This document shows, one piece after another, positions 1 through 64,000 of a stretch of DNA of 64,000 nucleotides. Within the stretch, counting starts at the first letter, position 1. Every line of letters starts with the position of its first letter. Where the stretch lies: IMG/VR virus record IMGVR_UViG_3300029288_000071, positions 64,001 to 128,000 of that record, one strand, 5' to 3'. The notes beneath the pieces were generated by a model. That model did not search any database. It was given only the letters and a program-made list of their open reading frames with translations, and was not told the origin of the DNA. Made by a program: the position numbers and the translations under genes. Origin of the DNA: a virus (taxonomy: Duplodnaviria > Caudoviricetes).

Positions 1-149
1 TCCAACAACAGTTGGATGTACAGGAGTCCATTGTCTTGTTTCAGGTCTAAAAGCTAAATCACAATCATAAATTATTTCAAAATCTTTTAACTTTCGATAA
101 TTTTCAGGAATATCAATATAATCATTATATTTGAGAATCATTTTCATTA

Positions 150-263
150 AAATATTCCGGTGTCCTACCTTTAGACGAAGAAAAAACCAGCTATAAATAC
201 TTATTATATACTTATACTTTAATGGTAAATTCTGTAAGATTCGGACTTACATTACCGGTTTTT
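150..263 (-). ncRNA. Circularly permuted tRNA-like RNA (T arm, closed acceptor hairpin, D arm)
   Basis: Minus strand reads CCGGT AAT GTAAG TCCGAAT CTTAC AGAATTTACCA, then a spacer, then TGGTTTTTTCT TC GTCTAAAGGTAGGAC ACCGG; the 3' half precedes the 5' half. Confidence 0.55.
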
Positions 264-265
264 AG

Positions 266-337
266 AGTCGGATATCAGATTTGCACTGATGTATTAGGTT
301 TTGCAGACCTATGCCTAAGCTACTCGACCAATCCGAC
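266..337 (-). tRNA. tRNA-Cys(GCA)
   Basis: Anticodon arm TAGGT-CTGCAAA-ACCTA; T loop TGCAAAT. Confidence 0.85.
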
Positions 338-648
338 ATTTCTGGCTATTAGCGGCCAGCTGCGCTGAGTAATTTTATTTATGAAAAATCAATATCATTA
401 AATTCTTCTAAATTTTTTAAAATATTTTTTGTAATTTTAAAAGTCCACCAGCAACCTAATACAATAGCTGCTAAAGTAAAAATTTTAGATGTTTTTTTCA
501 TTCTTTTATTTCTTCTAATTTTCCTCTACAATAAGGGCATTTATATAAAAATCTTGAAGGATCTGAAATACTTGGAAATTTTAATCGCTGAGTTTCCCAA
601 ATTTTCTTTTTACAATCTTCACATTGATATCGTTTTTCTTTTTCCATG

Positions 649-722
649 TGCCCGTTGTAGGTGTCGAACCCACTGTCTCTTCGGTGTAGACGAAGCGCTT
701 TATCCGGATAAGCTAAACAGGC
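649..722 (-). tRNA. tRNA-Val(TAC), C33
   Basis: CTTCG-TCTACAC-CGAAG; GGTTCGAC T loop. Confidence 0.85.
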
Positions 723-1285
723 AATTTAGGAACAATATAAATTACACCAACATTATCTCCTTCAGACTCATTGTTATACCAATATTCAAAATTTTCTCCG
801 TAAATTTGGTTAACTAATTTTTCTATACTTTCCCATTTATAAACAAAATCATAAAAAGTATCAAATTTAAGTTTAGGGTTGTTTGGATTGTAAAAATCAT
901 GTATTACAATAATTGGTTTAACTTTACAGTGTTCTGCTATTATTTCTAATTCTTTTGAAGTTGGAGTATCATAATAACCATGTGCATCTAAGAAAAACAA
1001 ACATCTATCTTTTATTTCATCTAAAAGTTTTGGAAGTATTTTTCTTGAATCTCCTAAGAAAAAATTAATATTTGAAATTTTGCTACAATTAATTTTTGCT
1101 TGATCAAAATGTTTTTGTTCTACTTCTATTCCATAAACTTGTTTAAAGTTCTCTGATAACCAGGTTGATGTACATCCTATATGAGAACCTGTTTCAATAG
1201 CAGTATCAATATTGAATTGATCTCTCAATTTAATAATCATTTTTGCAACAAATCTATCACCACTAAAATAATCTACTTCATTCAT
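713..1285 (-). CDS. Class I SAM-dependent methyltransferase
   Basis: IETGSHIGCTS motif I, GIE, GDS, FFLDAH, VIHD. Confidence 0.75.
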   Translation of the reverse strand: MNEVDYFSGDRFVAKMIIKLRDQFNIDTAIETGSHIGCTSTWLSENFKQVYGIEVEQKHFDQAKINCSKISNINFFLGDSRKILPKLLDEIKDRCLFFLDAHGYYDTPTSKELEIIAEHCKVKPIIVIHDFYNPNNPKLKFDTFYDFVYKWESIEKLVNQIYGENFEYWYNNESEGDNVGVIYIVPKLPV

Positions 1286-1292
1286 AATAATA

Positions 1293-1321
1293 AATATAAA
1301 ATATTAAGTATTAAATGTAAA
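1293..1321 (-). promoter_or_regulatory. Sigma70-like promoter TTTACA-N17-TATATT
   Basis: One of six copies with exact 17-nt spacing. Confidence 0.7.
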
Positions 1322-1334
1322 CAAAAATTTTTTG

Positions 1335-1408
1335 TAGGCCCAGAAGGTACCGCCCCTTCTCCTCCCGGTTAAAAGCCGGGTGCTTTCCACTATTAGAGCT
1401 TTGAGCCC
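1335..1408 (-). tRNA. tRNA-Lys(TTT), non-canonical T loop
   Basis: CCCGG-CTTTTAA-CCGGG; T arm GAAGG-GGCGGTA-CCTTC. Confidence 0.8.
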
Positions 1409-1412
1409 AACA

Positions 1413-1640
1413 TTAATAACCAATCTTTTTCATTAAATCTGTTACTTTCTTTTGTTCTTCTATAACTTTTTGTTTTTCTTCAGTAGCTTTATATTTTGCT
1501 GGACGGATAGCTGTATGATGTATATCATAGCAAATTGCTGGCTTTTTACAATTTTCACATGGGCCTCTGCTTCTTGAAGCTATATCTGCCCAAAAATCAT
1601 CAATATTAAATTTTTTAAGACATTCATCACATAAGAACAT
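1413..1640 (-). CDS. Small Zn-finger protein with C-terminal LMKKIGY module
   Basis: CxxC...CxxC; ends TDLMKKIGY. Confidence 0.7.
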   Translation of the reverse strand: MFLCDECLKKFNIDDFWADIASRSRGPCENCKKPAICYDIHHTAIRPAKYKATEEKQKVIEEQKKVTDLMKKIGY

Positions 1641-1824
1641 TTTAACCTCTTTCAGAATATTTCTTTTTTAGATACTGTCCTCGTAACTTTTTATCTTTAT
1701 AGTGTCTCCACTTATACAAAATAATAAGTGGATCATAGGCTCTGTTCCAATTCTTTTCAAAACCTCTACGACAGCGTTTTGCTTTTACACCATTTCCGAA
1801 AATCATTCCTATTAAATTCATAGG

Positions 1825-1900
1825 TCGGCATAGTAGGAATTGAACCTACCTAAACTTGCTTATAAGACAAGGCGAATGCGACCAGCTTCGTTTTATGCCG
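1825..1900 (-). tRNA. tRNA-Ile(TAT)
   Basis: CTTGT-CTTATAA-GCAAG; perfect acceptor stem CGGCATA/TATGCCG. Confidence 0.8.
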
Positions 1901-2027
1901 GATTTTACCATCTATCAAGAGGATCTTTTTTGCTAAAACAAAAATAAGTTAATCCTACAATCATATAAATTATTAACCCTATAGCAACTAAATCTCCAGG
2001 TTTCATGGTATCTCCTTTTTAATTTAT

Positions 2028-2222
2028 CTATGATTGAATTACATATACATGATGCAAATTTTCATATTCTTCTTTGGCTTGTTCTATATCTGTTTCTTGA
2101 ATAACTTTTTCTGTTAATTTTCTATCTTCATGTTCTTTAGGCTTCCATCGATTGGAATGCCCAGTTTTATGGGGTTTACATAAAGGACAACTTCTTCGTT
2201 TATTCTTTAGTTGTTTTCTCAT
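2028..2222 (-). CDS. Small basic protein with CxxC-H motif
   Basis: MRKQLKNKRRSCPLCKPHK; the ORF-track start lies inside a tRNA-like gene. Confidence 0.6.
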   Translation of the reverse strand: MRKQLKNKRRSCPLCKPHKTGHSNRWKPKEHEDRKLTEKVIQETDIEQAKEEYENLHHVYVIQS

Positions 2223-2247
2223 ATAGATTTTCGTTTTTACTAATAAA

Positions 2248-2389
2248 TGGTGGAGCCATCCGGATTTTACCAGCATCTCTCTACTTTCATGATAGAGCGT
2301 TCTTTAGACTTCAAAATAGTTTAATGAAATATTTAATGGCTTAAGCCAGTATTTCAGCCATTAAGCAATCTAGTTTGAACTATGACCCC
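2248..2389 (-). tRNA. Atypical tRNA-like gene with about 70-nt D-loop insertion, anticodon ambiguous
   Basis: Acceptor GGGGTCA/TGGCTCC-A-CCA; D stem GTTC/GAAC encloses a long structured insert; anticodon arm CTCTAT-CATGAAA-GTAGAG. Confidence 0.55.
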
Positions 2390-2396
2390 GTTATTG

Positions 2397-2468
2397 CAGA
2401 CCTAAGTGGTGCCGCCCCACTATCCCTTGGTTCAAAGCCAAGTGCTTCTACTGTTGAGCTATAGGTCC
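2397..2468 (-). tRNA. tRNA-Gln(TTG), non-canonical T loop
   Basis: CTTGG-CTTTGAA-CCAAG; T loop GGCGGCA. Confidence 0.8.
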
Positions 2469-2684
2469 ATTTTCTAACTTAAAAACGCTTGTTTTATGTT
2501 GAACAATTATAAATTTTGTGTGACAATTTTTACATTCATAAGGATCATTTTCATCAATAGAAATAAACAAATCATCATCACCATAATCAAATCCGCATTC
2601 AGGACAGTATTTAAGTGCTAAAAGTTCTTCTTCTTCCCAACTTTTCCAAAATTTAACTTTGTCTGTAATATCTATTTTATTCAT
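2448..2684 (-). CDS. Small Zn-ribbon protein
   Basis: CPECG...CKNCH. Confidence 0.65.
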   Translation of the reverse strand: MNKIDITDKVKFWKSWEEEELLALKYCPECGFDYGDDDLFISIDENDPYECKNCHTKFIIVQHKTSVFKLENGPIAQQ

Positions 2685-2686
2685 AG

Positions 2687-2770
2687 TGCGAATATAGGGA
2701 CTTGAACCCTAACGAGATTTCTCTCACTGGCTTCTTAGACCAGCACGTATTCCAATTCCGTCATATTCGC
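2687..2770 (-). tRNA. tRNA-Leu(AAG)
   Basis: CTGGT-CTAAGAA-GCCAG; long variable arm. Confidence 0.85.
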
Positions 2771-2775
2771 GTTAG

Positions 2776-2848
2776 AGCACCATAAGGGAGTCGAACCCTT
2801 CTATCTGGTTTGGAAGACCAGCTCCTAAAGCCGCTCGGACAATGATGC
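2776..2848 (-). tRNA. tRNA-Gly(TCC)
   Basis: CTGGT-CTTCCAA-ACCAG. Confidence 0.85.
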
Positions 2849-2850
2849 GT

Positions 2851-3108
2851 TTATAGATATTTCTTAATTAAATATTTCTTATTTATTTTAAATTTTTTCA
2901 ATGTAGAATCTGGAACATCCCAAGGATATTCTAAAACTGGATATTTTTTTATACACATTACGATTTTACCACATTTGGGACATTTATGCTCATATCGAGC
3001 TAATTCTGCATCTGTTTTTTCCCATCCTGTATATTCTACAATACCTTTTTTACATTTTTCACATATCCAATCATGTGAAAACATTTTGAATAAAGAATAT
3101 TTATGCAT
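2851..3108 (-). CDS. Small Zn-ribbon protein
   Basis: CEKC...CPKCG. Confidence 0.6.
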   Translation of the reverse strand: MHKYSLFKMFSHDWICEKCKKGIVEYTGWEKTDAELARYEHKCPKCGKIVMCIKKYPVLEYPWDVPDSTLKKFKINKKYLIKKYL

Positions 3109-3269
3109 TTTATTATTTTTCTTGTTTGTTATTTTTTATTTCAAGTTCAGCTTTTAATTTTCTATTTTCAACAAGCAAATCTCTAACTTGTTGAGCATAA
3201 TCAGCTCGAAGTTTCAGTTCTGCTTTAAGCTTTTCAATTTCTTCTTTGAGTTCAATAAAAGTCATTTTG

Positions 3270-3346
3270 TCCGCTCAGTTGGAGTTGAACCAACGTGTGA
3301 CCGTCTACCCTTTCAACGGCTTATCAGACCGAGGGGATATGAGCGG
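3270..3346 (-). tRNA. tRNA-Ile(GAT) with rearranged D region
   Basis: Perfect acceptor and T arm; anticodon arm CGGT-CTGATAA-GCCG begins about 8 nt after the acceptor 5' strand; D-loop-like AGACGG lies 3' of it. Confidence 0.7.
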
Positions 3347-3351
3347 GTTTT

Positions 3352-3927
3352 TCAAGTTGTAAGCTGGATTGTTGTTTTATTTTTTATCAAATCAACAAGT
3401 TTATTTAATCTTTTCTGTTCTTTCTTTAATTCTGGCATTAATTTCATATTATGTCGTTTGTAAGATGCAAATGCTGTAGAAAGCCAGCTAATATCACTTT
3501 CATCATCAACTAATCTTGTTAAGACTTTAAGCTGTGATAACTCATTTAATGTAACTACTTCGCTATCTGAACAACCCCAACAAAAAGTATCACTACAACT
3601 TAATGTTAAGACAGGATTACTGTCATAGTAAATTGTTTTATCTTCTCTTTTAGCATTCCAATCAGATTCTTTTTTGCTTTTTACAATATGAATAAATAAT
3701 CCGTGATTTTTGAAAAATTCTAAAACTTCTTTTTCTTCATCTTTTAAAGAATTATACCATAATTCTAAAATAGCAGCTCTAGTTGTGATATCAGAATAAC
3801 ATGCATTCCAACCATCTTCCCATTTAGTTCTTTCTTTTGAAGATACTTCTTTACCTTTTTCATCAACTGTTGATGTTTTAGCTGGATATATTCCTGTTGT
3901 ATCTAAAACTTCTTCTAAAAAATTCAT
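3352..3927 (-). CDS. Hypothetical protein
   Basis: 191-aa ORF; GWNAC and CSDTFCWGCSD motifs. Confidence 0.65.
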   Translation of the reverse strand: MNFLEEVLDTTGIYPAKTSTVDEKGKEVSSKERTKWEDGWNACYSDITTRAAILELWYNSLKDEEKEVLEFFKNHGLFIHIVKSKKESDWNAKREDKTIYYDSNPVLTLSCSDTFCWGCSDSEVVTLNELSQLKVLTRLVDDESDISWLSTAFASYKRHNMKLMPELKKEQKRLNKLVDLIKNKTTIQLTT

Positions 3928-4190
3928 ACATCATATCCTATCTTTTGCATTAATAATTCTATTTTCAAATCTTCATCTTTAATATCATTGATAGAAACTC
4001 TTTTTTGAGTTGCTGTTATTACACTTTGTTGAGTTCTTTGAATCTGCTTCACATATTTTTCTACGTATTTCGATAATTCCCTTGGTTTGAGATGACCAAC
4101 ATCTATATAATAGATTTTGCGCGAAGAATCAATTTTATGTTCATATAATTTGTTTTTATAAACTCCAGGAGTTTGAATTCCATTTAACAT
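3924..4190 (-). CDS. Portal-clip-like mini-protein with LMQKIGY module
   Basis: RKIYYIDVGHLKPRELSKYVEK matches RRIFYIDVGNISANDVPSFMQK of this genome's portal. Confidence 0.7.
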   Translation of the reverse strand: MLNGIQTPGVYKNKLYEHKIDSSRKIYYIDVGHLKPRELSKYVEKYVKQIQRTQQSVITATQKRVSINDIKDEDLKIELLMQKIGYDV

Positions 4191-4208
4191 AAAAATTTTC
4201 CTTTTTTG

Positions 4209-4281
4209 TGGTGACTCTCGGTACCGCCCCGAGTTCTACGGTTCTTCAGACCGTCGCAATGGCTTCACCTGCTCAGTCACC
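4209..4281 (-). tRNA. tRNA-Phe(GAA), non-canonical T loop
   Basis: ACGGT-CTGAAGA-ACCGT; T loop GGCGGTA. Confidence 0.8.
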
Positions 4282-4725
4282 GTTTTTACTAAAACCATCT
4301 ACTGTATATCCTAATTTATACATTAAGTTTGTACAAGGATCTTCTAATAACTTATTTAATTTCTCTTGTTTTATAAAAATAGCTTCTCGTCTTATTTGTT
4401 CAGATTTTTGTTCAAAGAATATAGCAATTTCATCTTTATTTATACGATTATTTTTATAACCATTTAATGATACTGACCAATTTAATTCATAATTATCTGA
4501 AAAAGTGCATATAAACTTCAAATCTTCTAGATCACTTGAAAAACTAATAATTCTCCATTCAAATTTCAAGTTTGGAAATTCAGCTTTCATCATTTCTAAA
4601 ATTGATTTTTCAAAAATGGGCCAATCACAAAAATCATTAACATTTTTTGCATCATTCCAATATTTAGAAACAGTTTTTTCTTGTTGTCTTGTTAACCAAG
4701 CAATATGTGCTTTATCTTTTTTCAT
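4273..4725 (-). CDS. Hypothetical protein with LMYKLGY module
   Basis: DPCTNLMYKLGY near the C-terminus. Confidence 0.65.
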   Translation of the reverse strand: MKKDKAHIAWLTRQQEKTVSKYWNDAKNVNDFCDWPIFEKSILEMMKAEFPNLKFEWRIISFSSDLEDLKFICTFSDNYELNWSVSLNGYKNNRINKDEIAIFFEQKSEQIRREAIFIKQEKLNKLLEDPCTNLMYKLGYTVDGFSKNGD

Positions 4726-4876
4726 AACCCATCTTATACATTAACTGTTGTATAGGGTCAATTTCTTCAACAACTTCAACTTCTTCTCCAAGATAATATG
4801 GTTTTTTTAAAGAATTAAAAAAAATTGTTGGTTCAGTGCATTTTTTTAAATAATCATTGTATGTCATCTGTATCAT
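4712..4876 (-). CDS. Small protein with LMYKMGY module
   Basis: Start MIQMTY just after tRNA-Pro; ends DPIQQLMYKMGYEKR. Confidence 0.6.
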   Translation of the reverse strand: MIQMTYNDYLKKCTEPTIFFNSLKKPYYLGEEVEVVEEIDPIQQLMYKMGYEKR

Positions 4877-4878
4877 AG

Positions 4879-4952
4879 TCGGTGTAGCTGGATTTGAACC
4901 AGCGATTTCTTGGTCCCAGGCCAAGCGGATTTCCGGGCTTTCCTATACACCG
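4879..4952 (-). tRNA. tRNA-Pro(TGG), C33
   Basis: CTTGG-CCTGGGA-CCAAG; CGG/CCG-A acceptor. Confidence 0.8.
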
Positions 4953-5173
4953 TTTTTCTTCAAAAATTCAATTACATAATCATAATCTGTATGGGGTAAA
5001 TTACATTCACTACAATCTTTATTCCCATCTTCTGTCATAGAAAAATTACCACCGCAATTATAATAATCATACAAGGGACAGTAGCAGAACATGCAATTAA
5101 GTTGTGTAATTCCTTCATGACAAGGATAATATTCACATTCTGTATTACAAAAAAATCTTTTACTATTTTTCAT
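4943..5173 (-). CDS. Cysteine-rich small domain (zf-like) protein
   Basis: CEYYPCH...NCMFCYCPLY...CGG...KDCSECNLPH. Confidence 0.8.
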   Translation of the reverse strand: MKNSKRFFCNTECEYYPCHEGITQLNCMFCYCPLYDYYNCGGNFSMTEDGNKDCSECNLPHTDYDYVIEFLKKNGV

Positions 5174-5175
5174 AG

Positions 5176-5246
5176 TAGCGCATAAGAGTGCCGCCCTCTT
5201 GTTTCCAGCTTGAGAAACTGGTATCTTTCTGTTCGATCAATGCGCC
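5176..5246 (-). tRNA. tRNA-Glu(CTC), non-canonical T loop
   Basis: CCAGT-TTCTCAA-GCTGG; T loop GGCGGCA. Confidence 0.8.
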
Positions 5247-5252
5247 AATTTG

Positions 5253-5441
5253 TTATAAGATAGTATTACCTTCTTTGATAATTTTTGAAATTTTATTTTT
5301 CAGATAATTGTTTTTGAAACGATATTTTTTTAAAATTCTACGTTCATGGTGATTTAGTCTATTACCTTTTCCCTTACCAATATAAAAAGGTATAGTTGGT
5401 GTTTTAGATGAACAAAGTTCATATGTATAATATTCATTCAT
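5253..5441 (-). pseudogene. Truncated GIY-YIG endonuclease remnant
   Basis: YYTYEL...PFYIGKGKGNR..H; stops at 62 aa before the catalytic Glu helix. Confidence 0.6.
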
Positions 5442-5445
5442 TTTG

Positions 5446-5521
5446 TACTCCTAGAGAGATTCGAACTCTCATGATAACTTGTTTAGAAGACAAGTGACTT
5501 ATCCAATTAGTCCATAGGAGC
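5446..5521 (-). tRNA. tRNA-Arg(TCT)
   Basis: CTTGT-CTTCTAA-ACAAG. Confidence 0.85.
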
Positions 5522-5523
5522 AT

Positions 5524-5850
5524 TTAATAACCAATTCTCTTCATTAAAACTTCAATTGGATTGATAGTTATCTTATTATCTGTTTTAATGTGAAATTTAT
5601 TTATAAAATCCATATAATCAAATTTATCAGAACTATTTCGCAATTCATCAAGTCTTACATTTTCTACTTTAACTTGACCTTGATGTCCGTATCTATCTTT
5701 CGTCACATAGCATCTAATTTGAAGAATATGATCATTAGTTAGAGGTTGATATACATCTTGAATATCACCTACAAATGTAGCATATTCTATTTCTCTCTGA
5801 TCAAGTTTTTCTTGAACATGCCAGCATTCATGTATCTTCATCAGTTTCAT
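5524..5850 (-). CDS. Hypothetical protein with LMKRIGY module
   Basis: Ends NPIEVLMKRIGY. Confidence 0.65.
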   Translation of the reverse strand: MKLMKIHECWHVQEKLDQREIEYATFVGDIQDVYQPLTNDHILQIRCYVTKDRYGHQGQVKVENVRLDELRNSSDKFDYMDFINKFHIKTDNKITINPIEVLMKRIGY

Positions 5851-5854
5851 TTTG

Positions 5855-5929
5855 TACCGTGTATGGGAGTCGAACCCATAATCTCCATCCTTGAAAGGGA
5901 GGTGTGCTTGGCCATTCCACTAACACGGC
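5855..5929 (-). tRNA. tRNA-Glu(TTC)
   Basis: CCTCC-CTTTCAA-GGA(T)GG, bulged anticodon stem. Confidence 0.8.
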
Positions 5930-5938
5930 ATAAATAAA

Positions 5939-6184
5939 TTACTTAATGTGTTTAAACAATATTGATATTTTTTCTTTATCATTACTCTTTCCAACTACTT
6001 TATCGAAAAGTCTTCCTAAAACGCCTGGACGAGAAACAACAATAGTCATATTTTCAGCTAGATTTGTTCCTTGTAAATTAGTAATAAATTTTTCATCAAT
6101 TAAATTTGATAATATTATTTCTTTAACTAGATTTGCAAATCTAGTTAAATCTTCAGCATTGTAAATATATTCTGTTGTTACCAT
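5939..6184 (-). CDS. Hypothetical protein
   Basis: 81 aa with AAGGA SD-like site. Confidence 0.55.
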   Translation of the reverse strand: MVTTEYIYNAEDLTRFANLVKEIILSNLIDEKFITNLQGTNLAENMTIVVSRPGVLGRLFDKVVGKSNDKEKISILFKHIK

Positions 6185-6212
6185 TTGTTCATTCCTTTTA
6201 TAATTGTTTTTG

Positions 6213-6298
6213 TCGGAGTGGAGAGATTCGAACTCTCAAGTTCAGTAATGACCGTGGTTCCAAGCCACGAGGGCTCCCAGCTACCCGCCTACACTCCG
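6213..6298 (-). tRNA. tRNA-Pro(TGG) with long variable arm
   Basis: CGTGG-CTTGGAA-CCACG; variable arm TCA-TTAC-TGA. Confidence 0.75.
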
Positions 6299-6308
6299 AA
6301 TATTTTTG

Positions 6309-6383
6309 TGCTTCTATTGGGATTTGAACCCAAAGTCTTACGCATTAAAAGTGCGATGATTTAGCCAGTTAATCTATAGAAGC
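6309..6383 (-). tRNA. tRNA-Lys(TTT)
   Basis: CGCA-CTTTTAA-TGCG. Confidence 0.85.
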
Positions 6384-6554
6384 ATTTTTATAACCCATTT
6401 TCTTCATCAATATTCTTATAGGATCGGTTTCAATTTTAGATTTTATTTTTTTATTTTTATTTTCAGGATGATAATCAGGATGATATTTATGTGCTCTTAT
6501 CATTCCATCCCAAAAACCATCATTAACATAATCACGCCATTGCTGTTTAGTCAT
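6369..6554 (-). CDS. Small protein with LMKKMGY module
   Basis: DPIRILMKKMGY. Confidence 0.6.
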   Translation of the reverse strand: MTKQQWRDYVNDGFWDGMIRAHKYHPDYHPENKNKKIKSKIETDPIRILMKKMGYKNASID

Positions 6555-6804
6555 TGTGCTTCTTCACATCAAATTTTACTGTAAAATAACCACTAATAAA
6601 AGAACCTAAAACTGCTGGAATTAACATCCATTTGTTTTCAACATAACTTAAAATAACTCCTGCTCCCATTAACCAGAGTATTGCTCCAAAAATTGCTGAA
6701 CTAAGAGCTTTACCTTGAGCAGTTCTTCTCATCCATAATACCCAAAGAAATTCTGCAGTAGCAGTTAAAGTAAAAGCGATTATTGATTGTAAGATCCAAT
6801 TCAT
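6547..6804 (-). CDS. Small 3-TM membrane protein
   Basis: Three hydrophobic segments. Confidence 0.65.
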   Translation of the reverse strand: MNWILQSIIAFTLTATAEFLWVLWMRRTAQGKALSSAIFGAILWLMGAGVILSYVENKWMLIPAVLGSFISGYFTVKFDVKKHND

Positions 6805-7067
6805 TTTTGAATAGCCTCAATTTGATCTGCAGTTGCTTCTAGTGAAATTTTTAGTTCAGGTCTAGCAGTATTAAAATAATGATTTCCAATTTGATGAAAA
6901 TTTGGATTACATTGTACATTCCATTGCAATAATCGAATATTTATCATTCTCCAAGCCATTAGATCTCTGAAAAAATCTCCAGTAAATTCTAAAGTTCCGA
7001 TTATAATTAGATCTTTTTCTTTATCAATGATAACATCAAATTCATCAGATTCAGCTTCATTAGTCAT
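6801..7067 (-). CDS. Hypothetical protein
   Basis: Start moved to MTNEAES, outside tRNA-Ser. Confidence 0.5.
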   Translation of the reverse strand: MTNEAESDEFDVIIDKEKDLIIIGTLEFTGDFFRDLMAWRMINIRLLQWNVQCNPNFHQIGNHYFNTARPELKISLEATADQIEAIQK

Positions 7068-7091
7068 AAAATCATCTTTCTTATTTTTTTG

Positions 7092-7174
7092 CGGAGGATG
7101 AGGGACTTGAACCCCCACAACCCGAAGGTACTGGTTTTCAGGACCAGGGCGATACCGTTACGCTTTAATCCTCC
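7092..7174 (-). tRNA. tRNA-Ser(TGA), C33
   Basis: CTGGT-CCTGAAA-ACCAG; variable arm ACC-TTCG-GGT; G73. Confidence 0.85.
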
Positions 7175-7183
7175 AAATTCTTA

Positions 7184-7633
7184 TCAATCCCATCCATGAC
7201 ACCCACAATAAAATTCATCAAATTCTAAGCCGCCAACACAAGGTTCAAATTGCTTTCCATTATGTTCACATAAAGATTCCATTTTCTTTTTACTATTTTC
7301 GTAATAACCAGTTCCACCTTGAGATGGATGAGCATCAGCAAAATAGAAACAATTTTTACATTTAGATTCATATTTAGAACCTGGGCCTCTATATTCAAAA
7401 AATGCTAAATTTGGTGATGAATCTCTTTCACAAGTGCAAGTTGAACCACATTTTGAACATTCAGACTTATGAGTTTGTTTTCCATAAAAACCGCAGCGAG
7501 CCTTTCTGTTTTTAAGCAATTCTTCTACATTGTGTTCTGTATCAATTTCAAAACAAGAACAAATAACACAAGCAGGTTTGTTATTACTGATAGAATTAGC
7601 AATATGTCCGCATTTCATTAAAGGTTTATTCAT
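7184..7633 (-). CDS. Cys-rich hypothetical protein
   Basis: Multiple CxxC motifs; ends FYCGCHGWD. Confidence 0.65.
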   Translation of the reverse strand: MNKPLMKCGHIANSISNNKPACVICSCFEIDTEHNVEELLKNRKARCGFYGKQTHKSECSKCGSTCTCERDSSPNLAFFEYRGPGSKYESKCKNCFYFADAHPSQGGTGYYENSKKKMESLCEHNGKQFEPCVGGLEFDEFYCGCHGWD

Positions 7634-7862
7634 ATCCCATTTTTCTCATTAATGTAACTATTTCTGCTCCACCATGTCGTCTAATTTGATATGCTTCATG
7701 TAAAGCTTTGTAATTTTGTTGAACAGCAAATGTTGCTAAAGGATTTCCACAACAATGAACATTTAAAATACTTGATTTATATCTGTTTTTATAATTTCTT
7801 TTCCACCAAGCTTGTTCTTTATTCTGTTCTTTTTTCCATTGTTGTATGTCATAATTTATCAT
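7626..7862 (-). CDS. Small protein with LMRKMGY module
   Basis: Start MINYD after tRNA(CAT); ends EIVTLMRKMGYE. Confidence 0.6.
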   Translation of the reverse strand: MINYDIQQWKKEQNKEQAWWKRNYKNRYKSSILNVHCCGNPLATFAVQQNYKALHEAYQIRRHGGAEIVTLMRKMGYE

Positions 7863-7869
7863 AAAGTAG

Positions 7870-7944
7870 TACCGATGTAGGGAGTTGAACCCTATATTTT
7901 TATAGATTATGATTCTATTGCACCAACCGTTATGCGCCATCGGC
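7870..7944 (-). tRNA. tRNA-Met or Ile2(CAT)
   Basis: ATAGA-ATCATAA-TCTAT. Confidence 0.75.
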
Positions 7945-7953
7945 ATTTATTTG

Positions 7954-8025
7954 AGCCGAATACCTGAATCGAACAGGTGACTGAGCTTTACAGGAGCCCC
8001 ATTTTTCCGATTAAACTAATCCGGC
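7954..8025 (-). tRNA. tRNA-Thr(TGT), C33
   Basis: GGGCT-CCTGTAA-AGCTC. Confidence 0.8.
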
Positions 8026-8133
8026 AAAAATTATCTTTGTGTACCACATCTTTTACATTTACTTCCAAAGAATCCAAAAAAATGACCTCCATTATATTTT
8101 TTGTATTCATTTCCATCTTCCATTTTCTGATAA

Positions 8134-8337
8134 CTAATCCAGCTTAAGTTTTTCTTTACAATAGCCATTTATAAAATGATTTCTTAAAAATAATTGAACA
8201 TTCCAAGCAACAGATTTATATAAACATTCTTTACATAAAAAATAATGATTCCCATTTTCATCAAATTCTTGAATCCAGTCAGGATCTTTTTGAAAATATC
8301 CCATTTTTATCATTAATATTTCTACTTCAGATTTCAT
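8134..8337 (-). CDS. Small Zn-finger protein with N-terminal LMIKMGY module
   Basis: MKSEVEILMIKMGY...CKEC...H...C. Confidence 0.6.
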   Translation of the reverse strand: MKSEVEILMIKMGYFQKDPDWIQEFDENGNHYFLCKECLYKSVAWNVQLFLRNHFINGYCKEKLKLD

Positions 8338-8339
8338 TG

Positions 8340-8410
8340 AGCTCTATCTCGGTTACGCTCCGAATTTTGATCCTTACCAAAGATCTGTTCTGCTATTAAA
8401 CTAATAGAGC
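8340..8410 (-). tRNA. tRNA-Thr(GGT), non-canonical T loop
   Basis: GATCT-TTGGTAA-GGATC; T loop AGCGTAA. Confidence 0.75.
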
Positions 8411-8414
8411 ATTG

Positions 8415-8488
8415 TGCTCATTAAAGGATTTAAACCTTTGGTCTCTGTCTTGTTAGGGCAGCGCTTTCATCAGCTAAGCTAAATGAGC
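8415..8488 (-). tRNA. tRNA-Val(AAC)
   Basis: CTGCC-CTAACAA-GACAG; D loop GA with T loop TTTAAAT. Confidence 0.75.
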
Positions 8489-8492
8489 AGTT

Positions 8493-8568
8493 TGGAGCGG
8501 GAAACGGGGCTTAAACCCGTGACCTCATGCTTGGCAAGCACGTGTTCTATCAACTGAACTATTCCCGC
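8493..8568 (-). tRNA. tRNA-Gly(GCC), encoded CCA
   Basis: GCGGGAA acceptor; CGTGC-TTGCCAA-GCATG. Confidence 0.85.
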
Positions 8569-8770
8569 AATAAATTTTTACAACAACTCCAGAAGTAATT
8601 TTACTGCTACTATCAATAAAGCATCCAGGTTCAACTTCATAACCCATTTTTTTCATCATTTCATTAATCTTGAATTCTTCACTAGTAAGATTTTTTATAT
8701 ACCAAACTGATTGATTCTTACTAATAGTTTCAAATTCATGTTCTTTAAAATTTGCTGAAGTATCTTCCAT
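8525..8770 (-). CDS. Small protein with internal MMKKMGY module
   Basis: KINEMMKKMGYEV. Confidence 0.55.
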   Translation of the reverse strand: MEDTSANFKEHEFETISKNQSVWYIKNLTSEEFKINEMMKKMGYEVEPGCFIDSSSKITSGVVVKIYCGNSSVDRTRACQA

Positions 8771-8812
8771 GGCTTAATCTAAAACATTTAATTGATTTTG
8801 TAAATAAAAATC

Positions 8813-8837
8813 TGGTGCATCTACTGAGAGTCGAACT
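8813..8837 (-). pseudogene. Orphan tRNA 3' fragment
   Basis: AGTTCGACTCTCAGTAGATGCACCA directly after tRNA-Lys(CTT). Confidence 0.6.
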
Positions 8838-8838
8838 G

Positions 8839-8910
8839 TGGATCCAAAAGGTACCGCCCCTTTTTCTGTAGTTTAAGAGACTACTGCATCACTGTTAATG
8901 CTTTGGATCC
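8839..8910 (-). tRNA. tRNA-Lys(CTT), non-canonical T loop
   Basis: GTAGT-CTCTTAA-ACTAC; T loop GGCGGTA. Confidence 0.8.
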
Positions 8911-8946
8911 TTTTTGCTTCATTTAAACAGTCTCTAATTTTTTAAG

Positions 8947-9029
8947 TGCGTATGGAAGGATTCGAACCTCCAATGTCCCTAAGGAGTCTGCTCTACAGGC
9001 AGGTGGGCCACCAGTTGCCCAACATACGC
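8947..9029 (-). tRNA. tRNA-Tyr(GTA)
   Basis: CTGC-CTGTAGA-GCAG; long variable arm. Confidence 0.8.
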
Positions 9030-9112
9030 ATATATGTCCACAATCTGATTTTGTTTCGTCATCATACCATTTAATTTGATCACATATTTCACATCTTATT
9101 AATTTTATCATG

Positions 9113-9192
9113 TGATCTCGAGGCGATTCGAACGCCTAATTGCAGCTCCAATTACGATTACTAGTTTCGAAGACTAGCTCGGCTACGAGACC
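9113..9192 (-). tRNA. tRNA-Arg(TCG) with rearranged D region
   Basis: GGTCTCG TA GCCGAG CTAGT-CTTCGAA-ACTAG, then TAATCGTAATTGGAGCTGC before a canonical T arm. Confidence 0.7.
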
Positions 9193-9196
9193 AAAG

Positions 9197-9280
9197 TGGC
9201 AGAGATGAGACTTTAACTCATATTGCTCAAGACTTATCTAGAAAGTTACTTAAGTGTTTTTTCTGTTAAACTACCCTGCA
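9197..9280 (-). tRNA. Atypical tRNA-like gene with elongated anticodon arm
   Basis: Acceptor GCAGGG/CTCTGC; D arm GTTT/AAAC; CTTAAG-TA-ACTT-TCTAGAT-AAGT-CTTGAG; T loop TTAAAGT. Confidence 0.5.
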
Positions 9281-9475
9281 TTTTAATAAATGGTTGCTTT
9301 AACATCATCAAAAGATGATCAAAAGTTATATGAGAAAAAGACATCCAACTATTTGATTTATCAAACGCAATACCATAAATTTTTCTTTTTGGAATTGAAC
9401 AAATTCCAGTACTTCTTAATAGATGCATTCCTAAAAGTTTGCTTATTGAGAATTTCTCTTTTTCTTTTTTCATAG

Positions 9476-9549
9476 TACACTCAAAGGGATTTGAACCCTT
9501 AACCACCAGTTTCGTAGACTGATGCTCTATCCAGTTGAGCTATGAGTGC
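9476..9549 (-). tRNA. tRNA-Arg(ACG)
   Basis: TCAGT-CTACGAA-ACTGG. Confidence 0.9.
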
Positions 9550-9550
9550 G

Positions 9551-9622
9551 CTGCTAAAAAAGGATTTGAACCTTTGACTCTTCTTTCAGAGAGAAGTGTT
9601 TTACCAATTAGACTATTTAGCA
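9551..9622 (-). tRNA. tRNA-Gln(CTG)
   Basis: CTTCT-CTCTGAA-AGAAG; U1-A72, G73. Confidence 0.85.
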
Positions 9623-9909
9623 ATTTTTTCTTTATAACCCATTTGATTCATGATATTTTTTATCTGTTGATCTGTTTCATATTCTTCAGAAAAAGTTATT
9701 GAATCAGGAGATACCCAAATAACATGACCAATTTTAAAATATGAATCTCTGTGTTTTTGTATAAGTTCAATGAGAATTTTTTGTTTTTGAAGGATATTAT
9801 TCTTTCGATAATCACGAACTTCTAAAATTTTCCAAAGACCAATTTCATCTCCTGAGTTACTAGGAATGTCATTAACAGTAGCACCAACATGTAATTGTTC
9901 ATATTTCAT
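9613..9909 (-). CDS. Small beta-rich protein with IMNQMGY module
   Basis: QIKNIMNQMGY. Confidence 0.6.
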   Translation of the reverse strand: MKYEQLHVGATVNDIPSNSGDEIGLWKILEVRDYRKNNILQKQKILIELIQKHRDSYFKIGHVIWVSPDSITFSEEYETDQQIKNIMNQMGYKEKIAK

Positions 9910-9915
9910 AACTTG

Positions 9916-9988
9916 CGGTACTGAAGGGAGTCGAACCCTCTCCGATCTCCGTGACAGGGAGCCATCTTAGCCGTTTGACCTCAATACC
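9916..9988 (-). tRNA. tRNA-Asp(GTC)
   Basis: CTCC-CTGTCAC-GGAG. Confidence 0.85.
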
Positions 9989-9991
9989 ATT

Positions 9992-10258
9992 TTAAATTTG
10001 ATAACCCATTTTTAACATTAATCTATTTATATCGTCACTTTTTATTTTTTCTTCTTCAATAAAATATTTTGCCCAATCTGATAGTTGATGAGAATCTTTA
10101 TCTTCATCAATTAATTCTATTTCTTTTTTATTACTATGATCTTTATATCCTGTTCTACCTTTCCAAACTTTATAGAATTTTCCTTTAATGAAACTTGGAT
10201 GATTTTCTGTATCCATAGTCAATGTTTTTGTACAATAAAATAATTTATCTTTCATCAT
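9992..10258 (-). CDS. Small SH3-like protein with LMLKMGY module
   Basis: FIKGKFYKV; DINRLMLKMGY. Confidence 0.6.
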   Translation of the reverse strand: MMKDKLFYCTKTLTMDTENHPSFIKGKFYKVWKGRTGYKDHSNKKEIELIDEDKDSHQLSDWAKYFIEEEKIKSDDINRLMLKMGYQI

Positions 10259-10547
10259 ATCCTATTTTTTTCATTAAAACTTTTGTATATAAATCAATAT
10301 CATCAGTTTTCAATAATGTGAAACAATTCCATTCAAAACAACAATAAGGAAATTCTTTTATTTCAACAAGCTTATCAGCATAAATTCGCTGAATAGTATA
10401 AGTTTCTCCAATTTTTATTATTTTATGTATTTCTGTGATTATGCTATAACAAAACTTATTTTCTGTACAAACAACTGTATCTCCTTCTTTATAAGGAATT
10501 TTTAGATTAGCAAATTTGATTCTGAATGTTAATTTATCATCATTCAT
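10245..10547 (-). CDS. Small SH3-like protein with LMKKIGY module
   Basis: YKEGDTVVC...IGETYTI; TKVLMKKIGY. Confidence 0.6.
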   Translation of the reverse strand: MNDDKLTFRIKFANLKIPYKEGDTVVCTENKFCYSIITEIHKIIKIGETYTIQRIYADKLVEIKEFPYCCFEWNCFTLLKTDDIDLYTKVLMKKIGYDER

Positions 10548-10552
10548 AGAAG

Positions 10553-10625
10553 AGCTCTTACTCGGAGTCGAACCGAGAATCTATCTTTACGAAAGATAAA
10601 GTTTGGCCAATTAACTTATAAGAGC
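10553..10625 (-). tRNA. tRNA-Thr(CGT)
   Basis: TATCT-TTCGTAA-AGATA. Confidence 0.85.
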
Positions 10626-10630
10626 ATTTC

Positions 10631-10744
10631 GCAGAAGTAATAAAATTCATTGTGGTTTTACCTGCGCTCCTATTGACCAAACCAATGTATTTTATTCAAT
10701 AATTCTGGATAAGCGCATTACCCATAATTAAATTTTACTTCTGC
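10631..10744 (-). ncRNA. Rod-like structured RNA candidate
   Basis: Closing stem GCAGAAGTAA/TTACTTCTGC; inner GCGCTT/GAGCGC. Confidence 0.5.
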
Positions 10745-10752
10745 AAAATTAT

Positions 10753-12657
10753 TTATACTAAAATATTTAAGATACTATCTTTTTCCAAAGTTTCTGGAGA
10801 TAAGTCAATATCACATTTTTTATCTGCTTTATCAACTAAAACTGCTCCAGCTTTTTCTAAGATTTCTCTTAAAGTAATACTGTTACTATAGAAATTAATC
10901 ATATACTTTCTTGCTTTTTCAGTATAATCATTATTTCTAGAAGTAATAGTATTACCAATACTTGACTTCATCAAATAAAACTTATTCTCTGTAGGTTCTG
11001 TTACTAACAAACCTAAGATTTTTTGTTTTTCTTCGATTTTAAGTTTAACTGTAGAAATGATGTTGTTTGGATTTACCATATAATTCTTTGGTAAATTCAC
11101 TTGTTTTTCACTAGCTACAATTAACTTAAACGGAACTGGAATTTGTTCACTAAAGTTGAAGTAGTTAAGCATTAACATGAAGATATTGCTTTTTTGCTTC
11201 TTAATATAAAACAATTCTGAAGCTCCATTAGCAGCATCTGTCATATCACCAGAAAATAAGATACTAGCACCTTCATTACTACCACCACGGCCGTATCTAT
11301 ATTCTCCATCCCATCCAATTTTAACCAATCCAACTAAAGACAAATCTAAGTCTATTCGGTTGCGGTTAACATTTTCCCAGTAAACACCAATTACTAAATC
11401 TTTTGGAACTGTAATAAATGTTCCTTCTGGAAAATTATCAATAAACATCTTTTCAGTTGCTGGTAAAGCATACTCAGTGTTTTTAGGCAAGAATATCTTT
11501 TTACCATCTACTTTTACTTTGATGCTATCAGCAATAGAATCTAAAACAATGTTATAGATTTTTTCAGCTAACTTTTGGTTTTTGAAGCCGAAATCAGTTG
11601 CATAACTTTTTCCATTTCGAATCTTGTATAAAATAGAATCCAATTCATCTTTTGTTCTGAATTTCAAAGCATAAGCTAATCGGATTTTTCTGAAAATGTT
11701 TACTCGACTTAATTCAACTTTTAACTTTTCTTCGTCTATTTTGTTTTTCTTGACATAAGAAGTTACATTGTTCAAGAAATCTTCAGGCATTGGCTTATGA
11801 TATTTAACAGCCAATTTTCTGATTTTGTTAATAGCAGCTTTCAACCCTTTATTAGTTCTGAAAGCTAAAAACAAAGGTTTAAATCTCAAGAAAATTTCAG
11901 CTAATTTTTCTAAGCCGTATTTCTTTGAGTATTTATTAAACAAATTCAAAGCAGCAAGATTGTCTTTGCTTTTGATTTCTGCAATAAGAGCTTTGTTTTT
12001 AATTAACAAAGTTCGATTTGTTGATTTATAAATTATGTATCTCAAGAATTCAATTGGATGTTCAGGAACAACATCAAAATAATCAAAGAAAGCAATTCTT
12101 ACTTCTTTGTTTTTGATATCATTGATTTCTTTTTCATCTATATTAATAATAGAAGTGCTTATGTCTAAGATATCTCTTTTAGAATCTTCACTTAAAGCAA
12201 TTCCACTTTTCAAGATATTCAAAACTTTTTCTTTGATCTCTTCTTTAGTATAGCCTTTGATTACAGTTAACTTGATTTTGTCAAGTTTGATCTTAGGAAT
12301 CTTCAAAGCTTCATCAGGAATATAAACTGTTTTTTCGTCATATATTCCTAATTGTTCAAATCCATAAGTAGTAATGTAATGAACAATTTGTTCAATTACT
12401 AATTGCTCGATAGAAGAATCTTTAATTTTTTTCCAAGACTTATGGAAAGAACTATTTATCTCTTCTGGTGATATACCAACTTCTGATTTTATTGAATCAG
12501 CAATTTTTATCAATTCAGCTTCAGAATAATTGTAAATTACTTCTGGTGAAAAGATAAAACCAAGTTCAACAGTTTTGTTTAATAAAGCTTTTGGATATTT
12601 CTTTTTGCCGTTTTCTTGAATTAAAACAGCTCTAAACAAACGAATTAATGATAACAT
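10753..12657 (-). CDS. Large helical protein with C-terminal TerD-like domain
   Basis: RIDLDLS...IGWDG...FSGDMTDA..GASELFYI; start MLSLIR after AAGGA. Confidence 0.7.
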   Translation of the reverse strand: MLSLIRLFRAVLIQENGKKKYPKALLNKTVELGFIFSPEVIYNYSEAELIKIADSIKSEVGISPEEINSSFHKSWKKIKDSSIEQLVIEQIVHYITTYGFEQLGIYDEKTVYIPDEALKIPKIKLDKIKLTVIKGYTKEEIKEKVLNILKSGIALSEDSKRDILDISTSIINIDEKEINDIKNKEVRIAFFDYFDVVPEHPIEFLRYIIYKSTNRTLLIKNKALIAEIKSKDNLAALNLFNKYSKKYGLEKLAEIFLRFKPLFLAFRTNKGLKAAINKIRKLAVKYHKPMPEDFLNNVTSYVKKNKIDEEKLKVELSRVNIFRKIRLAYALKFRTKDELDSILYKIRNGKSYATDFGFKNQKLAEKIYNIVLDSIADSIKVKVDGKKIFLPKNTEYALPATEKMFIDNFPEGTFITVPKDLVIGVYWENVNRNRIDLDLSLVGLVKIGWDGEYRYGRGGSNEGASILFSGDMTDAANGASELFYIKKQKSNIFMLMLNYFNFSEQIPVPFKLIVASEKQVNLPKNYMVNPNNIISTVKLKIEEKQKILGLLVTEPTENKFYLMKSSIGNTITSRNNDYTEKARKYMINFYSNSITLREILEKAGAVLVDKADKKCDIDLSPETLEKDSILNILV

Positions 12658-12681
12658 ATTAGTGGATCCTTTCAATTAAAA

Positions 12682-12764
12682 TTTATAAGCGAGAAGTAAT
12701 TACCGTCTGCCCAGGGGCAGACTAGGAGTTGAACCTAGTTATTAGGAACTTCTTTTGCCTATAA
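12682..12764 (-). ncRNA. Repeat ncRNA copy 1, with T arm and closed acceptor-like hairpin
   Basis: GGC-AAA-AGAAGT-TCCTAAT...CTAGG-TTCAACT-CCTAG, TCTGCC-CCTG-GGCAGA, CGGTAA...ACTTCT-C-GCT. Confidence 0.7.
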
Positions 12765-12770
12765 AAAGTT

Positions 12771-12823
12771 TTAGACGGAGAGTAATTGCCTTCAAATGAT
12801 TATTAGGAACTCTCTATGTCTAA
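12771..12823 (-). ncRNA. Repeat ncRNA copy 2
   Basis: TTAGAC-ATA-GAGAGT-TCCTAAT...ACTCTC-C-GTCTAA; compensatory changes. Confidence 0.7.
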
Positions 12824-12832
12824 TTAAAATTC

Positions 12833-12891
12833 GAAGACGAGAAGTATTTTCTTTCATGTAAGGAATTTTATTAGGAACTTCTTATGTCTTC
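12833..12891 (-). ncRNA. Repeat ncRNA copy 3
   Basis: GAAGAC-ATA-AGAAGT-TCCTAAT...ACTTCT-C-GTCTTC. Confidence 0.7.
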
Positions 12892-12907
12892 TTTAAAAAA
12901 ACGGTTC

Positions 12908-12994
12908 GTATTGTTGAGATTTTCACTCAATCACTTTTTCAAGTGTTTAAGCACAGCTGGGATTTCTCCAACAGCTAACATTTCGTGCTAATAC
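12908..12994 (-). ncRNA. Four-way-junction RNA candidate
   Basis: GTATT/AATAC closing stem; two GAAA-capped hairpins; T-arm-like TTGAG-TGAAAAT-CTCAA. Confidence 0.5.
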
Positions 12995-12997
12995 AGG

Positions 12998-13071
12998 TGG
13001 ACCCAAAGGGAGTCGAACCCTCAACTATGCGGTGCAAGCGCATCGTTTTCCCAATTGGCTACTATGGGCCC
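12998..13071 (-). tRNA. tRNA-Ala(TGC)
   Basis: G3:U70; ATGCG-CTTGCAC-CGCAT. Confidence 0.85.
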
Positions 13072-13637
13072 CATTTCAATTTCAAGTATTCTTGAACTTT
13101 ATCAAAAACTTCTTTTTTGTATTTTGAATGAATATAACCATGATGATTTCTGCATAATGGAACTAGATTTTCAGGTCTATTGTCATTGTGAATTAAATTT
13201 ATGTGATGTGCACAAACCATTTTTTCTTCAGGACATATAATACATTTTTTGCCATGATGCTTAAAACAAATTGTTCTATAACTAAATGTTGATTTAGTTC
13301 CATTTTTCTTAAAATTTTCGGCTCTTACAAGGGCTCCAACTTTATTGGAGCATTTTCTAGAACAATAATACTTTTCTTTTTTTGGAAATTCTTTTTCATA
13401 TTCTTCAACATCAAATTTACATTTACAAATTTCACAAACAACTTTAAATATTTTTTTCTTTCCTTTTATTCTTTCAGTTCTAGCAATATTTCCTTTTGCT
13501 AATTTTTCTCTAGTTTGTTGGGAAATAAAAATTCTGTTCTTATTTGAAGAACATCTATTTTGATGATAAGAAATTCCAGTTTTTGTTGTAAAAATTTTTC
13601 TATTACAAAATTTACATATTTGATTTTCTTTTTCCAT
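13062..13637 (-). CDS. HNH homing endonuclease with Zn fingers
   Basis: CIIC...AHHINLIHNDNRPENLVPLCRNHH; YYCSRKC. Confidence 0.85.
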   Translation of the reverse strand: MEKENQICKFCNRKIFTTKTGISYHQNRCSSNKNRIFISQQTREKLAKGNIARTERIKGKKKIFKVVCEICKCKFDVEEYEKEFPKKEKYYCSRKCSNKVGALVRAENFKKNGTKSTFSYRTICFKHHGKKCIICPEEKMVCAHHINLIHNDNRPENLVPLCRNHHGYIHSKYKKEVFDKVQEYLKLKWGP

Positions 13638-13651
13638 GATGATAAATATCA

Positions 13652-13701
13652 TGGAGACCGAGTTAAAATTGTACTTTCGCCCCCACGGCACATGTGAGCC
13701 C
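13652..13701 (-). pseudogene. Broken tRNA remnant (Ala-type 5' half)
   Basis: GGGCTCACATGTGCCGTGGGGGCGA parallels the 5' half of tRNA-Trp; GGGCTCA can pair with the tRNA-Ala 3' strand. Confidence 0.45.
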
Positions 13702-13714
13702 ATATTATATTTGT

Positions 13715-13743
13715 AATCTAATACTTAATTGTGTTAAAGTAAA
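13715..13743 (-). promoter_or_regulatory. Promoter TTTACT-N17-TAGATT
   Basis: Matches the repeated consensus. Confidence 0.6.
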
Positions 13744-13750
13744 CAAAATG

Positions 13751-13835
13751 CTCAACCGGTAGGATTCGAACCTACGATGTCTTTTGGACGACGGCTTAAC
13801 AGGCCGCTGTGGTACCGGGCTCCACGCACGGTTGA
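13751..13835 (-). tRNA. tRNA-Asn(GTT) with long variable arm
   Basis: GCGGC-CTGTTAA-GCCGT; variable arm GTC-CAAAA-GAC. Confidence 0.8.
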
Positions 13836-13844
13836 ATGATAAAT

Positions 13845-13925
13845 GCGGCTAACTGCAAAAAGTATTTACTGTTTCCATCCGGTAACCGGCCCTAGTGTCT
13901 GCTTTTTGGTTAATTCCAATGCCGC
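13845..13925 (-). ncRNA. Hairpin RNA, weakly SRP-domain-IV-like
   Basis: GCGGC/GCCGC, AAAAAG/CTTTTT, ACT-AGGG-CC...GG-AAAC-AGT. Confidence 0.35.
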
Positions 13926-14031
13926 TATGTCAATGAACTTGAGAAGTAAATGAGACTCGAACTCAAAATAACTACCTAGTACTTCTAAAAATTAAAACTG
14001 ATTATAAAAATGTGTAAAGATTAAAAAATTT

Positions 14032-14169
14032 TTAGCGTGATGCTAAGTTCGGTTGATAACTATGCTTTCGTTCCGATTTGGCTGAAGTAAGCACGTTATC
14101 TGATGTAGTCCCGAGTATATTATCAGGTCTAATCGTATTGGGGCAATATGTAAAGCGTAGAGTTTTCAT
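14032..14169 (-). CDS. 45-aa leader-peptide-like ORF
   Basis: MKTLRFTYCPNTIRPDNILGTTSDNVLTSAKSERKHSYQPNLASR; GC-richer than its flanks. Confidence 0.4.
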   Translation of the reverse strand: MKTLRFTYCPNTIRPDNILGTTSDNVLTSAKSERKHSYQPNLASR

Positions 14170-14185
14170 TTTTATTTTTTAAAAT

Positions 14186-14253
14186 TTAGACGAGAAGTAT
14201 TTTCTGGTAGCCGCTGATGGCGGCTTGATTTAATAGGAACTTCTTATGTCTAA
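14186..14253 (-). ncRNA. Repeat ncRNA copy 4
   Basis: TTAGAC-ATA-AGAAGT-TCCTATT...AGCCGC hairpin...ACTTCT-C-GTCTAA; about 30 nt downstream of a promoter. Confidence 0.7.
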
Positions 14254-14283
14254 GTAAAAATAATAAATAATTTAACTAGTTAT

Positions 14284-14312
14284 AATATAATACATTCAAA
14301 GTTAAAAGTAAA
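14284..14312 (-). promoter_or_regulatory. Promoter TTTACT-N17-TATATT
   Basis: Matches the repeated consensus. Confidence 0.7.
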
Positions 14313-14340
14313 CGACTTTTTCAACTTTTTTTACTTTTTG

Positions 14341-14413
14341 TTGCAGGTATAGGAATCGAACCTATGTACCTGGGTTATGAGCCCAGCGGGGAGCCACTCC
14401 ATCGTAACCCGCA
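14341..14413 (-). tRNA. Initiator-type tRNA-Met(CAT)
   Basis: CTGGG-CTCATAA-CCCAG with three G-C pairs. Confidence 0.8.
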
Positions 14414-14482
14414 ATGTAAAAATAAATATCTTTGAAATTCCAAAACAAGTAACAACTGCTAAAAAATTAATCAGCTGTATGA

Positions 14483-14899
14483 TTAAGCTGTATGTTTAAG
14501 CCAAAATGCAGTAGGTGTTCCAGCTGGTTGAACAGGTTCTTCATTTGTTGCAGTAAAAGTTGTTGAACCAGAATCAGCTTGTTTTCCATTATCACCTATA
14601 GTTCTTACAAATAGAACAACTTCAGAATCAGTAGGAAGATCTATATCAATCTCTGATTGACTAGAAGACATATCTGCTCCAAATTGAGCTGGTGTAGCTC
14701 CATTGAGCCCTACAAAAAGTTGTTGTTTGTCTACAAAAGTAGTTGTTGACAAAGTCCAAGAAATTCTATATTGTTCCATATTTTCTTTCTTACGTAAATA
14801 AGTAGCTTTTAAATTGGTTATTGGAGCTACTTTTCTGTTCTTTTTCCATAGATAATAAGCTAGAGCAGCAAGTAAAACTATTATTAAAATTATCCACAC
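14483..14899 (-). CDS. Membrane-anchored Ig/FN3-like protein
   Basis: N-terminal TM; ISW...LFVRTIGDNG. Confidence 0.5.
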   Translation of the reverse strand: MWIILIIVLLAALAYYLWKKNRKVAPITNLKATYLRKKENMEQYRISWTLSTTTFVDKQQLFVGLNGATPAQFGADMSSSQSEIDIDLPTDSEVVLFVRTIGDNGKQADSGSTTFTATNEEPVQPAGTPTAFWLKHTA

Positions 14900-14922
14900 A
14901 GCTTCTCCTTACTTATTAATTG

Positions 14923-14998
14923 CGCATCCAAAGAGAATCGAACTCTTCCATCTGGTTTTGGAGACCGGATCGCCTTTATCCTTGGAACATGTGGATGC
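14923..14998 (-). tRNA. tRNA-Trp(CCA)
   Basis: CCGGT-CTCCAAA-ACCAG. Confidence 0.8.
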
Positions 14999-15186
14999 AT
15001 TAAAGGGCTACTTTTGCTAAATCAACGATTTCCTGTAGCCCTTTAGCTTTTATAAAGCTATTTTATGTTTGGAAATTCGAGGAAAGTTTTTATCTTTTGG
15101 ATAAAAGTTTAATGAAGTGAATAAATATCATTCATTTCAGCTATTATCCTATAGGAAGCTTTCAAACCTTGAGTACTTGACTGCTA

Positions 15187-15660
15187 TTATGTTATTTCAA
15201 TTAATTTAGTTTTAGAAATTGGTTCTATTTTCTTTTTATTAATAGTTACTATTAGTAATCCATCTTTTACATTTGCTATAATTGAATTTTCATCAAGATC
15301 TTCAGATAAGGTAAAAGCTCTAGAAAAAGCAGAAGAATGAATTTCTTTTCTTAAAACTTTTCCTGTAGATTCAGAAGAACTTTGATTTTTTTCACCTGAA
15401 ATAACTAAATATTTTGTTCCTGCTTCATCAGGAGTTATTTCAATTTTCAAGTTTTCTTTTTTCAAACCTGGAACTGTTGCAGTTATTTCAAGTTTTGAAG
15501 GATATTCTTGAATATCTACTTTTGGAAAACTTCCTTTTGTACTTTGAACTGGACTATTGAAAAAATCATCAATATTTTGGTTCCATAAAACATTGAATAT
15601 ATCTTCAAATGAACCTTTGATTAAATTTGGATATTGTCTTTTTATAATTGATTGAGTCAT
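15187..15660 (-). CDS. Hsp20/alpha-crystallin small heat shock protein
   Basis: FPKVDI, VPGLKKE, FSRAFTL, ANVKDGLLIV. Confidence 0.9.
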   Translation of the reverse strand: MTQSIIKRQYPNLIKGSFEDIFNVLWNQNIDDFFNSPVQSTKGSFPKVDIQEYPSKLEITATVPGLKKENLKIEITPDEAGTKYLVISGEKNQSSSESTGKVLRKEIHSSAFSRAFTLSEDLDENSIIANVKDGLLIVTINKKKIEPISKTKLIEIT

Positions 15661-15834
15661 GATAGATCTCCGTAAATAGCAGTCCCTGAGGATGGTATAT
15701 TTAGAATATACTTATGATAGCACTTTATAGGCGCCGTCACATCTTGCTCAGGATTTACCTGCTGAGTTGCTAAATAGCTAACTCATGTTTATTATATGTC
15801 AAAGAACCTTTAAGAGCAACATTCTAGCGAAATG

Positions 15835-16263
15835 TGGACCTGTGCGGATTCGAACCGCAGTGTTACTATAATTAAATCTGAATTTCTACAAGTTTATCTA
15901 ATTTTCCAGTGCGAAATTTGAGCTCGCAAAAATGTCTGGTACAAATTTGATATAGCAGAAAAATTAGAAAACTTACTATATCTCATCAAGTAATTTTTTA
16001 ATGAAGATCACTTGATAAGAACTTCAGACCTGAAACCAATTGCCGAGGACACCAGTTAGTCTACAAATTTTCGAAGTGGCTAACAACTACGTTACTAAAG
16101 CTTTTTAGGCTAAAGCAAATTCATTTTGAGAAACAAAAGCTAAAGCATCCTCAAAAGTGAAGGCAGATTTTTGTTCTGCATTTATGTTTTTAGATAAGTT
16201 TAAAGAGCTTCAAGCTCTACTTGCTATTCAGTTCGCTTATAATAGTCGATACCTTTCAGGCCC
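15835..16263 (-). ncRNA. ssrA: tmRNA
   Basis: 5' GGGCCTGAAAGGTATCGAC; 3' GCGGTTCGAATCCGCACAGGTCCA; G3:U70; resume site ATAAAT-GCA; tag AEQKSAFTFEDALAFVSQNEFALA (16179-16105). Confidence 0.9.
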
Positions 16264-16515
16264 TCCAAAAACTTAATAATTAGTGGGTTCTTTTATAGAA
16301 TATTCTTGAATCAAATTTGTGCATCCATTAATAACAAGTGATAAAACCTGGATTGCAAATCTAGCTGGTTTATTGCAAGTGTTGTTTCTAATATAAGCAA
16401 TTATTCCATTTGCTAATGCTGCAATTTCTGCAGGCTCTACGTTTTGTGGCATTTCTATTCTCGTTAATTTGTTTGACCGGTCAAGACTCTAATAATCAAT
16501 TTCATTTCTTATATA

Positions 16516-16544
16516 AATATAATTCAAATTCAAATTAAAGTAAA
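16516..16544 (-). promoter_or_regulatory. Promoter TTTACT-N17-TATATT
   Basis: Matches the repeated consensus. Confidence 0.7.
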
Positions 16545-16554
16545 CAAAAATTTT

Positions 16555-17127
16555 CTATTCTTCAATATACCAAGCTTCTATTTCTTTTGATTTGATCAGA
16601 GCTACAATCTTTTCAGCTTCTTCTAAAGTTACTTTACTCTTAGACTTAACAGCTAAAGTAGTTTCTTGACCTTCATATGGGAAAGCATATTTTCCAAATT
16701 CAATGGGTGAAAAAGAATTTACATAACTGGATCTGCCAAATTTTGTATTATCTTCAAAATAAACTCTATATTTTGTAGCATTTTTTAGAATTTGAGCTTC
16801 TTGTTGCTCTTTTTCTTTCTTCTCTTTCCATCTCTTTTGATTAATTGTAGTTTGTTCTGGATTATCTCTAGAAAATAGATAACAAGCAGAACACATACCA
16901 AAAGATTTCCACATTAACTCTTCATGAGGAGATGATTGCATACAAGTTCCTTTATTTTCAGTGCCTCTAATTTCGTCACATCTAGGACAAAAGAATGGAA
17001 TCTTACCACTAAAAGGAGCTTTAATTTCAACTTCTGCTTCTTGAAGATTTTCACCGGGTCTAGGTAAAACTATACCCATTTTCTTAATAATTTCTAAGTA
17101 GTCTTCTGGTTTTTCTGTTTTTGACAT
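16555..17127 (-). CDS. Zn-binding hypothetical protein
   Basis: PFFCPRC...GMCSAC. Confidence 0.6.
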   Translation of the reverse strand: MSKTEKPEDYLEIIKKMGIVLPRPGENLQEAEVEIKAPFSGKIPFFCPRCDEIRGTENKGTCMQSSPHEELMWKSFGMCSACYLFSRDNPEQTTINQKRWKEKKEKEQQEAQILKNATKYRVYFEDNTKFGRSSYVNSFSPIEFGKYAFPYEGQETTLAVKSKSKVTLEEAEKIVALIKSKEIEAWYIEE

Positions 17128-17255
17128 TCTGGTTTTTGAACAACAAGATTTTTATGAATGATTTTCATGATACTATCATTACTATCTTCAACTTTAATAC
17201 CCTTTTGTTCTAAAATTTTTTTAATATCTGATTTTTTGATCATTCATTTTGTTTT

Positions 17256-17513
17256 CTAATATCCCATTTTACTTAGGAGTAAGCTCTCATATTCAGGTTC
17301 CTTTTGAATTCCTGTTTCTTGTAATAATTCTTCAGCATTAACAATTCTTGATAATCCACAATGAACACAAGATAAAGAAACTTTTCCTTTGAAAAATCCT
17401 TCATACTTCTTAGAATCACCCACTTCTTCAATTTCCCACTGATGAATTTCATTAGTTTCAGAACATTTACAAAACAAATTATGTTTGTTTGAAAAATCAA
17501 GTGAAAATATCAT
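17256..17513 (-). CDS. Zn-ribbon protein with LLSKMGY module
   Basis: CKC...CVHCG; ends SLLLSKMGY. Confidence 0.6.
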   Translation of the reverse strand: MIFSLDFSNKHNLFCKCSETNEIHQWEIEEVGDSKKYEGFFKGKVSLSCVHCGLSRIVNAEELLQETGIQKEPEYESLLLSKMGY

Positions 17514-18372
17514 TTTTATTTTTTTCTTTCATTTTAATAATTTCTTTTTTCTTACCTTTTCGAGAAATAACTTCTACAGTAAACCCTCTTTTTATCCAAT
17601 GATTTCTCAAAACTTCAGGATTAATGTATGCTTTTTTAGCAATTCCCGGAGTATTTCCTAATACTTTAGATACATTGACTACAATTTCTTTAACTTCTGA
17701 ACTTACATCTTTTTTCTTAAAATTATTTTCTCTTACTTTTAATTGATTCAAAATAGCTTTTGATAATTTTGCAGCTTCTACATTAGCTCTAAAAGCTCTA
17801 AAATCTTTGGGAGAAAAACCAAAACCAATTGATCTTTTTACTAATCGATTAACTTCAATTTTTGTAATTTCTTTTCCATTGATAGTCAACCAACGGTCAA
17901 AACCTTGATCAAAAAATTGCTTTCCTACTTCAATAAGAAAAGGATCAGAAACTGTAATAAGTTGATCAACTGATTTCTTTCCAACAAAACTAAGAATCAT
18001 TTTAGAAGGATTTGCTAAATCAACTTTTCCATTAATATCATAAAAACCTACATGATTTCGAAGTAAAGTAGTTAATCCATAAGTCTGGACAGTTTGACCT
18101 TCAGTTTTCTTTGCTTTAGAAACATAACCTTCAGCACTATCTTCATTTCCAACTCTAATTCCTGTTTCAATCATCATAAGAACTGCAAAAGCACAAGCTT
18201 TTCTTTCAGTGATCCCTTTAACAGAACAATATTCTCTAAGTTTAGAATCAATTTCAGAATAGTTTTGCTGAATTTTTGCTACTCTATTGAATTTTGCTAT
18301 TTCTTTGTCTCGACCCTTGAATCTCCCATTGGGATTTCCACCAAGATAAAGATTTTCTGTATTTTGCAGCAT
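17497..18372 (-). CDS. DNA topoisomerase IB catalytic core
   Basis: GIRVGNE, YGLTTL, FVGKK, SPKDFR, LGNTPGIAKKAYINP. Confidence 0.9.
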   Translation of the reverse strand: MLQNTENLYLGGNPNGRFKGRDKEIAKFNRVAKIQQNYSEIDSKLREYCSVKGITERKACAFAVLMMIETGIRVGNEDSAEGYVSKAKKTEGQTVQTYGLTTLLRNHVGFYDINGKVDLANPSKMILSFVGKKSVDQLITVSDPFLIEVGKQFFDQGFDRWLTINGKEITKIEVNRLVKRSIGFGFSPKDFRAFRANVEAAKLSKAILNQLKVRENNFKKKDVSSEVKEIVVNVSKVLGNTPGIAKKAYINPEVLRNHWIKRGFTVEVISRKGKKKEIIKMKEKNKNDIFT

Positions 18373-18403
18373 TCAAAATTCCTTTTTATAAATTGACTAT
18401 ACT

Positions 18404-18432
18404 AATATATCATTTAAACTTTACATAGTAAA
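18404..18432 (-). promoter_or_regulatory. Promoter TTTACT-N17-TATATT
   Basis: Matches the repeated consensus. Confidence 0.7.
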
Positions 18433-18436
18433 TATG

Positions 18437-18667
18437 CTACAAAAATTTACTTCTACGTCTTTCTCTTCTTTGTTCAGCTCTGAGCCTTGCTGCTGCTCTT
18501 AGGGACTTTTCTTTTCTGCGGACTGCAGGTCTTCGATATGCACAATGGTCTAAATATTCTTGTAGAACATTGCTTTCTTTGAGTTTCTTTTTTAATTTAG
18601 ATAGAGCTATTCCTAGCTCAGTAGGATCATTACCGTTTCTTAATTTTACTTGTGCTCTAATAGCCAC
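18437..18667 (-). CDS. rpsU: Ribosomal protein bS21
   Basis: ALSKLKKK...VLQEY...YRRPAVRRKEK, basic tail. Confidence 0.8.
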   Translation of the reverse strand: MAIRAQVKLRNGNDPTELGIALSKLKKKLKESNVLQEYLDHCAYRRPAVRRKEKSLRAAARLRAEQRRERRRSKFL

Positions 18668-18672
18668 TTGTT

Positions 18673-19125
18673 CTATTCCTGAACTTTCTTTTTTAGTATT
18701 TTTTCTTTTCCATCTTTCATCAAAACTTTCAATATATCATTTTTTGATTCTAAAACAAATACCTCTTGAACTTTACCAGATATTTTGACTTTTAAAGGTT
18801 TATTTTCAATTGTATGTTGTTCTTCAACAATGGGTTCTTTAACAGATATATTTACGGGAGTTTCTAAATCAATCGTTGAACTCCAAGGTTTAAAAAATTT
18901 TCCTTCAACTACAACTTCAATAGAAGCATCTAAAGTTTTTTCAGATTCAAAAATAGAATCTAATCGTGGAATTTCAAATGTAGCTTCTTTATCTTCTACT
19001 TGACCTTCAAACATAAGAGCTTTATTGCCTGACTTTAGAATAAGTCTTGGTTTTATTTTATCTTTTGTTCCTTCAACTTCAATTTGAAATTTGATTGTTT
19101 GATTTTCTTCTTTTTTGATTTTCAT
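18673..19125 (-). CDS. Hypothetical virion-region protein
   Basis: IEVVVEGKFFKPW. Confidence 0.55.
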   Translation of the reverse strand: MKIKKEENQTIKFQIEVEGTKDKIKPRLILKSGNKALMFEGQVEDKEATFEIPRLDSIFESEKTLDASIEVVVEGKFFKPWSSTIDLETPVNISVKEPIVEEQHTIENKPLKVKISGKVQEVFVLESKNDILKVLMKDGKEKILKKKVQE

Positions 19126-19134
19126 AATATTACT

Positions 19135-19413
19135 CTAAAATACCCATTCTTTTCTTCCTACTTTTACTAAAAATTTTACTTCTTTATTTTTAGGTTCTGT
19201 AACTCCGATAACTATGCGTTTAATGTTTTCAATTAATAATTTTTCATGAATAGAACGTTTTCCATCTTCATCTTCAATTAAAAATTTAATTGTTCTTTGC
19301 TGTTCTTGATTATATCTTACTCTATTTCTGCCACCTGAAGTACCTATAAAAGTTGATACTCTAAGATTAGAATCTGCAAACCAAGGTTGAGCAAAATAAA
19401 AAGTACCAAACAT
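19135..19413 (-). CDS. Hypothetical protein
   Basis: MFGTFYFAQPWFAD N-terminus. Confidence 0.55.
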   Translation of the reverse strand: MFGTFYFAQPWFADSNLRVSTFIGTSGGRNRVRYNQEQQRTIKFLIEDEDGKRSIHEKLLIENIKRIVIGVTEPKNKEVKFLVKVGRKEWVF

Positions 19414-19424
19414 AATAAATATCC

Positions 19425-20777
19425 TTATTCATAAATAATAGTTACAGGTATTCCAGAATTTACAATAGTAAGACCTGTGAAAAATGGACAACCATATTCT
19501 ATAACAGTTGGTTCTGTAGTTTTTGATGCAATATTTATTGTACTAATAATTGTTCCTGCTGATGTACTATTATCATAAGCTGTAATTGTTCCAACACTTG
19601 AAACATCCGCGCATATAATTCGATGAAGTCTTCCTGCTCCATATTTACATACTGAAGTTGCTGCAGTTGATGAAACATATTTATATCTACTTTCACTATC
19701 TAATTGTCCTAATCTTGAAATTGATGCAACTCTACAATTTAAAATATTATTTGCTGTAGTGCTTCCAGAATTTATACATTGTAATCCAATTTTTAAAGTT
19801 GGAGAATCTACTTGTGTGGTTGTATTTCCTGATATTTTATGTAAAAATTGTCCATCAATATAGTACCAAACTGATTTATTTGACCAAATTATTTCATAAG
19901 TATGTGCATTTATGTCAATTGAATATACAGAACCGTAATCACCACTAAAACTTGTCACAGGTGTATCAACAGTTCCTTTGCGTGAAACCAAACTTAATGT
20001 AGTTCCATTCCATTCAAAGAAGTAACCATAATTTGTATCAAAAGCACCCCATCGAGTAGTACAAGTGCCTGTTAAAGCAATAACTCGTGAAACACATCTA
20101 AAATAATTTGTTGAACCAGCAACATACCTTCCAGTAGCTACTGAAAACATTGATACAGTTCCATTTGCAGAAGTTCCTGTTTGAAGTGCTACATTGCCAC
20201 CAGTTTGTGAAACTGTACTTCCACTACCTGCAGTAGTAACAGTCCAAAAATTTGGATCAGGTGAACCTGAATTTCCAGAACCTTCAAAAGCTGCACCTAC
20301 TAATTTTACATGAGTAGTTGTTCTTAATTCATTAGTTGGAGTAGATTGTACTCCTGCCATAGGATCTTCTAAAAATTCATTTATACTAATTTTAAAATTT
20401 TGTTTTTGAGAAAGAGCTCTTGGAACTGCTTCTACTACTGGACATAATGCTGTTTGTAATCTAAAATATGTTGTAGCAGAACTACTAATATTTTTAACTC
20501 TTATACGAACATAAGAGTTTACTGCTTGAATTGTAGTACCAAATGGTTTTATAGTATAATAAGTGAAATTATCTGAAACATCCCAATTTATATTATCAGG
20601 AGATTGTTCTACCCAAACAGTACAATTTTGATCTGTTTTTAGTGAAACTTGAATTCCTACTATACCTAAAGTAGAAGTACCAATTCCAGTAAAAGATGAT
20701 AATGAATCTAAATTTGCAGATGAACTATTATTAGAATCTGCAATTACATTTTGTGTTATAGAAGAAAAATAACTCAT
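19425..20777 (-). CDS. Virion protein with lectin/ConA-like beta domain
   Basis: S/T/G-rich; HTYEIIW...YYIDG. Confidence 0.6.
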   Translation of the reverse strand: MSYFSSITQNVIADSNNSSSANLDSLSSFTGIGTSTLGIVGIQVSLKTDQNCTVWVEQSPDNINWDVSDNFTYYTIKPFGTTIQAVNSYVRIRVKNISSSATTYFRLQTALCPVVEAVPRALSQKQNFKISINEFLEDPMAGVQSTPTNELRTTTHVKLVGAAFEGSGNSGSPDPNFWTVTTAGSGSTVSQTGGNVALQTGTSANGTVSMFSVATGRYVAGSTNYFRCVSRVIALTGTCTTRWGAFDTNYGYFFEWNGTTLSLVSRKGTVDTPVTSFSGDYGSVYSIDINAHTYEIIWSNKSVWYYIDGQFLHKISGNTTTQVDSPTLKIGLQCINSGSTTANNILNCRVASISRLGQLDSESRYKYVSSTAATSVCKYGAGRLHRIICADVSSVGTITAYDNSTSAGTIISTINIASKTTEPTVIEYGCPFFTGLTIVNSGIPVTIIYE

Positions 20778-22312
20778 TAGATAATTCTCCAATTTATACC
20801 ATTACTAATAACGTGCATAGCACAATCCATTGGTATTGTTTGTGATGTTAAACTTTGTATTGTTTGACTTCCTGTAGCTTTTACAGTAATATTTCCTGTT
20901 GAAGCATTATCAATAATATAGTTCATTCCTTTTGCTGTTGCTGATGGTAAAGTTATAATTTTTTCTGAAGCAGTAACAGAAATAAAATAATCAGATGATG
21001 AAATAGAATAATTAGTATCAATAGCTGAAACTGTTAAAAATCTTGATAAATTTAAATATTGATTTGAATTAAAATGATAATATGCACCAACTTCTCCACC
21101 TTGAATATTTGCTAAATCATTGTGGTTTGTTACACTTCCTGCTTGAAAGCTTGTTGTAAAAGCACTATCAATTTTAACAGCATCTGCAACTCCTTGTTGA
21201 ACAATTATTCTTCCTATCAAAATACCTAATGCTGAAAAAATTAAAGGTACAGCCGGTATATCAGCAACTGCAGCTTCTGCTAATGAATTATATTGCGCTG
21301 TGTCAAAAATATAACCTACTACATTTCCTAGAAGTTGACTAGAAGAAACTTTTTTATAAATCCAAAGTGAAGTAAATTTATTATTGCCGAGTTCTAATTT
21401 TCCTGTAGCACCCTGATAAGCTGTATTGCTAAATTGAGTTACAATAGATGGACTCCAACTAACACCATTATAGACCCACTCTCTTAATGTACAACCACTG
21501 AGATTAGACTGAAAATCATTAAAACTTATTTCATTAGCTCCATACCAGATAGTACCAGCACTAACTTTTATGTATCTTGTTGTTTGCTCTGATAAAATTA
21601 GTCCTGATGCTCGACTAAATCTTTCTGTTTTTACAAATCTTCTATTTAATTTATTCGGTAAACCATTTGCTAATGTATCCCAAGAAAGATAGTCAACTGC
21701 AGTTCCTAATCTATAAAGTGTTAAAATAGGAATGATTGATGTATTATTAATAAATGATACATCTGTTATATTTTGAAGTATAGGTAAGCCATCATTATAG
21801 TTAGCAACAAGATAATTTGTTACATCATCTGTTGCTGTAAAAGAGCCACCTGATAAAGTGTATTGAACTACTAATCCAGTTGCACCTGAATTTGTATACA
21901 GATTATAAACACCTGAACCTACTGTATAAGATCCATTTATATTATCTAGAAAAGAAGGAAGTGTTTCTACACCAGCATTAACATAATCTAATTTACTTGT
22001 TATAGAATCTTCAATATCAGTAATAACTTTAGAAGTTATTGTTACTGCTGCAGCCATTCCTGGATTAATTTCTTGTGCTACTGATCCTTCTTGAGCTCTT
22101 AATACACTAAGAGTATTCCCAATTACTCCCATTACTCTTACTATTTCTGAATTTGTTGATAGAGGTAATGCAGTTGTAGGGTAAACCGTCATATTATATG
22201 GCGGAGTCAAATTAGGAGGAGCAACTACATCAAAACTAGTTCCAGAAAGTTTAGGAATTGGAGAAGTAACAACTGTTGTATAGCCAAAATTTATATGTTT
22301 ATCAAAAGACAT
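20777..22312 (-). CDS. Tail fibre or virion structural protein
   Basis: EIVRV...VLRAQEGS; HNDLANIQGG..YYH; ITLPSA...SNGINWRII. Confidence 0.65.
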   Translation of the reverse strand: MSFDKHINFGYTTVVTSPIPKLSGTSFDVVAPPNLTPPYNMTVYPTTALPLSTNSEIVRVMGVIGNTLSVLRAQEGSVAQEINPGMAAAVTITSKVITDIEDSITSKLDYVNAGVETLPSFLDNINGSYTVGSGVYNLYTNSGATGLVVQYTLSGGSFTATDDVTNYLVANYNDGLPILQNITDVSFINNTSIIPILTLYRLGTAVDYLSWDTLANGLPNKLNRRFVKTERFSRASGLILSEQTTRYIKVSAGTIWYGANEISFNDFQSNLSGCTLREWVYNGVSWSPSIVTQFSNTAYQGATGKLELGNNKFTSLWIYKKVSSSQLLGNVVGYIFDTAQYNSLAEAAVADIPAVPLIFSALGILIGRIIVQQGVADAVKIDSAFTTSFQAGSVTNHNDLANIQGGEVGAYYHFNSNQYLNLSRFLTVSAIDTNYSISSSDYFISVTASEKIITLPSATAKGMNYIIDNASTGNITVKATGSQTIQSLTSQTIPMDCAMHVISNGINWRII

Positions 22313-22315
22313 CTA

Positions 22316-24448
22316 TTAATCTTTCTTATTTTTTAACCAATTTTTTGCTTCTTTTGTAAGCTGAGATTCTCTTATTTTAATAGTTTTCTTTGAACCAGGA
22401 ATCTTTTGTAGAATATCTTTTTTAACAGAACTTGGAGATGTTTCTGGAATAACATAATTTTGTAAATCCATTTGTAGATGTTCTATTTCATTATCATTGT
22501 TATATCTACTATATTTTGGATTTTTATCAAGAAATTTTTTGATTTCCATATAAGTTAGATCAGTTGACTTGTAATGTTTTGCTAAATCAGCAACTACATC
22601 ACTAGAATCTCTGAATTTCATTTCTTTCAATCCCTTCTTAATAGTCATATTTGTGCTACTATCAGTCTGAAATTTCAATCCTTTAGGCAATTCAGCTTTA
22701 TCATTATTCTTCTTATCATCTTCTAACTGACATTCACAAGCATTAGCAGGCATTCCACATTTCTCACATTCTCTATTGATATTTGGGATCCCTGACATGC
22801 CTCCCATCCATTCTTTAACAATTTTTTTAATTTCTTTTATGTTCTTATTTTTAGAAAGAGCATATTTTCTAATTTTTTCTTGAACATCTTTATCTAATTC
22901 TGACCAAATTTTATCAGCATATTTATTTGATATGTTATAAGCAGCTGAATCTCCCAGATTTTTATAAACTGATCGAAGTAAATCTATTCTACCAAATTTA
23001 GAAATTCTATCCCATTCATCTTCAATATTAGCCATTTCAAACATTGCACCTGCTCTATAAGTAATTGGATCTCTAGTCATAGCAACTTTATTATAGATTT
23101 TTATAGCTATATCTTTAGGAACATTAAATTTTCTCATTGCTCCTGTAATCAAGTATTGCTTATCATCAAGTTGATCATAAGCTTGATCTATCCAAGCTTC
23201 TGCATCAGATGACCATTCATTCCCTGTGCCTTCTTTTAATCTATTTTTATGTTGTAAAGCTAAGGCAAGAGCTTGAGCAAAAAGATCAGGACTGCTTTTA
23301 GCTACACTTTCCCAACCATATCCTGTATCAGAAGCATGACTATATATTCTATCTAATTGTTTATCTAAATATTTGTCATTTTCTTGACACCAAGAACTTA
23401 CATCATTAACTAATTTAATCTGTTTTTTGCTGAATGTTGAAGCATTTTCTTTAACAGAATTCACTCTATTCTTATCATTCAAATTAGCTCTTTCTAATCT
23501 CAATACTGTAGCAATTTCAAACAATACATTATTTTTTCCTGCATATGTTATTAAAGCTTCTAAATCTCTTTCTTGCCATTTATCTAATGGAGTTTTAGCC
23601 ATTTGAGGTCTGTTAGAAGAATTAGCAATTTTTTCTTTATCAGGTTGTGGTAGTTGTTCCCACCACATTGCTAATTGTTTTAAGGCAGCTTCTGTTAATA
23701 CTTTTTTGTTTTCTTTTTTAAGATAAGATTGCATTTTTTCTTCTTTATCTTTAATTTGTTTTTCAATTTCTTGTAAGGTTTTTTCTTCTCTTTGAATCTT
23801 TTCTATTCTATCTTGAGGATAAAGATACATAGTAGCAATTTGAGACTTTAAAGTATTCTTTTTTGTTTTAAGATCTCTTATATCTCTAGCTAACTGAACT
23901 AATTCAGGACTAATATCTTCTTTCATTAATTTATTTTCTTTTTTAGGACTTACAAAATATAAATCTTGTGAATCTATAAAAAATTTATCTTTTTGTTTTG
24001 GATCAAATACATATACTTTTCCATGATAATTATCATTTTTAACTACTAATTTAATTCCATATTTGTCATAAAAAGTATCATCAATGTATATTGGTTCACC
24101 ATCTTTTGTTTTTAATGGTTTTGAATAATCAGTTTCTTCTTTCATGACTCCTTCTTTTATAGGAACGGTAACATAAATTGGCTTACCTTCTCTATTAAAA
24201 GCTAAATATAAAGTATTCCCAAATTTATCTTTCTTTGTTTTAGGTAATGAATTTTCTTTATACATAGACGCTTGACCCCAATTATAAAATGGACCATCTT
24301 TATATTTGTCTTTATTTCGATTGAATTCTTCTTTAGGAGTCTGAATTATTTCTCTATCCCAAGTTACAGCCCAAACATTTCCAGGTTTGAGTTCATCTCC
24401 CTGTTGAACTTTTTTTAGTAATGTCTTTTTTAATGCTTGATGTGCCAT
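22316..24448 (-). CDS. Putative internal head polyprotein
   Basis: Small domains separated by [LIVM]-x-E sites. Confidence 0.55.
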   Translation of the reverse strand: MAHQALKKTLLKKVQQGDELKPGNVWAVTWDREIIQTPKEEFNRNKDKYKDGPFYNWGQASMYKENSLPKTKKDKFGNTLYLAFNREGKPIYVTVPIKEGVMKEETDYSKPLKTKDGEPIYIDDTFYDKYGIKLVVKNDNYHGKVYVFDPKQKDKFFIDSQDLYFVSPKKENKLMKEDISPELVQLARDIRDLKTKKNTLKSQIATMYLYPQDRIEKIQREEKTLQEIEKQIKDKEEKMQSYLKKENKKVLTEAALKQLAMWWEQLPQPDKEKIANSSNRPQMAKTPLDKWQERDLEALITYAGKNNVLFEIATVLRLERANLNDKNRVNSVKENASTFSKKQIKLVNDVSSWCQENDKYLDKQLDRIYSHASDTGYGWESVAKSSPDLFAQALALALQHKNRLKEGTGNEWSSDAEAWIDQAYDQLDDKQYLITGAMRKFNVPKDIAIKIYNKVAMTRDPITYRAGAMFEMANIEDEWDRISKFGRIDLLRSVYKNLGDSAAYNISNKYADKIWSELDKDVQEKIRKYALSKNKNIKEIKKIVKEWMGGMSGIPNINRECEKCGMPANACECQLEDDKKNNDKAELPKGLKFQTDSSTNMTIKKGLKEMKFRDSSDVVADLAKHYKSTDLTYMEIKKFLDKNPKYSRYNNDNEIEHLQMDLQNYVIPETSPSSVKKDILQKIPGSKKTIKIRESQLTKEAKNWLKNKKD

Positions 24449-24453
24449 AATTT

Positions 24454-25173
24454 TTAGTGATATCTATATTTGTCTTCATCATCTGGTGGATCAAATTCTA
24501 CATGTGCACTTGCTTTTTTGGATATCTTAAATCCTTTAGCTACTAATTTCTGCAATAACTGTCTAAATTGAGAAATTCCATTTGCATGTCCTGCTTTAAG
24601 TTCAAATCTAGCTTCAGTAGCTTGACCTCTATCTGAGCTTATGCTCATAATATGATAATCTTTAGGTTCTACTTCAATTTTAATTTTGCTGTTATCAGGT
24701 GCTGTAAATATATACTCAGTAGAAGCAATTTTTGAATCATTTAATTCAGATTTATTTGGATCCATATCTAATCCCGAACCAGAATCTACATCTGATTGCG
24801 CATCTTCTCTTACAGTTCCTCTTTCATTATTATCTTCTAACCATTTTTCAGCTTCAATTGAACTGTTAAATTTAACTTTAAATGCTGGATTTTTAGGATC
24901 ATCTTTACTGTAAAGATATCCGTTTTTAAAATCATAATATGGCCAATCTTCTGCTTCTTTAACTAATCTTTTTAAAGATAGAGAAGTTTCATTTAATTCT
25001 TCATATCCCTGGCTTGTCAAAAGATGTTTAATTTTATCTAAGGGAGCACTATATTTAATAAACTTCCAACCAGCTTCTTTTTCAGGAGTTACAGCAAAAT
25101 AAAATTGCTTCTTATCTGGATTTATCATCACAGAAGTTTCTGATTCTTTAATAATTTGTGATAATGATTTCAT
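24454..25173 (-). CDS. Putative internal head protein
   Basis: N-terminus MKSLSQIIKE. Confidence 0.6.
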   Translation of the reverse strand: MKSLSQIIKESETSVMINPDKKQFYFAVTPEKEAGWKFIKYSAPLDKIKHLLTSQGYEELNETSLSLKRLVKEAEDWPYYDFKNGYLYSKDDPKNPAFKVKFNSSIEAEKWLEDNNERGTVREDAQSDVDSGSGLDMDPNKSELNDSKIASTEYIFTAPDNSKIKIEVEPKDYHIMSISSDRGQATEARFELKAGHANGISQFRQLLQKLVAKGFKISKKASAHVEFDPPDDEDKYRYH

Positions 25174-25175
25174 TT

Positions 25176-26621
25176 TTAACTCTCAAATTTTGTACATTGG
25201 CAATTTGGAGCTGTACAATATCCATCTGAGTCATGTTGATCTTCAGAATGATTACAATTAGTACAAGTTGTTGATTCTCTAAGTTCAGGTTTAGCATTAG
25301 TTACATATTCATCTCCACCTTCTATAAGATTTGTAATTTTAAAAGCATTCGCAGGATACTTAATTCCTAATATTCTAATAGCTTCTTTAATTGATTTAGC
25401 TTTAACATCTTCTGTAATTACATTTTTTTCATCATATTTATTAACAATAACCGCTCCGTATTCTTTTAATGGAGGAGTTTTTTCATATGATTTGTTGCAT
25501 CCTGCACATACATATTTACCTTTGTGTTCTTTGTCTTGACGTTGATCTCTTACTAGTTGAATTTTCTTACCAGCTTTCAAGCAGTCTGGACATAATAGTT
25601 TTTCTTCTTCATACAAATGTTCAATTCCAATTCTCTTAAGTTGAGAAGGATTCAAAGAAAAATCTTTTTCAGAATTAAAATCATGAACTAATATTTTATC
25701 AGGTGATAGAATCTTTTCTACTCTATATTTATCCATCATGCTCCATTTATAAGTTTTAGCTTTAGGATCGAATGCTTTTTGAATAACACGATCTCTAACT
25801 CTGACAGGTTTACCTTCAGCATCTTTTACGAAGTCAATAGATTCATCAACTTCTTCTTTCTTAACAGGTTTCTTTTTAACTTTAACAGCTCCTAAATCTT
25901 TTAAAGTCTTTTTTGAAGGTACTGGTCTTACAGTAGACATGGGATGTTTTGCTTCTAAAGCATGATTCATTACATCATCTTGATTGTTATCACTAAATTC
26001 TTTCATTTTTCTATCTACATACTTAGACCATTCAGGACTATTATGAGTAAATTTCTTATCAGCTTCTTTTTCTATTGAAATCTGAGCTCTATTAAATTTT
26101 TGAAGATTAGGATCATTGCTTTGTTCATAAGCATGTTTCATATCAGGTTTATCGGGTCTTTTATTCAGAACTTCAGCATCATCTTCTTCAGGTTCTTTTT
26201 TATTTTTAATTTTTTTCATTGCATCATCATGACTCAATCCCTTTTTTCTAAGAGCAGTATATTCTGAACCACTATCAGTTTCTACTTCACTTACTTCTGA
26301 AGGTTCTTCAGCAATCTCATGAGCTCTAATAATTACTGTATTCATATCATTGATAAGTTTCTGAATTCTAGATATTTCAACAGTAGCACGTTTGAATTCA
26401 AAAGTATCTCTAACTTTCAAACCTAAAGATAAGAAAGCTTCTAAGTGAGTAAAAGAATTATCAGCTTGTTGTTTTATTTTTTGCCCTAAATCATACAATT
26501 TTTGAATCTTATCATATTTCATATCATCTGCAGAAGTATCTTCTTTGCTAGCAGCTTCCAAAATGATCTTTTTGTATTCTTCGTAGGCTAATTGTTTAAT
26601 TTCTCGTTTTGTGATTTTCAT
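25176..26621 (-). CDS. Putative internal head polyprotein with Zn ribbons
   Basis: MKITKREIKQLAYEE; CxxC modules. Confidence 0.55.
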   Translation of the reverse strand: MKITKREIKQLAYEEYKKIILEAASKEDTSADDMKYDKIQKLYDLGQKIKQQADNSFTHLEAFLSLGLKVRDTFEFKRATVEISRIQKLINDMNTVIIRAHEIAEEPSEVSEVETDSGSEYTALRKKGLSHDDAMKKIKNKKEPEEDDAEVLNKRPDKPDMKHAYEQSNDPNLQKFNRAQISIEKEADKKFTHNSPEWSKYVDRKMKEFSDNNQDDVMNHALEAKHPMSTVRPVPSKKTLKDLGAVKVKKKPVKKEEVDESIDFVKDAEGKPVRVRDRVIQKAFDPKAKTYKWSMMDKYRVEKILSPDKILVHDFNSEKDFSLNPSQLKRIGIEHLYEEEKLLCPDCLKAGKKIQLVRDQRQDKEHKGKYVCAGCNKSYEKTPPLKEYGAVIVNKYDEKNVITEDVKAKSIKEAIRILGIKYPANAFKITNLIEGGDEYVTNAKPELRESTTCTNCNHSEDQHDSDGYCTAPNCQCTKFES

Positions 26622-26638
26622 TGTTGTTTTCTCTTAAG

Positions 26639-27016
26639 TTACTCTTTTGTATCTTCATCAGTTTTTTGTTCTTCTGAATCACTTGTTTTAGATCGATATT
26701 TTTCAAATTCAGTTTTATCCATCAAAACAAGTTTCTTCTTCATTTCTTTTACTAAAAATATCAAAGTACCATAACCACCGAAAGAACCTATTCCTGCTGC
26801 AATAACTCCAGCTATTTCAGCAGGAGTAAACATGTGAACAACTAAAAAAGACATATAACCAGCAAACACTCCCACTACTGCATGAATCGCCATTAATCCT
26901 AAAGATAATTTATCTAATTCTTGAGTTTTTATCAAAAATTCTGATAAGTATCTTACAATACCTCCGAGGATGCTAGTCAAAAAAATCTGTATTGTATAGA
27001 GTGGATCGTTATTCAT
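26639..27016 (-). CDS. Holin-like 3-TM protein
   Basis: LGGIVRYL, three TMs, charged tail. Confidence 0.55.
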   Translation of the reverse strand: MNNDPLYTIQIFLTSILGGIVRYLSEFLIKTQELDKLSLGLMAIHAVVGVFAGYMSFLVVHMFTPAEIAGVIAAGIGSFGGYGTLIFLVKEMKKKLVLMDKTEFEKYRSKTSDSEEQKTDEDTKE

Positions 27017-27021
27017 TTATT

Positions 27022-27729
27022 TTATTCTTTCTTATTATAAGTTAGCGCTATTGGTATCAAAACTAATATCATCCCTGCCAATAGTGTGGCACCACTAAAC
27101 AACCACACATATTTAATTCTTGTATTTTCAATTAAAATATCTAAATTAACTGTAGGTGTATATACTATGAAAACATATTTTGCTATTTTTGGATTAGGAG
27201 AAGGTATAATAACCCATGTTACTAAAAATTTTGTTCCATCTCTTCTTACAGCTATTATGGGTTTTTTATCATTTGTAACTTGATAATTAATTAGTGAATT
27301 ATAAATTTTCAAATTTTCTTTTTTATCTGTTATTCCTAAAGAATCTGATAGTCTTATTCCATCTCTGAATGACTTACAAGCTGCATATTTGTGAAAAGAA
27401 GGATTTCCCTCGATTGCTAAAACTGGAAATCCTTTTTCAGGTTCCCAAGTACATAAAATACCAGCTTCATTATCTTGCAATGTACTATTCAAAAATTTTG
27501 CTAATCCCAAACCATTATCAATTTTGTATCTTTCAGAATTATAATAGTACTGTGACATTTGAGTAATTGCAAATGTTTTATAATGATTTCGTTGAGAATA
27601 CATTACATTTTCAAAATCATCAATAGCAGTTCTAGTTATGTATAATGTGAAAATAACCAATAAAATATTACAAGTTATAAATATTAAATGATAAAGTCCG
27701 TTTTTCTTATTTTTTTTCATTGTTTCCAT
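27022..27729 (-). CDS. 2-TM membrane protein with extracytoplasmic domain
   Basis: TMs at both ends. Confidence 0.55.
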   Translation of the reverse strand: METMKKNKKNGLYHLIFITCNILLVIFTLYITRTAIDDFENVMYSQRNHYKTFAITQMSQYYYNSERYKIDNGLGLAKFLNSTLQDNEAGILCTWEPEKGFPVLAIEGNPSFHKYAACKSFRDGIRLSDSLGITDKKENLKIYNSLINYQVTNDKKPIIAVRRDGTKFLVTWVIIPSPNPKIAKYVFIVYTPTVNLDILIENTRIKYVWLFSGATLLAGMILVLIPIALTYNKKE

Positions 27730-28219
27730 TTCTATTACCGTTTAAAAATTTTGTTATGTTACTGATTGGGTGTCTCTTATGAAACTTTCCAATTATAACT
27801 GTCGCTAAAAAATTAGCTATTATTTCGTAACTAAGCAAATCATGAAAAACTTCAGATAATTCAGCATCGGAAACCTTGAATTTATTTTTAAGCATTTTTT
27901 CTACTAAATCATTTTCTTTAGAAAAAGCTATTTTTGCTAATTCTGGATTGTTTCGCGTTAGAAAATGAGTGAGTTCATGAATCAAAACCCAAGCAACATC
28001 TTCTTTAGATTGTTTAGAAAGATCTATTTTTAAAGTTAATGAATTAGAAGCAACATCAAAAGAAGATCTGTCATAAAAATCTTTCTTTTTAATAACTGTT
28101 ATCTTAAAAGGATATTTTGACTTATCTACTAATCCCAAAAATGGCTTTAACTTCTGAGCATATTGTTTTAGAAAGCTAATATCAAAATTTGTTTTATTTT
28201 TAATTGTGATATATGCCAA
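27707..28219 (-). CDS. Zincin-like metallopeptidase
   Basis: LIHELTH followed by E..AN. Confidence 0.65.
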   Translation of the reverse strand: MAYITIKNKTNFDISFLKQYAQKLKPFLGLVDKSKYPFKITVIKKKDFYDRSSFDVASNSLTLKIDLSKQSKEDVAWVLIHELTHFLTRNNPELAKIAFSKENDLVEKMLKNKFKVSDAELSEVFHDLLSYEIIANFLATVIIGKFHKRHPISNITKFLNGNRNGNNEKK

Positions 28220-28221
28220 GT

Positions 28222-28410
28222 TTATATCTCTAATGAATTATATATTTTTTTAAGTTGATTTATCATTATAGCTTTTAACTTATTTTTGTCCCATCCTGAA
28301 TATCCTCCACTTTCAAGAACATCTATTAATTCTTTTAGAGCTTTTCTAGCAGTATGGATTTTATTTTCTTCATAACTAACACTTTCTATTATTTTTTTTA
28401 GGCTTTTCAT
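28222..28410 (-). CDS. Small putative internal head protein
   Basis: MKSLKKIIE. Confidence 0.55.
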   Translation of the reverse strand: MKSLKKIIESVSYEENKIHTARKALKELIDVLESGGYSGWDKNKLKAIMINQLKKIYNSLEI

Positions 28411-28414
28411 AGAA

Positions 28415-29191
28415 TTATTGATAGAAATATTTTAATACATCTGTTAATGCTAATGCAGCATCATGTTTATTTTTAATGTCTTTATTATGAAATATAATAC
28501 TATGTAACAACTTGTCAATATCAGCTTCAAACTTTTTATAAATTTCTACACTTATAGATTCATTTAATGGAATTAATTTTTTTAGACTTAAATTTTCTGT
28601 TAACTGATCTTTCATTGCTCTCCTCTTAAAAGCTTCAAATGGTATTTGCTCTATATGACCAAAAAATTCTGGTTTATCATATGAATTTCTAAAAATCTGT
28701 TCAGCTTGATGTTCATCTTCTGCACCTAAAATATATTTACTTTCATCATATTCTCCAGTATCAGGAACTTTTGTAGAAACTTTAAAAACTAAATCTGAAC
28801 CACCTTGTGGATTTACATAAACATCTATCATATCTCCGTCTAATCCTTCAGTATCAGGAATCCTTCCATAATGCCATTGCATTACTTGTGACCATTTATG
28901 ACCATCTCTATCTTGTCCACTTCTAACAGTTCCAGCAGGATTTTCAATTTCAATTGGAAGTTCTCTCCAAATAGCTTTTTTAACTGGAAAATCTAATTCA
29001 GATTGTTCTTTTACAGAAATTCTTTGAGGTTCATGTCTAATATACTCTTTTCCATCTGTTCCTTTAATTATGAGTTCACCTCCTTTATGAGATACTACTT
29101 TTCCAGGAACTGATGTAAAGTGCCTATGTTTTTTAGTTATGAGTCGAACTCTTTGCCCTTTATATAATTTTTTATCCCAATTATATTTCAT
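28415..29191 (-). CDS. Inorganic pyrophosphatase-like (InPase) domain protein
   Basis: IEIENPAGTVRSG.D..G..W...M..HYGRI..TEG.DGD.IDVYV. Confidence 0.8.
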   Translation of the reverse strand: MKYNWDKKLYKGQRVRLITKKHRHFTSVPGKVVSHKGGELIIKGTDGKEYIRHEPQRISVKEQSELDFPVKKAIWRELPIEIENPAGTVRSGQDRDGHKWSQVMQWHYGRIPDTEGLDGDMIDVYVNPQGGSDLVFKVSTKVPDTGEYDESKYILGAEDEHQAEQIFRNSYDKPEFFGHIEQIPFEAFKRRAMKDQLTENLSLKKLIPLNESISVEIYKKFEADIDKLLHSIIFHNKDIKNKHDAALALTDVLKYFYQ

Positions 29192-29888
29192 AATTAGAAT
29201 CCCAAATAATTTTAAAATCACAATCAAGTAGTTTTTGTATTTGTTCTTGCCTTTTTAAATCTCTTGCCTGAACACTCTTTTTTGAGTGTTTCTTTTCATA
29301 TACTTCATATACAGTGTTAGTTGCAGGACAGTAACCATCAACAAAATAACCAATATCTTTAAGATGATATTGTCTTAAGATTTTACAATTATCTTTCTGT
29401 TCTTGTTTATCAAGAATATTTGCTTCATTTTTACCGATTCTTGGACATTTAAAATTTTCATGATTTTGCATATATTTAATATTGCCAATTCTAATATTGT
29501 TTTTATGTTCTTCTGATAATGTTTTTCCTAAGTGTGAAATGCTTAATTTATTTTTTGTTTCTTCTGAATGAGTTTTTTTATGCCTTCCTTCAGCATAAGC
29601 TTTTTTAAGAGAGATACTGTGTTTTTCTTTTGATAAATCTGAGCATTTTTTTCCTAAATGAGCTAATGAATTTTTCAATTTCATTTCTTCTGTGTGTATA
29701 TGACCTATTCGAGCGCAATGATAACTACAATATTTATCTTGATATGTAAGTTGTTTATTACAATTTAGACAATTTTCTACTTTGTCATAATACTTTCTCT
29801 TGCAAACAAATGAACAAAAGTGAGCATTTTTGTCATTTGTCTTTTCTTTGTTGCAAAATTTACAAAAATTATCTTTTTTCTTATACAT
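29181..29888 (-). CDS. NUMOD3-containing homing endonuclease, PD-(D/E)xK type
   Basis: HSEETKNKLS repeats; YFVDGY...VYEVYEKKH. Confidence 0.75.
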   Translation of the reverse strand: MYKKKDNFCKFCNKEKTNDKNAHFCSFVCKRKYYDKVENCLNCNKQLTYQDKYCSYHCARIGHIHTEEMKLKNSLAHLGKKCSDLSKEKHSISLKKAYAEGRHKKTHSEETKNKLSISHLGKTLSEEHKNNIRIGNIKYMQNHENFKCPRIGKNEANILDKQEQKDNCKILRQYHLKDIGYFVDGYCPATNTVYEVYEKKHSKKSVQARDLKRQEQIQKLLDCDFKIIWDSNYEI

Positions 29889-29892
29889 ATAT

Positions 29893-30948
29893 CTACTTAA
29901 TTCTTGTTGCTGATATTCCACTTTTACCAATCATTGTCTGTTCTTTATCAATTTTCCAAGTTTCATTTCTGTATTTGAATACATGATTTTTTATCAATAA
30001 AGTTCCTGGTTTATTAACTCCTAAAGTTTTCAACAAATCAATACTAAATGTTCGTTCATCTCCGATTGGAGTAGTTGATTCTAATATTAATTGTTTAAAT
30101 GTTTTCATTTTTTCTTTCTTTATTTCACTTAAGTAGTTTTTGAATTCTTTATTTTGAAAATCAGGCATTTCATTTTTCATTCCTTCTTTATCAGCTTGTT
30201 TTTCCATATTATCTAATCTTGTATAATAATCTGGAATTTCTGCTAAATGGTCAAGAGCTATCTTTTCGGCTAATTTCCAATCATCCGTATGTTCATATTC
30301 TATTTCAATACCTCTTTTTAATTGAGCTTGATCTACATCATCTTTTTCAACATCTTTTTCTATTGATTTGCTAGCTTCTTTTAACCAATCTATGAAATTT
30401 CCAGATTCACCACAATCAGGACATTGATATTTTTCTTCAGATGTTTTTACAGGTGGTTTTGTACTTCCACACCAATAACATTTTGTTTTTTCAGTTTCTT
30501 TTAAACTCTGTTTCATTAAATCAATAATTTCTTCAGAAGTTAATCCATGATGCATTAGTATTAATTTAATTTTATCTTCATCTCCGCCCCACATTTGTCT
30601 AGCTCTTTGAATAAATCTAATTAAAGCTTCTTTTTCGGCTTGATCTAATATTTCATTTATCTGTTTCGTAGTATTACTCCAACTAGCTACTCCTAAATCA
30701 ACTGGAGCAGGATAACTATAGGGTGTTTTTCCCATAACTCTTTCAATTTGATCAGTTCCTACCCACTTACCAATTGGTTCTCCAGGTTTATCAGTTAAAT
30801 AAACTGCAAAATGTCCTACTGGAGATTTATCTCCTTTAAGATCAACATCAGATATATACTTTTTACTTCCATCTTTCAACTTAACCCAACGCCCTAAATG
30901 GATTTGTTGTGGCATAATGAATTCAGTTATTTTTTTAAACTTCTTCAT
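29893..30948 (-). CDS. DUF5661-like domain internal polyprotein
   Basis: GIEIEYEHT...AEKIALDHLAEIPDYYTRL; internal MKTFKQLILE. Confidence 0.65.
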   Translation of the reverse strand: MKKFKKITEFIMPQQIHLGRWVKLKDGSKKYISDVDLKGDKSPVGHFAVYLTDKPGEPIGKWVGTDQIERVMGKTPYSYPAPVDLGVASWSNTTKQINEILDQAEKEALIRFIQRARQMWGGDEDKIKLILMHHGLTSEEIIDLMKQSLKETEKTKCYWCGSTKPPVKTSEEKYQCPDCGESGNFIDWLKEASKSIEKDVEKDDVDQAQLKRGIEIEYEHTDDWKLAEKIALDHLAEIPDYYTRLDNMEKQADKEGMKNEMPDFQNKEFKNYLSEIKKEKMKTFKQLILESTTPIGDERTFSIDLLKTLGVNKPGTLLIKNHVFKYRNETWKIDKEQTMIGKSGISATRIK

Positions 30949-31273
30949 TCTTTTTATTTTTTCTAACTCTTTTAGTTTCTGTTAAACCTAAACCGCTTCC
31001 CTTAAGTAAAGCATTATAAACATACATCTGAGCTTGATTAGGAGTTTTATTTTTAATATTTTTCTCCATAGCATTTAAATATTTATCACTAACGGACAAT
31101 CCATAATTTTCAACTTTTGATCTTAACCAATCCATAAAAGTTTCAGGTTTATAATTTGCTCCAAACTGTTTTCCTAATTCTCCTGTTTGAGATACTTGAG
31201 TAAGGAAGTTTGTAAGAGTCTTATCTTTTGTACTTAAATCTATTTCATTAATTATTCTTTTGAATGTTTTCAT
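30935..31273 (-). CDS. Putative internal head protein
   Basis: MKTFKRIINE. Confidence 0.6.
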   Translation of the reverse strand: MKTFKRIINEIDLSTKDKTLTNFLTQVSQTGELGKQFGANYKPETFMDWLRSKVENYGLSVSDKYLNAMEKNIKNKTPNQAQMYVYNALLKGSGLGLTETKRVRKNKKNEEV

Positions 31274-31277
31274 AATT

Positions 31278-32441
31278 TTAAATCTCTTTTTTCTTATATT
31301 GAATTTTGCCAGTTTTTGACTTAATCCAATCTTCCAATTTTTTCACAAAATCTTCTGCGGTAGCTCTATCTGGCAAATTCAAATAATACACTTCACCCGT
31401 TCGACTATCATAAACATCAAATATTTCACTCTTCTGATCAATTACAAGTTTTGCGTGCTGTAAATCACGAAAAGGTACAGCGGGTGGTGCCCACGTTACT
31501 TTAGCTTCTTGAATAATTTGCTTGAATGATTTCATTTCTGTCAATTCTACATTTTTAATTCTATATCCTTGTTTTTTATAAAAATTAATTGCTAAATCTT
31601 TAGCTTTATCAGAACTAGAAGCTAGAACATTTATTTTTTTCATTATTGGTTCATTTCGTTTAGTTACCATTGTAGCATTTGAGTCTGTTACAGTTACAAT
31701 GAAATTAAATTTCTGTTTAAATTGACTGTCTTCTTTCAATTTTTTATTTTTTTGTTTTGACATCGGAGCATTGAATCCTGCAACTCCAGCTATTGTTGAC
31801 ATTTCTTCAATATCATCAGAATATTTTACACTTGTAATTTCAGGAAAATTAGATTTGTTTTGATGATATTTTATAGCTCTTTTAACAACTCTAATATCAA
31901 GATTGTATCTTTCTCCTTTTTTATTTTTAATAGTGACATTATTATTATTTATATCAATTATTTCCCATTGGTTATGTTGATAGTCAAATGTTATACCTGG
32001 TTTTATTTCTTGATTTTCATTCACATCATCTCTCTGTCTTTCACCAACATCAACATACAGTTTTCCTGAACCTTTACATTTATCACAAGTAATTCCACTT
32101 TTTGTATCACTCATATCTCCAGTACCCTTACATTTAGGACACTTTACCATTCGTTTGGGTTGTTTGGAAATTATTCCGATGTATTTTCCACCGGGTTTAT
32201 AGAGACCTTCATTCGTAAATTTTGGAGGTTTATCTGATTTCATTGTTTCTACTTTAATATAGTGAATGTGATCAGCGCCATCTCCATCCCATCCATATTT
32301 TCTACCGCCTTTTTCATCAGGATCTATGACAATATCAAAAGTATGACCAATATTCCCAGATTTTTTAATATCATCTAGAATTTTTTCTAGATTATCATCT
32401 TCATCTCTTACCAATAAAGTTATTTTCTTATAAGTTTCCAA
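31278..32441 (-). CDS. Polyprotein with DnaJ-type Zn finger
   Basis: CPKCKGTG, CDKCKGSG; internal MKSFKQIIQE. Confidence 0.55.
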   Translation of the reverse strand: METYKKITLLVRDEDDNLEKILDDIKKSGNIGHTFDIVIDPDEKGGRKYGWDGDGADHIHYIKVETMKSDKPPKFTNEGLYKPGGKYIGIISKQPKRMVKCPKCKGTGDMSDTKSGITCDKCKGSGKLYVDVGERQRDDVNENQEIKPGITFDYQHNQWEIIDINNNNVTIKNKKGERYNLDIRVVKRAIKYHQNKSNFPEITSVKYSDDIEEMSTIAGVAGFNAPMSKQKNKKLKEDSQFKQKFNFIVTVTDSNATMVTKRNEPIMKKINVLASSSDKAKDLAINFYKKQGYRIKNVELTEMKSFKQIIQEAKVTWAPPAVPFRDLQHAKLVIDQKSEIFDVYDSRTGEVYYLNLPDRATAEDFVKKLEDWIKSKTGKIQYKKKEI

Positions 32442-32442
32442 C

Positions 32443-33300
32443 TTATTTCTCTAATTGTTTTAATTCTTCCAAAAGCTGGCTGTACGTCATCAAAGCTTCT
32501 GCTTTTTTCTGTTTCTTAAAAGAACCAACCTCAGCTAGTTTTTGCATTGCTTCAAATACTTTAGATAGTAAAGTTCTGTCTTTTATCTGTTTCATGTGTC
32601 CATACAAATCTTTTTCAAATTTCTTTACTTTCTTTTCAGCAAATCTATCAAAACTATTATCTGAAGTACATCGGATATATTCTTGTAATATCTGTTTTTG
32701 AGTTTCATTTAAAGTTTTATCATATTTGTTATTAAATTTCTTAATGATAAAATAATAAGTTAATTCATCAACTGGAAGATCTTTTTGGGGTTTAGTTACA
32801 AACTCATTGATTCTTTTTATTTCTTTATTATCAAGTAAGTGGTTAATAACACTTTCTTCAATTTGTACTTTATGTTTTACATCATTTATTTTATCATTTC
32901 TAACTGCTTCCATTAAAGAATAGATTGAAGCATATGTTTTATAGTTCGGAACATATGTTTTGAAAAATGTTTCTTTATTAAAATTAGAATTTATTTCAGT
33001 TAAAAGAGCATATTTTTCATCTCTAAGTTTCTTAAGATCTAATTTTTTTGAAGTATTTAAAACTTCTGAAAGGAGATGTGATGCTGATTGCCAATTTTTT
33101 TGTTCAGAATACATGATTGCATTAAAAAGATTTAATTCTTCTAGTAATTGTGAATCTTTATTAAAATATTTTTTTATAAGATAAAGTGCTTTTTTAGCTT
33201 TAGCATCATCTTTAGCTATTTTATTTGAAACTACTTGTTGTGATAGTAATTCGAATAATAGGCCCGAATTACTTTTCTTGTGATGTTTTATTTGTTCCAT
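32443..33300 (-). CDS. Helical protein downstream of portal
   Basis: IKHHKKSNSGLLFELL; position in the head module. Confidence 0.6.
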   Translation of the reverse strand: MEQIKHHKKSNSGLLFELLSQQVVSNKIAKDDAKAKKALYLIKKYFNKDSQLLEELNLFNAIMYSEQKNWQSASHLLSEVLNTSKKLDLKKLRDEKYALLTEINSNFNKETFFKTYVPNYKTYASIYSLMEAVRNDKINDVKHKVQIEESVINHLLDNKEIKRINEFVTKPQKDLPVDELTYYFIIKKFNNKYDKTLNETQKQILQEYIRCTSDNSFDRFAEKKVKKFEKDLYGHMKQIKDRTLLSKVFEAMQKLAEVGSFKKQKKAEALMTYSQLLEELKQLEK

Positions 33301-35173
33301 TATCTTTGCTTTCTCGTAGATTTAATTTTTTATCTAAATTTATAAATATACTGCTAAGTTCTCGTGAAATTTTACTTCGTTCATGTAAAGAATTACTAAG
33401 AAAATCATATTTCTTTGCAACTTTAATAATTTCCTTATCTTCTTTTTGTGAAGGATCAAACAAATCTATAACATTTTTAGGTTGTTCTTCATCTTCTTTC
33501 ACTTCTTTTTCTTTTTTAGCAGTAGGATTAGACATAGACATTGGTCTATTTCCTGAATTTTTATATACAGAACCTGTTCTATTTGCTAAAGAAGGTGCAG
33601 AAGCTCCAGGTTTAGCACCACCGCCTGGAATTATATCAATTGGTTGTTGTCCAGTTGGTAGTGAAGAAGGTGCTTTCCCACCAGCTCCAACATTTCCTAC
33701 TCCAAAAGGTTTTGAACCATAACTTTTACCATCTTCACCTTGTTGTGGCATATTAGCATTTGCAACTTCTTGAGCAATTTGTTGTAATTCAGCATTAAAT
33801 TTAGTATCTTTGTATACTCCAAGATTTATTTCTTTAATTTCATCATCTGTTAGTCTAAGTATTTTTCTCTGAGCTGTTTTTCTATCCATACCAACACTTT
33901 GAATAGCAGTTGTATATGTAGCAAATCTAGTATTCATCAATTCTAATTTCATTTGTTCATTAACAGTAGATGGATTTGTTAAAAGCAATTTAAAATCAGT
34001 TAAATCTTCTACATCTGTGTACCCAAGAGCATACAAATGAATCATTGCAATTTTGTTAAGTTCAGAAACTGCAAATTTTTGAATTCTATTAATTGTTTTA
34101 GCAAATCTAATATCTTCTTGACTTAATGTTGTTTTACCTTGTAATTGTTCTTCAAAAGTAAGATAAGCTCGAGGGATACCTAATGCAGCAATTAAATTTG
34201 ATTGTACATAACGAACATCATCAATATCTCCTAAGTTCTCTGCACCTTTTAAAGTTTCAATTCTTGTACCACTATCTCTTCCTCTAGTAGCTAAGAAATA
34301 GTCTTCTTCTTGTGAATGAACATTATATCTCAAATCAACATTTCCGGAAGAATCAACTAATGGAGATCTTTTTAGAATATCTTTTGCTTTTTGCATAAAT
34401 GATGGTACATCATTTGCACTGATATTTCCTACATCTATATAAAATATTCTTCTTTCAGGAGCTCTTTGAATTCTATACACTAACATAGCATCTTCAATTA
34501 AGTTTAATTGTTTCCAAATTCTACGAGCTGGTTCTACTAATGATTTTCCGTAGGGTAAGAAAGTATCATCACTAACAATTCTAAAGTGAGCAATTTGCCA
34601 ACTATCAAATACTACAGAAGAAGCTGTATTCCATTTGAATCTAACAGAATTAATATCACCATCAAAAGCTTCTTCTCTTTCAATTTCTACAGTAGGAAGA
34701 GGCATAAAACTTGTTATTCCTTCACCTTCAACAACATCTAACAATAAAAAGAAATCTCCATATTTGCACATATTTCTAATCCAATGCCATAAATGTTGTT
34801 CTACTGCTAATTTCTCAAAAAATAATTCTTCTAGAACTTGTTTTATTTTATCTGATGAAGATGCTATATGTAATATTTTTCCATCTTCATTATGTGTAAC
34901 TGAATCATCAGCAAAAATATTTAAAGCAGTTGAAAGAATACTGCTATTTATATCCATCATCTCATAATCACGAGTTCTTGCTAATCTTTCAGTAGATCCA
35001 GCTAAAGAATGCATATATTGATTTGAAGCTACTTTTGCAAATGCTCCAAATATTCTAGACTCCATTCTATTTGACGGACGATCTGCTGGGATTCTACTTT
35101 TTATAGTAGGTCTTCTTAAAAGATTACGTAATCTTTTGTAGAATCGATAGTCACGTTCTATATTGTCTGCCAT
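33269..35173 (-). CDS. Portal protein (T4 gp20-like)
   Basis: LIEDAMLVYRIQRAPERRIFYIDVGN; EDYFL; DIDDVRY. Confidence 0.95.
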   Translation of the reverse strand: MADNIERDYRFYKRLRNLLRRPTIKSRIPADRPSNRMESRIFGAFAKVASNQYMHSLAGSTERLARTRDYEMMDINSSILSTALNIFADDSVTHNEDGKILHIASSSDKIKQVLEELFFEKLAVEQHLWHWIRNMCKYGDFFLLLDVVEGEGITSFMPLPTVEIEREEAFDGDINSVRFKWNTASSVVFDSWQIAHFRIVSDDTFLPYGKSLVEPARRIWKQLNLIEDAMLVYRIQRAPERRIFYIDVGNISANDVPSFMQKAKDILKRSPLVDSSGNVDLRYNVHSQEEDYFLATRGRDSGTRIETLKGAENLGDIDDVRYVQSNLIAALGIPRAYLTFEEQLQGKTTLSQEDIRFAKTINRIQKFAVSELNKIAMIHLYALGYTDVEDLTDFKLLLTNPSTVNEQMKLELMNTRFATYTTAIQSVGMDRKTAQRKILRLTDDEIKEINLGVYKDTKFNAELQQIAQEVANANMPQQGEDGKSYGSKPFGVGNVGAGGKAPSSLPTGQQPIDIIPGGGAKPGASAPSLANRTGSVYKNSGNRPMSMSNPTAKKEKEVKEDEEQPKNVIDLFDPSQKEDKEIIKVAKKYDFLSNSLHERSKISRELSSIFINLDKKLNLRESKDNGTNKTSQEK

Positions 35174-35280
35174 TTTTAAATAATCCTTATACTTTAATTA
35201 CAGTTTTAGCTAGATCATTTGGTGATTTAACATTTAAATGCATTATTGATATTATTGTTATTGTTAATATATTTTTCATT

Positions 35281-36888
35281 TTAGCCTACCAAATAACTTA
35301 AATCTTCACCTGCTACTACAAAAGGATTTTTATTTTGTCCTTTTCTAACATTTTCTTGTTGAATTGATGTATCTTCAACTGAATGTCTACCTTTTTCAAT
35401 ACTAATAGAATTTAATAGAGCTTCTGTTTGTAATATATCAGATGAAGTTAATCTTAAAGTAATATTTCTTACAAATAATCCAATAGCTAATGCCATTACT
35501 AAGTCATCATGTGTTTTTTCTGCTGCTTGAGCTCTAATTTGATTCCCAGTATTAACCCAAATAAATCCTTTAATTTCATCTAATAATCTTGATGAATGAA
35601 TAATATATTGTTTTTGTGTTAGAGTTTCAGCATATGAATTAATTACTAAAGGTCTGTTTTTAGGACCTGTAGTAAATCCTGGAATCTTATCAGGTCCCGG
35701 AATTGACCAATTTAAAGGATCAAAAAATAATTGTCCTTCTACTTTCTTTGACCAATACATCTTAGGATATTGAGAATCTAATACTCTTTGAATTGCTGCA
35801 TATCCAACGTTATTATTTTCACAAACAATCATTGCATTATTATATCTTCTTCCGACTTGAACAAGTAAATCACCAAATGTACTTGGATTTATTTTTCCTT
35901 TATATTCTGCTACTTGTTCCATATCTTCTACACAAGATACAATAATTGTAGAATAGTCTCCACCATCTCCTCTAGCAATATCTGAACTTAAAATGTAATT
36001 CTTTCCATATTCCATTTCTTTCCATATCCAGAAATTATGATCAAAAGCTTCTTTAGAAATTGGTTCTCGTATATAATTCTTTTCATACCATTCAATAGTA
36101 TCTGCATCAATAACAGTGTTTCCTGATTTTGCAAAATCACAACAGTATTCTTGAGCCCATTGAGCAGTTGTCATTGTAGCGCGTTCAGATTCTGCCCAAG
36201 CTTCATCTCTTTCAGGATGCAAACTCCAATGTAATTTTATAGGGAAAAAAGCTGCAACATCGTCAGATTGTCCTGATTCTGCTTTAACCCATTGCTCATG
36301 GAACCAGTTTCCAATACCTTTTGGAGTAGAAAGAATTACTGCAGATCCACCAGTTGCTAATGTAGGTCTAGCTGAAGTCCAAACTTCTTCAACTAATTTA
36401 TTTTTTATCATTGCAGCTTCATCAAATATCAATAAAGATAAAGCTTCAGATCTTGCTGTATCAACAGTTGTAGTAGAAGATTTAATTACTGATTGATTTT
36501 CTAATTGAATAGATTGTTGATTATCATTTGTTTGCGCTGGTACTAACCATTCAGGTACACTATTAAGAAACAATTTACATTTTCTGATAAGATTAGTTGC
36601 TACATTCCCTTTATTTGCAAGAATAAGAATTTCTTTAGCATTAAAAAAACAAGCTAACCACACACAATAAGCAGACATAAGAGTTGATAAACCCATTTGT
36701 CTGCCTTTTACAATAATAACAAATCTATTTTCTAACATTCTTTTTATTACGTTAGTTTGAAAATCATACAAACCAAAAGGTATAATACCACGGTCAGGAT
36801 GTTTAATACGTCCATATTTGTTAATAAAGTAACAAGGATCTTGTCTACATTTAGCTATTTCAGCTATTTGATCATTTGTTAATTGCAT
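35281..36888 (-). CDS. Terminase large subunit (T4 gp17-like)
   Basis: KGRQMGLST, LLIFDEAA, ILSTPKG, DIARG.G.DYS, HDDLVMA. Confidence 0.95.
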   Translation of the reverse strand: MQLTNDQIAEIAKCRQDPCYFINKYGRIKHPDRGIIPFGLYDFQTNVIKRMLENRFVIIVKGRQMGLSTLMSAYCVWLACFFNAKEILILANKGNVATNLIRKCKLFLNSVPEWLVPAQTNDNQQSIQLENQSVIKSSTTTVDTARSEALSLLIFDEAAMIKNKLVEEVWTSARPTLATGGSAVILSTPKGIGNWFHEQWVKAESGQSDDVAAFFPIKLHWSLHPERDEAWAESERATMTTAQWAQEYCCDFAKSGNTVIDADTIEWYEKNYIREPISKEAFDHNFWIWKEMEYGKNYILSSDIARGDGGDYSTIIVSCVEDMEQVAEYKGKINPSTFGDLLVQVGRRYNNAMIVCENNNVGYAAIQRVLDSQYPKMYWSKKVEGQLFFDPLNWSIPGPDKIPGFTTGPKNRPLVINSYAETLTQKQYIIHSSRLLDEIKGFIWVNTGNQIRAQAAEKTHDDLVMALAIGLFVRNITLRLTSSDILQTEALLNSISIEKGRHSVEDTSIQQENVRKGQNKNPFVVAGEDLSYLVG

Positions 36889-38030
36889 TATTTCTTTTTA
36901 CCACCTGCTGTATAATGAGATTTATATCCCTTCTTTTTCATCCACCAAGCTAATGCATAGGGATTCATCTTTTCTAAAATAGCACATTCTTTTTCAAATT
37001 TCTCAGGATGTTTTTTCATTGCTTTAACAGTTCCAGAAAATCCGGGAGGACATGCTTCATTTTTCTTTTTAGCTTTTCTAGCAGCAGCCATTCTATTACT
37101 ATTTCTATTTCTGAGTGCTTGAGTTTCATTCCTTCTTTTAGCTTCATTTACTACTTCATCTTCTTTTTTCCCACACATTTCATCTAATTCTGCTAATTGA
37201 GCAGCTTCTAATTTTACATGTTGGATTGATTGAATATTAGCTATTTTAAATGCTCTTAATCCCTTTCCTAAAACGCCCACATAGACATTATCCCCACTTA
37301 TTTTTGTAAATCTACCAAAGTAAGTTTTAACTTCACCTGTTGAAGCTTTTTTGTAGCGCATTGCTGCTTCTGCTTTATCAGAAACAAGATTTTCTACTTC
37401 TTGCTTTGCTACTTCAGTTAAAACAGTTTCATGAATTACTTTTTTTAATGTTGATTTATTAATTTTCATTTTGTTTTCTAAAAGTTCATTCTCAAGTTTA
37501 TCATAATCTTTTTTAACTTGAGAGATAGGTTTATTATATTTTTTTGCTAAATCTTTATATTCTTCATCAGTAGCTCCTGAAAGATACAATTTTTTAAGTT
37601 CAGATTCATAAGATTCAATTAATTTTTTACTTTCCCATGTTATGGGTTTATTTAAGAAACTAGTTGGTAAATTTACCTTCATACCTGATACTGCTAAAGT
37701 AGCTGTATCTCCTAAAGCTGATAAAACTTTATATTTTTGTTCAGGTTTAATAAGTGATTGAACTCTAGCTGGAAGTTTTGATATTGCTTTCTGAACTATT
37801 GATACTTCATCACCTGAATCAATCATCTGACCTTGAGCACCAAGACCTTCTAATACTTCACCACGCAATGCTTTTTGAGCATAAATTCTTTCTTTATCAT
37901 CAAGTTTATCATAAATTTTTGTACTTTGCTTATACAATTCTTGTTTCAAATAAATATCTGAATTAGGTTTTGCTTCTAATTTTTTAAGTTTTCTAGCTAA
38001 TTCTATGTATTGATCTACTTCTTTTCTCAT
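36888..38030 (-). CDS. Putative internal head polyprotein
   Basis: Internal MKINKSTLKKVIHE; NPYALAWWMKKKGY. Confidence 0.55.
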   Translation of the reverse strand: MRKEVDQYIELARKLKKLEAKPNSDIYLKQELYKQSTKIYDKLDDKERIYAQKALRGEVLEGLGAQGQMIDSGDEVSIVQKAISKLPARVQSLIKPEQKYKVLSALGDTATLAVSGMKVNLPTSFLNKPITWESKKLIESYESELKKLYLSGATDEEYKDLAKKYNKPISQVKKDYDKLENELLENKMKINKSTLKKVIHETVLTEVAKQEVENLVSDKAEAAMRYKKASTGEVKTYFGRFTKISGDNVYVGVLGKGLRAFKIANIQSIQHVKLEAAQLAELDEMCGKKEDEVVNEAKRRNETQALRNRNSNRMAAARKAKKKNEACPPGFSGTVKAMKKHPEKFEKECAILEKMNPYALAWWMKKKGYKSHYTAGGKKK

Positions 38031-38306
38031 TTATCTTCTCGTTCTACTTGCTGGTGGAAATTGTCTTGGTTGATTTCTTTGTCCAAGATATTTATGTTCA
38101 ACTCGATCTCTTCTATTTGGGTGTTGAAACATATAATTCTGATGATTGTCTATATACCAATAATGTTGAATAGGATGCCATACCCACAATGGATGAGTTA
38201 TTGTTACTCCAATATAATCAGAAACATATTCAGTATCAGTAGTTACTACTTGTGTATAACAACCACAAAATAAAAAAATTAAAAATAAAAATATTAAATT
38301 TTTCAT
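38031..38306 (-). CDS. Small lipoprotein
   Basis: Signal peptide with lipobox-like FCGC. Confidence 0.5.
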   Translation of the reverse strand: MKNLIFLFLIFLFCGCYTQVVTTDTEYVSDYIGVTITHPLWVWHPIQHYWYIDNHQNYMFQHPNRRDRVEHKYLGQRNQPRQFPPASRTRR

Positions 38307-38821
38307 AAGTGATGTTCCTTTGCTCTTTTATCTACTTCATCTACAAATTCCCCCCAATCAATTTTTGTAGGATCCATTGTATTAGGATCAAAATTTATTG
38401 CTTCACCAGGTTCAGGTTTCCATACTTCTCTTCCAGAATTCATTCTTCTAGTTTCATTAATTGATTGTTTAGTAGCTTCTTGAAAAGTAGTTGTTGGACT
38501 AAAATCAATTCCTTCTAATGCATTTTCTACTTTTTCTTCTACTGGTATTTCATCCATTATTTCATTAATTAAATCATTTCCTGTATCAATTTTCTTTTTT
38601 TCAATTAAATGAGGAGCTTTTTGCTTTACTATATGCACTTGCTGTTTTTGAGCAGGTACTTTAGTTGATATTTTTGTATTATTAAAACTTTCTAAAAGTT
38701 GCTTTTTTAATCTTTTAGATTCTATATCAAATTCTTCACGAATAATTTCTCTAATTTGAGAAGAAATTTCTTTCATGATCAAATCTGCTAAAGCATTAAT
38801 TTGGCTTCTTTTGACTTTCAT
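38303..38821 (-). CDS. Hypothetical head-module protein
   Basis: MKVKRSQI...IREIIREE. Confidence 0.55.
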   Translation of the reverse strand: MKVKRSQINALADLIMKEISSQIREIIREEFDIESKRLKKQLLESFNNTKISTKVPAQKQQVHIVKQKAPHLIEKKKIDTGNDLINEIMDEIPVEEKVENALEGIDFSPTTTFQEATKQSINETRRMNSGREVWKPEPGEAINFDPNTMDPTKIDWGEFVDEVDKRAKEHHL

Positions 38822-38838
38822 TTTTTAAATCTTTCAAC

Positions 38839-39447
38839 TTAAAATTTACTAATTTTATCTAAAATGTTATTAACTGCTACTATTCTATCAATTTTAGGAT
38901 TGTAGAAATATTTCTTATGAAAATCATAAGATTCTGTTAAAATAGCTTTAGATACAGATGGATTTGCTACTGCATCATAAGTAATTAATTGTAAATCTTC
39001 ATTTACAATTTCATGATTTTCATTATTTCTTCGAGTTGAACCAAAAGCTCGTGAGCTTGTTCCTACTGAACCACCAGCTTCAAGAATAGCTTTTAAATCT
39101 TTTCCTTTTGAAGTATTTAATACTTCTGCTTTACCTACAACTTTATTATCTTGCCATTGAAGTTCTTTTATTAACCAGCAAGCATTGCTAAGTTCTATAA
39201 TAGAACTATCTGGATGATCTAAAGCTCCGTATGCTCTATTCTCTTCAATCATCTTTTGAAATTTTTCAACTTCTCTTTCAAGAATTTCTTTTGGATAAAT
39301 TCTATCATTTTCATTTAAGGTTCCTGCTTCTGAGAATATTCCAGAAAGAATAACAGGTCCACCAGATTGAATTTGTTCTTTAATTAATTGCTGATTATAT
39401 GCCAATGGTCTGTAAGTAAGCAATAATCTTTGTTGTTTATTTTCCAT
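38839..39447 (-). CDS. Prohead core protease (T4 gp21-like)
   Basis: NENDRIYP, GALDHP, GTSSRAFGS, YDAVANPS. Confidence 0.9.
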   Translation of the reverse strand: MENKQQRLLLTYRPLAYNQQLIKEQIQSGGPVILSGIFSEAGTLNENDRIYPKEILEREVEKFQKMIEENRAYGALDHPDSSIIELSNACWLIKELQWQDNKVVGKAEVLNTSKGKDLKAILEAGGSVGTSSRAFGSTRRNNENHEIVNEDLQLITYDAVANPSVSKAILTESYDFHKKYFYNPKIDRIVAVNNILDKISKF

Positions 39448-39701
39448 ATTATTTAATTTCCTTGATAATGTTTGTAAGACTCAATTGCTCAATAGTCTCT
39501 TTATTAGCTCTTTTATTCATAAAGAAACGTTTTCTAGTTTTATCTGTAAATTCAATAATTACAGAAGTTTTTTTAGGACTAACAGATTGTACTTTTCCAA
39601 TTTTATTTTTATACTTGACAGTTCTGCCTACAGTGAATTCTTGTAACAAACTTATCTTCTTAATACGTTCTGATTCAATCTGATTTATAATTTCGATTAA
39701 T

Positions 39702-40703
39702 TTAGATAGATGTTTTTTCAAGTTTTTTCTCTTTAAGTACTTTTTTGAATATTCGAAAATTTTCTTTCAAATTCATCATTGCAGTCATAACTGATTTATA
39801 TCTTTCAGGTGATATTTTACCTGATTTTAATTGATTTGTTAAATGATCAAATTCTGGTGAATCCATAAAAGACTGTTGTCTTTGTTTTGCAGCATTATCT
39901 GCATGTGTAGGAATAGGTTCAGATTGTTTTGGCTTTTCTGGTGTTTTTGCAGGTACAGATTTTGTACTAGGTTTTGACATTTTAGCAAGCTTTTGTGATA
40001 CACTTGGCTCTTTTACAGGTACTTCTTTATTTTGTTGCCCAGCTATCTGATCAATTCCTTCTTTAGCTTGCCATTTTCTCCATAATGGATAGTAAGCAAC
40101 ATCATCTAAATCTCTAGGTTGTTCTAATCCTAAAGCAGAAATCATTGCTCGTTTTTCTTTTTGAATCTTTCCAGCTAAACTCCAACCAAAATTAGTACCT
40201 TGATCTAAAAATAATTTTTCATAAGTTTTTTCACCATTCTCTTTTCCATATTTGTCTATAAAAATCTGTTGACAATGACCATAATCTACTGGTCTATCTT
40301 CTCGATTATACATTCCTCCTACTGAAGAAGAATCAATTGCTTTCATTCTTTTAGGTCTTGGCTCATTATCATATTTATGACTATAGCCTTCTCCATGAGC
40401 AATTTTTATAGGAGCATTTTTCCAATCAGTAGTATCAGGTTTTGTAGCAAGTTGTGCAGGAGCAGAGGTAGGTTCAGATTTTGTAGGAACAGGTGTAGCA
40501 GATTTTGCTGGTTGTTGAGTTGGTTGTTTTCCACCAACTTTTACTAATTGTCCTCCCTGACTTTTAGCAACTACTTTACCAGATTTATCTTTATATCTTC
40601 CAAATCCAGCAGAAGTTAGTCCTTGTTGTTTAGCTTGATCTGAAGCTTGAGATTCAATTATTTCTAATATTAGTTTTTTTAGTACGGACTTCCTTATTTT
40701 CAT
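39702..40703 (-). CDS. Putative internal head protein
   Basis: MKIRKSVLKKLILE; AKQQGLTSAGFGRY. Confidence 0.55.
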   Translation of the reverse strand: MKIRKSVLKKLILEIIESQASDQAKQQGLTSAGFGRYKDKSGKVVAKSQGGQLVKVGGKQPTQQPAKSATPVPTKSEPTSAPAQLATKPDTTDWKNAPIKIAHGEGYSHKYDNEPRPKRMKAIDSSSVGGMYNREDRPVDYGHCQQIFIDKYGKENGEKTYEKLFLDQGTNFGWSLAGKIQKEKRAMISALGLEQPRDLDDVAYYPLWRKWQAKEGIDQIAGQQNKEVPVKEPSVSQKLAKMSKPSTKSVPAKTPEKPKQSEPIPTHADNAAKQRQQSFMDSPEFDHLTNQLKSGKISPERYKSVMTAMMNLKENFRIFKKVLKEKKLEKTSI

Positions 40704-41190
40704 GTACTTTTCTCGGGCGTATGATGGCGAACCATCTTTTAATTACTTTAACATCTTCTTCTTCCCACCAGTGCTCCATAAAAGTATCAATTCTCATTTT
40801 TATGTTTTTTGAATATCTTGTTTTTTCACCTTCTATCCAATTTGAAGGATCAGCTAAATATACAAATGATTCATCAATATCATAAATAACTGAATAGTGT
40901 CCATTATTTCCATTATTAACTCCTGATTGAAAGCAAACTAAAACAGGAATATTTCTTTTTAAATATTTTTTTATATCTTCTAAATTACCATTTATTCTTG
41001 AATAAAAAGAAAAACCAAATTCATGAGAAAGATTTCGCATTGTTTGAAAATCTGTTCCTTCTTCTGTAATATCTCCTAATAAAATAAGTTCTTGTTCAGA
41101 AACTTTAACTTTGTAATAGTTAAAAATAGTTCTAAGTGCTGCTGGGCCACAAGTATAGTTAGTTTTCTGCTTACATGCTCTTAGGTTCAT
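40654..41190 (-). CDS. C39-family cysteine peptidase
   Basis: Q...YTCGPAAL, GHYSVI, LADP. Confidence 0.85.
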   Translation of the reverse strand: MNLRACKQKTNYTCGPAALRTIFNYYKVKVSEQELILLGDITEEGTDFQTMRNLSHEFGFSFYSRINGNLEDIKKYLKRNIPVLVCFQSGVNNGNNGHYSVIYDIDESFVYLADPSNWIEGEKTRYSKNIKMRIDTFMEHWWEEEDVKVIKRWFAIIRPRKVHENKEVRTKKTNIRNN

Positions 41191-41615
41191 TAGATATCAA
41201 TTTAACCTTCTTGATAATATTGAATTTCGTCTAGTATTTTATTCAAGTGTGACTCAATTCTTGATTGCGTTGCAGAACTCATTGAAGATGTGCTTAATTG
41301 TCTCATCAATTTTAATTTGTAAGCCCACAATTCATTTGCAATCGCATCAAATTTAGGATTGATTTTTCCTTCTTTTATTGAAAGCTGTTGCTTTTCTCTT
41401 AATTTAGATATCTTATGAGCTTCTGAAACGAGCTTCTTCATTGTTAGCATTTTCTTTGTCTTTCTTCTGAGCTTTTATTCTCTCAGCTTGAACAATTTCT
41501 TGTTCTATTGATAAACAAATCTTATTTAAGATTGGATATACATCTCCATAATGTAATTTTGAAGAACGCAGAATAGCTCTCATTAATTCCAATCTAAATT
41601 TTTTCTGATTCATTT

Positions 41616-42062
41616 TTAATTTCCTTGTGACATTGCATCAGTCCATAAGAATGCATAGCAATCAGCAGAAGTTAAAGCAACACTAGACAATCTAATGTAT
41701 CTACAAGGAATATTTGAAATTGTAATCATATTATATCCAGAAGATAAAACAGCTAAATCAACCCAATTAGCAGTAAAAGATGGATTGTATCCTACTGGAA
41801 TTGATCTTCCACTTTCGGGCATTGAAATATGATCATTCCAATCAATTCCTGTAGCACCAGCACTGATAAGATTACTACTGTTTGTTTGAATTGTAATATC
41901 ACTTAGTGCTGTAGTTCCTCCAGCTAATGTAAGTGTCCAATTTGATGCACCGCACCAAACAAAATTAGAAGCTGTTAATCCTGCAGCTGTCATAGATGAA
42001 GTAGTATCTCTTTTTAAAATAACTGCATCATCTTGATATATTGGTCTAAATGTACTTGACAT
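41616..42062 (-). CDS. Small beta-rich virion protein
   Basis: S/T-rich; CRYIRL. Confidence 0.5.
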   Translation of the reverse strand: MSSTFRPIYQDDAVILKRDTTSSMTAAGLTASNFVWCGASNWTLTLAGGTTALSDITIQTNSSNLISAGATGIDWNDHISMPESGRSIPVGYNPSFTANWVDLAVLSSGYNMITISNIPCRYIRLSSVALTSADCYAFLWTDAMSQGN

Positions 42063-42078
42063 GTTTTTCCTTAAAAAT

Positions 42079-43425
42079 TTATATTGTTGCTACAATATTT
42101 TGAATCCTGTTTGTTTCTTTTTCTAAATGCTGTTCAATTATTGTTGTATAAAACTCTACTTTGTTATCAATATGATTATTTATGTCATATTTTTCTTCTA
42201 CCCATTTTTTACCATCTTGAGCAACTTTTTTGTATTCATCAAGATGAGTAATAACATAATCAAGACATTGTTTCCATTTTTCTGGATTTTCTTGATCAAT
42301 TGCTAAACTTTTTGCAGCTTCTGTTTTAAGAGATTTACCTCCTGGAGCTGCTAGGGGCATCATCTCAAACATATCATGATAACCACCAATATTTGTCCAA
42401 AGAGGAATTACTCCATATTTAAAATACTCTACAACTTTAATTTCAGATTTACATTGATTAAAAGTATTATTTTCTAAATAAGCTAATCCTATGTCAAGAT
42501 CTTTATAGAACTTTCCATATTTTTCTAATTCAACTGCATTATAAAATTCTACTCTTGTTTGATCAAAATCTTTGAATAAATTTTTAACTCTCCATCTATA
42601 AGTTCGTTGTTCATCAGTAATTTCTTTTTCAGAAAATGTTTTATTTCCTTTAGCATCTACATTAATTGTAACTTCAGTATCTTTTATAGCCATACCACTG
42701 AGTATAAAATGAGTATTTGGGAATTTATCATGTGCATATTTCAAAATAGGAACCATCTTTTTAATATCTTCAAAATGACTTGTTAGTCCAACCCATCCAA
42801 TTACAATCTTTCCATTATATTTTTCATCTCTTTTTAAGCTCCATTGGGGTTGTGACCAATCAAACATATTTCTTACAATAGATACATTTTTATTGAAATT
42901 TCTGAATGTTTGTTGTAATTTTCTACCAGTTGTAGTAATATAATCAGATTCTTTAAGAGATCTAACTGACATTTTGTCCTTACCAGCACTTAACCACATT
43001 TCTCTCATTGGATGTCTTAAAGGTAAATTGAACTCATTATCATCTACATCATGAAGAATGAGAGCTCTCTTTTTTGTTTTAGGCCATACTTTATAAATAT
43101 TATGTAACCAATCATGTAAATGACCTGCTCTATGTACTATTATTAAATCAGCTAACTCTAAATGTTTTGCATTTAAATTATTATCTGCATAAATCAAATT
43201 AAACTTTTCAGGATATTTTCTTGCTATTGCATACATTGGTTCTTCTATTCTAAAATAAGAAGTTCCAGTTCTGCTTGGTGTACTAAAAACTATTGTTCTT
43301 CTTGAAAAATCATATCTATCAGGATTCATAAAAAACTTTCTCAACTTGTCAGTATTTTCAGGTGTTTCATCATGTGTAACTAATATATCTGCTATCTCTT
43401 TTGGATAGTTTTCGTGAACTGACAT
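42079..43425 (-). CDS. GT-B glycosyltransferase
   Basis: HDVDD, IGWVG..SH..D, DIGLAYL....FNQCKSEIKVVEY. Confidence 0.85.
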   Translation of the reverse strand: MSVHENYPKEIADILVTHDETPENTDKLRKFFMNPDRYDFSRRTIVFSTPSRTGTSYFRIEEPMYAIARKYPEKFNLIYADNNLNAKHLELADLIIVHRAGHLHDWLHNIYKVWPKTKKRALILHDVDDNEFNLPLRHPMREMWLSAGKDKMSVRSLKESDYITTTGRKLQQTFRNFNKNVSIVRNMFDWSQPQWSLKRDEKYNGKIVIGWVGLTSHFEDIKKMVPILKYAHDKFPNTHFILSGMAIKDTEVTINVDAKGNKTFSEKEITDEQRTYRWRVKNLFKDFDQTRVEFYNAVELEKYGKFYKDLDIGLAYLENNTFNQCKSEIKVVEYFKYGVIPLWTNIGGYHDMFEMMPLAAPGGKSLKTEAAKSLAIDQENPEKWKQCLDYVITHLDEYKKVAQDGKKWVEEKYDINNHIDNKVEFYTTIIEQHLEKETNRIQNIVATI

Positions 43426-43455
43426 CTAAAAAATCCTTTATATTATGTGTGAGAT

Positions 43456-44151
43456 TTATGCTTTCCAATCATCTGGAATTATTCTATCTATTTTACTTAT
43501 AACATCATTATGGCAATTAACCCAATCACCATCTATCCAGAAATCTCCATTTAGAACATTATTTTTAAAATTAGCATCCATTGGAACTTCTTTTAATCCT
43601 GCAGATTTTAATCTTTCTACAACTGAATTTATTTTGCCTTTTTTGATTGGTATAGCGCTTCGAGTTCGAGCACTTTTTCTGTCTTCATTCAATTCATGTT
43701 TTTCTAATGACTTATCATCAGAAGAGGGTGATTTTGGAAGTTCATATGTATTTGTTACTTTATATAATCCCATATGACCTGTTGTATAGTTTGAAACTGC
43801 ATCTATTACAGATGATTTTTCTTTTTCAATTGATAAAGTTTTTCCAGTAGCTTCTTTATACAATTGTTTGAGTTGTTTAACTACATCTGCAAGAGTATAT
43901 CTCAAATCATCAAGTACTTTTTCTTGTTCGAGATGTGATGTAGTAAGTGCTGTTATTATGAGATCATCACCAGAAAATTTATGTGTTACACCAGCTTTAG
44001 AAAATTTATCTAAAATATTTTCTATAACATCTATATCTGTCATTATAGTTGGTACATAGAAATTATCTCTTGGTTGACCATCATCTTCTTTTCTAGATTC
44101 AGAATAATCTGGTATATCAGTTAAATCTTTTTGTTTAATTATTTTAATCAT
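43456..44151 (-). CDS. Hypothetical protein
   Basis: 231-aa ORF. Confidence 0.55.
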   Translation of the reverse strand: MIKIIKQKDLTDIPDYSESRKEDDGQPRDNFYVPTIMTDIDVIENILDKFSKAGVTHKFSGDDLIITALTTSHLEQEKVLDDLRYTLADVVKQLKQLYKEATGKTLSIEKEKSSVIDAVSNYTTGHMGLYKVTNTYELPKSPSSDDKSLEKHELNEDRKSARTRSAIPIKKGKINSVVERLKSAGLKEVPMDANFKNNVLNGDFWIDGDWVNCHNDVISKIDRIIPDDWKA

Positions 44152-44678
44152 GTATGTTTCCTATTTTATGTTTTTCTTCCCATTTACGAAGAATAGCATC
44201 ATTTTTTGGATCTTGAATAAATTCAAAACAAGTTGAACACATACCAAATTGCTCATTACAATGATAGTCACAAAGCATTATTTCTAGAATATCATCATGT
44301 ACTTGCGAACACAAAACAAGGGAAGTAGCTTGAGATTCATCCACTTCCCTTAATTCAACACACTTATCACATTTCTTAATGTTTTGTTCTGTGTTATTTT
44401 TTTCCATTATGTTCTAGATAATCCGTGACGAAGCGCGGATCGGCTATAAAGCTCTTCACATTATCCAGACGTTCATCACAAATACCCAAAACTTTCATGT
44501 GTTGTAAAATATCAACTTTCTTTGTTGATCCGCAATATGAACAAATATTAAGTTTAAAAAAATCTGAATTACTTCCTGTACATTGAGGACAGGCAATCAT
44601 TAATTTACGTTTCATTGTCAAGCTTTCTTGTTAAGTTTTCAAGTTTAATTCTATAATAAATATAATAGAACAATTTAA

Positions 44679-45437
44679 TTAAAATACAAAATAATGTACT
44701 CCGAACATCAAATTATCTTGCCATTTATCTGCAGAGTTATTAATTTTATAGTTAATGTTGAACCAATATTGTTGATAAAACCGAGTTGTTATACCTACAT
44801 AAAAATCTTTAATTGCTAAAGTTTGAAGATTAATTCCAAAGTTTTTTGGAAGTTGTTCTGGTTTATATTTTTGTAGTCTCATAAAAGTTGCTTCATCTAA
44901 AGTAGATATTCCTTTTAACTTTACACCTTCAGTAAGACTAGTAGTTCTATACATCCATTTTTGTGTTATTTCATCTTCATATAGTTCTGCTTTTATTTCA
45001 ATTGGATCAAATTCCATTCCCAGAGACCATCTATTACTTTTTGCTTTTAAGTCATATTCAGTCCAACCTGCATATCTAACAAAAGATTTAGAACCATCAA
45101 ATTCAACTGTAATTATTGAATCTCGAATTGTAACATGTCCTTCTCCTATAGCTTTTATACTATCTATCAATATTTCAGTATTCGATTTTAAAGCTATATT
45201 CTCGTTTTTGAGTTTAGTATTTTCATCATTTAAATTTGCTACAAAAGATGTCAAAGTAGTTACTTTTCCTGCTAAAATATTTACAGAATCTTTATAAGCT
45301 TGCTCATTTTGAGTTTTTACATCATTATCAAATTGTAATCTTTGATTTTCTTGATATAAATGATAAACCCATGCACCAAATGCAAATAAAGCTATTACTA
45401 CAATAGCTATTAAATATGTTTTAATTGAACTAATCAT
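44679..45437 (-). CDS. Membrane-anchored coiled-coil protein, possibly spanin-like
   Basis: N-terminal TM, coiled coil, C-terminal amphipathic beta strands ending in F. Confidence 0.45.
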   Translation of the reverse strand: MISSIKTYLIAIVVIALFAFGAWVYHLYQENQRLQFDNDVKTQNEQAYKDSVNILAGKVTTLTSFVANLNDENTKLKNENIALKSNTEILIDSIKAIGEGHVTIRDSIITVEFDGSKSFVRYAGWTEYDLKAKSNRWSLGMEFDPIEIKAELYEDEITQKWMYRTTSLTEGVKLKGISTLDEATFMRLQKYKPEQLPKNFGINLQTLAIKDFYVGITTRFYQQYWFNINYKINNSADKWQDNLMFGVHYFVF

Positions 45438-45447
45438 AACTATTTCC

Positions 45448-47388
45448 TTACTTTAAAAATTCATTAAGTTGTTCATCATAACAGTGAATCAATTTATTCT
45501 CAATTGCTACTTTATTTAATTCTAAACTATGTTCTTTACAAATTCTTATATAGTCTTCAATTTCAATTTTATTGTTTTCTTTACACCATTTAATTAATTG
45601 TTTTATGAGCTTAAGATGATTATTGATTATATCTTTAGCTCTTTCTTTTTGTTCTTGAAGCATAACTTCAATTAATTTATTTGTAGAATCAATGTCATAA
45701 TTCCAAGCTCCTGCATCATTTGGAGTTTTAGTCGTTATTCTAGATAAATTACCGTCCATTCCTAATCTGCGAATAAAAGATGAAGCATATTCAGTAGCTT
45801 GAGCTAAATCTTGTATGCTTCCAGCAGATCTATAATTATCTCCAAAAATTGTTTCTTCTAAGATTTGCCCTGCTAAACATATACAAATATCATTTTTCAT
45901 ATATATTTTATTTGAAACTCTATCATGAAAAGCAGTAAATCCATTATTTGTTATACGTGTAGAATTTATGTTTATTTGAGTTGGAGCACATTTATATAAA
46001 ACACTATAAACAATGCTGTGCCCTAATTCATGTACTGCAACTAATATTTTTTCATCTATAGATTTTTTCTTTTTGATAGATTCAATATCAAGTTTTATAG
46101 TTCTTTTTAAATCTCCACAAATTAGCTTATCATATTCATGATCAATAACTATAGATTGTAAATCGTCTTTCATTGAATAAAATAAGAAATATGGTAGATT
46201 ATTCTCTAATATTTGAGAAATTGTAGATAATACAGGTCGTACTCCTTGAGTTGGAAACACTCCATTTTTATAGATTAAATCGTAAATAGCATCTGTAAAA
46301 CTTATATCAATTTTAGTATTTTCTTTTACTCTTTTTGAAATTTCAAAACAATGATTTTTGATGATTGTTTGATAACTAGATTTGCTTAAAGTAGGATAAA
46401 TAATATGTGTATTTCCGAATCTAGAAATCTGTTCTGGCTTAAATTGTTTCATTAAAGATTTTTTAATTTCTACTATGTTAATTTTTTTAGAAAATTCATG
46501 ATATATGTCAGCATCCATTTCAACATCTTCTACTTCACCACTCATACTGAATGCTTCATCTAAATTTCCTGATATGAAAATTAACATTTTCTGATAATTA
46601 TCACCTTCATAAGTTTCATTTTTGTCGAAACTTCTTTGAAGCAAATCTAACCTTTCATCTGGAGATAGTTGCATTATTTCTTCAATTGTTAAATTAGACT
46701 TTAACAATCTCTTAAATTGTTTTGCTTTATAATAATATGTCTGATATTTGAACTGAGGTTTTTCTTTTGGTACTTCTGAATCTTCTATTTTTTCTATATC
46801 ATTGCTATTTAAAGCTTTAGATTTTCTTTTTCTTTTTTTAGGAATAGGATCATTATTTTTATGCCATAATGTGTATTCTTTGTCATAAAGTTCTTCCATT
46901 ATTAAAGAAAATATTTCTCTTCTATTGCTAGAATTTGATTGAAATTTTCCATCAGAAAGAAGCATCCAAATGTCATTAAAATATTCATTATCTCTGATCA
47001 TGTTTCCTTCTTCATCAATAGTTCTAAATCTTTGCATTTCATCTAGCAATAAAATACAAGGCTCTTTAGAATCTACATTTGTATTTTCAATGACATCTTG
47101 AATCTTTTTAACGTGTTCTTCTTTCATGTCAAGTTGAATTTCAATGAATTTATCATTAAATTCTAAAAATTTAACAAGCTTTCTAACTAAATCAGTTTTC
47201 CCCACTCCTGTTGTACCCCATAAAGAAATTATCATAGGTCTAGATTGTAATTCAGGCATGACATACCATATTTGAATGTTATTGACAATTTCATCTATGA
47301 TATTGTCTAAACCTACAAATTCATGTTTTAGAAAAACTTTAAGTTCTTCTAATTTTTCAAGCTTTTTTTGATAATTTTCATTTATCAT
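45448..47388 (-). CDS. Soluble AAA+ ATPase fused to M41 (FtsH-type) peptidase
   Basis: GTTGVGKT, LLLDE, FKPEQISRF, GVRP; AVHELGH, CLAG..EE..FG, GS..DL..AT; no TM. Confidence 0.85.
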   Translation of the reverse strand: MINENYQKKLEKLEELKVFLKHEFVGLDNIIDEIVNNIQIWYVMPELQSRPMIISLWGTTGVGKTDLVRKLVKFLEFNDKFIEIQLDMKEEHVKKIQDVIENTNVDSKEPCILLLDEMQRFRTIDEEGNMIRDNEYFNDIWMLLSDGKFQSNSSNRREIFSLIMEELYDKEYTLWHKNNDPIPKKRKRKSKALNSNDIEKIEDSEVPKEKPQFKYQTYYYKAKQFKRLLKSNLTIEEIMQLSPDERLDLLQRSFDKNETYEGDNYQKMLIFISGNLDEAFSMSGEVEDVEMDADIYHEFSKKINIVEIKKSLMKQFKPEQISRFGNTHIIYPTLSKSSYQTIIKNHCFEISKRVKENTKIDISFTDAIYDLIYKNGVFPTQGVRPVLSTISQILENNLPYFLFYSMKDDLQSIVIDHEYDKLICGDLKRTIKLDIESIKKKKSIDEKILVAVHELGHSIVYSVLYKCAPTQININSTRITNNGFTAFHDRVSNKIYMKNDICICLAGQILEETIFGDNYRSAGSIQDLAQATEYASSFIRRLGMDGNLSRITTKTPNDAGAWNYDIDSTNKLIEVMLQEQKERAKDIINNHLKLIKQLIKWCKENNKIEIEDYIRICKEHSLELNKVAIENKLIHCYDEQLNEFLK

Positions 47389-47400
47389 TTTAATTCCTTT

Positions 47401-50400
47401 TTAAAATTGAATTTGTGAATTACCAGATGTTGTATCAATAGTAATTGTTTGATCTACAAAATCTTGTATTTCAGATACATGAGAGATTAATATTACATGT
47501 TCAAACAATATCTTCAATTGATTGATAAACTTATCAATTGAAGATATCCAATCTTTATCTAAAGTACCAAAAGATTCATCAATCATGAAAACATTACAAT
47601 GAGGGATATTTGATATTGAAGCTAGTGCAGCTCTAATTGCAATAGCTGAAATAGTTTTTTCCATTCCAGAACCTAATTCAATTGGATTTGAAGTACCATT
47701 TTCATAGATAATAGAGATTGGAATACTTTTCTTATCGTAATCTAAGCTAAATTTAATACTAAATGGGATATAATCACCAACAATTTTATGAATTTCATCA
47801 TTAATGATATCAATATAGGAAGAAACAATCATGTAAGGTAAGCCTTCTCTATGAACACATCTTTGATACAATTTGTAGTCATTACTATCTAATTCTAATT
47901 GATTCATTGTTTTGAGATCAGTTTCAGATTTAATTATATTGTTTTCTAATTCTGAAATTCTCTTGTTATGAGCTACAATGTTATAATCTACAGTATTTAC
48001 TATTTTATTTAAATTTATAATTTCAATCTCTTTTTCAGCAATGAGTTCAGAAATTTGAGCATTAGATTCTTTGATTTGTTTAATAGATTCTATAGTTTGT
48101 GCTTCTTTATTTTGTTCATCAAGAATAGCTTGAGCTTTATCTATTTGTAAAGCTAATTTTTCAATATTTAAGCTTCTAATTTTAATTTGATTTTCTAATC
48201 TCTGAATTTCTAAAATTTGATCTTTTATAATTTCTAATTCTTTATCTACATTACTGATAGGTATTATATCTAATTCAATTTTAGATTTTTTAACAATTAG
48301 CTTATTTTGTTCATTTTCAATTCTTTTCAATTCTTTTTTAAGTTTATCTGCTTCTTGAAAAAATTCACATGATTGACATGTATCAGTAGTTTCTGTCCAA
48401 GGTTGTCTCTCTAAAATTTCAACTCTAGATTTATCTTTTTTTAGTCCTAAATTAGAAACTCGAATATCAGATTCTACTTGTCGTAAATCGGTTGTTAATC
48501 TTTCTTTTTCTTTTAATTTTACTTGAAGCTCAGTTACTTTATTAGAAAGATTTAGTAATTTCATTCTTTCAATTTTTTTAGATTCTTCTTCTAATAGTTT
48601 TTCTTCACTTTGTTTTTGAACAATTAGTCCTGTATGTAAAGTTTCAATTTTTTCTTTATCAAAATTTGCAACTGCAATATCTTCTACTTCTTGAATCATT
48701 GTTTTAAGAACTGCATGTTGTATTTTGACTTGATCTAATTGAGTTATTGAATATTGTTTATCTTCTTCTAAATCAATTAAAGAATCATTAAGTTTTTCAA
48801 TTTCATCATGGTAATTTTTGATAAAAGTTGCATAGTCAATTTGTTTGAATTGTTTAAGCAATGTATCAAATTCATTTGTTAATCTATGAGCTTCATCATA
48901 TTGAAGTTTAAAAATATTAAGACCTAGAAATTTAGAAAGTAATTCAAGTCTAAAAGTTTCATCAAATCCAGATTCAAGAAAATAAGAAATCTTTCCTTGT
49001 GATGAAATATTAGAAACTACTATTTCATCAAAATTACCAATCAATTTTCTTATAATTTTATCTGTATCAGTTCTTGAATCTCCTGTTGCACTAGTCCATT
49101 TTTCATCTATATATTTTTCTAAAGTAACTTTTGTAGATGTACCATCACCAACTCTTTTTGAACTTCTAGTTATTTTATACAATACTCCATTTACTTCGAT
49201 AGTAATAAATGCTTTACAAGTATCAGCTTTATTGTTAATAATTTTTGTAATTTTTGACATTCTTGCAGATTTATTGAAAAGAACATAAAGAAATGTATCA
49301 ATAAAATTTGATTTACCACTTCTGTTTGGAGCAAATAAACCAGTAACTCCCTTAAGATTTTTGAAGTTTAAATGATTATTTTCTCCATAAGAAAAAGTAA
49401 AATCCCAATCAATTTCATGAACTTTCCAGAAATTAGGTTGCATAATTTCTTCATTTGAAATAGAATTGCGGATTTTATTATTAATTTTAAGAATGCGCTC
49501 TATTGTAATTGAATCAGTTTTGTCTAAAAATTTTGTAATTAAATCATTTTGAACAGTAATATCAGCAGTTGACTTGATTTTTTGAAATTGAAAAGCAGAT
49601 TCTTTTTTAGTTTGTTCATAATCTCTCTTAACTTCGAGAGCAATTGGATTATATTTTTGCCTTAATTCAAGTTCAATTTGTTTAATTTCAGAAACAGTAT
49701 ATGTAAAATTAGATAAAGTAAGACGGATAGAAGAATTTTTTGCAGGATTGTCAATAATAGGCATATTCTGCTTATCTACTTTGTAAGCAACTTTTAAATT
49801 ATAAAAAGCATTATCATTAGGAATTTGAACAAATTTTGGTTTTGAAGATAAACTATCTGTATTCCAAAGCAAATATCCTTTTTGTAGTCCTTCTGAATAA
49901 TCTTGCTGAATAAGAGATCCACAATACCAAACATTCATTTTTCCTATTTGTTGTAATCTATGAATATCACCTAAAAATGCTGCATCATAATTTTTAAACA
50001 TAATAGATGCATCATATCCAGTATCTTTAAATGTAAAGTTTGTTTCAGAAACTGAACCTGAGATATTCCCATGAAATAAAGCTATAAATTTTCCTTTTTT
50101 AGTATTGAATGTAGGTTTTGAAGTAACAACATCCATTATATCATAATTTATCGGAAAATTTGGTTCATCTAAACATGAAAAAACTCCATAAACTACATCA
50201 TCAGAAATAGGATATAATCCTGATTGATCATATACAATAATTTGATACTTTGAATCAGTGATATTATTAACTATTGGTGTTATAGAATCTAATCTTTCAT
50301 TATTTTTGAGATTTACATCATGATTTCCAATGATTACATCAAGAGGAGCAATATTAGCTAAATTTCTAAAAAAATCAGAACCTAAATCTACTGCTTCAGG

Positions 50401-50559
50401 AGATAGAATACTCTTACTATGAAAAATATCTCCCACTAAAACAATTCTATCTACTTTTTGTTCTTTTAATGATTGATATAGTTTTTCAAAAATTATTCTA
50501 TATTCTTCATGTCTCTTATATAGCAAAATATGAATATCTGCTAAATGTGCTATTATCAT
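47401..50559 (-). CDS. SbcD-SbcC (Mre11-Rad50, gp47-gp46) fusion
   Basis: HLADIH, GD, GNHD, GDIH; APNRSGKS, CQSC hook, GSGME, MIDESFGTLD. Confidence 0.9.
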   Translation of the reverse strand: MIIAHLADIHILLYKRHEEYRIIFEKLYQSLKEQKVDRIVLVGDIFHSKSILSPEAVDLGSDFFRNLANIAPLDVIIGNHDVNLKNNERLDSITPIVNNITDSKYQIIVYDQSGLYPISDDVVYGVFSCLDEPNFPINYDIMDVVTSKPTFNTKKGKFIALFHGNISGSVSETNFTFKDTGYDASIMFKNYDAAFLGDIHRLQQIGKMNVWYCGSLIQQDYSEGLQKGYLLWNTDSLSSKPKFVQIPNDNAFYNLKVAYKVDKQNMPIIDNPAKNSSIRLTLSNFTYTVSEIKQIELELRQKYNPIALEVKRDYEQTKKESAFQFQKIKSTADITVQNDLITKFLDKTDSITIERILKINNKIRNSISNEEIMQPNFWKVHEIDWDFTFSYGENNHLNFKNLKGVTGLFAPNRSGKSNFIDTFLYVLFNKSARMSKITKIINNKADTCKAFITIEVNGVLYKITRSSKRVGDGTSTKVTLEKYIDEKWTSATGDSRTDTDKIIRKLIGNFDEIVVSNISSQGKISYFLESGFDETFRLELLSKFLGLNIFKLQYDEAHRLTNEFDTLLKQFKQIDYATFIKNYHDEIEKLNDSLIDLEEDKQYSITQLDQVKIQHAVLKTMIQEVEDIAVANFDKEKIETLHTGLIVQKQSEEKLLEEESKKIERMKLLNLSNKVTELQVKLKEKERLTTDLRQVESDIRVSNLGLKKDKSRVEILERQPWTETTDTCQSCEFFQEADKLKKELKRIENEQNKLIVKKSKIELDIIPISNVDKELEIIKDQILEIQRLENQIKIRSLNIEKLALQIDKAQAILDEQNKEAQTIESIKQIKESNAQISELIAEKEIEIINLNKIVNTVDYNIVAHNKRISELENNIIKSETDLKTMNQLELDSNDYKLYQRCVHREGLPYMIVSSYIDIINDEIHKIVGDYIPFSIKFSLDYDKKSIPISIIYENGTSNPIELGSGMEKTISAIAIRAALASISNIPHCNVFMIDESFGTLDKDWISSIDKFINQLKILFEHVILISHVSEIQDFVDQTITIDTTSGNSQIQF

Positions 50560-50981
50560 TTATATCCCATTCTTTCCATTATTTTTGATAATTTTTCTTT
50601 CATTTCTTTTTGACTCATTATATCTGCATCTAATAATTGTTTAAATATTTCTTCAAAAACTTCAGTTACTATTTCTTCTTTTAATTCAGCTTTAATTTCA
50701 GCTTTAATATTACGTTTAAAAAATTCTTCTTCATGTACATTAGGATGATTTAAACCAGTAGGTCCAGTAGATATACCATAAGTAGATGCACCAATATTTG
50801 AAGAAAAAGATTGTATCCCACTTGTTGAAGGAGGAAGTAGCACATTTGGTACATTAGCACAAGAACTGCTATATGATATTAATGAATTTGATTTACCGTA
50901 TGAATTGATATATGATTTTAAGTCATCAAGCTCTTCTGATTCTTTTTCTTTAATATTAAATAATTTTTTAAATATATTCAT
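50556..50981 (-). CDS. Low-complexity protein with IMERMGY module
   Basis: Ends LSKIMERMGYK. Confidence 0.55.
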   Translation of the reverse strand: MNIFKKLFNIKEKESEELDDLKSYINSYGKSNSLISYSSSCANVPNVLLPPSTSGIQSFSSNIGASTYGISTGPTGLNHPNVHEEEFFKRNIKAEIKAELKEEIVTEVFEEIFKQLLDADIMSQKEMKEKLSKIMERMGYK

Positions 50982-51919
50982 TCTAATATCCTCCTTAGAA
51001 CATCAGATTGCGTAAATCTCTTTCTATTCTTAAGCGCTTGAAAAAATTCTTTTTGAGTTAATTCTCCGGGATCTTTTTTATTGTATTCAATGATAAAAGT
51101 ATTTATTCCCCAATCAGTCAATAGCTTTCCTGCAGTAATAGTTCCTTGTTGACCTGGTTTATCATTATCTAACATTAAATAAACATTTGGTTTATAATTC
51201 ATGATCTTTTTGAATAGCTCACTGTCACTTGCTAAAGCTGATCCCAAAAGAGGTATAGAATTTTGTTTAATATTTATTGCATCAAAAGGACCTTCTACTA
51301 AAATTATAGGTCTATCCCATGTAATGAATAATTCATTGAAAATTATATCTTTTTTTGTAGTTTGAGTATGAACATATTTCATAATATCAGGAGAATTATA
51401 AATTGATCTTGCAACAAAAAAATCAACTCTACCTTTTGAATTATAGCTAGGAACAATTACTCTATCTCTGTATTTTCCTTCTTCACAATAATGAATATTA
51501 AAAGTTCTAATAGTTCTATAGTTTATACCTCTAGAATTAAGAAATGCTATTGATTTTTGTGCTATAACAGAAGGAATACAATTTCTTAATATTTGTGCAC
51601 CCAAAGGAAGTTTAATAGTTTCTTTAAATACAACTTCATTTTTATCTGCAAGTAAACTTCTTAAATCAGTTTCAAATTCAACACCAGATTCTAATCTATT
51701 CCATTCTTTCCAAGCAGCTTCTCCAGCATAAGATCTAATTAATTTTGATACATACCCACCATAATTGCAAATCCAACAATGAAATAGCTTTTTTTCTAAA
51801 CTAATTACAAGCTTTCTTTTATGATGTTGGCACTGAGGACAGAAAATAGTAAATTCTTTTGAATTTGATACATTATCTGGGAATATTTTGTGAAGTAGTT
51901 CAATTTGTTGTTGATTCAT
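50978..51919 (-). CDS. DNA primase (Zn finger plus Toprim)
   Basis: CPQC...HCWIC; RVIVP; VEGPFDA; LDND..G. Confidence 0.9.
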   Translation of the reverse strand: MNQQQIELLHKIFPDNVSNSKEFTIFCPQCQHHKRKLVISLEKKLFHCWICNYGGYVSKLIRSYAGEAAWKEWNRLESGVEFETDLRSLLADKNEVVFKETIKLPLGAQILRNCIPSVIAQKSIAFLNSRGINYRTIRTFNIHYCEEGKYRDRVIVPSYNSKGRVDFFVARSIYNSPDIMKYVHTQTTKKDIIFNELFITWDRPIILVEGPFDAINIKQNSIPLLGSALASDSELFKKIMNYKPNVYLMLDNDKPGQQGTITAGKLLTDWGINTFIIEYNKKDPGELTQKEFFQALKNRKRFTQSDVLRRILE

Positions 51920-52439
51920 TTTTCACGCCATATAGGGCAATGATATACGAGTCCGCCATATCATAACATTCAGGAATTATTTTTCCTTTATTTCTACCTT
52001 TATTTTTTAAGGGCCAAGTGAAGAGCTTACAATTAGAATTTATCCACTTGAAAACTTCTTCTTTTGCATTTACTCCTTTAGGATAACGACCTATTCCTAT
52101 AATTGATTTTCTAGCAGATGATGCCATTATTTCTATAGGAAAAGTATTAAATTTTTTACATAGTGTAAATAAAAAAGCACCATTAAAACGCAATATTGTG
52201 CTAAGTACTTGTGCAGAAGATAATCCTTTACTAAACATCATGTTAGGTTGTTCAGCATAAATTTTATCAACTGTAAAGTCTTTAAGTTTTTTATCGAATT
52301 GTTCAATTGCAGAGTTAAGTTTTTCAAATAAAGTATCACCAACTGGTTTAATATAATCAATTAAAATTAAGTTTTTGTTTTCATCTAAAATAGTTAAGCC
52401 TACAGTAGAAGTACTTATGTCAAGCCCTAAAATATTCAA
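51900..52439 (-). CDS. RuvC-like Holliday junction resolvase
   Basis: ILGLDISTSTVG, YAE, DMADS. Confidence 0.85.
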   Translation of the reverse strand: MNILGLDISTSTVGLTILDENKNLILIDYIKPVGDTLFEKLNSAIEQFDKKLKDFTVDKIYAEQPNMMFSKGLSSAQVLSTILRFNGAFLFTLCKKFNTFPIEIMASSARKSIIGIGRYPKGVNAKEEVFKWINSNCKLFTWPLKNKGRNKGKIIPECYDMADSYIIALYGVKNESTTN

Positions 52440-52852
52440 ACTTCGTATCCGATTTTCTTCATTAGCTTAGTGATTTCATCTATTGATCCAAATATTTGTT
52501 GTTCAAATTGTATAATTCGTTTAATTTGTATAGAATGATGTGGAGATGTGCAATAATAAGCTGTTTTTAATAAAGGAACATCAACATCTGAAAAATCAAA
52601 TTCATCAAAAAAATATTTGTTATTTTGTTTTGACCGAACGATGTGATCATTACTATGTAATTGATTGTAAGTTATTATTTGAATTTTTTTGGGATCTGAA
52701 CAATCATATTTCTTTTTTATTAAATCTCGCATGCTATAACTTGGAACAACAATAGTGGCTGTTCCATTTCCTGATAAAACCCATTGATGAACAGCTTGCA
52801 TCATACGGTGAGTTTTTCCACTTTGTCTTGGAGAGATATCAAGTTCCATCAT
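52436..52852 (-). CDS. Mini terminase-ATPase-like protein with LMKKIGY module
   Basis: SPRQSGKT Walker A, FFDE Walker B, CTSP; EITKLMKKIGY. Confidence 0.7.
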   Translation of the reverse strand: MMELDISPRQSGKTHRMMQAVHQWVLSGNGTATIVVPSYSMRDLIKKKYDCSDPKKIQIITYNQLHSNDHIVRSKQNNKYFFDEFDFSDVDVPLLKTAYYCTSPHHSIQIKRIIQFEQQIFGSIDEITKLMKKIGYEV

Positions 52853-52853
52853 T

Positions 52854-53327
52854 TTATAATTCAGTTTCTAATTCTATTCCATTTTCATTAATATTTTTTT
52901 CAACTTTAACTTTAATAGGTTCAATTTTTTCAGGTATCTCAGCTATACTTAATTCAGAAAGTGAATCTGATTTTACCTTTCTAATGAAAGGTGATTTTGT
53001 TATTAAATCTAATTCAGCAAGAATTTTTGTATAATCAGTTTTAGTTTGTTTTTCTTTTGGATCTTTATTAGCTTCATCTTCAGTTTGTCGTAATTTTTGC
53101 ATTACTTGAGCTAATTTTACTAAAATATCAGCTTGTCTACTAGCTTGCTCAAGCCAACGGTCTGCCATTTGAGAAAGAACTACTAAATCTCCTTTATTAC
53201 TCAGCATTGCAGTTTCCATGTGTTGGTACAGTTTATTTGCTTTATTGCGATTCTCTTCAGTTTCATCCATGATTCTTTGGATTAACTTAATAATATCTTC
53301 TTTTTCGTATCCTGTGATATTTGTCAT
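52854..53327 (-). CDS. Helical hypothetical protein
   Basis: 157-aa coiled-coil ORF. Confidence 0.55.
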   Translation of the reverse strand: MTNITGYEKEDIIKLIQRIMDETEENRNKANKLYQHMETAMLSNKGDLVVLSQMADRWLEQASRQADILVKLAQVMQKLRQTEDEANKDPKEKQTKTDYTKILAELDLITKSPFIRKVKSDSLSELSIAEIPEKIEPIKVKVEKNINENGIELETEL

Positions 53328-53687
53328 TAAGATATTTTTCTATTATAAATTAAAGGTCTTGAAATTCCTAAAATTTCTTGTGGTTGTTCAGCAGGTTTTT
53401 CATCAGGTATAATTTGCAATTCTGAATGTTTTTTAACAAGTTCTTCTATTCCATTCCTTACTGCTTTAGTGTTTTCAACAAACTGGAAAATTGTATCATC
53501 ATAATAATGAATATTTTGTTCAAATAAACTATTAATTTGTTGATGAAAATCCCACATTAAATGATAACTTTCAAGTAGATCATCTTGTAGCACATCTTGT
53601 TGTTGACTCATTTTATATAAAAGGAATGTAGCTATTCCTAATAAAATAATTAAAAAAGCTATAACTAACCATAAAATTATCATAACA

Positions 53688-54257
53688 TTACTCTATATGT
53701 GTAAAATAGTCTGCTGTATGTAAGAAAAACATTAGCTTATTTCTAGATTCTTTATGTACTTTGTTTTCTTCTAAGAACATTCCATCGTGCCCTAAAATTG
53801 CTAAATATTCATCATCAGTTAGACTAACTTCAAAATGTGTTAAAATTCTAATACTTCTTTGAGCATGACTTAATCCGTCTGGAAGTTTTGCATTATAATC
53901 AAAGAGCTGCCCTTTTTCAATTTTCCATCTTTCTTGAGTTTGAGTATAAAGCAATTCTCCTTTAATTGTTCCAATTTTTCCTAAGTCATGAAATAAACCG
54001 CAAATTAATCTAGATTCTTTAGAAGTTTCAGGTGCCCAAAGATCACAAAGTAAATTTAAGTTCTTTGTAACAGCAAGACTATGATGCAAAAGTCCGCCGG
54101 GGGCACAATCATGTAGTCCAATTCTGTAGCTTCCTGGAGCTGTAAAATATCTATCTCCTATAACACTTATCATATTATTAATTTTTGTCTTATTGGGTTC
54201 AGTAAATGAATCCATTGCTTTTTCAAATAATTTAATTTCTTCTTCAGTTTTGTTCAT
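53688..54257 (-). CDS. HD-domain hydrolase (YhaM-like)
   Basis: APGS...H..PGGLLHHS, FHDLGK, H, HDG, AD. Confidence 0.85.
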   Translation of the reverse strand: MNKTEEEIKLFEKAMDSFTEPNKTKINNMISVIGDRYFTAPGSYRIGLHDCAPGGLLHHSLAVTKNLNLLCDLWAPETSKESRLICGLFHDLGKIGTIKGELLYTQTQERWKIEKGQLFDYNAKLPDGLSHAQRSIRILTHFEVSLTDDEYLAILGHDGMFLEENKVHKESRNKLMFFLHTADYFTHIE

Positions 54258-54460
54258 TATTATTTTTCCAAATTCTAGCGGTTCTACACAAAAAAGCAAT
54301 GATAACAAGCATAACAAGTTGTATCAAGGCTAGGAAGAAACCTGCATTAAATAAAGTGATTAAAAAGTTTCCTAAAAATATTAAAGCTAATAAAACTGCT
54401 TGTCCATTGAATTTGTATTGATCAATAACAGCTTTTATTTGTTGAAAATTCATATTGCTC

Positions 54461-54991
54461 CTATTTAAGTTTTTTCAAATCTGAAGGATGTCTTGTAACT
54501 GTTGACCCATCAGACATCTTAACTACATATTGTAGTCCAGGTACTTTTCTACCTAAAACTGTTCCTTCTTTCCAAGCAAGTTTACCCTTTACTATAGAAA
54601 CAAACCGGACTCGCTCACCTTTTGTGAAAGATGAATATTTTCCAGAAGGAATTTCTATCTTTTGAGAATAAGTCCAGAGAGCAGAAGATATTTTTGTTAC
54701 ACTTTTTATATTTACAGATTTGTAAGTTCGGTAAGAATCAGTTTGCAGTCTATTTCTAACATAAGATGAATAAAAATTTTGTGCAGTAATTTTGCCAGGT
54801 CTTAATTGTCCGTAAAGCAGTTTTTTCAGTGTAAAAAAGAAATAAGCTTTTTCTTGAGGAGTTTGATAGTTTTGGTTTAATCCATGTACTAAATTTCCTA
54901 CTTTTGCAAGAAAAAATATCTTTGGGTGTTTATCATGAACATTAGGGGCAGAATAATCAAATTCTATTGTGTCTCCTAATTGTACTTTCAA
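54461..54991 (-). CDS. Possible DNA end-protector (gp2)-like protein
   Basis: F.Y....HD..P......HGLN.NY...SYRTY. Confidence 0.45.
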   Translation of the reverse strand: MKVQLGDTIEFDYSAPNVHDKHPKIFFLAKVGNLVHGLNQNYQTPQEKAYFFFTLKKLLYGQLRPGKITAQNFYSSYVRNRLQTDSYRTYKSVNIKSVTKISSALWTYSQKIEIPSGKYSSFTKGERVRFVSIVKGKLAWKEGTVLGRKVPGLQYVVKMSDGSTVTRHPSDLKKLK

Positions 54992-55002
54992 TTCTTTGCT
55001 AT

Positions 55003-55037
55003 AAAAAATGAACCCGGCAAAATCTCTACCGGGTTCA
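55003..55037 (-). terminator. Intrinsic terminator
   Basis: TGAACCCGG/CCGGGTTCA hairpin followed by a T run. Confidence 0.75.
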
Positions 55038-56104
55038 AAGTGAATTATTTATTGAACTTCTTTTTCTACATCTTCTATTAAAATCATAGTATGAGAAGCT
55101 GGAAAGACTGCAAGTAATTCTTTCCCTTTTGTAACTGTCCAAGAATTATTCTCAGATTTTATTTGATGCGTATCTAAATCGTATCTATAGTGACGTAATC
55201 CAGTTGTTCTTGATTCGTTAGAATTTTTTCCTTGTTTTGTAAGTTCGAATCCTGTTACCAAAATATGATATTGTTTCATTTTTCATTTTCGTGTTTGGAA
55301 GTTTTTTATGTGTCATTTAATCGAAAACCAATTAGTTTAAATAAATAGCATTTTGTGTTATTGCTTTTAATAATTCAAATCTCTGTATATAATTCATTCT
55401 TTTTAACAAAAATAATTCTTGTAAATCTTTTAATTTATCACTATAATAAGAAGAATCAATAAATAATTCTTTATTTGTAATTTCTGTACATTCTTTTAAT
55501 ATTTCATTTAATTCAACTTTATCAGCTATAAATGAAGAAAAATGTGCATTAAATTCTGCACTTAAAGTATTTTGTAAGATAATATTTGGTTTAAAATGAT
55601 ACATTTTTTCTATTTGGTTTTATCGTTATAAAATCTTCTGTTTTAAATGGTTGTATTTTTGCTATTTCAGGACAAATTAATTTATAAAATTCTTTAATAG
55701 AAGCATCGTTATCAGTTTGAATGAAATTTAAATCAACTCCTAAAGAACAAGTTTGTTTTGAGTCTAGTTTTACAGAACTTAAGTCATGTTCATATGTAAA
55801 TCTAGAACCCTCATAAAACCAGTTTGTTAATTGTATCTCTTTACAGTTTTTGTCAATTGCAAATAATGATAATTTCTTTCTCAATAATTTCTTAAATTCT
55901 TCACATGATATAGCACCCTTAACTGGTATTAGAGAAAAACTTACATTTAAAATCAGTTGAAGAGGCTTAAGTTTTGATTCATACATTCCTTTTATTTTTA
56001 CATTATCAAAAGTTTCAGTTTTCAGATTTTTGAATTCCATAACATAACTCCTTTGCTATGCAAGTATTCAATCGTGGATTAGGTAAAACAAAAAATTAAA
56101 TTAC

Positions 56105-56716
56105 TTAAACATTAAAAACTCTCTTCCAAGGAAATTGCAAATGAACATCTGACTTATCAAATCTGACATTGCAATGAGTAATCACTCCTTTAAATTTCAA
56201 TAAATCTGTGTCAAATCTATTTTGATCATGTACTGTACATTTATTTGGTATTGAAAAATCTTTACATAACTTATCAAGTAAAAAAATCAAAGAGTCAATT
56301 TGTTTTTCTTCATAAGCATCAAAATATCTATATCCACGCCATTCATATCCTAAGTCAACATAAGTATCTCTAAAGACTTGTCTTCCATCAAAAGCATAAA
56401 ATTTTCCATCAGCTTTTTTTATTAATCCACCTTCAGAAGCAAGTTCTATTCCTATAGAGTTTTGATTCATTATTTTATTATTTGCTGTTTTAAGTCCAAG
56501 ATGATGGCACCAATATTTTGGATCAAAAACTTCAAAAATTGTACCATCTCTATCTATTATATAAGCTGTACCAATTCTTTGTGGATCTTGAAGCCACCAG
56601 TTGAAAGTAGAAAGTGCTGAACCTCCAACTGTGTGATGTAAAACTATTTGATTCTTTGGGTAACTTTGTTTATAATATTGATCATCTGGTAATCGTAAAG
56701 TTTTATTTATATCCGT
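56105..56716 (-). CDS. N-acetylmuramoyl-L-alanine amidase (Amidase_2), non-ATG start
   Basis: Frame extends 82 codons beyond the ORF-track start: IVLHHTVG, AYIIDRDG, SIGIEL, H...KSD; only ACG or ATA available. Confidence 0.8.
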   Translation of the reverse strand, partial: TDINKTLRLPDDQYYKQSYPKNQIVLHHTVGGSALSTFNWWLQDPQRIGTAYIIDRDGTIFEVFDPKYWCHHLGLKTANNKIMNQNSIGIELASEGGLIKKADGKFYAFDGRQVFRDTYVDLGYEWRGYRYFDAYEEKQIDSLIFLLDKLCKDFSIPNKCTVHDQNRFDTDLLKFKGVITHCNVRFDKSDVHLQFPWKRVFNV

Positions 56717-56753
56717 AAAAGTTCTCTAAATTATCCGTAAAAGTTCTCTAAAT
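56710..56753. repeat. Perfect 22-bp tandem duplication
   Basis: tatccgtaaaagttctctaaat x2. Confidence 0.9.
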
Positions 56754-57581
56754 GGGCTGGCATTTATTACACCAGTAAGTTGTTCTTCCGTTTTGAGGTC
56801 CTTTTGAAACTATAGATTTGCACAATCTACATATTTTTTGTCCATAAATCATATGAACAGTTTTTCCTTTTTCTCCATTAGTATCTTTATAAGTTCTAAT
56901 GGTGGAACCTCCATAAGTATATGCATTTTTGATAACTTCTGAAATTGATTCAGAAAGATTTTGTAAATTTTCTGCTGTTAAGTTTTTAATCTTCTTAAAT
57001 GGATTAATCCCAGCTAAAAAACATATCTCACTTGCATAAATATTTCCAATTCCAGCAATAAAATTTTGATCCATTAATAGAGGTTTTATTCCTATCTCTT
57101 TATTCTTTTCTAATTGAATTTTTTGATAAAGCCACTCACTTGTAATATTTTCAGTTAATGCATCTAATCCATAATTGCTAAATTTTGCTTGTAACTTTTC
57201 ATTTTTGAAAAAATCTTCTTGAGTATAAATTTCAATTCTTCCCCATTTTCTTGGATCAATAAAGTCTATAACTCCATTTTCAAATCTAAGAGACATTCTT
57301 GTATGAGTTGGAGCTAATGTAGATTTTAATCTATTTATCCAACTACCTGACATTGATAAATGACTTGTTAAATAAAAAGTTCCGATAGATGATGTAAATT
57401 GAAAAATAATATATTTAGCTTTTCTAGAAACTTGATCTAGAACTGAATTTGTCATTAAATCTAAAAGCTTCTTTTTTGTTTTCCATTTGAAATCATGAAT
57501 CTCACTATCAATTAAAATCTTACCTTTGTATTTATCATTGAATTGATCAACTATTCTCTGAACTTCCGGACTTTCGGGCAT
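56748..57581 (-). CDS. mutM: Fpg/Nei DNA glycosylase
   Basis: MPESPEV, HLSMSG, DPRKWG, GIGNIYASE, C4 Zn finger. Confidence 0.9.
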   Translation of the reverse strand: MPESPEVQRIVDQFNDKYKGKILIDSEIHDFKWKTKKKLLDLMTNSVLDQVSRKAKYIIFQFTSSIGTFYLTSHLSMSGSWINRLKSTLAPTHTRMSLRFENGVIDFIDPRKWGRIEIYTQEDFFKNEKLQAKFSNYGLDALTENITSEWLYQKIQLEKNKEIGIKPLLMDQNFIAGIGNIYASEICFLAGINPFKKIKNLTAENLQNLSESISEVIKNAYTYGGSTIRTYKDTNGEKGKTVHMIYGQKICRLCKSIVSKGPQNGRTTYWCNKCQPI

Positions 57582-58711
57582 TTTCAGTTTCCTTCAATTT
57601 ATTTTCTTCTCTCTTCTGTGCTTCTTCAGCAAGAGTTTTTATCATTTCAGCATTTCGTTGTTTTGTAACACGTTTAATTTTTCTTTTTTCTTTTTCAAGT
57701 TCAATAATTTTATGATCATGAATCAATTTAATTTTTAAATCTTTATGAATAATTTCAGCTGGAGCTATAGCTACAGCATCTAAATAAAAAGTTTGACTAG
57801 GTCCATCTTCAATAGATTGTAACATAATTTGCTCTTTTTCCCAATCTATTTTAGAAGCATAATAAAATTCTAAAAAACCTCTTGATATATCACCAGCATA
57901 ACAAAATGCCGTTCTAATTTCATTTTTTTCTAAAGAAGTAGTAATATTTATTTGATATTCTTTAGGAAGATTTTCAAATATTGCATATGTAAACCATTTA
58001 TGTCTTTCACCCGGTTTAAGTATCTTTAAACATTTTTGAAGAATTTCTTTATATTTCTTCCTATTCATTACTACTAACTTCTTTCACTAAATCTATCAAG
58101 TTATCAAACCATAAGTTTGCTTTTTCCCAATCTATTTCTTCATTTGTAGCAGGATCAATAAAATCAACGCGATACACACGATATTGTGTATCATTCCAAA
58201 ATCCAATAAATGATACATTCCCAGAAGGGTATTTTTCTATTGTTAATTTTTTAATTTTTTCTAGAAGTTGGTTTGACTTGCTATTACTAACATTACTTAT
58301 GAATTGTAATTTTAGTTTTTGAGGCTCAGTTAAAACATTTTGTAATTTTGAGCCACCAATTTTTGACCAAATTTCAAATAAATTAATTATTTTTTTCTGG
58401 TGTATCATTTACATAATCTACAGTATATTTGTAACCTGCGGAAGTTTTTTCAAAGTGAATTTTATAAGAATCTATAAATTTTTTAGTATCTTTATTATCT
58501 TCTAACCAACAAACATAACCTGCTTCTAAATTTTCTCTTGAACTCATTATAGAATTTATAATAAAGCATTTTTGAACATTTTCATTTTTAAGTAAATCAT
58601 CACCTGTCAATTTTTCATCTACTAATTTTCTATTTTCAGTATAAATAAGAGCAAGTTGTTCTATAAATTCTTCTAATTTCTTGTCTAGTTCTTCAGACAT
58701 ATTTTCTTTCT

Positions 58712-58850
58712 AAAAAAATCAGGTCAAACAAAATAATGTCAAATTCTCGATGATTTTTGAAAGGGAGACTTTTTTCGTCATCTTGACTAAGATTTGCTTG
58801 ACCTGAATGACCTCCGATGAGTAGTTTTTACTCATTTGTGGATGTTATAA
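58712..58850 (-). ncRNA. Intergenic structured RNA candidate ending in a T run
   Basis: TCAGGTCAAGCAAA/TTTGTTTGACCTGA, GTCAA/TTGAC, GATGA/TCATC; ATATTTAT upstream. Confidence 0.45.
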
Positions 58851-58871
58851 TATAAATATAATTTTATCTAA

Positions 58872-59489
58872 TTAAAAATCATTTTTTGCAATAATTTCTC
58901 CAACTGAAGCATATACTAACTTAACATATTTATCATTAACTTTTTTCATTTTTGACCCTTTGATGTCAATTGTCCCATTATGAGATGAAATAGCATAATC
59001 ATATCTCCCATACTTAACAAGAGAATTTTTTAATAACTGTGCAGCAATATGTGCATTATAAGCTGGAGTTAACAATTTCTCTTCAGTGACTTTAGGATCT
59101 ATTCTCATAGCAGTTTCAAATTGAATCATAAATAAGCCATAGGACCATTTTTTATTACTGTCCATTATTTTTCTATGAGCATATTTAAACTTAGCACTTT
59201 CATGCCAAGACATTCCACAGAAAATTGCTGGCTTAAGTCCATTAACTTTAGCTGTATCTATTAACATTTTCATGATTTCTTGTTCTTTAATTTTGTAAAA
59301 AACTGAATCTGTCATGTCAATAAAGTCTTTAGGACTAAATGCTACTGATTGACTTTGGATTGGAAGTAATGTCTCTGCTTGTGCTGATGTTGGTTTTACA
59401 CTATCAAATACTTCCAAAATTCTACAACTTGAGATTCCTGCTAAAGTTGTAAGGATTAGTAAAACAACTACTAAGGTTTTTATTTTCAT
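58872..59489 (-). CDS. SLT-family lytic transglycosylase
   Basis: HES, SYGLFMI, SSHNG; N-terminal signal peptide. Confidence 0.75.
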   Translation of the reverse strand: MKIKTLVVVLLILTTLAGISSCRILEVFDSVKPTSAQAETLLPIQSQSVAFSPKDFIDMTDSVFYKIKEQEIMKMLIDTAKVNGLKPAIFCGMSWHESAKFKYAHRKIMDSNKKWSYGLFMIQFETAMRIDPKVTEEKLLTPAYNAHIAAQLLKNSLVKYGRYDYAISSHNGTIDIKGSKMKKVNDKYVKLVYASVGEIIAKNDF

Positions 59490-59513
59490 TGAGTTCCTCT
59501 GATGAATGAATAT

Positions 59514-60053
59514 TTAGTTTCCACAACACTTCTTGAACTTCTTTCCTGAACCACAAGGACAAGGATCATTTCTACCAACTTTAATCTGTTTTGTTTCTTT
59601 GTAAATTTTATCAGTTATCAATATTCCGTTAAGATGATCAAATTCGTGTTGAAAAATAACTGCTTCTTCGTCTACGAGGACAAATTTTTGCCTATTTGTT
59701 ATAGAAGCTTGTGTAGAAACTGTTATTTGTTTTGCTCTTTTTACTTTTACTTCTTTATTTGGAATTGATAAACAGCCTTCTTCTGATATTATCTCTTCTT
59801 TTTCATATTCTTCTATTTGTGGATTGATCCATTTAATAAATTCATATTCTTCTATTTGTGGATTTTGCCATTCAGATTTGTTTTTCTTAAATTTAGTTAT
59901 AAAAATTCTAACAGGTAGCCCAATTTGAACTGCTGCTAAACCAGAACCCATTTCCGGAATTTCTTTAAGAAGCAAATCTACTACTTGCTGACTTTCTTCA
60001 AAAGGTATTTCATTACTTACTATCTTAAGTTTTTTCTGGTCTATAATAATCAT
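59514..60053 (-). CDS. def: Peptide deformylase with SEC-C tail
   Basis: [22 protein letters not shown]; [18 protein letters not shown]. Confidence 0.95.
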
Positions 60054-60064
60054 TGATTGAAATA

Positions 60065-60093
60065 AATATAAATAAAGAATGATTAAGAGTAAA
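60065..60093 (-). promoter_or_regulatory. Promoter TTTACT-N17-TATATT
   Basis: Matches the consensus; 11-bp inverted repeat at 60103-60139 upstream. Confidence 0.7.
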
Positions 60094-60591
60094 CGTTATT
60101 TCACTGTTAAGTAAATCTAATACTTAACTACTTAACAGTAAATACATGACAAAACTAAAAATGAATAGTTTGATCAGCAATTTTTATCAATTGCCATTCA
60201 GGGATAATCCATCCTCTGCCTCCATTTGGAGAAGATTTTATTAAGAAACTTCCACTGCCCAAAATGTTTTGTAATTTTTTAGTTTCTATTACATAAAGAA
60301 TTTCTGGCATGTCTAAAGTTTTGGGTTTATTAGTTACCCACCATTTACACTGATTTTTACAATTATCCAGTTTATCTATTTCAATCCAAGCATTCCCTGT
60401 TTGTAACATTCTATAGTCAGTATATAATTGAAGAAATTCTCCTTCTGCATTAGCAAAATCAATTAAAGATCCTTTATGCTGTTTTTTAACAACTGACCAA
60501 TTTGTTTTCTTTTCTATATTTTGTAATAGTTGATTTTCAGTGTCTATTTTTTCCTGAAATGATTTTGCTTGATAGTCTTCTGATAATGAAG

Positions 60592-61638
60592 TCATAAATT
60601 TTTTAACCTTGCGTTAATTCGATATTGTGAAATATTCGTTGCATTCATGTAAGACATTGAACTTTGTAATCCTGTCTTGAATCTTTTTATAACCTTAGCA
60701 ACAGAATCATCAACATAAGGAACTAACGTTTCATTACCTTCATTAAAATCTGGTTTTTCATTGCTAAATTCTTGTTGTACACTAAATGATGCTGCACCTC
60801 TATAAGTCTTATACTTTGAACCATCTTCTAACTTAAGAACATTTCCTGGAGTTTCTTTATATCCTGCAAATATTTTTCCTGCCATTACTAAATCAGCACC
60901 AGCAACTAAAGCTTTACACATATCAGATGGAGTTCTAATTCCTCCATCAGCAATTATTAGAGTATTTTTTTGAACAGACTTACATTCTAATACAGATTCA
61001 AGAGTAGGCATATACACACCCGTTTCAGTTTTTGTAGAACAAACTGAGCCGCCACCTATGCCTACTCGGATAGCATCTACTCCTAAATTCTGTAAAAATT
61101 CAAATCCTTCTTTTGTAGCTACATTCCCAGCAATAAGATATACTTTACCTGTATAATTTATAGGCTCTGTTTCTCCAATACGTAAATTTGTTATTGCTAA
61201 TGAATCTTCATATAAACTTACGCATTTCCTTATCCATTTAATCGCTTCTTCAATTTGTTTATTTGCTCCATTAGCTGTATCTAGACAAAAAATTCTGCAA
61301 CCCGCAACAAATAATTCTTTAAATCTTTCTTTATAGTCTCCCGTAATTCCTATAGCACAAGCTATAGTTTTTAGTTCTACTCCTAAATGCGCCGTATTGT
61401 TTGTATAGTACTCTTTTCTTTGTTCTTCAATAGATTGAAATCTATGAATGATTCCCAGAGCACCAATTCCTGCTAATCTATAAGACATTTCTCCATTACA
61501 TACATCGGGCATAGGAGAAGCTATAATCGGAACATCTAATTTTGTTCCGAAACAATTTATTGATGTGTCACAATCTTTTCTGTGTTTTATTTCTGAGATA
61601 ACTCTTGGTATTAATGTTGTATTATTGAATGTTTTCAT
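60592..61638 (-). CDS. IMP dehydrogenase/GMP reductase family, no CBS domains
   Basis: IAGNV, VGIGGGSVCST, IIADGGI, YRGAAS. Confidence 0.9.
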   Translation of the reverse strand: MKTFNNTTLIPRVISEIKHRKDCDTSINCFGTKLDVPIIASPMPDVCNGEMSYRLAGIGALGIIHRFQSIEEQRKEYYTNNTAHLGVELKTIACAIGITGDYKERFKELFVAGCRIFCLDTANGANKQIEEAIKWIRKCVSLYEDSLAITNLRIGETEPINYTGKVYLIAGNVATKEGFEFLQNLGVDAIRVGIGGGSVCSTKTETGVYMPTLESVLECKSVQKNTLIIADGGIRTPSDMCKALVAGADLVMAGKIFAGYKETPGNVLKLEDGSKYKTYRGAASFSVQQEFSNEKPDFNEGNETLVPYVDDSVAKVIKRFKTGLQSSMSYMNATNISQYRINARLKNL

Positions 61639-61903
61639 ATCCTATATTTTTCATTAAAAATTTAATTTTATCAAAATTAGATTTTTTATAACTTTTTAAA
61701 CTTTTGATATCATTGAGTGATACATCAAAAGGTACTCCATCATGTTCAATATTACCATCTGAAATACCTATCAATGTTACTTTGTTTTCTTTATATCTAG
61801 CAATAACAAAATTGTGCCAATCATCTTCAGGATTTACCCAATAAATTTTAACTGGATTGCCGATATTGTTTTCTATGATTCTATCAATCTGTTTTAATTC
61901 CAT
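61622..61903 (-). CDS. Small Sm/SH3-like protein with LMKNIGY module
   Basis: DKIKFLMKNIGY. Confidence 0.55.
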   Translation of the reverse strand: MELKQIDRIIENNIGNPVKIYWVNPEDDWHNFVIARYKENKVTLIGISDGNIEHDGVPFDVSLNDIKSLKSYKKSNFDKIKFLMKNIGYENIQ

Positions 61904-62423
61904 CTATTTCATCACCCCACACATCCCAGTTTTTTGTTTTTTGTCTTGCAAATAATTCAATTTTATTGGATTTTGGGTACATTGCTTCTATTCTTTTTCT
62001 AATTTCATTTGGTTTTTTACTATGTTTACTAACTGATTCAGCAAAAAATTGTTTTTGTCCTGGATTTCTAACTCTATCTTTAGGAATTTTCCCTTTTTTA
62101 AATAATAGACACAATTCACATCCAGACATTGTATAATTTCCTACATTTGCTCTATTTTTGTACCAAACAAATGCTACAGTGATATATTTGAACCCCCAAG
62201 ACTTACCAATTTCAATACATTGATCTAAAGCAGCAGAAACTACCCATAAAAAAAGTAAACATGACTTTTCATCACTTATTTTATCAATTAAAGTTTCTTT
62301 TAAAGCTTTAATTTCTTCAAAAGACATAACTTTGTAATAATTTGAAGCAGGAGACCATTTTGAACCACCAGTATTCCCATATTTCCATGGAGGATCAGCA
62401 TAAATGATTTGATATTTTTTCAT
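61884..62423 (-). CDS. MT-A70 family adenine methyltransferase
   Basis: IIYADPPW, LFLW, HSKKP, IELFAR, WGDE. Confidence 0.9.
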   Translation of the reverse strand: MKKYQIIYADPPWKYGNTGGSKWSPASNYYKVMSFEEIKALKETLIDKISDEKSCLLFLWVVSAALDQCIEIGKSWGFKYITVAFVWYKNRANVGNYTMSGCELCLLFKKGKIPKDRVRNPGQKQFFAESVSKHSKKPNEIRKRIEAMYPKSNKIELFARQKTKNWDVWGDEIDGIKTD

Positions 62424-62973
62424 TTATACAATAATTGTTGAAGTTGATCCATTATTTCTTTATTTTCAACAGGAACTCTACCAATTAATACTATTTTGTT
62501 CCAGAATCCACCATTCCCACCAACATAATGAGTATTAGTGTAAGAAGTTATGGTTTTAAGTAAATTAAATGGTACAATAGTGATTTCTTCATTATTATAA
62601 TCCATTTTTATTTTAAAAATTATTCCAATTTCTACTTTAACATTCCCTCTAATTGGATGAATGACATCTTCTTGAGCTATATCTTTTTCCATTGATTTTA
62701 TCTTATCTTTGAATCTTTCAATCCAATGATAAACATCATATAGAGCAGCTTTATATTCATAGATGACTAGTGTATTGTTCATTTTTTATGTCCTCTAATT
62801 TAATTTCCATCTTCTTCAGCCGTTATATATATTTTTAGTTCATCTTTGACGTTATTTTCTTCCATAAATTTTGCTATTGCTTCTTCTTTTGTTTCAGCTT
62901 TTATATACGCATAAACTTGAAATACTACTTCCCAATTTTTTTCCATTTCATTCTCCTTATGGTGTAGTAACAT

Positions 62974-63948
62974 TTATTCAAACCTTTTCTTTTCTATGTC
63001 AGGAAGACTTTCATAAGTATCAAAATAGGGCCATGTTTCAGGTCTGGGTAAATAACAACCTGTTTGTTCTCCTATTGTAGTAAAATCTGCACCTGCTTGG
63101 TTAAATTTAACATTTTGTTCTACTTTTGGTAGTGGCCATCTTGGATTTTTTGAATTAGCTGCAAATAAAAGTCCTAAAATATCAGGCATTGAATTTACTT
63201 TAATTAATAAAGATTTTTTAGCTAAATCTTCTGCTGGTTTAAGATATACAGCTAATAATGGAAATTTTTCCCAAACTTTAAACCACATAACTACTGTAGA
63301 ACCAACAGTGTCTTCTTGTTCTGTTTCTATAAGACGTCTAGCACAAACTCCTTTAAGTGACTGATAATTTATATCCCAACCAATAGAATATCCTATGTTC
63401 ATAGGAAGAATAGATCTTGCTGATTGCCAATTTTCTTGACCTGTCTGTAACATATTACAATATAGTTCTTTAGTCCATTCAATATGATCTTTAAAAAGCT
63501 TAAATGATTCTTCATTATTAGCTATGCTTGTTGGAACAATTACTGGCCATTCTGCTGCTGAACTATCTCTAACACCTCTTGCAGCAAAAACTGAACCAAG
63601 TCTTGTTCTCATATGTTGGTCTGCAGCAGCTCTTGAAATTCCTGAAATCATAAATGTAAATTTTGGAATTTCTAAAGCTAAAGGCAGTGTTCTACCTTCT
63701 AAAACTTCTTTTGTTACTACAAATCTTGCTTCAGGTGATAGCTTTTTCCATTTATCAGTGTCATGAATGTCATTTCCCCAAGTTTGTAGAGCAAAATTTA
63801 CCATTGCTCTATATGGATTTTCAACACATGAAACTATTTGAACTTTTATTTGAGAACACCCAACTATAAATTCTGTTTTTGGTTCAGTTGCAGGATTATC
63901 CCAATCAACTACTTTTTTTATTTCTTGTTTAATTGATTCTTTAATCAT
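62974..63948 (-). CDS. Divergent ThyX-like flavin-dependent thymidylate synthase
   Basis: ALE...FTF.I.GISR....Q..R.R; ARSILP; IN..SL.....RR. Confidence 0.7.
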   Translation of the reverse strand: MIKESIKQEIKKVVDWDNPATEPKTEFIVGCSQIKVQIVSCVENPYRAMVNFALQTWGNDIHDTDKWKKLSPEARFVVTKEVLEGRTLPLALEIPKFTFMISGISRAAADQHMRTRLGSVFAARGVRDSSAAEWPVIVPTSIANNEESFKLFKDHIEWTKELYCNMLQTGQENWQSARSILPMNIGYSIGWDINYQSLKGVCARRLIETEQEDTVGSTVVMWFKVWEKFPLLAVYLKPAEDLAKKSLLIKVNSMPDILGLLFAANSKNPRWPLPKVEQNVKFNQAGADFTTIGEQTGCYLPRPETWPYFDTYESLPDIEKKRFE

Positions 63949-64000
63949 AAATTTATCCTTTTATTACTTTTATATTTGCAAAACTTCTTGTAGAATATCC

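Follow-up and report, generated by a model that had tools for sequence, protein, structure and literature searches.

A putative tRNA-shaped RNA with permuted arms and a clamped CCA in the tRNA array of a large phage

The stretch of DNA analyzed here (the window; 64,000 nt) comprises bases 64001-128000 of the 207-kb IMG/VR phage record IMGVR_UViG_3300029288_000071, and positions below are those of the window unless another record is named. The phage record, which has a G+C content of 29%, derives from a landfill. On the minus strand of its first 15 kb, the window holds a tRNA array of 23 genes called by ARAGORN, several more recovered with Rfam, and a tmRNA, with small ORFs lying between the tRNAs; the phage encodes 27 or more tRNAs. 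The element of interest is located in the 117 nt that separate tRNA-Cys(GCA) (337..266) from the ATG (147) of an 84-aa ORF, all on the minus strand. Neither a sigma-70 promoter nor an intrinsic terminator is called within or beside the element on its own strand, and no relatives of the 84-aa ORF were detected.

Three genes upstream of the window lie within a few kilobases of the array start in the phage record (G000): those for an RtcB RNA ligase (52042-53250), a PRPP-synthetase-like protein (53324-54115), and a 217-aa nucleotidyltransferase of the ligase/capping-enzyme type (55210-55863). No CCA-adding enzyme (PF01743) was found in the phage. Further away, a protein of 267 aa (G000 21594-22397) bears a Por_Secre_tail domain, which serves type IX secretion sorting, and hints at a Bacteroidota host. 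Inside the tRNA array, a 190-aa class I methyltransferase-like protein is encoded at 713-1285 (minus strand); despite this location, it is probably not a tRNA methylase, since its relatives are mostly found in phage or bacterial glycosylation clusters, with the distant ones lacking tRNA arrays.

The original prediction read the minus strand directly after tRNA-Cys, which ends at 266, as a tRNA 3' half, a foldable spacer, and a tRNA 5' half, and every one of these pieces is found in the sequence at that place. The features of the region are as follows, with comparisons to homologues on two metagenomic contigs (L008 and L112) that are introduced below.

266..337, minus strand: tRNA-Cys(GCA), called by ARAGORN and scoring 53.7 bits with the Rfam tRNA model; 5' neighbor of the element in all three phages.
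259..265, minus strand: 7-nt linker (C UAAAAA) from the tRNA-Cys discriminator to the closing helix, read from the sequence; 4 nt in L008 and L112.
254..258, minus strand: 5' strand of the closing helix, CCGGU, which replaces the 3' strand of an anticodon stem and pairs with 161-157 (100% paired in the three sequences).
251..253, minus strand: variable-region analogue, AAU (AGAU in the homologues); by the alignment, its last U can make the 15-48 Levitt pair with A15.
234..250, minus strand: T-arm, with a 5-bp stem (GUAAG/CUUAC) and a 7-nt loop (UCCGAAU) that retains G53-C61, C56, G57, and A58.
227..233, minus strand: 3' strand of the acceptor-like helix, AGAAUUU; AGA/UCU is paired in 3/3 copies and is followed by a U-rich internal loop.
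223..226, minus strand: ACCA, with no free end, paired in cis with UGGU (189-186); CCA/UGG is invariant, and the N:N pair covaries.
218..222, minus strand: UUAAA asymmetric bulge, within CCAUUAAAG, a block identical in 3/3 copies.
190..217, minus strand: capping hairpin that seals the acceptor, of 9-10 bp here, 11 bp in L008, and 3 bp in L112, with three compensatory pairs.
186..189, minus strand: UGGU, the clamp on ACCA, by pair counts and RNAalifold.
177..185, minus strand: 5' strand of the acceptor-like helix, UUUUUCU (185-179), then U8 and C9; U8 is present in 3/3 copies.
162..176, minus strand: D-arm, with stem GUC(U)/(G)GAC and loop AAAGGUA, retaining A14, A15, G18, G19, and A21.
157..161, minus strand: 3' strand of the closing helix, ACCGG, by pair counts and RNAalifold.
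148..156, minus strand: A/U-rich linker of 9 nt before the AUG, read from the sequence; 10 nt in L008, and in L112 a 17-nt stretch to a tRNA-His-like gene.
1..147, minus strand: start of the 84-aa ORF, with its C-terminal LMQKIGY module; a variable 3' neighbor outside the element, missing at this position in L112.

Read along its strand (258..157), the element consists, in order, of a closing helix, a T-arm, an acceptor-like helix with ACCA, a capping hairpin, a D-arm, and the return strand of the closing helix; an anticodon loop is absent. CCGGU pairs with ACCGG, ACCA pairs with UGGU, and AGAA pairs with UUCU, after which come the three U-U mismatches in the acceptor that the original prediction had pointed out. 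The foldable spacer between the acceptor strands spans 222-186 and includes the A/U-rich capping hairpin. CCA is encoded in the element, whereas the adjoining tRNA-Cys is CCA-less; the T-loop of that tRNA reads UGCAAAU, i.e., odd T-loops also occur in real tRNAs of this phage.

A cloverleaf-type fold of the element has a predicted energy of -21.8 kcal/mol versus -23.3 kcal/mol for the minimum free energy (MFE) structure, which itself retains the closing helix, the ACCA/UGGU helix, and the hairpin. Folding energy by itself is weak evidence, the MFE z-score being only -2.2. When an artificial 7-nt loop is used to join the halves in the order of a tRNA, ARAGORN (default settings) calls a 72-nt tRNA; the L008 homologue, re-ordered likewise, is also called a tRNA, but with two padding bases borrowed in the acceptor. 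The native sequence receives no ARAGORN call and has no match among 4227 Rfam models, that of YrlA included, even at E<=10 (over positions 100-420, cmscan at this threshold matches only tRNA-Cys and one chance match).

Related phages carry the element. Two further copies are present in metagenomic phages, at 3080-3189 of L008 and at 13433-13519 of L112, each directly after tRNA-Cys and with an element-tRNA-Cys spacing of 4-7 nt across the three phages. L008 is a 3.7-kb ENA contig, reached through the 190-aa methyltransferase-like gene (66% protein identity), and its gene order is tRNA-Val, a 41-aa ORF, tRNA-Cys, the element, and an 81-aa ORF. L112 is a 39.6-kb JGI contig, reached through an 83%-identical relative of a 634-aa protein encoded in the window, and here tRNA-Cys (13358-13428) is followed by the element and then, after 17 nt, by the tRNA-His-like gene. 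A model built from the window copy alone scores 35.5 bits against L008 (E about 1e-6), and a two-sequence model scores 72.7 bits against L112. In L008 and L112, the element has a G+C content of 43% and 50%, respectively, versus backgrounds of roughly 30%. The local gene order of L112 is rearranged, with the unit of tRNA-Cys plus element intact: tRNA-Val and tRNA-Cys are separated by a Phage_endo_I gene (L112:12847-13359), and relocation has put the methyltransferase-like gene just after tRNA-His (L112:13611-14162).

In an alignment of the three sequences, 95.5% of the pair cells are standard and 8/32 pairs are changed on both sides, counts that are suggestive and not a formal covariation test, given n=3 and an alignment fitted to the model. 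In register-shifted controls, with the 3' partners slid by 1-3 columns, 34-45% of the cells are paired and at most one double change is seen; column shuffles attained the values of the alignment in 1 case of 500. Compensatory changes are distributed over the whole structure, including the closing helix (U-A to G-C and C-G to U-G), the T-stem (two pairs), the capping hairpin (three pairs), and the D-stem (U-A to A-U), and the N position of the NCCA/UGGN helix is A-U, U-A, or U.G beside an invariant CCA/UGG. RNAalifold, run without an imposed structure, also predicts this four-way junction and counts nine compensatory pairs. Within 30 nt, the homologues differ by indels of 1 nt (AAU versus AGAU) and 2 nt (AGAAUUUA versus AGAUUU), which rules out a coding reading of the element.

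The nucleotides that build the core of a tRNA are kept as well. In tRNA numbering, U8, A14, A15..U48, G18 G19, A21, G53-C61, and C56 G57 A58 are present in 3/3 copies, so that the contacts forming the tRNA elbow and core can, by sequence, form in all three, and G26 and A44 G45 are present in L008 and L112. The T-loop of L008 is the canonical UUCGAGC; its deviations elsewhere are a C at position 55 in the window copy and a G at position 54 in L112. The acceptor-like arm is built from an invariant AGA/UCU, a U-rich internal loop of variable size, the CCA/UGG helix, the UUAAA bulge, and a hairpin of 3-11 bp. It carries 2-3 U-U mismatches in a geometry that varies among the homologues: the distance from T-stem to CCA is 7 nt plus discriminator here and in L112, which is the tRNA spacing, but only 6 nt in L008. 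T-box RNAs hold the 3' end of a tRNA by pairing of the NCCA/UGGN type, and the element resembles them in this same pairing, which it forms in cis.

The ARAGORN call on the re-ordered halves, the two syntenic homologues, the compensatory changes in every helix, and the RNAalifold junction together place the pattern beyond chance, and the description as a tRNA look-alike that is circularly permuted, lacks an anticodon, and has its acceptor closed is upheld. The element is real, yet so far restricted to one small clade, with three copies known. The phage's own genome contains no second copy, and an Rfam search at gathering scores gave no match for the element in L008, L112, or L001, the contig of the window phage. 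BLAST of window positions 1-3000 against cultured phages gave no match, and IMG/VR locus searches with the 190-aa methyltransferase or the 84-aa ORF as a single protein returned nothing. Relatives of the 634-aa protein number in the thousands; among 78 IMG/VR phage records with this protein, a model search found the element in L112's record only, the 77 others being without it, and matches of 19-28 bits were adjacent-tRNA junctions or overlaps with annotated tRNAs. Such tRNA-dimer false positives were warned of by Chen et al. 2014 (PMC4201824). An early pattern (T-loop + AGA + CCATTAAAG) yielded only chance matches and ordinary tRNAs in IMG/VR and JGI metagenomes, although note that it was too strict and would also miss L112, whose T-loop starts with G. 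With a second pattern (CCATTAAAG...CTGG...TCTTSG), L112's record was the sole recovery from IMG/VR, and nothing real came up among the 80 matches listed for species genomes.

The element shares features with several known RNAs, as follows.

(i) YrlA RNAs (Rfam RF02553) have their genes on the same strand as a TROVE (Ro60/Rsr) gene and no more than about 4 kb from it. The order of T-arm, closed acceptor-like stem, and D-arm in their tRNA-like domain was described by Chen et al. 2014 (PMC4201824), as was a Ro-binding helix near the 5' end with the motif GNCGAAN0-1G. The element has this arm order, has its ends on the side of the anticodon stem, and, like YrlA, conserves the nucleotides of the tRNA tertiary contacts; YrlA is known from phages as well as bacteria, and the element is phage borne. 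Unlike YrlA, it has no Ro/Rsr-binding helix, and the motif is absent from the 5' parts of the three copies (UAAAAACCGGU, CAAGCUGGG, and CCAACCGGG); it has instead an NCCA clamped by UGGN, an invariant UUAAA bulge, a location in a tRNA array, and a fusion to tRNA-Cys. TROVE (PF05731) has no match in the whole 207-kb record, with control genomes matching as they should. Of the link to YrlA drawn in the original prediction, the arm order stands and membership in the family does not, there being no Rfam match, motif, or TROVE gene. The element would in effect be the tRNA-like module of a YrlA-type RNA minus its protein-binding handle, and it is best described as a form of tRNA mimic of the YrlA type that has no handle, whose CCA is clamped, and that is fused to tRNA-Cys.

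(ii) Y-like "handle" RNAs occur in the same tRNA array of the same phage, at 12690-12900, beside the gene for the 634-aa protein. Their handle, AGAAGU-UCCUAAUAA ... ACUUCU-C-GUCU, is seen at 12690-12900 and is absent from the element (148-264), which also differs from them in lying 10.5 kb from the 634-aa protein gene and in its extended CCA/UGG acceptor. In the handle RNA nearest that gene (12690-12762, minus strand), a hairpin resembling a T-arm (CUAGG UUCAACU CCUAG) is accompanied by a closed hairpin of 6 bp and a remnant containing GG; with neither a D-stem nor a closing helix, this RNA is a reduced version of a module found in IMGVR_UViG_3300032731_000128 (G073; L199:1340-1590). That module, which scores 37.6 bits against the element model (tRNA-dimer false positives, <=28 bits), runs CCGGA, GAU, T-arm, 7-bp closed hairpin, UG, D-arm, UCCGG, with a closing helix CCGGA/UCCGG, and is nested in the third of three tandem handle RNAs directly upstream of a 634-aa homologue. 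The L199 handle RNAs have no Rfam match, and ARAGORN finds no tRNA in this 3-kb stretch. DUF7873 has no match among 32 proteins scanned, including the neighboring ORFs of 40, 49, 84, and 190 aa, and no DUF7873 gene lies beside the element in any of the three phages.

(iii) Circularly permuted tRNA genes, as found in Cyanidioschyzon merolae and some archaea, are characterized by an anticodon loop, a bulge-helix-bulge (BHB) junction, a circular intermediate, and a decoding product. The element resembles them in having its 3' half precede its 5' half but has neither anticodon loop nor BHB junction.

(iv) Two-piece tmRNA has the same gene order of T-arm, acceptor 3' strand with CCA, intervening loop, and acceptor 5' strand; the element, however, is without the G3.U70 alanine identity, the tag reading frame, and the pseudoknots. 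A tmRNA piece was rejected on the grounds that positions 3:70 are U.U, A-U, and U.U in the copies, that no tmRNA match falls in the region, that a one-piece tmRNA is already present in the phage, and that a tRNA replaces the ORF in L112.

Four other identities were considered and rejected. A canonical tRNA (RF00005) would need a contiguous cloverleaf with an anticodon arm, which is missing, and only the re-ordered sequence passes ARAGORN. An intrinsic terminator has no minus-strand call, and the U-run is not conserved (AUUCUU in L008). An attP core derived from a tRNA 3' half is contradicted by the lack of a tyrosine integrase in the genome and by the covariation of both halves. A "GCA anticodon" obtained by joining the flanks in L008 has no U33 and fails in the other two copies.

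Our preferred reading, to which we assign a probability of roughly 0.55, is that the element is an independent gene whose product, a tRNA-shaped RNA of ~105-115 nt with no decoding role, is excised from the array transcript and probably serves as a decoy or scaffold. The element would be transcribed together with the tRNA array. RNase Z, cutting at the tRNA-Cys discriminator, would create its 5' end 4-7 nt before the closing helix, and cleavage or trimming back to the closing helix would create its 3' end or, in L112, RNase P acting at the following tRNA-His. Having no free CCA and no anticodon, such an RNA could be neither charged nor used for decoding and could act only by being bound. Its probable partner would be a protein that reads the tRNA elbow or acceptor arm and that is either titrated (decoy) or recruited (scaffold), the conserved surfaces on offer being the elbow, the clamped NCCA, and the UUAAA bulge. 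The search for a partner gene brought up no clear candidate: the genome has no TROVE, DUF7873 has no match among the 32 proteins, and the element shares no handle with the Y-like RNAs. A conflict over tRNA damage and repair would supply the context, as this phage carries RtcB, a ligase-like nucleotidyltransferase, Y-like handle RNAs, and 27 or more tRNAs; the concept of a tRNA-like partner has been reviewed for jumbo phages (PMC7824862).

Should the element be expressed, a sealed tRNA body would prove to be functional by itself and could provide a small bait for a tRNA-binding host or phage factor that is titrated or recruited in the contest of tRNA cleavage and repair. For the Y RNAs published as tRNA mimics (YrlA), the Ro60 partner is the defining feature; the present genome has no Ro60, and the tRNA-like module stands by itself in it, conserved and within a phage tRNA operon. 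tRNA arrays would also hold RNA genes that tRNA finders and Rfam overlook. The decoy function raised in the original prediction fits the anatomy of the element and is a candidate function. Its specific form, a decoy for a host defense enzyme that docks on the tRNA elbow and acceptor end, offering neither a cleavable anticodon loop nor a modifiable 3'-OH, we put forward only tentatively and at a low probability; if true, it would represent a new kind of RNA-based counter-defense, situated in a tRNA array and made by tRNA processing.

The main rival, against which the odds are clear but not long, holds that the sealed form is the precursor of a two-piece tRNA-like RNA: RNase P would cut at 186/185, the hairpin would be trimmed back to CCA (223), and a nicked RNA with a free CCA would result. 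The encoded CCA, the interval of exactly 7 nt plus discriminator between T-stem and CCA here and in L112, the invariant single-stranded, A/U-rich UUAAA that follows CCA, and the freely varying length of the capping hairpin are all consistent with such processing, for which the YrlA of M. smegmatis provides a precedent: this RNA, which has a 7-bp acceptor, is a substrate for cleavage by RNase P RNA in vitro, and in vivo it undergoes cleavage and acquires CCA (PMC4201824). In L008, however, the stretch before CCA is just 6 nt long, which shows that the copies do not conserve the geometry of a tRNA, and the first acceptor pairs are U-U mismatches. The covariation of NCCA/UGGN, moreover, argues for selection on the closed helix, which should hinder RNase P.

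That the element acts in cis within a polycistronic transcript, either as a structured 5' leader that would stabilize the mRNA of the 84-aa ORF or place it for translation, or as a processing aid or insulator for tRNA-Cys, we consider improbable, even though its constant proximity of 4-7 nt to tRNA-Cys and the lack of a terminator between element and ORF would suit such a role. An AUG without a Shine-Dalgarno site also lies 9 nt (here) or 10 nt (L008) past the closing helix. Shine-Dalgarno sites, however, are little used in Bacteroidota, and a missing site is expected if the host is a member of this group; a full tRNA elbow would be superfluous in a leader. L112 lacks the ORF, carries the tRNA-His-like gene 17 nt downstream, and has the element fully conserved, and since this 3' neighbor has changed while the linkage of element and tRNA-Cys persists, an independent RNA gene is favored over a leader or riboregulator of the ORF.

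The chances are slim that the element is a functionless relic, i.e., decayed tRNA halves or the remnant of a tandem duplication, perhaps with a side role as a terminator hairpin. Loss of the outer halves from a tandemly duplicated tRNA can yield a permuted layout, a U-run follows the hairpin here, and the few copies belong to a single clade. Nevertheless, no resident tRNA resembles either half, compensatory changes affect all helices, including those that unite the halves, and the element outlasts the local gene rearrangement in L112; an origin in two unrelated decayed tRNAs, which the original prediction had named as its undoing, is contradicted by the same findings. The terminator scan is empty on this strand, and the U-run gives way to AUUCUU in L008.

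The other possibility raised in the original prediction, a true permuted tRNA gene whose ends are ligated (e.g., by the phage's RtcB or ligase) and whose acceptor is opened to give a decoding tRNA, retains hardly any probability: ARAGORN passes the re-ordered halves and the phage encodes RtcB and a ligase-like nucleotidyltransferase, but an anticodon loop is missing and no sequence for one is conserved in the flanks (only 4-7 nt to tRNA-Cys on the 5' side, which makes a BHB motif impossible, and a 3' side that differs in 3/3 copies), RNase Z leaves a 5'-phosphate that RtcB cannot use, and the acceptor has 2-3 U-U mismatches and a variable length.

Two observations concern the flanking tRNA-His(GUG)-like gene, which lies just before the window start (L001:1190-1261, minus strand), where it overlaps the final codons of the 84-aa ORF, and also occurs at L008:3450-3521 and L112:13537-13608. 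These genes are missed by ARAGORN but score 36.7-43.4 bits with the Rfam tRNA model (43.4 bits in L112), with the anticodon GUG read by eye from CUGUGAA. In L008, a 124-nt ORF-free gap (L008:3523-3646) separates this gene from tRNA-Leu(CAA), and its complementary ends (GCGGUUA ... UAACCGC) suggest that it may be another small structured RNA.

Follow-up and report, generated by a model that had tools for sequence, protein, structure and literature searches.

The genome of an uncultured T4-like phage (207 kb) carries a peptide tag of about 13 residues, with the consensus I-x-x-L-M-x-K-M/I-G-Y-D/E, which is real, modular, under selection as a peptide and retained by a related phage, where the protein bodies differ. 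No published description of this tag was found. As the tag is real and modular and is retained on changing bodies, its reading as a docking label is supported. Taken as a whole, the data are probably best explained by a portable peptide module serving as such a label, and we consider it quite likely that the tag is an address by which one conserved partner, probably encoded by the phage, handles fast-changing accessory proteins.

Occurrence and position of the tag

The window, which is the whole stretch of 64,000 nucleotides that was analysed, contains 15 regular-expression matches to the core [LMI][MSN]x[KRNQ][MIL]GY, distributed over the three minus-strand frames, and none was found on its plus strand. 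The sixteenth copy, beyond these matches, is LLSKMGY-stop at 17259 (Table 1). A sequence-only reading of the window had listed the motif on 16 ORFs; all of them carry it in minus-strand coding frames and their coordinates were right, only the start of the ORF listed as 4712-4924 having to be moved. Since position 4924 falls inside tRNA-Pro (4878-4952), translation probably begins at the ATG at 4879, which gives 55 aa.

The whole genome, scanned with a profile of the 14-residue tag and a cut-off of 12 bits, yielded 29 matches in 28 ORFs, all of them in coding frames, and the next score drops to 7.4 bits, leaving a clear gap. The strict pattern was present 27 times in the non-overlapping gene set of the genome, whereas 2000 within-protein shuffles of this set gave 0.42 occurrences on average and 4 at most, and the motif is thus above the shuffled-proteome background.

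Table 1. Tagged ORFs of the window and phage enzymes considered in relation to the tag.
Feature	Coordinates	Strand	Tag	Remarks
75-aa tagged ORF	1413..1640	(-)	1416-1457	tag ends protein, DLMKKIGY-stop; Zn-ribbon-like body, CxxC...CxxC
88-aa tagged ORF	3924..4190	(-)	3933-3974	LLMQKIGYDV-stop
150-aa tagged ORF	4273..4725	(-)	4306-4347	end 10 residues further; own ATG inside TAT-GAA of upstream tag
55-aa tagged ORF	4712..4879	(-)	4724-4765	EIDPIQQLMYKMGYEKR-stop; probable start
108-aa tagged ORF	5524..5850	(-)	5527-5568	tag ends protein; beta-rich body; tRNA-Arg 3 nt beyond
61-aa tagged ORF	6369..6554	(-)	6390-6431	top profile score, 24.3 bits; tail runs into tRNA-Lys
106-aa tagged ORF	7626..7946	(-)	7632-7673	TLMRKMGYE-stop; ATG of next gene inside TAT-GAA
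67-aa tagged ORF	8134..8337	(-)	8296-8337	N-terminal tag, MKSEVEILMIKMGY…, then CxxC body
81-aa tagged ORF	8525..8770	(-)	8639-8680	internal tag; frame extends into tRNA-Gly
98-aa tagged ORF	9613..9909	(-)	9634-9675	NIMNQMGYKEKIAK-stop; tail overlaps tRNA-Gln
88-aa tagged ORF	9992..10258	(-)	10001-10042	RLMLKMGYQI-stop; then tRNA-Asp
100-aa tagged ORF	10245..10547	(-)	10257-10298	VLMKKIGYDER-stop; ATG of next gene inside TAT-GAT
85-aa tagged ORF	17256..17513	(-)	17259-17300	weaker tag, LLLSKMGY-stop, 12.4 bits; Cys-rich body
141-aa tagged ORF	50556..50981	(-)	50562-50603	KIMERMGYK-stop, 12.0 bits
138-aa tagged ORF	52436..52852	(-)	52445-52486	KLMKKIGYEV-stop; Walker-A-like string
93-aa tagged ORF	61622..61903	(-)	61637-61678	FLMKNIGYENIQ-stop
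Prohead protease	38839..39447	(-)		Peptidase_S77, T4 gp21 type; bears on prohead loading
C39 cysteine peptidase	40654..41190	(-)		stand-alone, double-glycine type; candidate reader; invariant Q8, C14, H98, D114
AAA+/peptidase M41 protease	45448..47388	(-)		soluble, FtsH-like; candidate reader; Walker A GTTGVGKT and HELGH

In the whole genome, 23 of the 29 tags lie at most 10 residues from the C-terminus, and the tails after Gly-Tyr vary from 0 to 10 residues; those of the ORFs at 6369, 8525 and 9613 enter tRNA genes. Among the remaining placements, two tags are N-terminal, where they form a 14-residue leader, several are internal, and one ORF has two tags. An acidic residue follows the Tyr in 17 of 25 cases (p ~1e-10), and still in 11 of 19 once the cases with an overlapping ATG of the next gene were removed; acidic residues are found on both sides of the tag helix. 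The capped amphipathic helix that had been proposed for the motif agrees with AlphaFold2 models, of low confidence, which place the tag in a helix ending at Gly and preceded by a linker of variable length, also modelled at low confidence. The tag is an amphipathic helix of about 13 residues, N-capped by D-P or D-D and closed by the invariant Gly-Tyr, usually followed by Asp/Glu; I, L, M and M/I make up its hydrophobic face. A flexible charged linker joins it, mostly C-terminally, to small proteins, at least 28 in number, that are unrelated in other respects.

Selection on the peptide and turnover of the bodies

The tag is mostly at the gene end with the next gene or tRNA close behind, its DNA is A-rich, and 6 of the 29 tags have the ATG of the next gene within the TAT-GA(x) that encodes Tyr-Asp/Glu, one of them being the ORF at 61622..61903, whose TAT-GAA includes the ATG of the GMP-reductase/IMPDH-like gene. 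These features would fit a signal in the nucleic acid, in which 21-40 nt acted on the following gene or tRNA as translation-initiation region, promoter, processing signal or recombination cassette and the peptide was a by-product. However, we regard this as extremely improbable. The third codon positions are free to vary and the synonymous choice inside the tags matches genome-wide usage: the Gly codons are GGA (15), GGT (12), GGC (1) and GGG (1), five codons of two families encode the Leu at position 8, and position 12 is encoded by ATG, ATA, ATT, ATC or TTA. Moreover, substitutions at the variable positions stay in one residue class. Because codons follow the genome-wide usage and the residue class is kept, selection acts on the tag peptide, as had been deduced from the synonymous variation. 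In addition, the next start ranges from overlapping to more than 60 nt away, no conservation was seen 3' of the Tyr codon, and N-terminal and internal copies are present. One further copy is found in a contig of about 50% G+C, which shares one gene with this genome (55% identity) and in which an ORF ends …DPIDHLMQRIGYEV-stop.

When the tag was masked, BLAST gave no mutual similarity among the tagged bodies, and searches of Pfam, PHROG and NCBIfam assigned no family to them. At this level, the claim of the sequence-only reading that the cargo domains are unrelated was sustained. Of the domains that it named, the portal-like one is weakly supported, residues 24-53 of the ORF at 3924..4190 resembling the portal segment RRIFYIDVGN (pairwise E 8e-5; Pfam Portal_T4 E 0.004), and the ATPase-like one comes down to the Walker-A-like string of the ORF at 52436..52852, which showed no similarity to the phage's own terminase. 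This last ORF is separated from the downstream primase gene by a single 179-aa ORF. Pieces of the Gp23 capsid protein were recognised in two tagged mini-proteins (Pfam E 3.3e-8 and 2.1e-4).

The carriers are mostly small (55-174 aa), clustered and fast-evolving, so that a common descent with lost similarity is possible, and remote homology may escape BLAST. The carriers would then be strongly diverged paralogues and the motif, far from being portable, the last and best-conserved core helix of one small fold. This view is very improbable in the face of the threefold length differences among carriers, of tags that may be N-terminal, internal or doubled, and of the Gp23 pieces in two carriers and the portal piece in another. 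Furthermore, in the low-confidence AlphaFold2 models one body, Cys-rich, is Zn-ribbon-like and another is beta-rich, the tag being a separate terminal helix in each (helix 49-72 of the ORF at 1413..1640 includes it), and the linker before the tag, modelled at low confidence, shows indels between orthologues. The portability of the tag is supported by its presence, C-terminal, N-terminal or internal, on bodies without detectable similarity.

Two of the tagged ORFs have orthologues in L013. That of the ORF at 1413..1640 is 64% identical overall, with 7 of 12 tag residues shared and a 4-aa linker indel, and that of the ORF at 5524..5850 is 39% identical overall, with 10 of 12 tag residues shared, the tag being conserved about as well as the body in the first pair and better in the second. 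The related phage fragment G003 contains 12 tags within 39.6 kb of the syntenic tRNA region, and only 2 of its 10 tagged ORFs have a detectable orthologue in this genome; the tag persists there while the bodies turn over. The nearest cultured relatives showed no tag, nor did related phages infecting cyanobacteria and Flavobacterium, and it appears to be confined to one lineage.

Candidate partners of the tag

The sequence-only reading, which as a whole was partly supported, had suggested the AAA-M41 protease, besides a co-oligomer or a host machine, as a possible hub on which the tagged proteins dock. This protease exists, its Walker A and HELGH motifs are intact and, on its sequence, it looks active; a 640-aa protein is a member of a widespread phage family. 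The tie to the tag did not extend beyond one shared operon, the sole link between both, in which the tagged ORF at 50556..50981 is the first gene, followed by an SbcCD-like fusion and the protease. If the tag was a degron or an adaptor tail for this enzyme, the tagged proteins would be either cleared on schedule or used as bait-plus-handle adaptors bringing body-bound targets to it. AAA+ proteases usually recognise their substrates by terminal peptides, and the two tagless cultured relatives lack this enzyme. However, the protease family is very widespread (883 representatives with E 1e-30 or better) whereas the tag is present in one lineage, and the nearest homologue (46% identical) lies, in a contig of only 6.3 kb, amid small ORFs without tag or common ending. 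Besides, tails of 0 to 10 residues and N-terminal or internal tags misfit the recognition of a free C-terminus, and we consider such a role unlikely.

The stand-alone C39 peptidase, of 178 aa and located in the head-gene block, could read the tag as a recognition helix in the way of bacteriocin and lanthipeptide systems. It keeps the invariant Q, C, H and D and is found in the relatives G004 and G005, of which G005 has the tag, and the tagless cultured relatives do not have it. In the tag itself, an invariant Gly comes after an amphipathic helix, and two ORFs carry the tag in the position of a leader. Nevertheless, the motif ends in G-Y and not in G-G/A/S, its hydrophobic register is shifted by one with respect to double-glycine leaders and, as tags are mostly C-terminal, a cut after them would free almost nothing. 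The tag was missing both from phages whose C39 homologues are more distant (27-33% identical) and from the stretches of 12.7 to 15 kb that surround closer ones (49-51% identical). Since the nearest solved relative is PeiR, a cell-wall endoisopeptidase, the enzyme may be a lysin, and its role as reader of the tag is highly improbable.

A function of the tag in membrane targeting, as for the C-terminal amphipathic helices of MinD or FtsA, is also very unlikely, and so is its docking on RNA polymerase, the sliding clamp, a chaperone or a similar host machine. The tag resembles MinD-type tails in its short amphipathic helix, in the Lys/Arg of the polar side and in its terminal Gly, and host machines are targets of many small early phage proteins. 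However, the acidic flanks of the helix disfavour binding to an anionic membrane, the invariant G-Y and the near-invariant Met suggest a specific pocket, and the tag has no match to clamp, SSB-tail or other host-hub motifs known to us. Its absence from the related phages of cyanobacteria and Flavobacterium is a further argument against these targets.

By analogy with T4, the mechanism that we prefer for the docking label, although tentatively, is the loading of the tagged proteins into the assembling prohead. Carried inside the capsid, they would then reach the next host together with the DNA. The putative partner would be a fast-evolving scaffold, which would explain that the tag is lineage-specific. 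The maturation site of the capsid protein looks T4-like, its L-N-E|G aligning with L-T-E|A of T4, and the capsid and portal pieces on tagged mini-proteins were counted in favour of prohead loading, but they could merely reflect the birth of new small genes. Against it, the tagged genes sit among tRNA, replication and nucleotide-metabolism genes, outside the head module. The motif [LI]-x-E occurred in 9 of the 27 windows that separate body and tag, no enrichment over the background of 28%, and the T4 late-promoter word was not enriched on the coding strand either.

Comparison with known systems

Double-glycine systems rely on one C39 enzyme that recognises, on a wide range of peptides, an amphipathic leader helix with Gly-Gly at its end. 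The tag shares with these leaders an amphipathic helix with an invariant Gly on varied cargo, and the phage encodes an intact C39 peptidase; however, the leaders are N-terminal, of 15-30 residues and end in G-G/A/S, whereas the tag, mostly C-terminal, finishes with G-Y-D/E and its register is shifted by one, and no transporter is evident here. The ssrA tag, the XB tail of SspB and the poxvirus ankyrin/PRANC proteins also have a constant short terminal handle on variable bodies and, as in AAA+ protease tail systems, an AAA+ protease, encoded by the phage, is available. Unlike those recognition tails, the tag accepts variable tails and also occurs away from the termini, and no link to the protease was found apart from the operon. 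We know of no phage that encodes a family of protease adaptors or degrons.

Encapsulin cargo-loading peptides, of about 10 residues, C-terminal and behind a flexible linker, send unrelated cargo inside an HK97-fold shell. They are extended, rich in Gly/Ser/Leu and bind the shell protein directly, whereas the tag is predicted to be helical; to our knowledge, no loading system of this type has been described in tailed phages.

The capsid targeting of T4 offers a further comparison. Its internal proteins are described as diverse defence proteins in which only the targeting sequence (CTS) is conserved (PMC3012670; PMC7411985). The CTS is N-terminal (MKTYQEFIAE in IPII and IPIII) and is removed at an L/I-x-E site of the prohead protease, whereas the tag has another sequence, is mostly C-terminal and helical, and lacks an enriched adjoining protease site. 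Moreover, the tag is on about 28 genes versus four for the CTS, and the arrival of the tagged proteins in the capsid is a proposal. Nevertheless, the ipI, ipII and ipIII genes flank the tRNA cluster of T4, and the tag resembles the CTS of IPI, IPII, IPIII and Alt, both being short peptides common to small T4-type phage proteins that are otherwise diverse and evolve fast.

Occurrence, anatomy and genomic setting of the tag

Small proteins of this phage share a portable peptide-level module, here called the tag, which is found on otherwise unrelated proteins and is retained during turnover of the bodies that carry it. The sequence-only reading had placed the motif on 16 ORFs of the window, and it was recovered on all of them at the positions proposed. 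A regular expression for the core gave 15 copies in the window, spread over the three frames of the minus strand; the plus strand gave none, and the sixteenth copy (17259) is a weaker variant. When a 14-position profile was applied to the whole genome, 29 hits of at least 12 bits were obtained in 28 ORFs and the next score was 7.4 bits; below this gap lie four or five degenerate forms, …KFLTAKMGYK-stop and …DALMDKMGT… among them. The frequency was also checked against a shuffled background, and in a non-overlapping gene set the strict pattern was found 27 times, whereas 2000 within-protein shuffles gave a mean of 0.42 and a maximum of 4. By their starts or ends, four carriers overlap tRNA genes, namely ORF 4712-4924 (tRNA-Pro), ORF 6369 (tRNA-Lys), ORF 8525 (tRNA-Gly) and ORF 9613 (tRNA-Gln). 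As the first begins inside tRNA-Pro, its start is probably at 4879, and since the tails of the other three enter the tRNA genes after G-Y, these tails are probably unselected read-through.

The consensus is [E/D]-D-P-I-x-x-L-M-x-K-[M/I]-G-Y-[D/E], with G-Y invariant (29/29 copies). Its hydrophobic residues at i, i+3, i+4 and i+7 lie on one helix face, for which D-P or D-D would be a typical start and Gly a typical stop, and the ten residues preceding it are enriched in Glu and Lys. The C-terminus is at most 10 residues away in 23 of the 29 copies; two are N-terminal (ORF 8134 and genome position 23678) and several internal, and a tandem pair occurs in one ORF of 77 aa. Two carriers were modeled with AlphaFold2. 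In the first model a beta-rich body is followed by a 12-residue low-confidence linker and the tag helix, and in the second a Zn-ribbon-like body is followed by a long helix ending just before G-Y; confidence was low (mean pLDDT 51 and 66) because the alignments held two sequences each.

The contig is a single viral contig of 207,030 bp (the window being bases 64,001-128,000) with a G+C content of 29.4% and roughly 320 encoded proteins, and nearly all its genes are on the minus strand. The predicted proteins identify the phage as a distant T4-type myovirus: a T4-type portal (E 1.6e-69) and the large terminase are encoded in the window, a Gp23-type capsid protein (E 2.9e-69) is encoded outside it, and the phage also encodes an S77-family prohead protease. 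Among cultured phages the nearest are Microcystis phage Mel-JY01 and Flavobacterium phage immuto (portal identity of 45 and 38%, respectively).

Features of the phage contig, in window coordinates unless marked as genome coordinates
Feature	Coordinates	Strand	Remarks
23 tRNA genes with small ORFs interleaved	265-14998	-	
640-aa protein	10753-12675	-	Heads the tRNA/tag cluster; 85% identical in the related fragment G003
HNH endonuclease gene	13062-13703	-	Within the tRNA cluster
387-aa protein	31278-32441	-	In the head-gene block
380-aa protein	36888-38030	-	Directly upstream of the large terminase
C39 cysteine peptidase, double-glycine type	40654-41190	-	Stand-alone, 178 aa; PF03412, E 1.1e-17
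AAA+/Peptidase_M41 protein, FtsH-like	45448-47388	-	Soluble, no membrane anchor; Walker A and HELGH intact
SbcD-like phosphoesterase fused to SbcC/SMC-like ATPase	47401-50559	-	One ORF of 1052 aa
DNA-metabolism block	50978-63948	-	Among and around tagged genes
DnaG-type primase	50978-51919	-	
Fpg/Nei glycosylase	56748-57581	-	
SLT transglycosylase domain	58872-59489	-	
GMP-reductase/IMPDH-like gene	60592-61638	-	
ThyX	62974-63948	-	
Four ORFs with a common N-terminus	genome 42431-48945		About 15-21 kb before the window start
Two carriers with Gp23 pieces	genome 139652-140050; 140037-140261		Downstream of a class II ribonucleotide reductase gene

Other observations were made in the same genome. 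The four ORFs located before the window start with MKTR-x-GF[VI]SNSS[ST][ST]SF and diverge afterwards, and this is a second shared peptide of the genome, N-terminal in this case. The 380-aa protein has a tag-like end, …NPYALAWWMKKKGYKSHY…, with Lys replacing M/I before G-Y, and this string was not picked out among the profile matches listed. The 387-aa protein contains a DnaJ-type CXXCXGXG/Anti-TRAP-like zinc-finger segment at residues 99-134. The T4 late-promoter word TATAAATA, considered as a clue to expression timing, shows no enrichment on the coding strand (23 vs. 28). The SbcD/SbcC-like fusion was also found in a related contig (L155); in T4 its counterparts are the separate genes 47 and 46.

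Peptide-level conservation and turnover of the bodies

The synonymous variation reported by the sequence-only reading is real, and for each amino acid the codon choice in the tags equals genome-wide usage. The invariant Gly is encoded by GGA (15), GGT (12), GGC (1) or GGG (1), the Leu position by TTA, TTG, CTA, CTC or CTG, and the M/I position by ATG, ATA, ATT, ATC or TTA. Substitutions remain in one residue class (I/V/L; K/R/Q/N). The residue following Tyr is acidic in 17 of 25 copies, compared with a background of 12% (p ~1e-10). A signal acting at the nucleic-acid level, either a promoter/stem-loop cassette of the kind found in T4-type hyperplastic regions or a ribosome-binding region, could be suggested by the six of 29 tags whose Tyr-Asp/Glu codons, TAT-GA(x), contain the start ATG of the following gene. 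However, once these cases were removed the acidic residue was still found in 11 of 19 copies, the bases are no more conserved than the peptide needs, no conservation was found in the sequence past the Tyr codon, and the gap to the following gene or tRNA goes from an overlap to more than 60 nt. We therefore consider such a signal extremely improbable: synonymous codons are free while residue class and the acidic residue are kept, and thus the constraint acts on the peptide.

The bodies, as had been proposed, are unrelated at the level of BLAST, which with the tag masked gave no significant pair of carriers. None of the tagged proteins matched a family of the Pfam, PHROGs or NCBIfam libraries, and a search for homologues of two carriers among 5.8 billion proteins returned the queries themselves only. 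Two carriers outside the window include segments of Gp23, the capsid protein of the phage itself (BLAST E 1.6e-8 and 8e-11; Pfam Gp23 E 3.3e-8 and 2.1e-4). Among the cargoes named from the sequence, the portal-like one was weakly supported by a piece of 30 residues of ORF 3924-4190, which resembles the RRIFYIDVGN segment of the portal (pairwise E 8e-5; Pfam Portal_T4 E 0.004), and the carrier called ATPase-like showed no similarity to the phage's terminase. A single paralogous family with a hidden common fold, in which the motif would be the conserved last helix, is highly unlikely. One shared fold with a constant helix position was not found, since the carriers measure from 55 to 174 residues, their tags may be N-terminal, internal or doubled, and some bodies hold Gp23 or portal pieces; the two low-confidence models also suggest different bodies.

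Turnover of the bodies was apparent in the related IMG/VR fragment G003 (39.6 kb; loci L013 and L120), which spans the syntenic tRNA region and has 12 tags. Its conserved genes share 75-80% DNA identity with those of this genome and its tRNAs about 84-100%, and a detectable orthologue was present here for two of its 10 tagged ORFs; a third holds a Gp23-like piece. Both orthologue pairs have indels in the linker preceding the tag, and tag identity was 10/12 where that of the whole protein was 39%, and 7/12 where it was 64%. Another related fragment, G005 (an 11-kb contig with a portal identity of 69%), has one tag, and none was found in Mel-JY01 or immuto. In a DNA-pattern scan of IMG/VR several copies were found only in the G003 contig, the other contigs giving single and mostly out-of-frame chance matches. 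The same scan of the metagenome collection yielded 27 single matches and no multi-copy contig, and one match looks genuine. This is a 145-aa ORF in a contig of 1.5-3 kb and ~50% G+C (L133 765-1202/L150 1028-1465). Its end (…DPIDHLMQRIGYEV-stop; …EYDPIDHLMQRIGYEV-stop) is a perfect copy of the tag, and a single short gene separates it from a gene with 55% identity to genome ORF 55210-55863. Because of this copy at ~50% G+C, the tag is not tied to low G+C, though it is lineage-restricted.

Candidate partners of the tag

The sequence-only reading proposed a helix docking onto one hub, such as the AAA-M41 protease, a co-oligomer or a host machine. The docking label is the best supported reading and we regard it as reasonably probable, as the module is portable, acts at the peptide level and is kept on changing bodies. 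The hub is another matter, since for the three candidates considered (the AAA-M41, C39 and 640-aa proteins) the link to the tag goes no further than presence.

That the tag is a degron or adaptor handle for the AAA-M41 protease is unlikely, although a predicted active AAA+ protease, judging from its Walker A and HELGH motifs, is encoded alongside and its gene lies in one run with a tagged gene (tagged gene, SbcCD-like fusion, protease). Protease and tag are both missing from the cultured relatives Mel-JY01 and immuto; as regards their co-occurrence elsewhere, the tagged fragments G003 and G005 and G004, a tagless fragment of the same lineage, do not cover the protease locus. Against such a role, the family of these ~640-aa proteins is very large (883 representatives at E 1e-30 or better) and the closest homologue is on a 6.3-kb contig with no tags. 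As a long shot, the tagged proteins would constitute a bait-plus-handle adaptor library, in which the variable bodies would bind host targets and the helix would deliver the complex to the AAA-M41 protease for destruction; the mini-proteins with capsid or portal pieces would then bind, for instance, a defence sensor recognising those pieces. If true, bacterial viruses would have a counterpart of the adaptor families that redirect host degradation machinery for eukaryotic viruses.

The stand-alone C39 peptidase is a candidate absent from the sequence-only reading. Enzymes of this family recognise many different peptides by an amphipathic helix with Gly-Gly behind it, and the tag, an amphipathic helix followed by Gly, resembles such a leader. 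A cognate-type peptidase is predicted here, whose catalytic Q8, C14, H98 and D114 do not vary among 15 homologues. In related T4-like contigs, homologues are encoded upstream of the terminase gene. Both G004 and G005 have the peptidase, which is missing from the tagless cultured phages. However, the tag is mostly C-terminal and always has G-Y instead of being an N-terminal leader with Gly-Gly, Gly-Ala or Gly-Ser at its end, its register is shifted by one, and phages with more distant homologues carry no tag. Among relatives with a solved structure the closest is the pseudomurein (cell-wall) endoisopeptidase PeiR, and the enzyme may therefore act as a lysin or in processing. We regard recognition of the tag by this peptidase as very improbable. 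A complex prediction of the peptidase with a 37-residue tag segment, in a single run without controls, scored 0.02-0.04 versus a mark of 0.32 and is taken neither as support nor as counter-evidence. In C39-bearing related phages the portal genes are split by inteins (Intein_splicing inside Portal_T4; L154 6690-9299 and L156 11181-14957), and the portal gene of the window has no intein.

The family of the 640-aa protein is widespread among phages, and its predicted structure is similar to that of the bacterial MXAN_6230/SCO0854 RING-domain proteins over their body (TM 0.72), the RING being absent. Docking to a membrane or to a host hub has, in our opinion, a slim chance.

If the tag is an address label, about one phage gene in ten would carry a label for the same single partner, and one peptide would open ~28 function-unassigned proteins to study by pull-downs, localisation and particle proteomics.

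Comparison with capsid targeting in T4

The mechanism that we prefer, as a tentative possibility suggested by analogy with T4, is loading of the tagged proteins into the prohead, which is ranked ahead of the protease handle, membrane or host-hub docking, a common fold, C39 recognition and a nucleic-acid signal. In the literature we found no description of a C-terminal motif shared by small phage proteins, nor of phage C39 peptidases linked to capsids. If capsid loading is true, the strategy by which T4 injects changing small, often anti-defence proteins would be present beyond the T-even phages and would use another, C-terminal signal there, and a new short tag for putting foreign proteins into phage heads would become available.

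The internal proteins of T4 are described as diverse defence proteins conserved only in their capsid-targeting sequence (PMC3012670), which binds the prohead core and is removed by gp21 (PMC7411985). IPII and IPIII are identical in their first ten residues, ending in I-A-E. Internal proteins of the T4 type occur in proheads and virions and leave the particle together with the DNA. In both phages a short peptide is carried by otherwise diverse small proteins, and their genes are near tRNA genes, ipI being just upstream of the T4 tRNA cluster and ipIII and ipII ~5 kb downstream. Two differences were found. The T4 signal is an N-terminal propeptide of ~10-20 residues, whereas the tag is predominantly at the C-terminal end. 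Moreover, the T4 signal is bounded by an L/I-x-E prohead-protease site and removed on maturation, whereas [LI]-x-E is not enriched in the windows preceding the tag (9/27 vs. 28% background). The maturation site of the capsid protein itself aligns as L-N-E↓G with L-T-E↓A of T4, and therefore the prohead protease is probably T4-like; a G-x-E site for it at G-Y-E was dropped, since the capsid protein's own site looks L-x-E. As the logic is shared and the two defining features of the T4 signal are absent, the tag may work like that signal while standing outside its family.

Follow-up and report, generated by a model that had tools for sequence, protein, structure and literature searches.

The clip domain of the phage T4 portal protein gp20 (residues 279-358) lies exposed on the outer side of the capsid, contains three strands and helix alpha6, and forms the attachment site for gp17 and, later, for the neck (PMC4493910). 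Residues N291, M292, R295, and K296 at its tip face gp17, the tip mutations N291A-M292A and R295A-K296A abolish T4 packaging, and a 24-residue peptide spanning gp20 288-311 has been reported to bind gp17 and to inhibit packaging (PMC4493910). In the clip sheet, a single strand from one subunit joins two strands from its neighbor, an arrangement that provides the only main-chain contact between subunits (PMC4493910). Bacterial defenses make use of portals as well: SpbK docks on the clip helix of YonE, the escape mutation A291P lies in that helix, activation of SpbK needs clustering on the portal dodecamer, and many Avs families sense core virion (head) proteins. Gpi, encoded by the Vibrio PLE satellite, is a small inhibitor of the large terminase (TerL) of phage ICP1. 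The SaPI protein Ppi and the PICI protein Rpp act against TerS. Among the microProteins, or small interfering peptides, of plants and animals are LITTLE ZIPPER and the Id proteins. A literature search returned no published phage-encoded mimic or decoy of the portal clip.

The window analyzed here is a stretch of 64,000 bases (64001-128000 of a 207,030-bp IMG/VR virus record) from an uncultured, T4-like phage; its G+C content is 29%, and the minus strand carries nearly all of the genes. One of these, an open frame for an 88-residue protein referred to below as the mini-protein, lies 29 kb from the portal gene within a region of at least 23 tRNA genes (Table 1). It is a real gene, as judged by its ribosome-binding site, its ATGA overlap with the next gene, and its conserved homologue. 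The overlap suggests that translation of the mini-protein is coupled to that of the downstream frame. Promoter scans found no T4-type late promoter signal and no enrichment, and TATAAATA was not enriched upstream of genes.

Table 1. Position of the mini-protein gene, its modules and flanking signals, and of the portal and terminase genes, in the window
Feature	Position	Strand	Basis
Mini-protein gene (P0001), 88 aa	3924..4190	-	ORF list, translation; called gene on the 207,030-bp contig
Ribosome-binding site AGGAAAA, ~8 nt 5' of the mini-protein ATG	4196..4202	-	read from sequence
ATGA, mini-protein stop overlapping the start of the downstream 191-aa ORF (3352-3927)	3924..3927	-	coordinates, sequence
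Portal-clip-like module, mini-protein residues 21-67	3990..4130	-	hhalign, clade HMM, AF2 secondary structure
22-residue core, mini-protein residues 24-45, RKIYYIDVGHLKPRELSKYVEK	4056..4121	-	translation, BLASTP; ~ T4 gp20 283-304
Common 12-residue tail, mini-protein residues 75-86, ending in LLMQKIGY	3933..3968	-	motif scan, AF2
66-nt tRNA-like cloverleaf directly upstream of the mini-protein gene	4208-4273	-	sequence inspection
Portal gene, 634 aa	33269..35173	-	Portal_T4, E 1.6e-69
Matched portal segment, residues 238-281 (first clip strand, tip, helix alpha6)	34331..34462	-	alignments, AF2
Large terminase TerL, T4-type N-terminal ATPase domain, candidate partner	35281..36888	-	Pfam Terminase_6N, E 1.5e-11

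An exhaustive HMMER search yielded a single true homologue of the mini-protein, the 66-residue P0003 from another sample (ENA contigs of at most 2 kb), which is 42% identical to it. P0003 retains the core (KIHYVDVSNVKPEELEKY) and the tail (DPIKILMKKIGY) and is without the first ~14 residues and part of the linker. A second candidate, P0004, was rejected as a spurious HEAT-repeat match. A word-index search with the mini-protein returned only the mini-protein, scans of viral and metagenome contigs found no further relatives, and P0003 used as the query retrieved only full portals, in confirmation of the resemblance to them, and no additional mini-genes. A degenerate DNA pattern derived from the core matched only unrelated GC-rich bacterial proteins; the stretch LWLYVDVTKLKP(K/R)ELRAY in bacterial metagenome proteins of this kind comes near to the mini-protein core, a likeness judged to be a strand-turn-helix motif arrived at convergently by chance. 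A further protein, P0005 (72 aa; Logan contig, at most 6.2 kb), shares only the C-terminal 35 residues of the mini-protein (ITATQ...LLMQKIGY, 63% identity). Its N-terminus is different and has the look of a helix-turn-helix, and the pairing of the same C-terminal module with another N-terminus indicates that modules are shuffled between genes.

The initial annotation had proposed that the mini-protein copies a segment of the portal clip and is fused to an LMQKIGY module. Both peptides quoted in its support occur exactly as quoted in the mini-protein and in the portal (ORF 33269-35173, residues 241-262 of which read RRIFYIDVGNISANDVPSFMQK), and the mini-protein C-terminus does carry LLMQKIGY, two residues before the stop. 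Pairwise BLASTP of the mini-protein against the phage's own portal gave 9 identities in 30 positions (E 8e-5, as a single comparison). In a self-genome BLAST the same match scored E 0.005 and sat among a few chance-level matches, so the BLASTP likeness is not convincing by itself. In a Pfam search of the mini-protein, Portal_T4 (PF07230) was the sole family returned (E 0.004, profile positions 205-235), and PHROG 213, a portal family, matched with E 0.013. P0003 alone likewise matches PHROG 213 as well as Portal_T4 (E 0.009, positions 206-252), and the profile positions are the same as for the mini-protein. Both Pfam scores (16.3 bits for the mini-protein, 15.2 bits for P0003) lie below the curated gathering cut-off of 22.9 bits.

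In addition, 120 portal relatives were collected, and a clade portal HMM was built from the 115 without inteins. This model scored the mini-protein at 19.4 bits (E 2e-4, set of 10,003 sequences), with residues 23-65 opposite HMM positions 240-280, and the best of 10,000 composition-preserving shuffles of the mini-protein reached 10.8 bits. Run against all open frames of at least 30 aa in six frames (n = 2,479), it matched the portal and the mini-protein gene only (19.1 bits, E 6e-5, for the latter), and the next best frame in the genome scored 5.2 bits. Alignment by hhalign of the mini-protein pair with 60 portals gave a probability of 94.5% and an E value of 7.7e-8, placing mini-protein residues 21-67 against portal residues 238-281. 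A lack of significant profile similarity had been named beforehand as grounds for refuting the clip likeness, which this result left standing. At 17 bits, the mini-protein profile also singled out the portal genes in three unrelated phage records; tblastn of the mini-protein against GenBank phages returned portal genes only, at E of about 6, and a PDB profile search with the two mini-protein sequences gave no significant match. The homology between the mini-protein and the portal clip is real and far above chance.

The copied piece corresponds approximately to T4 gp20 280-323 and takes in the first strand and the tip of the clip, helix alpha6, and a short stretch beyond it. When the own portal is aligned to gp20, mini-protein residues 24-53 fall opposite gp20 283-312, inside the clip domain, and residues 29-52 are equivalent to the gp17-binding peptide, gp20 288-311. 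The earlier assignment of this region to the clip and to terminase docking is thus borne out by T4, in which the four tip residues contact gp17 and the peptide is reported to bind it. In an AF2 model of the own portal, this region (pLDDT about 80-88) consists of strand 241-247, helix 253-269, and two further strands, 292-296 and 304-308. A poor model of the mini-protein (pLDDT 57.8) contains a strand at 25-29, a helix at 36-51, and a helix over the tail at 73-83; the order and positions of its strand and first helix match those of the aligned portal elements, at the low confidence of that model, and a Foldseek search of it against the PDB gave no match at E <=0.001. The mini-protein therefore covers portal strand 241-247 and is without the hairpin at 292-308. 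Portal residues 241-250 form the most conserved 10-residue block in the portal alignment. At the equivalents of T4 N291, M292, and K296, the two mini-proteins carry H/N, L/V, and E/E, as against N, V/I, and D/E in the clade, and are portal-like at three of the four tip positions; at the fourth (T4 R295) they carry R/E, as against E/Q/N. Because the scores fall below the Pfam cut-off and the full portal architecture (wing, stem, clip, and crown, about 430 profile positions) is incomplete in a protein of 88 residues, the mini-protein is a portal clip-derived fragment and not a functional portal. Several clade portals (P0012, P0017, P0019, P0054, and P0065) carry an intein (PF14890, in some with an HNH domain). 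In P0012 and P0017, an alignment excerpt places it in the clip domain right after the VDLR(F/Y)NV strand, a few residues past the end of the mini-protein homology.

The relationship of the mini-proteins to portals in general differs from that to the portal of this phage. Over 31 aligned clip positions, the mini-protein and P0003 share 12 identities, and each shares up to 11 with ordinary portals; that the two are as similar to typical portals as to each other speaks for selection to remain portal-like. The own portal ranks only 102nd and 110th of 115 portals by similarity to the two mini-proteins. The tip reads NISAND in its own lineage and NV(P/A)PED in most of the clade, as against HLKPRE and NVKPEE in the mini-proteins, which are thus closer to a generic clade portal than to the phage's own. 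Over the 90 aligned nucleotides, DNA identity between the mini-protein gene and the own portal gene is 56%, from which the copy is taken to be old. A recent duplication of the own portal is rejected on account of this identity and the near-bottom similarity rank. As far as can be read from the sequences, the module is an old portal copy that has been selectively kept.

The C-terminal part of the mini-protein, an acidic linker followed by the tail, connects it to a larger set of proteins. A genome scan for the pattern [LIMV][LIMV]x[KR][LIMV]GY gave 26 occurrences spread over 25 open frames, always on the coding strand, mostly 0-10 residues from the stop and often after DPI; a few occurrences are internal or N-terminal, and in one case the motif is doubled. 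By this motif the mini-protein belongs to a family of tagged small proteins of the phage. Two other tagged proteins match a large plus-strand protein in the self-genome BLAST (E 1e-8 and 3e-11), which is taken to be a capsid protein. A fragment of a sister phage (IMGVR_UViG_3300037067_027217, 39.6 kb) has at least 10 tagged small ORFs with the same tail, one of which contains a DLVSVQP piece that presumably resembles a T4 capsid motif. A literature search found no paper containing the tail motif. The window also encodes a 646-residue protein (45448-47388, minus strand) with an AAA+ ATPase, a ClpB D2-small domain, and an M41 (FtsH-type) peptidase domain, which looks like an FtsH-like protease, unusual for a phage. 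It is conceivable that this protease reads peptide tags. Its counterpart is absent from one sister phage fragment, itself only 24% complete, and the occasional internal or N-terminal position of the tail speaks against a simple C-terminal degron.

Based on these comparisons, a simple model would suggest that the mini-protein is probably a soluble mimic of the portal docking site. Competitive mimicry of the clip, whatever the partner, is considered likely; as candidate partners, the packaging motor and a clip-docking host sensor are ranked about equally. The first choice, advanced tentatively and at less than even confidence by analogy with T4, is that the mini-protein binds the T4-type TerL, the gene for which adjoins the portal gene. 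The mini-protein is composed of two modules, the clip-like residues 21-67 and, beyond the acidic linker, the 12-residue helical tail. As a monomer, it would occupy the TerL site that normally grips the clip, and docking of the motor would be delayed or blocked. The outcome could be either timing of the phage's own packaging or, more likely given the consensus-like sequence, interference with co-infecting relatives, and the tail would tie the mini-protein to a partner common to the tagged proteins. Binding to TerL is favored because the gp20 peptide is the only direct precedent for the sufficiency of such a fragment, because the clip homology is significant and position specific over a region that includes gp20 288-311, and because a small natural TerL inhibitor exists in Gpi. 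It is weakened by the poor AF2 model without a fold match, and it leaves the copying of capsid pieces by other tagged proteins unexplained. Three features, namely the consensus-like sequence, the accessory location, and the shuffling of modules, speak against a regulator matched to the motor of this very phage and would fit either a decoy aimed at a pattern receptor or a weapon directed at related phages. The low similarity rank of the own portal likewise speaks against a regulator matched to the TerL of this phage.

The alternative, nearly as likely but again at less than even confidence, is an immune decoy: the mini-protein would present the clip epitope to a host sensor (SpbK-, Avs4-, or Avs11-like, or another) for which portal clips are the docking site. 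A monomer would then occupy the sensor without the multivalent platform or full fold needed for activation, and the shared tail may sequester the bound sensor or pass it to a common partner. The initial annotation, whose proposal of an immune decoy or a packaging regulator is partly supported here, had invoked the sensing of portals by host defenses, in agreement with what is known: the clip helix is the experimentally supported docking site of SpbK, and Avs4 touches the same small portal region that the mini-protein copies. Since SpbK needs the dodecamer to cluster, a monomeric clip copy should block it. The sensing of core head proteins by many Avs families is in keeping with such a role, and the mini-proteins are consensus-like and unlike the own portal, as expected of bait for a pattern-recognition receptor. 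The accessory region that holds the gene shuffles fast, P0005 having no more than the C-terminal module in common with it, and the copying of capsid pieces by sister tagged proteins also finds a place here. However, trigger fragments can activate sensors rather than block them, and Avs4 binds a surface much larger than the mini-protein fragment. An extension of this idea, which is speculative and rather unlikely as a whole, would treat the tagged proteins as an undescribed class of baits in which conserved head-protein epitopes (portal clip, capsid, and protease pieces) are each fused to one shared docking helix. Together, via the common partner of the tail, these baits would neutralize either host pattern-recognition sensors directed at core virion proteins or the machinery with which rival phages assemble.

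The portal itself could instead be the target. If the copied strand adds to the two-stranded hairpin of a neighboring subunit in the ring, the mini-protein would dock on free portal subunits as a cap or chaperone and might keep the ring from closing (a dominant-negative effect on rival phages), shield monomers until assembly, or compete with the neck protein for the clip. The composite T4 clip sheet, with its unique main-chain contact, agrees with this, as do the presence in the mini-protein of strand 241-247 and not of hairpin 292-308 and the location of that strand in the most conserved block of the portal. The possibility is nonetheless improbable: the identity of the donated strand was deduced rather than taken from coordinates, the own portal would be poisoned too, and co-expression with a portal gene 29 kb away is without support. 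Still less probable is a decaying relic, a functionless frame left when recombination, for example by a mobile element, moved a portal piece into the tRNA region. The inteins that portals of relatives carry a few residues after the end of the homology would suit such an origin, as would the rarity of a family of which only the mini-protein and P0003 were found. Yet these two, at 42% identity, have kept core and tail while the linker and N-terminus vary, and a copy as old as 56% DNA identity implies nevertheless retains an intact frame, a ribosome-binding site, and a coupled downstream gene. A chance resemblance of a generic strand-turn-helix motif is largely refuted and can be given almost no weight. 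A pattern built from the core did find the same nine fixed residues in unrelated GC-rich bacterial proteins, but the shuffle and genome-wide controls, the hhalign E value of 7.7e-8, and the matching of two family members to the same profile positions all stand against it.

Set beside the described systems, the closest is the T4 gp20 clip itself (PF07230; PDB 3JA7, 6UZC; residues 279-358), to whose first strand, tip, and helix alpha6 the mini-protein is homologous, within limits that nearly coincide with those of the gp20 288-311 peptide. In contrast to gp20, the mini-protein is a natural free-standing gene product that is without the wing, the stem, the crown, and the second half of the clip, that falls below the Pfam gathering cut-off, and that adds an unrelated C-terminal tail. 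With Gpi, Ppi, and Rpp it would share a proposed mode of action, in which a small accessory protein binds the packaging motor and stops packaging; those proteins are, however, satellite encoded and not reported to be portal derived, and their binding has been shown, whereas the mini-protein is phage encoded and its binding is inferred. SpbK and Avs4, which contact the corresponding portal region, are host receptors, and the mini-protein again differs in being encoded by the phage. The likeness to microProteins lies in the use of one interaction piece of a larger protein, with non-productive complexes expected; they belong to another kingdom and derive from other proteins, and in the mini-protein the fragment is fused to a tail common to a gene family. 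The other tagged mini-proteins of the phage have the same tail, small size, and patchwork design; two of them copy the putative capsid protein, and the member described here copies the portal clip.

Not only the packaging motor and the neck but also bacterial immune sensors of at least two kinds dock at the portal clip, and a natural free-standing copy of this hub alone would serve as a ready-made probe and inhibitor. Such a copy could reveal the means by which phages control the timing of DNA packaging or sabotage it, or by which they evade sensors of conserved virion proteins. The shared tail points to a wider, unstudied organization of many small phage proteins around one partner. With a piece this small and so few partners, the question is directly testable.

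Some neighboring elements of the window are also of note. The cloverleaf upstream of the mini-protein gene has a 6-bp acceptor stem, the anticodon loop CUGAAGA (GAA, Phe), and an atypical T-loop; ARAGORN made no call there, Rfam gave no match at this site at E up to 1, and no tRNA-Phe is called anywhere in the window. A second GC-rich tRNA-like element (3268-3346, minus strand) has a 7-bp acceptor stem and a T-arm-like hairpin, GUUGG UUCAACU CCAAC, but its D and anticodon regions are odd. A 387-residue protein encoded two genes downstream of the portal (31278-32441, minus strand) contains a DnaJ/Anti-TRAP-type CXXCXGXG zinc-finger stretch with an E value of 3e-6, below the cut-off.

What the first reader, a model, noticed from the sequence alone, without database searches (positions are those of the whole stretch)
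10753..14253. Four-copy covarying ncRNA family beside a helical/TerD-like protein (Ro60-Y RNA analogue?)
Seen: copies at 12682-12764, 12771-12823, 12833-12891 and 14186-14253 share outer helix / A[AT]A-versus-C internal loop / 6-bp helix / TCCTA[AT]TA, with compensatory changes (AGAAGT:ACTTCT versus GAGAGT:ACTCTC; TTAGAC:GTCTAA versus GAAGAC:GTCTTC) and variable apical cargo. Copy 1 carries a T arm, a closed acceptor-like hairpin and GGTAA. Three copies directly precede the 634-aa gene, and copy 4 is first after a promoter. Known: Y RNAs bind Ro60 through a bulged helix, lie next to its gene, and YrlA has this permuted tRNA module. Inference: an undescribed RNP in which a TROVE-like helical ring with TerD (instead of vWA) binds modular RNAs, perhaps for tRNA repair or stress response.
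Basis: partly seen in the sequence, partly recalled or inferred. Interest (0 to 1): 0.85.

Follow-up and report, generated by a model that had tools for sequence, protein, structure and literature searches.

The report
New phage RNA–protein module mimicking tRNA
Four copies of an undescribed small structured RNA sit beside an unannotated 634-residue protein, and this RNA–protein pair recurs in hundreds of large phages and some bacteria, sometimes next to RNA-repair genes, so it probably forms an RNA–protein particle that works like, but is not related to, the Ro60–Y RNA system.

Summary
All four elements (12682-12765, 12768-12826, 12830-12894, 14183-14256, minus strand) share one "handle": outer helix, AUA-versus-C internal loop, 6-bp helix, UCCUAWWA. 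The apical cargo varies.

A covariance model built from relatives found 200 copies in 75 of 75 homologous loci. All lie on the gene strand, usually 2-3 in tandem, ending about 22 nt before the start codon. Covariation is strong, and no Rfam family matches the window copies.

The protein belongs to a large unannotated family (1684 clusters at 50% identity). It has a helical N-domain with no recognisable fold and a TerD-fold C-domain. It is not detectably TROVE/Ro60.

The Ro60–Y RNA analogy nevertheless holds functionally:
- Some relatives carry a complete circularly permuted tRNA that matches Rfam YrlA end to end, below threshold.
- In Chryseobacterium the order is RtcB, three RNAs, the gene, RlaP.
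- Genomes holding stray RNA copies encode the protein elsewhere.

Cultured cyanophages S-CRM01 and S-CBWM1 carry the module.

Best reading: an undescribed RNP in tRNA/RNA surveillance or repair. Binding is inferred, not shown. A first-stage note had flagged a similar TerD-fused protein in another genome.

The parts
12682..12765 (-). RNA copy 1, nearest the gene. Handle plus reduced tRNA-like cargo: T-arm-like hairpin 12738-12722, closed acceptor-like hairpin 12721-12706, then CGGUAAUU.
   Evidence: CM R1 gives 44 bits, E 1e-9. The fold has z -4.1. The sequence was read. The orthologous copy in L006:887-973 has the same design.
12768..12826 (-). RNA copy 2: handle with a short unstructured apical loop. 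Inner helix GAGAGU/ACUCUC.
   Evidence: CM R1 gives 55.9 bits. Fold.
12830..12894 (-). RNA copy 3: handle with a short loop that can form an anticodon-arm-like mini-hairpin (UUC / CUUACAU / GAA).
   Evidence: CM R1 gives 66.4 bits. Fold. Loop analysis.
14183..14256 (-). RNA copy 4: handle with a G+C hairpin cargo. It lies 1.5 kb upstream of the gene, between tRNA-Met and tRNA-Asn.
   Evidence: CM R1 gives 50.3 bits. The fold has z -5.7. The orthologous copy is L007:1018-1072.
10753..12657 (-). Gene of the 634-aa partner protein (P0002). Its SD-like AAAGGA lies at 12672-12667.
   Evidence: ORF and translation are. There are about 2000 homologues in 1684 clusters at 50% identity. Pfam, PHROGs, PADLOC, NCBIfam and PDB sequence searches gave no match.
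11482..12657 (-). N-terminal, mostly helical domain (residues 1-392). It carries the invariant motifs FHKSWKK and QxxHYxTTYG and many conserved Arg and Lys residues.
   Evidence: AF2 models have pLDDT 84-86. No significant structural relative turned up in PDB or the ESM Atlas outside its own family.
10900..11409 (-). TerD-fold beta-sandwich domain (residues 417-586). It keeps the conserved DLDLS and FSGDxTDA...GASE segments.
   Evidence: Foldseek hits 2kxt and 3ibz at probability 1.0, E 4e-4. VIA-align gives 2qz7 Z 8.9 and 2kxt Z 8.0, with 142-145 residues aligned.
14284..14312 (-). Promoter-like consensus match upstream of copy 4. Weak and unverified.
   Evidence: It matches 9 of 12 positions. 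The region holds 6 such matches against 7.8 expected from shuffles. The stretch is conserved in L007.

Best explanation
The window holds one instance of a conserved two-part module.

**Part 1: the RNAs.** These are small structured RNAs of about 55-135 nt that share a constant handle. Read 5' to 3', the handle is:
- a 4-7-bp outer helix ending in GRC;
- an internal loop of AUA opposite a single C;
- a 6-bp covarying helix RNNNGU/ACNNNY;
- then single-stranded UCCUAWWA on the 5' side and UA on the 3' side.

The handle closes a variable cargo. The cargo can be:
- a short loop, often shaped like an anticodon arm;
- a G+C hairpin;
- a tRNA body joined to the handle at its anticodon loop, with its acceptor end closed. 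This is the design of the bacterial Y RNA YrlA.

**Part 2: the protein.** It is about 630 aa long, with a helical N-domain of no recognisable fold and a TerD-fold C-domain.

**Inferred mechanism.**
- The RNAs are made from the same transcript as the gene, or from tRNA-cluster transcripts.
- The protein binds the handle.
- The resulting particle presents tRNA-like pieces to tRNA-directed enzymes.
- It thereby acts in tRNA/RNA surveillance or repair, together with RtcB where that ligase is present.

This makes it a functional analogue of Ro60-YrlA built from an unrelated protein.

**Shown versus inferred.** Shown: the RNA structure, the co-inheritance and the gene contexts. Inferred: binding, processing and the repair role.
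For: 1. **Structure.** In 102 sequences, 11 of 12 pairs change on both sides. The covariation score is 0.68 against 0.24 in shuffles and at most 0.22 for slid partners. Pair 6-69, which was not part of my selection filter, is 100% paired with 47 double changes. A model-derived set of 105 hits gives the same picture.
2. **Linkage in phages.** The model finds 200 hits in 751 kb. All are on the gene strand, and 75 of 75 sources have at least one. In 71 of 75, 1-6 copies lie within 450 nt upstream. The nearest copy ends a median of 22 nt before the start codon.
3. **No other conserved neighbour.** No protein-coding neighbour is shared across the 74 viral loci.
4. **Reverse test.** A handle pattern scan returned 70 viral loci. 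The true copies that have no gene nearby lie in large phages. All six such records that are at least 32% complete encode the protein elsewhere. Each of those distant homologues still has a copy directly upstream.
5. **Bacterial and MAG contigs.** The same module occurs in 77 such loci. There were 102 hits, all on the gene strand.
6. **tRNA mimicry.**
   - Four elements, cut in the closed acceptor loop and rotated, are called complete tRNAs by ARAGORN, with the handle read as an intron in the anticodon loop. None is called in native order.
   - L060:3772-3875 and L027:2426-2538 match Rfam YrlA across positions 1-114 (42.4 and 39 bits).
   - Anticodon-arm-like mini-hairpins occur in 41 of 187 short cargos. 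Shuffles give 11.2 +/- 3.2.
7. **Repair context.**
   - In Chryseobacterium defluvii the order is RtcB, three RNAs, the gene, RlaP.
   - RtcB lies within 4 kb in 7 of 151 loci from at least 5 lineages.
   - An RNA-ligase gene lies near L008.
   - The window's phage and five megaphages all encode RtcB and none encodes TROVE.
8. **tRNA clusters.** The gene sits inside tRNA clusters in this window, in S-CRM01 and in S-CBWM1. tRNAs lie within 4 kb in 23 of 74 viral loci.
Against: - No binding, processing or expression data exist. No RNA-seq run holds the sequence.
- Only 7 of 205 copies carry tRNA-body cargo. In the window only copy 1 does, in reduced form. The YrlA likeness therefore applies to a minority.
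- The near-constant position just upstream of the start codon, on the same strand, would fit a cis-acting leader equally well.
- RtcB adjacency is rare (7 of 151). For the viral loci alone (2 of 74) it is no more than chance might give.
- S-CRM01, S-CBWM1 and Phass-1 have the module but no RtcB.
- Chryseobacterium has a canonical TROVE gene as well. The module is therefore not simply a Ro60 replacement.
- The N-domain has no recognisable RNA-binding fold.
Confidence: 0.52

Rival explanations
1. Cis-acting leader. The hairpins are operator sites in the 5' untranslated region. The protein, or another factor, binds them to control translation or stability of its own mRNA. They have no role in trans.
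For: - In 71 of 75 loci the array lies directly upstream on the same strand. The last copy ends a median of 22 nt before the start codon.
- No terminator-like site lies between the array and the gene in the window.
- The conserved UCCU could pair with the AGGA ribosome-binding site (sequence).
Against: - The arrays lie downstream of the gene in L033 and L072. There are extra downstream copies in L025, L035, L078, L084 and S-CRM01.
- Copy 4 of the window is 1.5 kb away, beyond a tRNA and an ORF.
- Megaphages have up to seven copies spread over 13 kb, far from the gene.
- Variable cargo that includes whole tRNA bodies is hard to explain for an operator.
Confidence: 0.15
2. Type III toxin-antitoxin-like or other conflict module. 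The protein is an effector, possibly an RNase. It processes the upstream RNA array and is held inactive by the units, as in ToxIN or AbiF.
For: - Tandem RNA units lie directly upstream of the gene on the same strand.
- The module is distributed patchily as a two-part unit among unrelated neighbours, in phages and in bacterial chromosomes.
- The protein has invariant His, Lys and Arg motifs.
Against: - The units are not near-identical repeats. They differ through compensatory changes and carry different cargos.
- No PADLOC model matches.
- No ToxN- or HEPN-like fold was found.
- No terminator lies between the array and the gene.
- Association with RtcB and RlaP, and tRNA-like cargo, point to repair rather than toxicity.
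Confidence: 0.15
3. Processing or stability punctuation. The hairpins are recognition sites for a host or phage RNase, or protective stem-loops, used to cut or stabilise polycistronic tRNA-mRNA transcripts. Their link to the gene would be only positional.
For: - The module lies in tRNA clusters, where transcripts must be cut.
- An earlier first-stage note reports ORFs starting 1-7 nt after tRNAs in this genome (I did not check it).
Against: - A general processing signal should occur before many genes. In the 207-kb genome it occurs only at these four sites.
- In every other genome it follows this one protein family: 75 of 75 viral loci, and 102 hits across 77 bacterial and MAG loci.
Confidence: 0.06
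4. Permuted tRNA precursors. The handle would be a splice-like motif that is excised, with the ends ligated by RtcB. A circular intermediate would then be opened at the acceptor loop to give a working tRNA.
For: - After rotation, four elements are complete cloverleaves with the handle placed exactly in the anticodon loop.
- RtcB occurs in the same genomes.
Against: - 198 of 205 copies have no tRNA body.
- The acceptor ends are closed by loops of only 4-7 nt, with no CCA.
- The handle is not a bulge-helix-bulge motif.
- YrlA has the same design and is not a tRNA precursor (PMC4201824).
Confidence: 0.03

Closest known systems
Ro60 (Rsr, TROVE + vWA) with Y RNAs, especially YrlA (Rfam RF02553; rsr-yrlBA-rtcBA operon of Salmonella; Chen et al. 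2014, PMC4201824)
   Same: - Small RNAs are encoded beside the gene of a two-domain protein of about 550-630 aa, with a helical N-part and a metal-binding-type C-domain.
- The RNA has a conserved stem or handle plus a variable module.
- In some members the module is a tRNA body ordered T arm, closed acceptor, D arm.
- There are several different RNAs per locus.
- The module is a neighbour of RtcB and RlaP in some bacteria.
- It is present in phages.
   Different: - The protein shows no detectable TROVE homology.
- Its C-domain is TerD rather than vWA.
- The handle (GRC / AUA:C / 6 bp / UCCUAWWA) is not the GNCGAA(N)G or GGUCCGA Ro-binding motif.
- Most copies have no tRNA body.
- The RNAs lie almost always upstream of the gene.
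- Both systems coexist in Chryseobacterium.
Type III toxin-antitoxin systems (ToxIN, CptIN, AbiF with its RNA)
   Same: A tandem array of small structured RNAs lies directly upstream of the partner protein gene on the same strand. The module is found in phages and bacteria.
   Different: - The units here are diverged genes with covarying helices and different cargos. They are not near-identical repeats.
- The protein is three times larger, with an unrelated predicted fold.
- There is no PADLOC match.
TerD-family proteins of tellurite-resistance (Ter) operons
   Same: The C-terminal 170 residues adopt the TerD beta-sandwich and keep DLDLS- and SGD-type segments.
   Different: - The TerD domain is fused to a 400-aa helical domain.
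- No Ter operon partners are present.
- The Pfam TerD model does not match.
- The acidic GDGDDE segment is replaced.
Stable non-tRNA RNAs of the phage T4 tRNA region (species 1 and 2; from my own knowledge, not checked here)
   Same: Small stable RNAs are encoded within a phage tRNA gene cluster and co-transcribed with tRNAs.
   Different: The T4 RNAs have no known dedicated protein partner and no shared handle. No sequence comparison was made here.

Membership tests
YrlA / bacterial Y RNA (Rfam RF02553) | Scores at or above the Rfam gathering score (69 bits) with the YrlA covariance model | tested here: not met
   - The window copies give no YrlA match at E <= 10.
- The only weak hit in the whole genome lies over real tRNAs.
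- Relatives with full tRNA cargo score 42.4 and 39 bits. These are significant (E 3e-6 and 3e-5) but below the gathering score.
YrlA / bacterial Y RNA (Rfam RF02553) | tRNA-like module in the order T arm, closed acceptor stem, D arm, joined to the rest of the RNA at the anticodon-stem position | tested here: met
   - The feature is met in relatives L015, L027, L060 and L088. ARAGORN calls tRNAs after rotation, and the YrlA model aligns across positions 1-114.
- Window copy 1 has only the T arm, the closed hairpin and a GGUAA remnant.
- Only 7 of 205 copies overall have this cargo.
YrlA / bacterial Y RNA (Rfam RF02553) | Ro60-binding motif GNCGAAN0-1G (or GGUCCGA in animals) in the terminal stem (PMC4201824) | tested here: not met
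   The conserved handle reads GRC-AUA-RNNNGU-UCCUAWWA. In the YrlA alignment the handle is left outside the model's terminal stem.
YrlA / bacterial Y RNA (Rfam RF02553) | Encoded next to a TROVE-domain (Ro60) gene and bound by Ro60 | tested here: not met
   No TROVE gene was found in the window's phage or in five module-bearing megaphages. The constant neighbour is a different protein. Binding could not be tested.
Ro60 / TROVE protein family | Sequence match to Pfam TROVE (PF05731), or profile-profile similarity to TROVE proteins | tested here: not met
   None of 51 members hits TROVE at E <= 0.1. hhalign of A1 and A2 against ten Bacteroidota TROVE proteins gives probability 0.2-0.4%.
Ro60 / TROVE protein family | HEAT-repeat ring fold followed by a vWA domain | tested here: inconclusive
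   - Ro60 structures 1yvp and 9l5y appear at Z 5.5-6.2 (rmsd 2.4-8.1; 60-153 residues aligned). They are tied with dozens of unrelated helical proteins.
- Foldseek shows no Ro60 match.
- The C-domain has the TerD fold, not vWA.
TerD domain | TerD beta-sandwich fold | tested here: met
   Foldseek gives probability 1.0 to 2kxt and 3ibz. VIA gives Z 8.9 (rmsd 3.1; 142 aligned) and Z 8.0 (rmsd 3.4; 145 aligned).
TerD domain | Match to the Pfam TerD model and intact Ca-binding GDGDDE-type segment | tested here: not met
   There is no Pfam TerD hit at E <= 1. The conserved segment reads FSGDxTDAxxPNGASE rather than the acidic motif.
Type III toxin-antitoxin | Tandem RNA units directly upstream of the protein gene on the same strand | tested here: met
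   Met in 71 of 75 loci, typically with 2-3 units.
Type III toxin-antitoxin | Near-identical repeat units, a terminator before the toxin gene, and a toxin of a known ToxN/CptN/AbiF-type family | tested here: not met
   - The units differ through compensatory changes and in cargo.
- No terminator-like site lies on the gene strand.
- There is no PADLOC, Pfam or fold match to such toxins.

The most novel reading that the evidence does not exclude
A categorically new ribonucleoprotein system of large phages and some bacteria. A non-TROVE protein binds a universal RNA handle, and the handle serves as a display scaffold for interchangeable tRNA pieces: anticodon arms, D plus anticodon arms, or whole acceptor-closed tRNA bodies. 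The particles would act as decoys or sensors for host anticodon nucleases and other tRNA-directed defences, or would recruit RtcB to cut tRNAs. Either way they would protect the phage's own large tRNA set.
Probability: 0.25. Interest if true: 0.92.

Novelty: new variant of a known kind. Interest (0 to 1): 0.8.

Why it matters
- **Two uncharacterised families gain a testable function.** A very large unannotated protein family (1684 clusters at 50% identity) and an RNA family absent from Rfam would each be explained by the other.
- **A second, independent solution.** It would show another way to build a particle from a protein, a handle RNA and a tRNA mimic, alongside Ro60-Y RNA. That bears on why such particles exist and on what tRNA mimicry is for.
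- **Phage tRNA clusters.** It would add a component to phage tRNA gene clusters, whose role in countering host tRNA-cleaving defences is under active study.
- **Experiments are possible.** The module is present in cultured systems: Synechococcus phages S-CRM01 and S-CBWM1, and Chryseobacterium defluvii DSM 14219.
- **Annotation.** At least one annotated ORF (S-CRM01 g173c) lies over the RNA array and is probably spurious.

Tried and rejected
- **Rfam.** The gathering-score scan of the whole window found only tRNAs and the tmRNA. The E <= 10 scan of 12600-14450 gave nothing for the elements apart from a chance SSRC34 match at E 0.27.
- **DNA search of the phage collection** with the region found no match.
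- **First locus search** with the single protein found nothing. An alignment was needed.
- **Sequence libraries.** PHROGs, PADLOC, NCBIfam and PDB sequence searches with the protein or its profile found no family. The one exception is a weak partial NCBIfam hit of one homologue to the SCO0854 RING family.
- **Structure searches of the N-domain alone** (Foldseek PDB, VIA wide, ESM Atlas by shape and by features) found only its own family or noise-level helical matches.
- **Longer fused forms.** None was found. The tool itself rates this as weak evidence.
- **Sequencing runs.** No RNA holder was listed. There are three DNA holders, from landfill and groundwater metagenomes, so nothing can be said about expression.
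- **Literature.** Searches for a prior description found none. The topics were YrlA/Ro60, S-CRM01, permuted tRNA in phage, TerD with RNA repair, and the 2026 tRNA-mimic preprint.
- **K-turn reading of the AUA loop.** Rejected, because the pairs after the bulge are covarying Watson-Crick pairs rather than G.A pairs.
- **HEPN-like Rx6H (R280...H287).** I noticed it but set it aside, because no HEPN fold match supports it.
- **RtcB as an obligatory partner.** Rejected, because three complete phages carry the module without RtcB.
- **Complex prediction** was not used, because the partner in question is an RNA.

Full report
**Setting.** The window is bases 64001-128000 of a 207-kb virus record from a landfill metagenome. 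The record is estimated 91% complete. It has about 30% G+C. Every tRNA gene and ORF I examined in the first 18 kb lies on the minus strand. The window's first 16 kb are a tRNA island with 23-26 tRNA genes and a tmRNA. The finding lies inside this island.

Read on the minus strand, the four reported stretches share this plan:
- an outer helix ending in GRC;
- three unpaired bases (AUA, or AAA in copy 1) opposite a single C;
- a 6-bp helix;
- UCCUAAUAA (UCCUAUUAA in copy 4), then variable sequence, then UA before the return strands.

The word AGTTCCTAWTA occurs five times in the 207-kb genome. Four are these sites. The fifth is inside a gene and lacks the helices. Each copy folds as proposed, with z-scores of -2.6 to -5.7. 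Copy 1 contains CUAGGUUCAACUCCUAG (a T-arm look-alike), a closed G+C hairpin, and CGGUAAUU. Copies 1-3 are contiguous, and copy 1 ends 25 nt before the ATG (12657) of a 634-aa ORF. The claimed promoter before copy 4 is only a 9-of-12 consensus match, no more than shuffled sequence gives.

**The RNA family is real and large.**
- The two closest homologous loci (protein identity 83% and 79%) have three copies in the same place. Their helices differ through compensation, for example AAGGGGU/ACCCCUC and AAAGAGU/ACUCUUC.
- A profile of the protein fetched 80 viral loci.
- I aligned 102 short-cargo instances and counted pairs. Of 12 pairs, 11 change on both sides. The covariation score is 0.68 against 0.24 for shuffles and at most 0.22 for slid partners.
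- My selection required the inner helix and three outer pairs to be paired, so the percentage paired there is partly by construction. Pair 6-69 was not selected for. It is 100% paired, with 47 double changes.
- A covariance model built from this alignment found 200 hits in 751 kb at E <= 0.01. Every hit was on the strand of the gene, and all 75 sources had at least one.
- A model-derived alignment of 105 hits gives the same covariation.
- No Rfam family matches the window copies, even at E <= 10.

**Census.**

| Measure | Result |
|---|---|
| Loci with 1-6 copies within 450 nt upstream | 71 of 75 (the mode is 2-3 copies) |
| Distance from the nearest copy's end to the start codon | median 22 nt |
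| Loci with the array 0.8-1.3 kb upstream | 2 (L008, L042); in L008 a NUMOD3-type gene lies between |
| Loci with the array just downstream of the gene | 2 (L033, L072) |
| Loci with extra downstream copies | 5 |
| Cargo: short loops | 160 of 205 |
| Cargo: stable hairpins | 38 of 205 |
| Cargo: tRNA-like bodies | 7 of 205 |

**tRNA mimicry.**
- I cut four elements (L015, L027, L060, L088) in the loop that closes their acceptor-like hairpin and rotated them. ARAGORN then calls each a complete tRNA, with the handle read as an intron of 49-54 nt in the anticodon loop. In native order it calls none.
- This is the design of YrlA. The Rfam YrlA model aligns to L060:3772-3875 and L027:2426-2538 over positions 1-114, at 42.4 and 39 bits (E 3e-6 and 3e-5; gathering score 69). 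The score comes from the T arm, the closed acceptor and the D arm, in the same order.
- The handle itself is not aligned to YrlA's terminal stem. It does not resemble the published Ro60-binding motif GNCGAAN0-1G (PMC4201824).
- Megaphage copies carry another cargo: a D arm followed by an anticodon-arm-like hairpin. There the handle's inner helix stands where an acceptor stem would be.
- Among short cargos, mini-hairpins with a 7-nt loop of the form YU-NNN-RN occur in 41 of 187. Shuffles give 11.2 +/- 3.2, with a maximum of 22. CUGUUAA and CUUGAAA recur. The loci are related, so this count is a lead rather than a probability.

**The protein.**
- P0002 has about 2000 homologues in the word-indexed search. 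The exhaustive search finds 1684 cluster representatives at E <= 0.001, nearly all full-length at about 620-660 aa.
- It has no Pfam, PHROGs, PADLOC or NCBIfam family and no PDB sequence relative.
- AlphaFold2 with 51 sequences gives pLDDT 86.
- Residues 417-586 form a TerD sandwich (Foldseek probability 1.0; VIA Z 8.9 and 8.0).
- Residues 1-392 are mostly helical. Modelled alone (pLDDT 84), they have no significant relative in PDB or the ESM Atlas beyond their own family.
- Ro60 structures appear only at Z 5.5-6.2, in a crowd of unrelated helical repeats. hhalign against ten Bacteroidota TROVE proteins gives a probability below 1%.
- I therefore do not file the protein as TROVE.

**Co-inheritance.**
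- No protein-coding neighbour is conserved across the viral loci. The RNA array is the only constant partner.
- In the reverse direction, a scan of viral contigs for a handle pattern gave 70 loci. Of these, 36 hold the gene. About 15 of the rest are chance matches inside genes. The remaining true copies mostly lie in large phages or in short fragments.
- All six such records that are at least 32% complete encode the protein elsewhere. Each of those distant homologues has a copy directly upstream.

**Beyond phages.**
- A scan of one genome per prokaryote species gave 80 loci. I searched 77 of them with the model. There were 102 hits, all on the gene strand and mostly directly upstream.
- Many of these contigs are probably phage sequence binned into MAGs. 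Several, however, are large chromosomal contigs with ordinary neighbours such as SecA, carotenoid synthase or a LacI-type regulator.
- In Chryseobacterium defluvii the order is RtcB, three RNAs, the gene, RlaP. RtcB also precedes the module in C. pennae, C. vrystaatense, a Desulfobacterales MAG, L169 and viral loci L010 and L022. That makes 7 of 151 loci.
- For bacterial genomes this is well above my rough expectation of about 0.1. For the viral loci alone it is not.
- The window's phage encodes RtcB 22 kb away. Five megaphages also encode it, and none encodes TROVE.
- Against a strict link, S-CRM01, S-CBWM1 and Phass-1 have the module but no RtcB. Two Chryseobacterium genomes also have a canonical TROVE gene.

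**Cultured carriers.**
- Synechococcus phage S-CRM01: gp174, with three copies upstream and one downstream, in the middle of its tRNA cluster.
- S-CBWM1: gp22, with one copy upstream and one among the tRNAs.
- The gut phage Phass-1: four copies 1.3 kb downstream.

All three genes are annotated as hypothetical.

**Interpretation.** What is shown:
- a covarying RNA family;
- its strict co-inheritance with one protein family across deep divergence;
- tRNA-derived cargos;
- an RNA-repair neighbourhood in some bacteria.

The simplest reading is that the protein binds the handle and the particle deals with tRNAs or tRNA-directed enzymes, as proposed for Ro60-YrlA. The protein is unrelated to Ro60 and the handle is different. 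I put this at about 0.5.

The main rivals are a purely cis-acting leader and a type III TA-like arrangement. The leader reading is favoured by the constant upstream position and disfavoured by orphan and downstream copies and by the cargo. The TA-like reading is favoured by the array-before-gene layout and the patchy spread, and disfavoured by the diverged units and the absence of any toxin-like fold.

No paper I could find describes either family. A first-stage note of this scan had flagged a similar TerD-fused 637-aa protein in another genome.

Noticed in passing
window 13062-13703 (-) and 12996-13071 (-): A 31-nt stretch at 13703-13672 matches the 5' part of the tRNA-Ala that is intact in relatives L006 and L007. 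It is followed by an ORF of about 200 aa with no Pfam family, and then by a complete tRNA-Ala(UGC) with a different 5' half. This looks like an inserted gene cassette that replaced part of a tRNA gene and left a 5' remnant.
   Followed up: partly
window 13845-14160 (-): Two non-coding blocks between copy 4 and tRNA-Asn are highly conserved in L007, and the second also in L006. The second begins with a hairpin that encloses a T-arm-like GAGUUCGAGUCUC and continues into a long GCGGC...GCCGC stem with a variable inner hairpin. No Rfam match appeared at E <= 10, so these may be further unknown RNAs.
   Followed up: partly
window 12897-12995 (-): A block of about 100 nt between tRNA-Ala and copy 3 is conserved in L007 but absent from L006. 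It has no ORF and no Rfam match.
   Followed up: no
L166 (NC_015569) 4800-4946, minus strand: The annotated S-CRM01 ORF g173c lies on the opposite strand, directly over the three-copy RNA array upstream of gp174. It is probably not a gene.
   Followed up: partly
L117:271-348, L100:106-185, L126:3121-3200, L146:2134-2213, L129:2134-2210: In megaphages, some handle RNAs carry a D arm plus an anticodon-arm-like hairpin (for example with loop UUGGUAA). They are followed within about 10 nt by an ordinary tRNA gene. Up to seven handle RNAs are spread over 13 kb in L096.
   Followed up: partly
L188:4972-6624 and L194:4922-6511: In a Desulfobacterales MAG and in Marinicella meishanensis, the gene directly downstream of the module encodes a homologous HEAT-repeat protein of about 530-550 aa (phmmer E 2e-32 between the two).
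   Followed up: partly
L188:2992-4854, residues 396-466: There is a weak partial NCBIfam match (E 2e-7) to the MXAN_6230/SCO0854 RING-domain family. An ESM Atlas structural neighbour (TM 0.52) is an actinobacterial 632-aa cluster in which 21% of members carry Prok-RING_4. The family may therefore have distant cellular relatives with a RING domain.
   Followed up: no
L251-L254 (Chryseobacterium defluvii and C. vrystaatense genomes): Both genomes carry a canonical 506-aa TROVE (Ro60-like) gene elsewhere, in addition to the RtcB-linked module. The two systems therefore coexist.
   Followed up: partly
window 15187-15660 (-) and 15832-16263 (-): A phage-encoded Hsp20 / alpha-crystallin small heat-shock protein (Pfam E 2e-19) lies next to a full-length tmRNA gene, within the tRNA island.
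   Followed up: no
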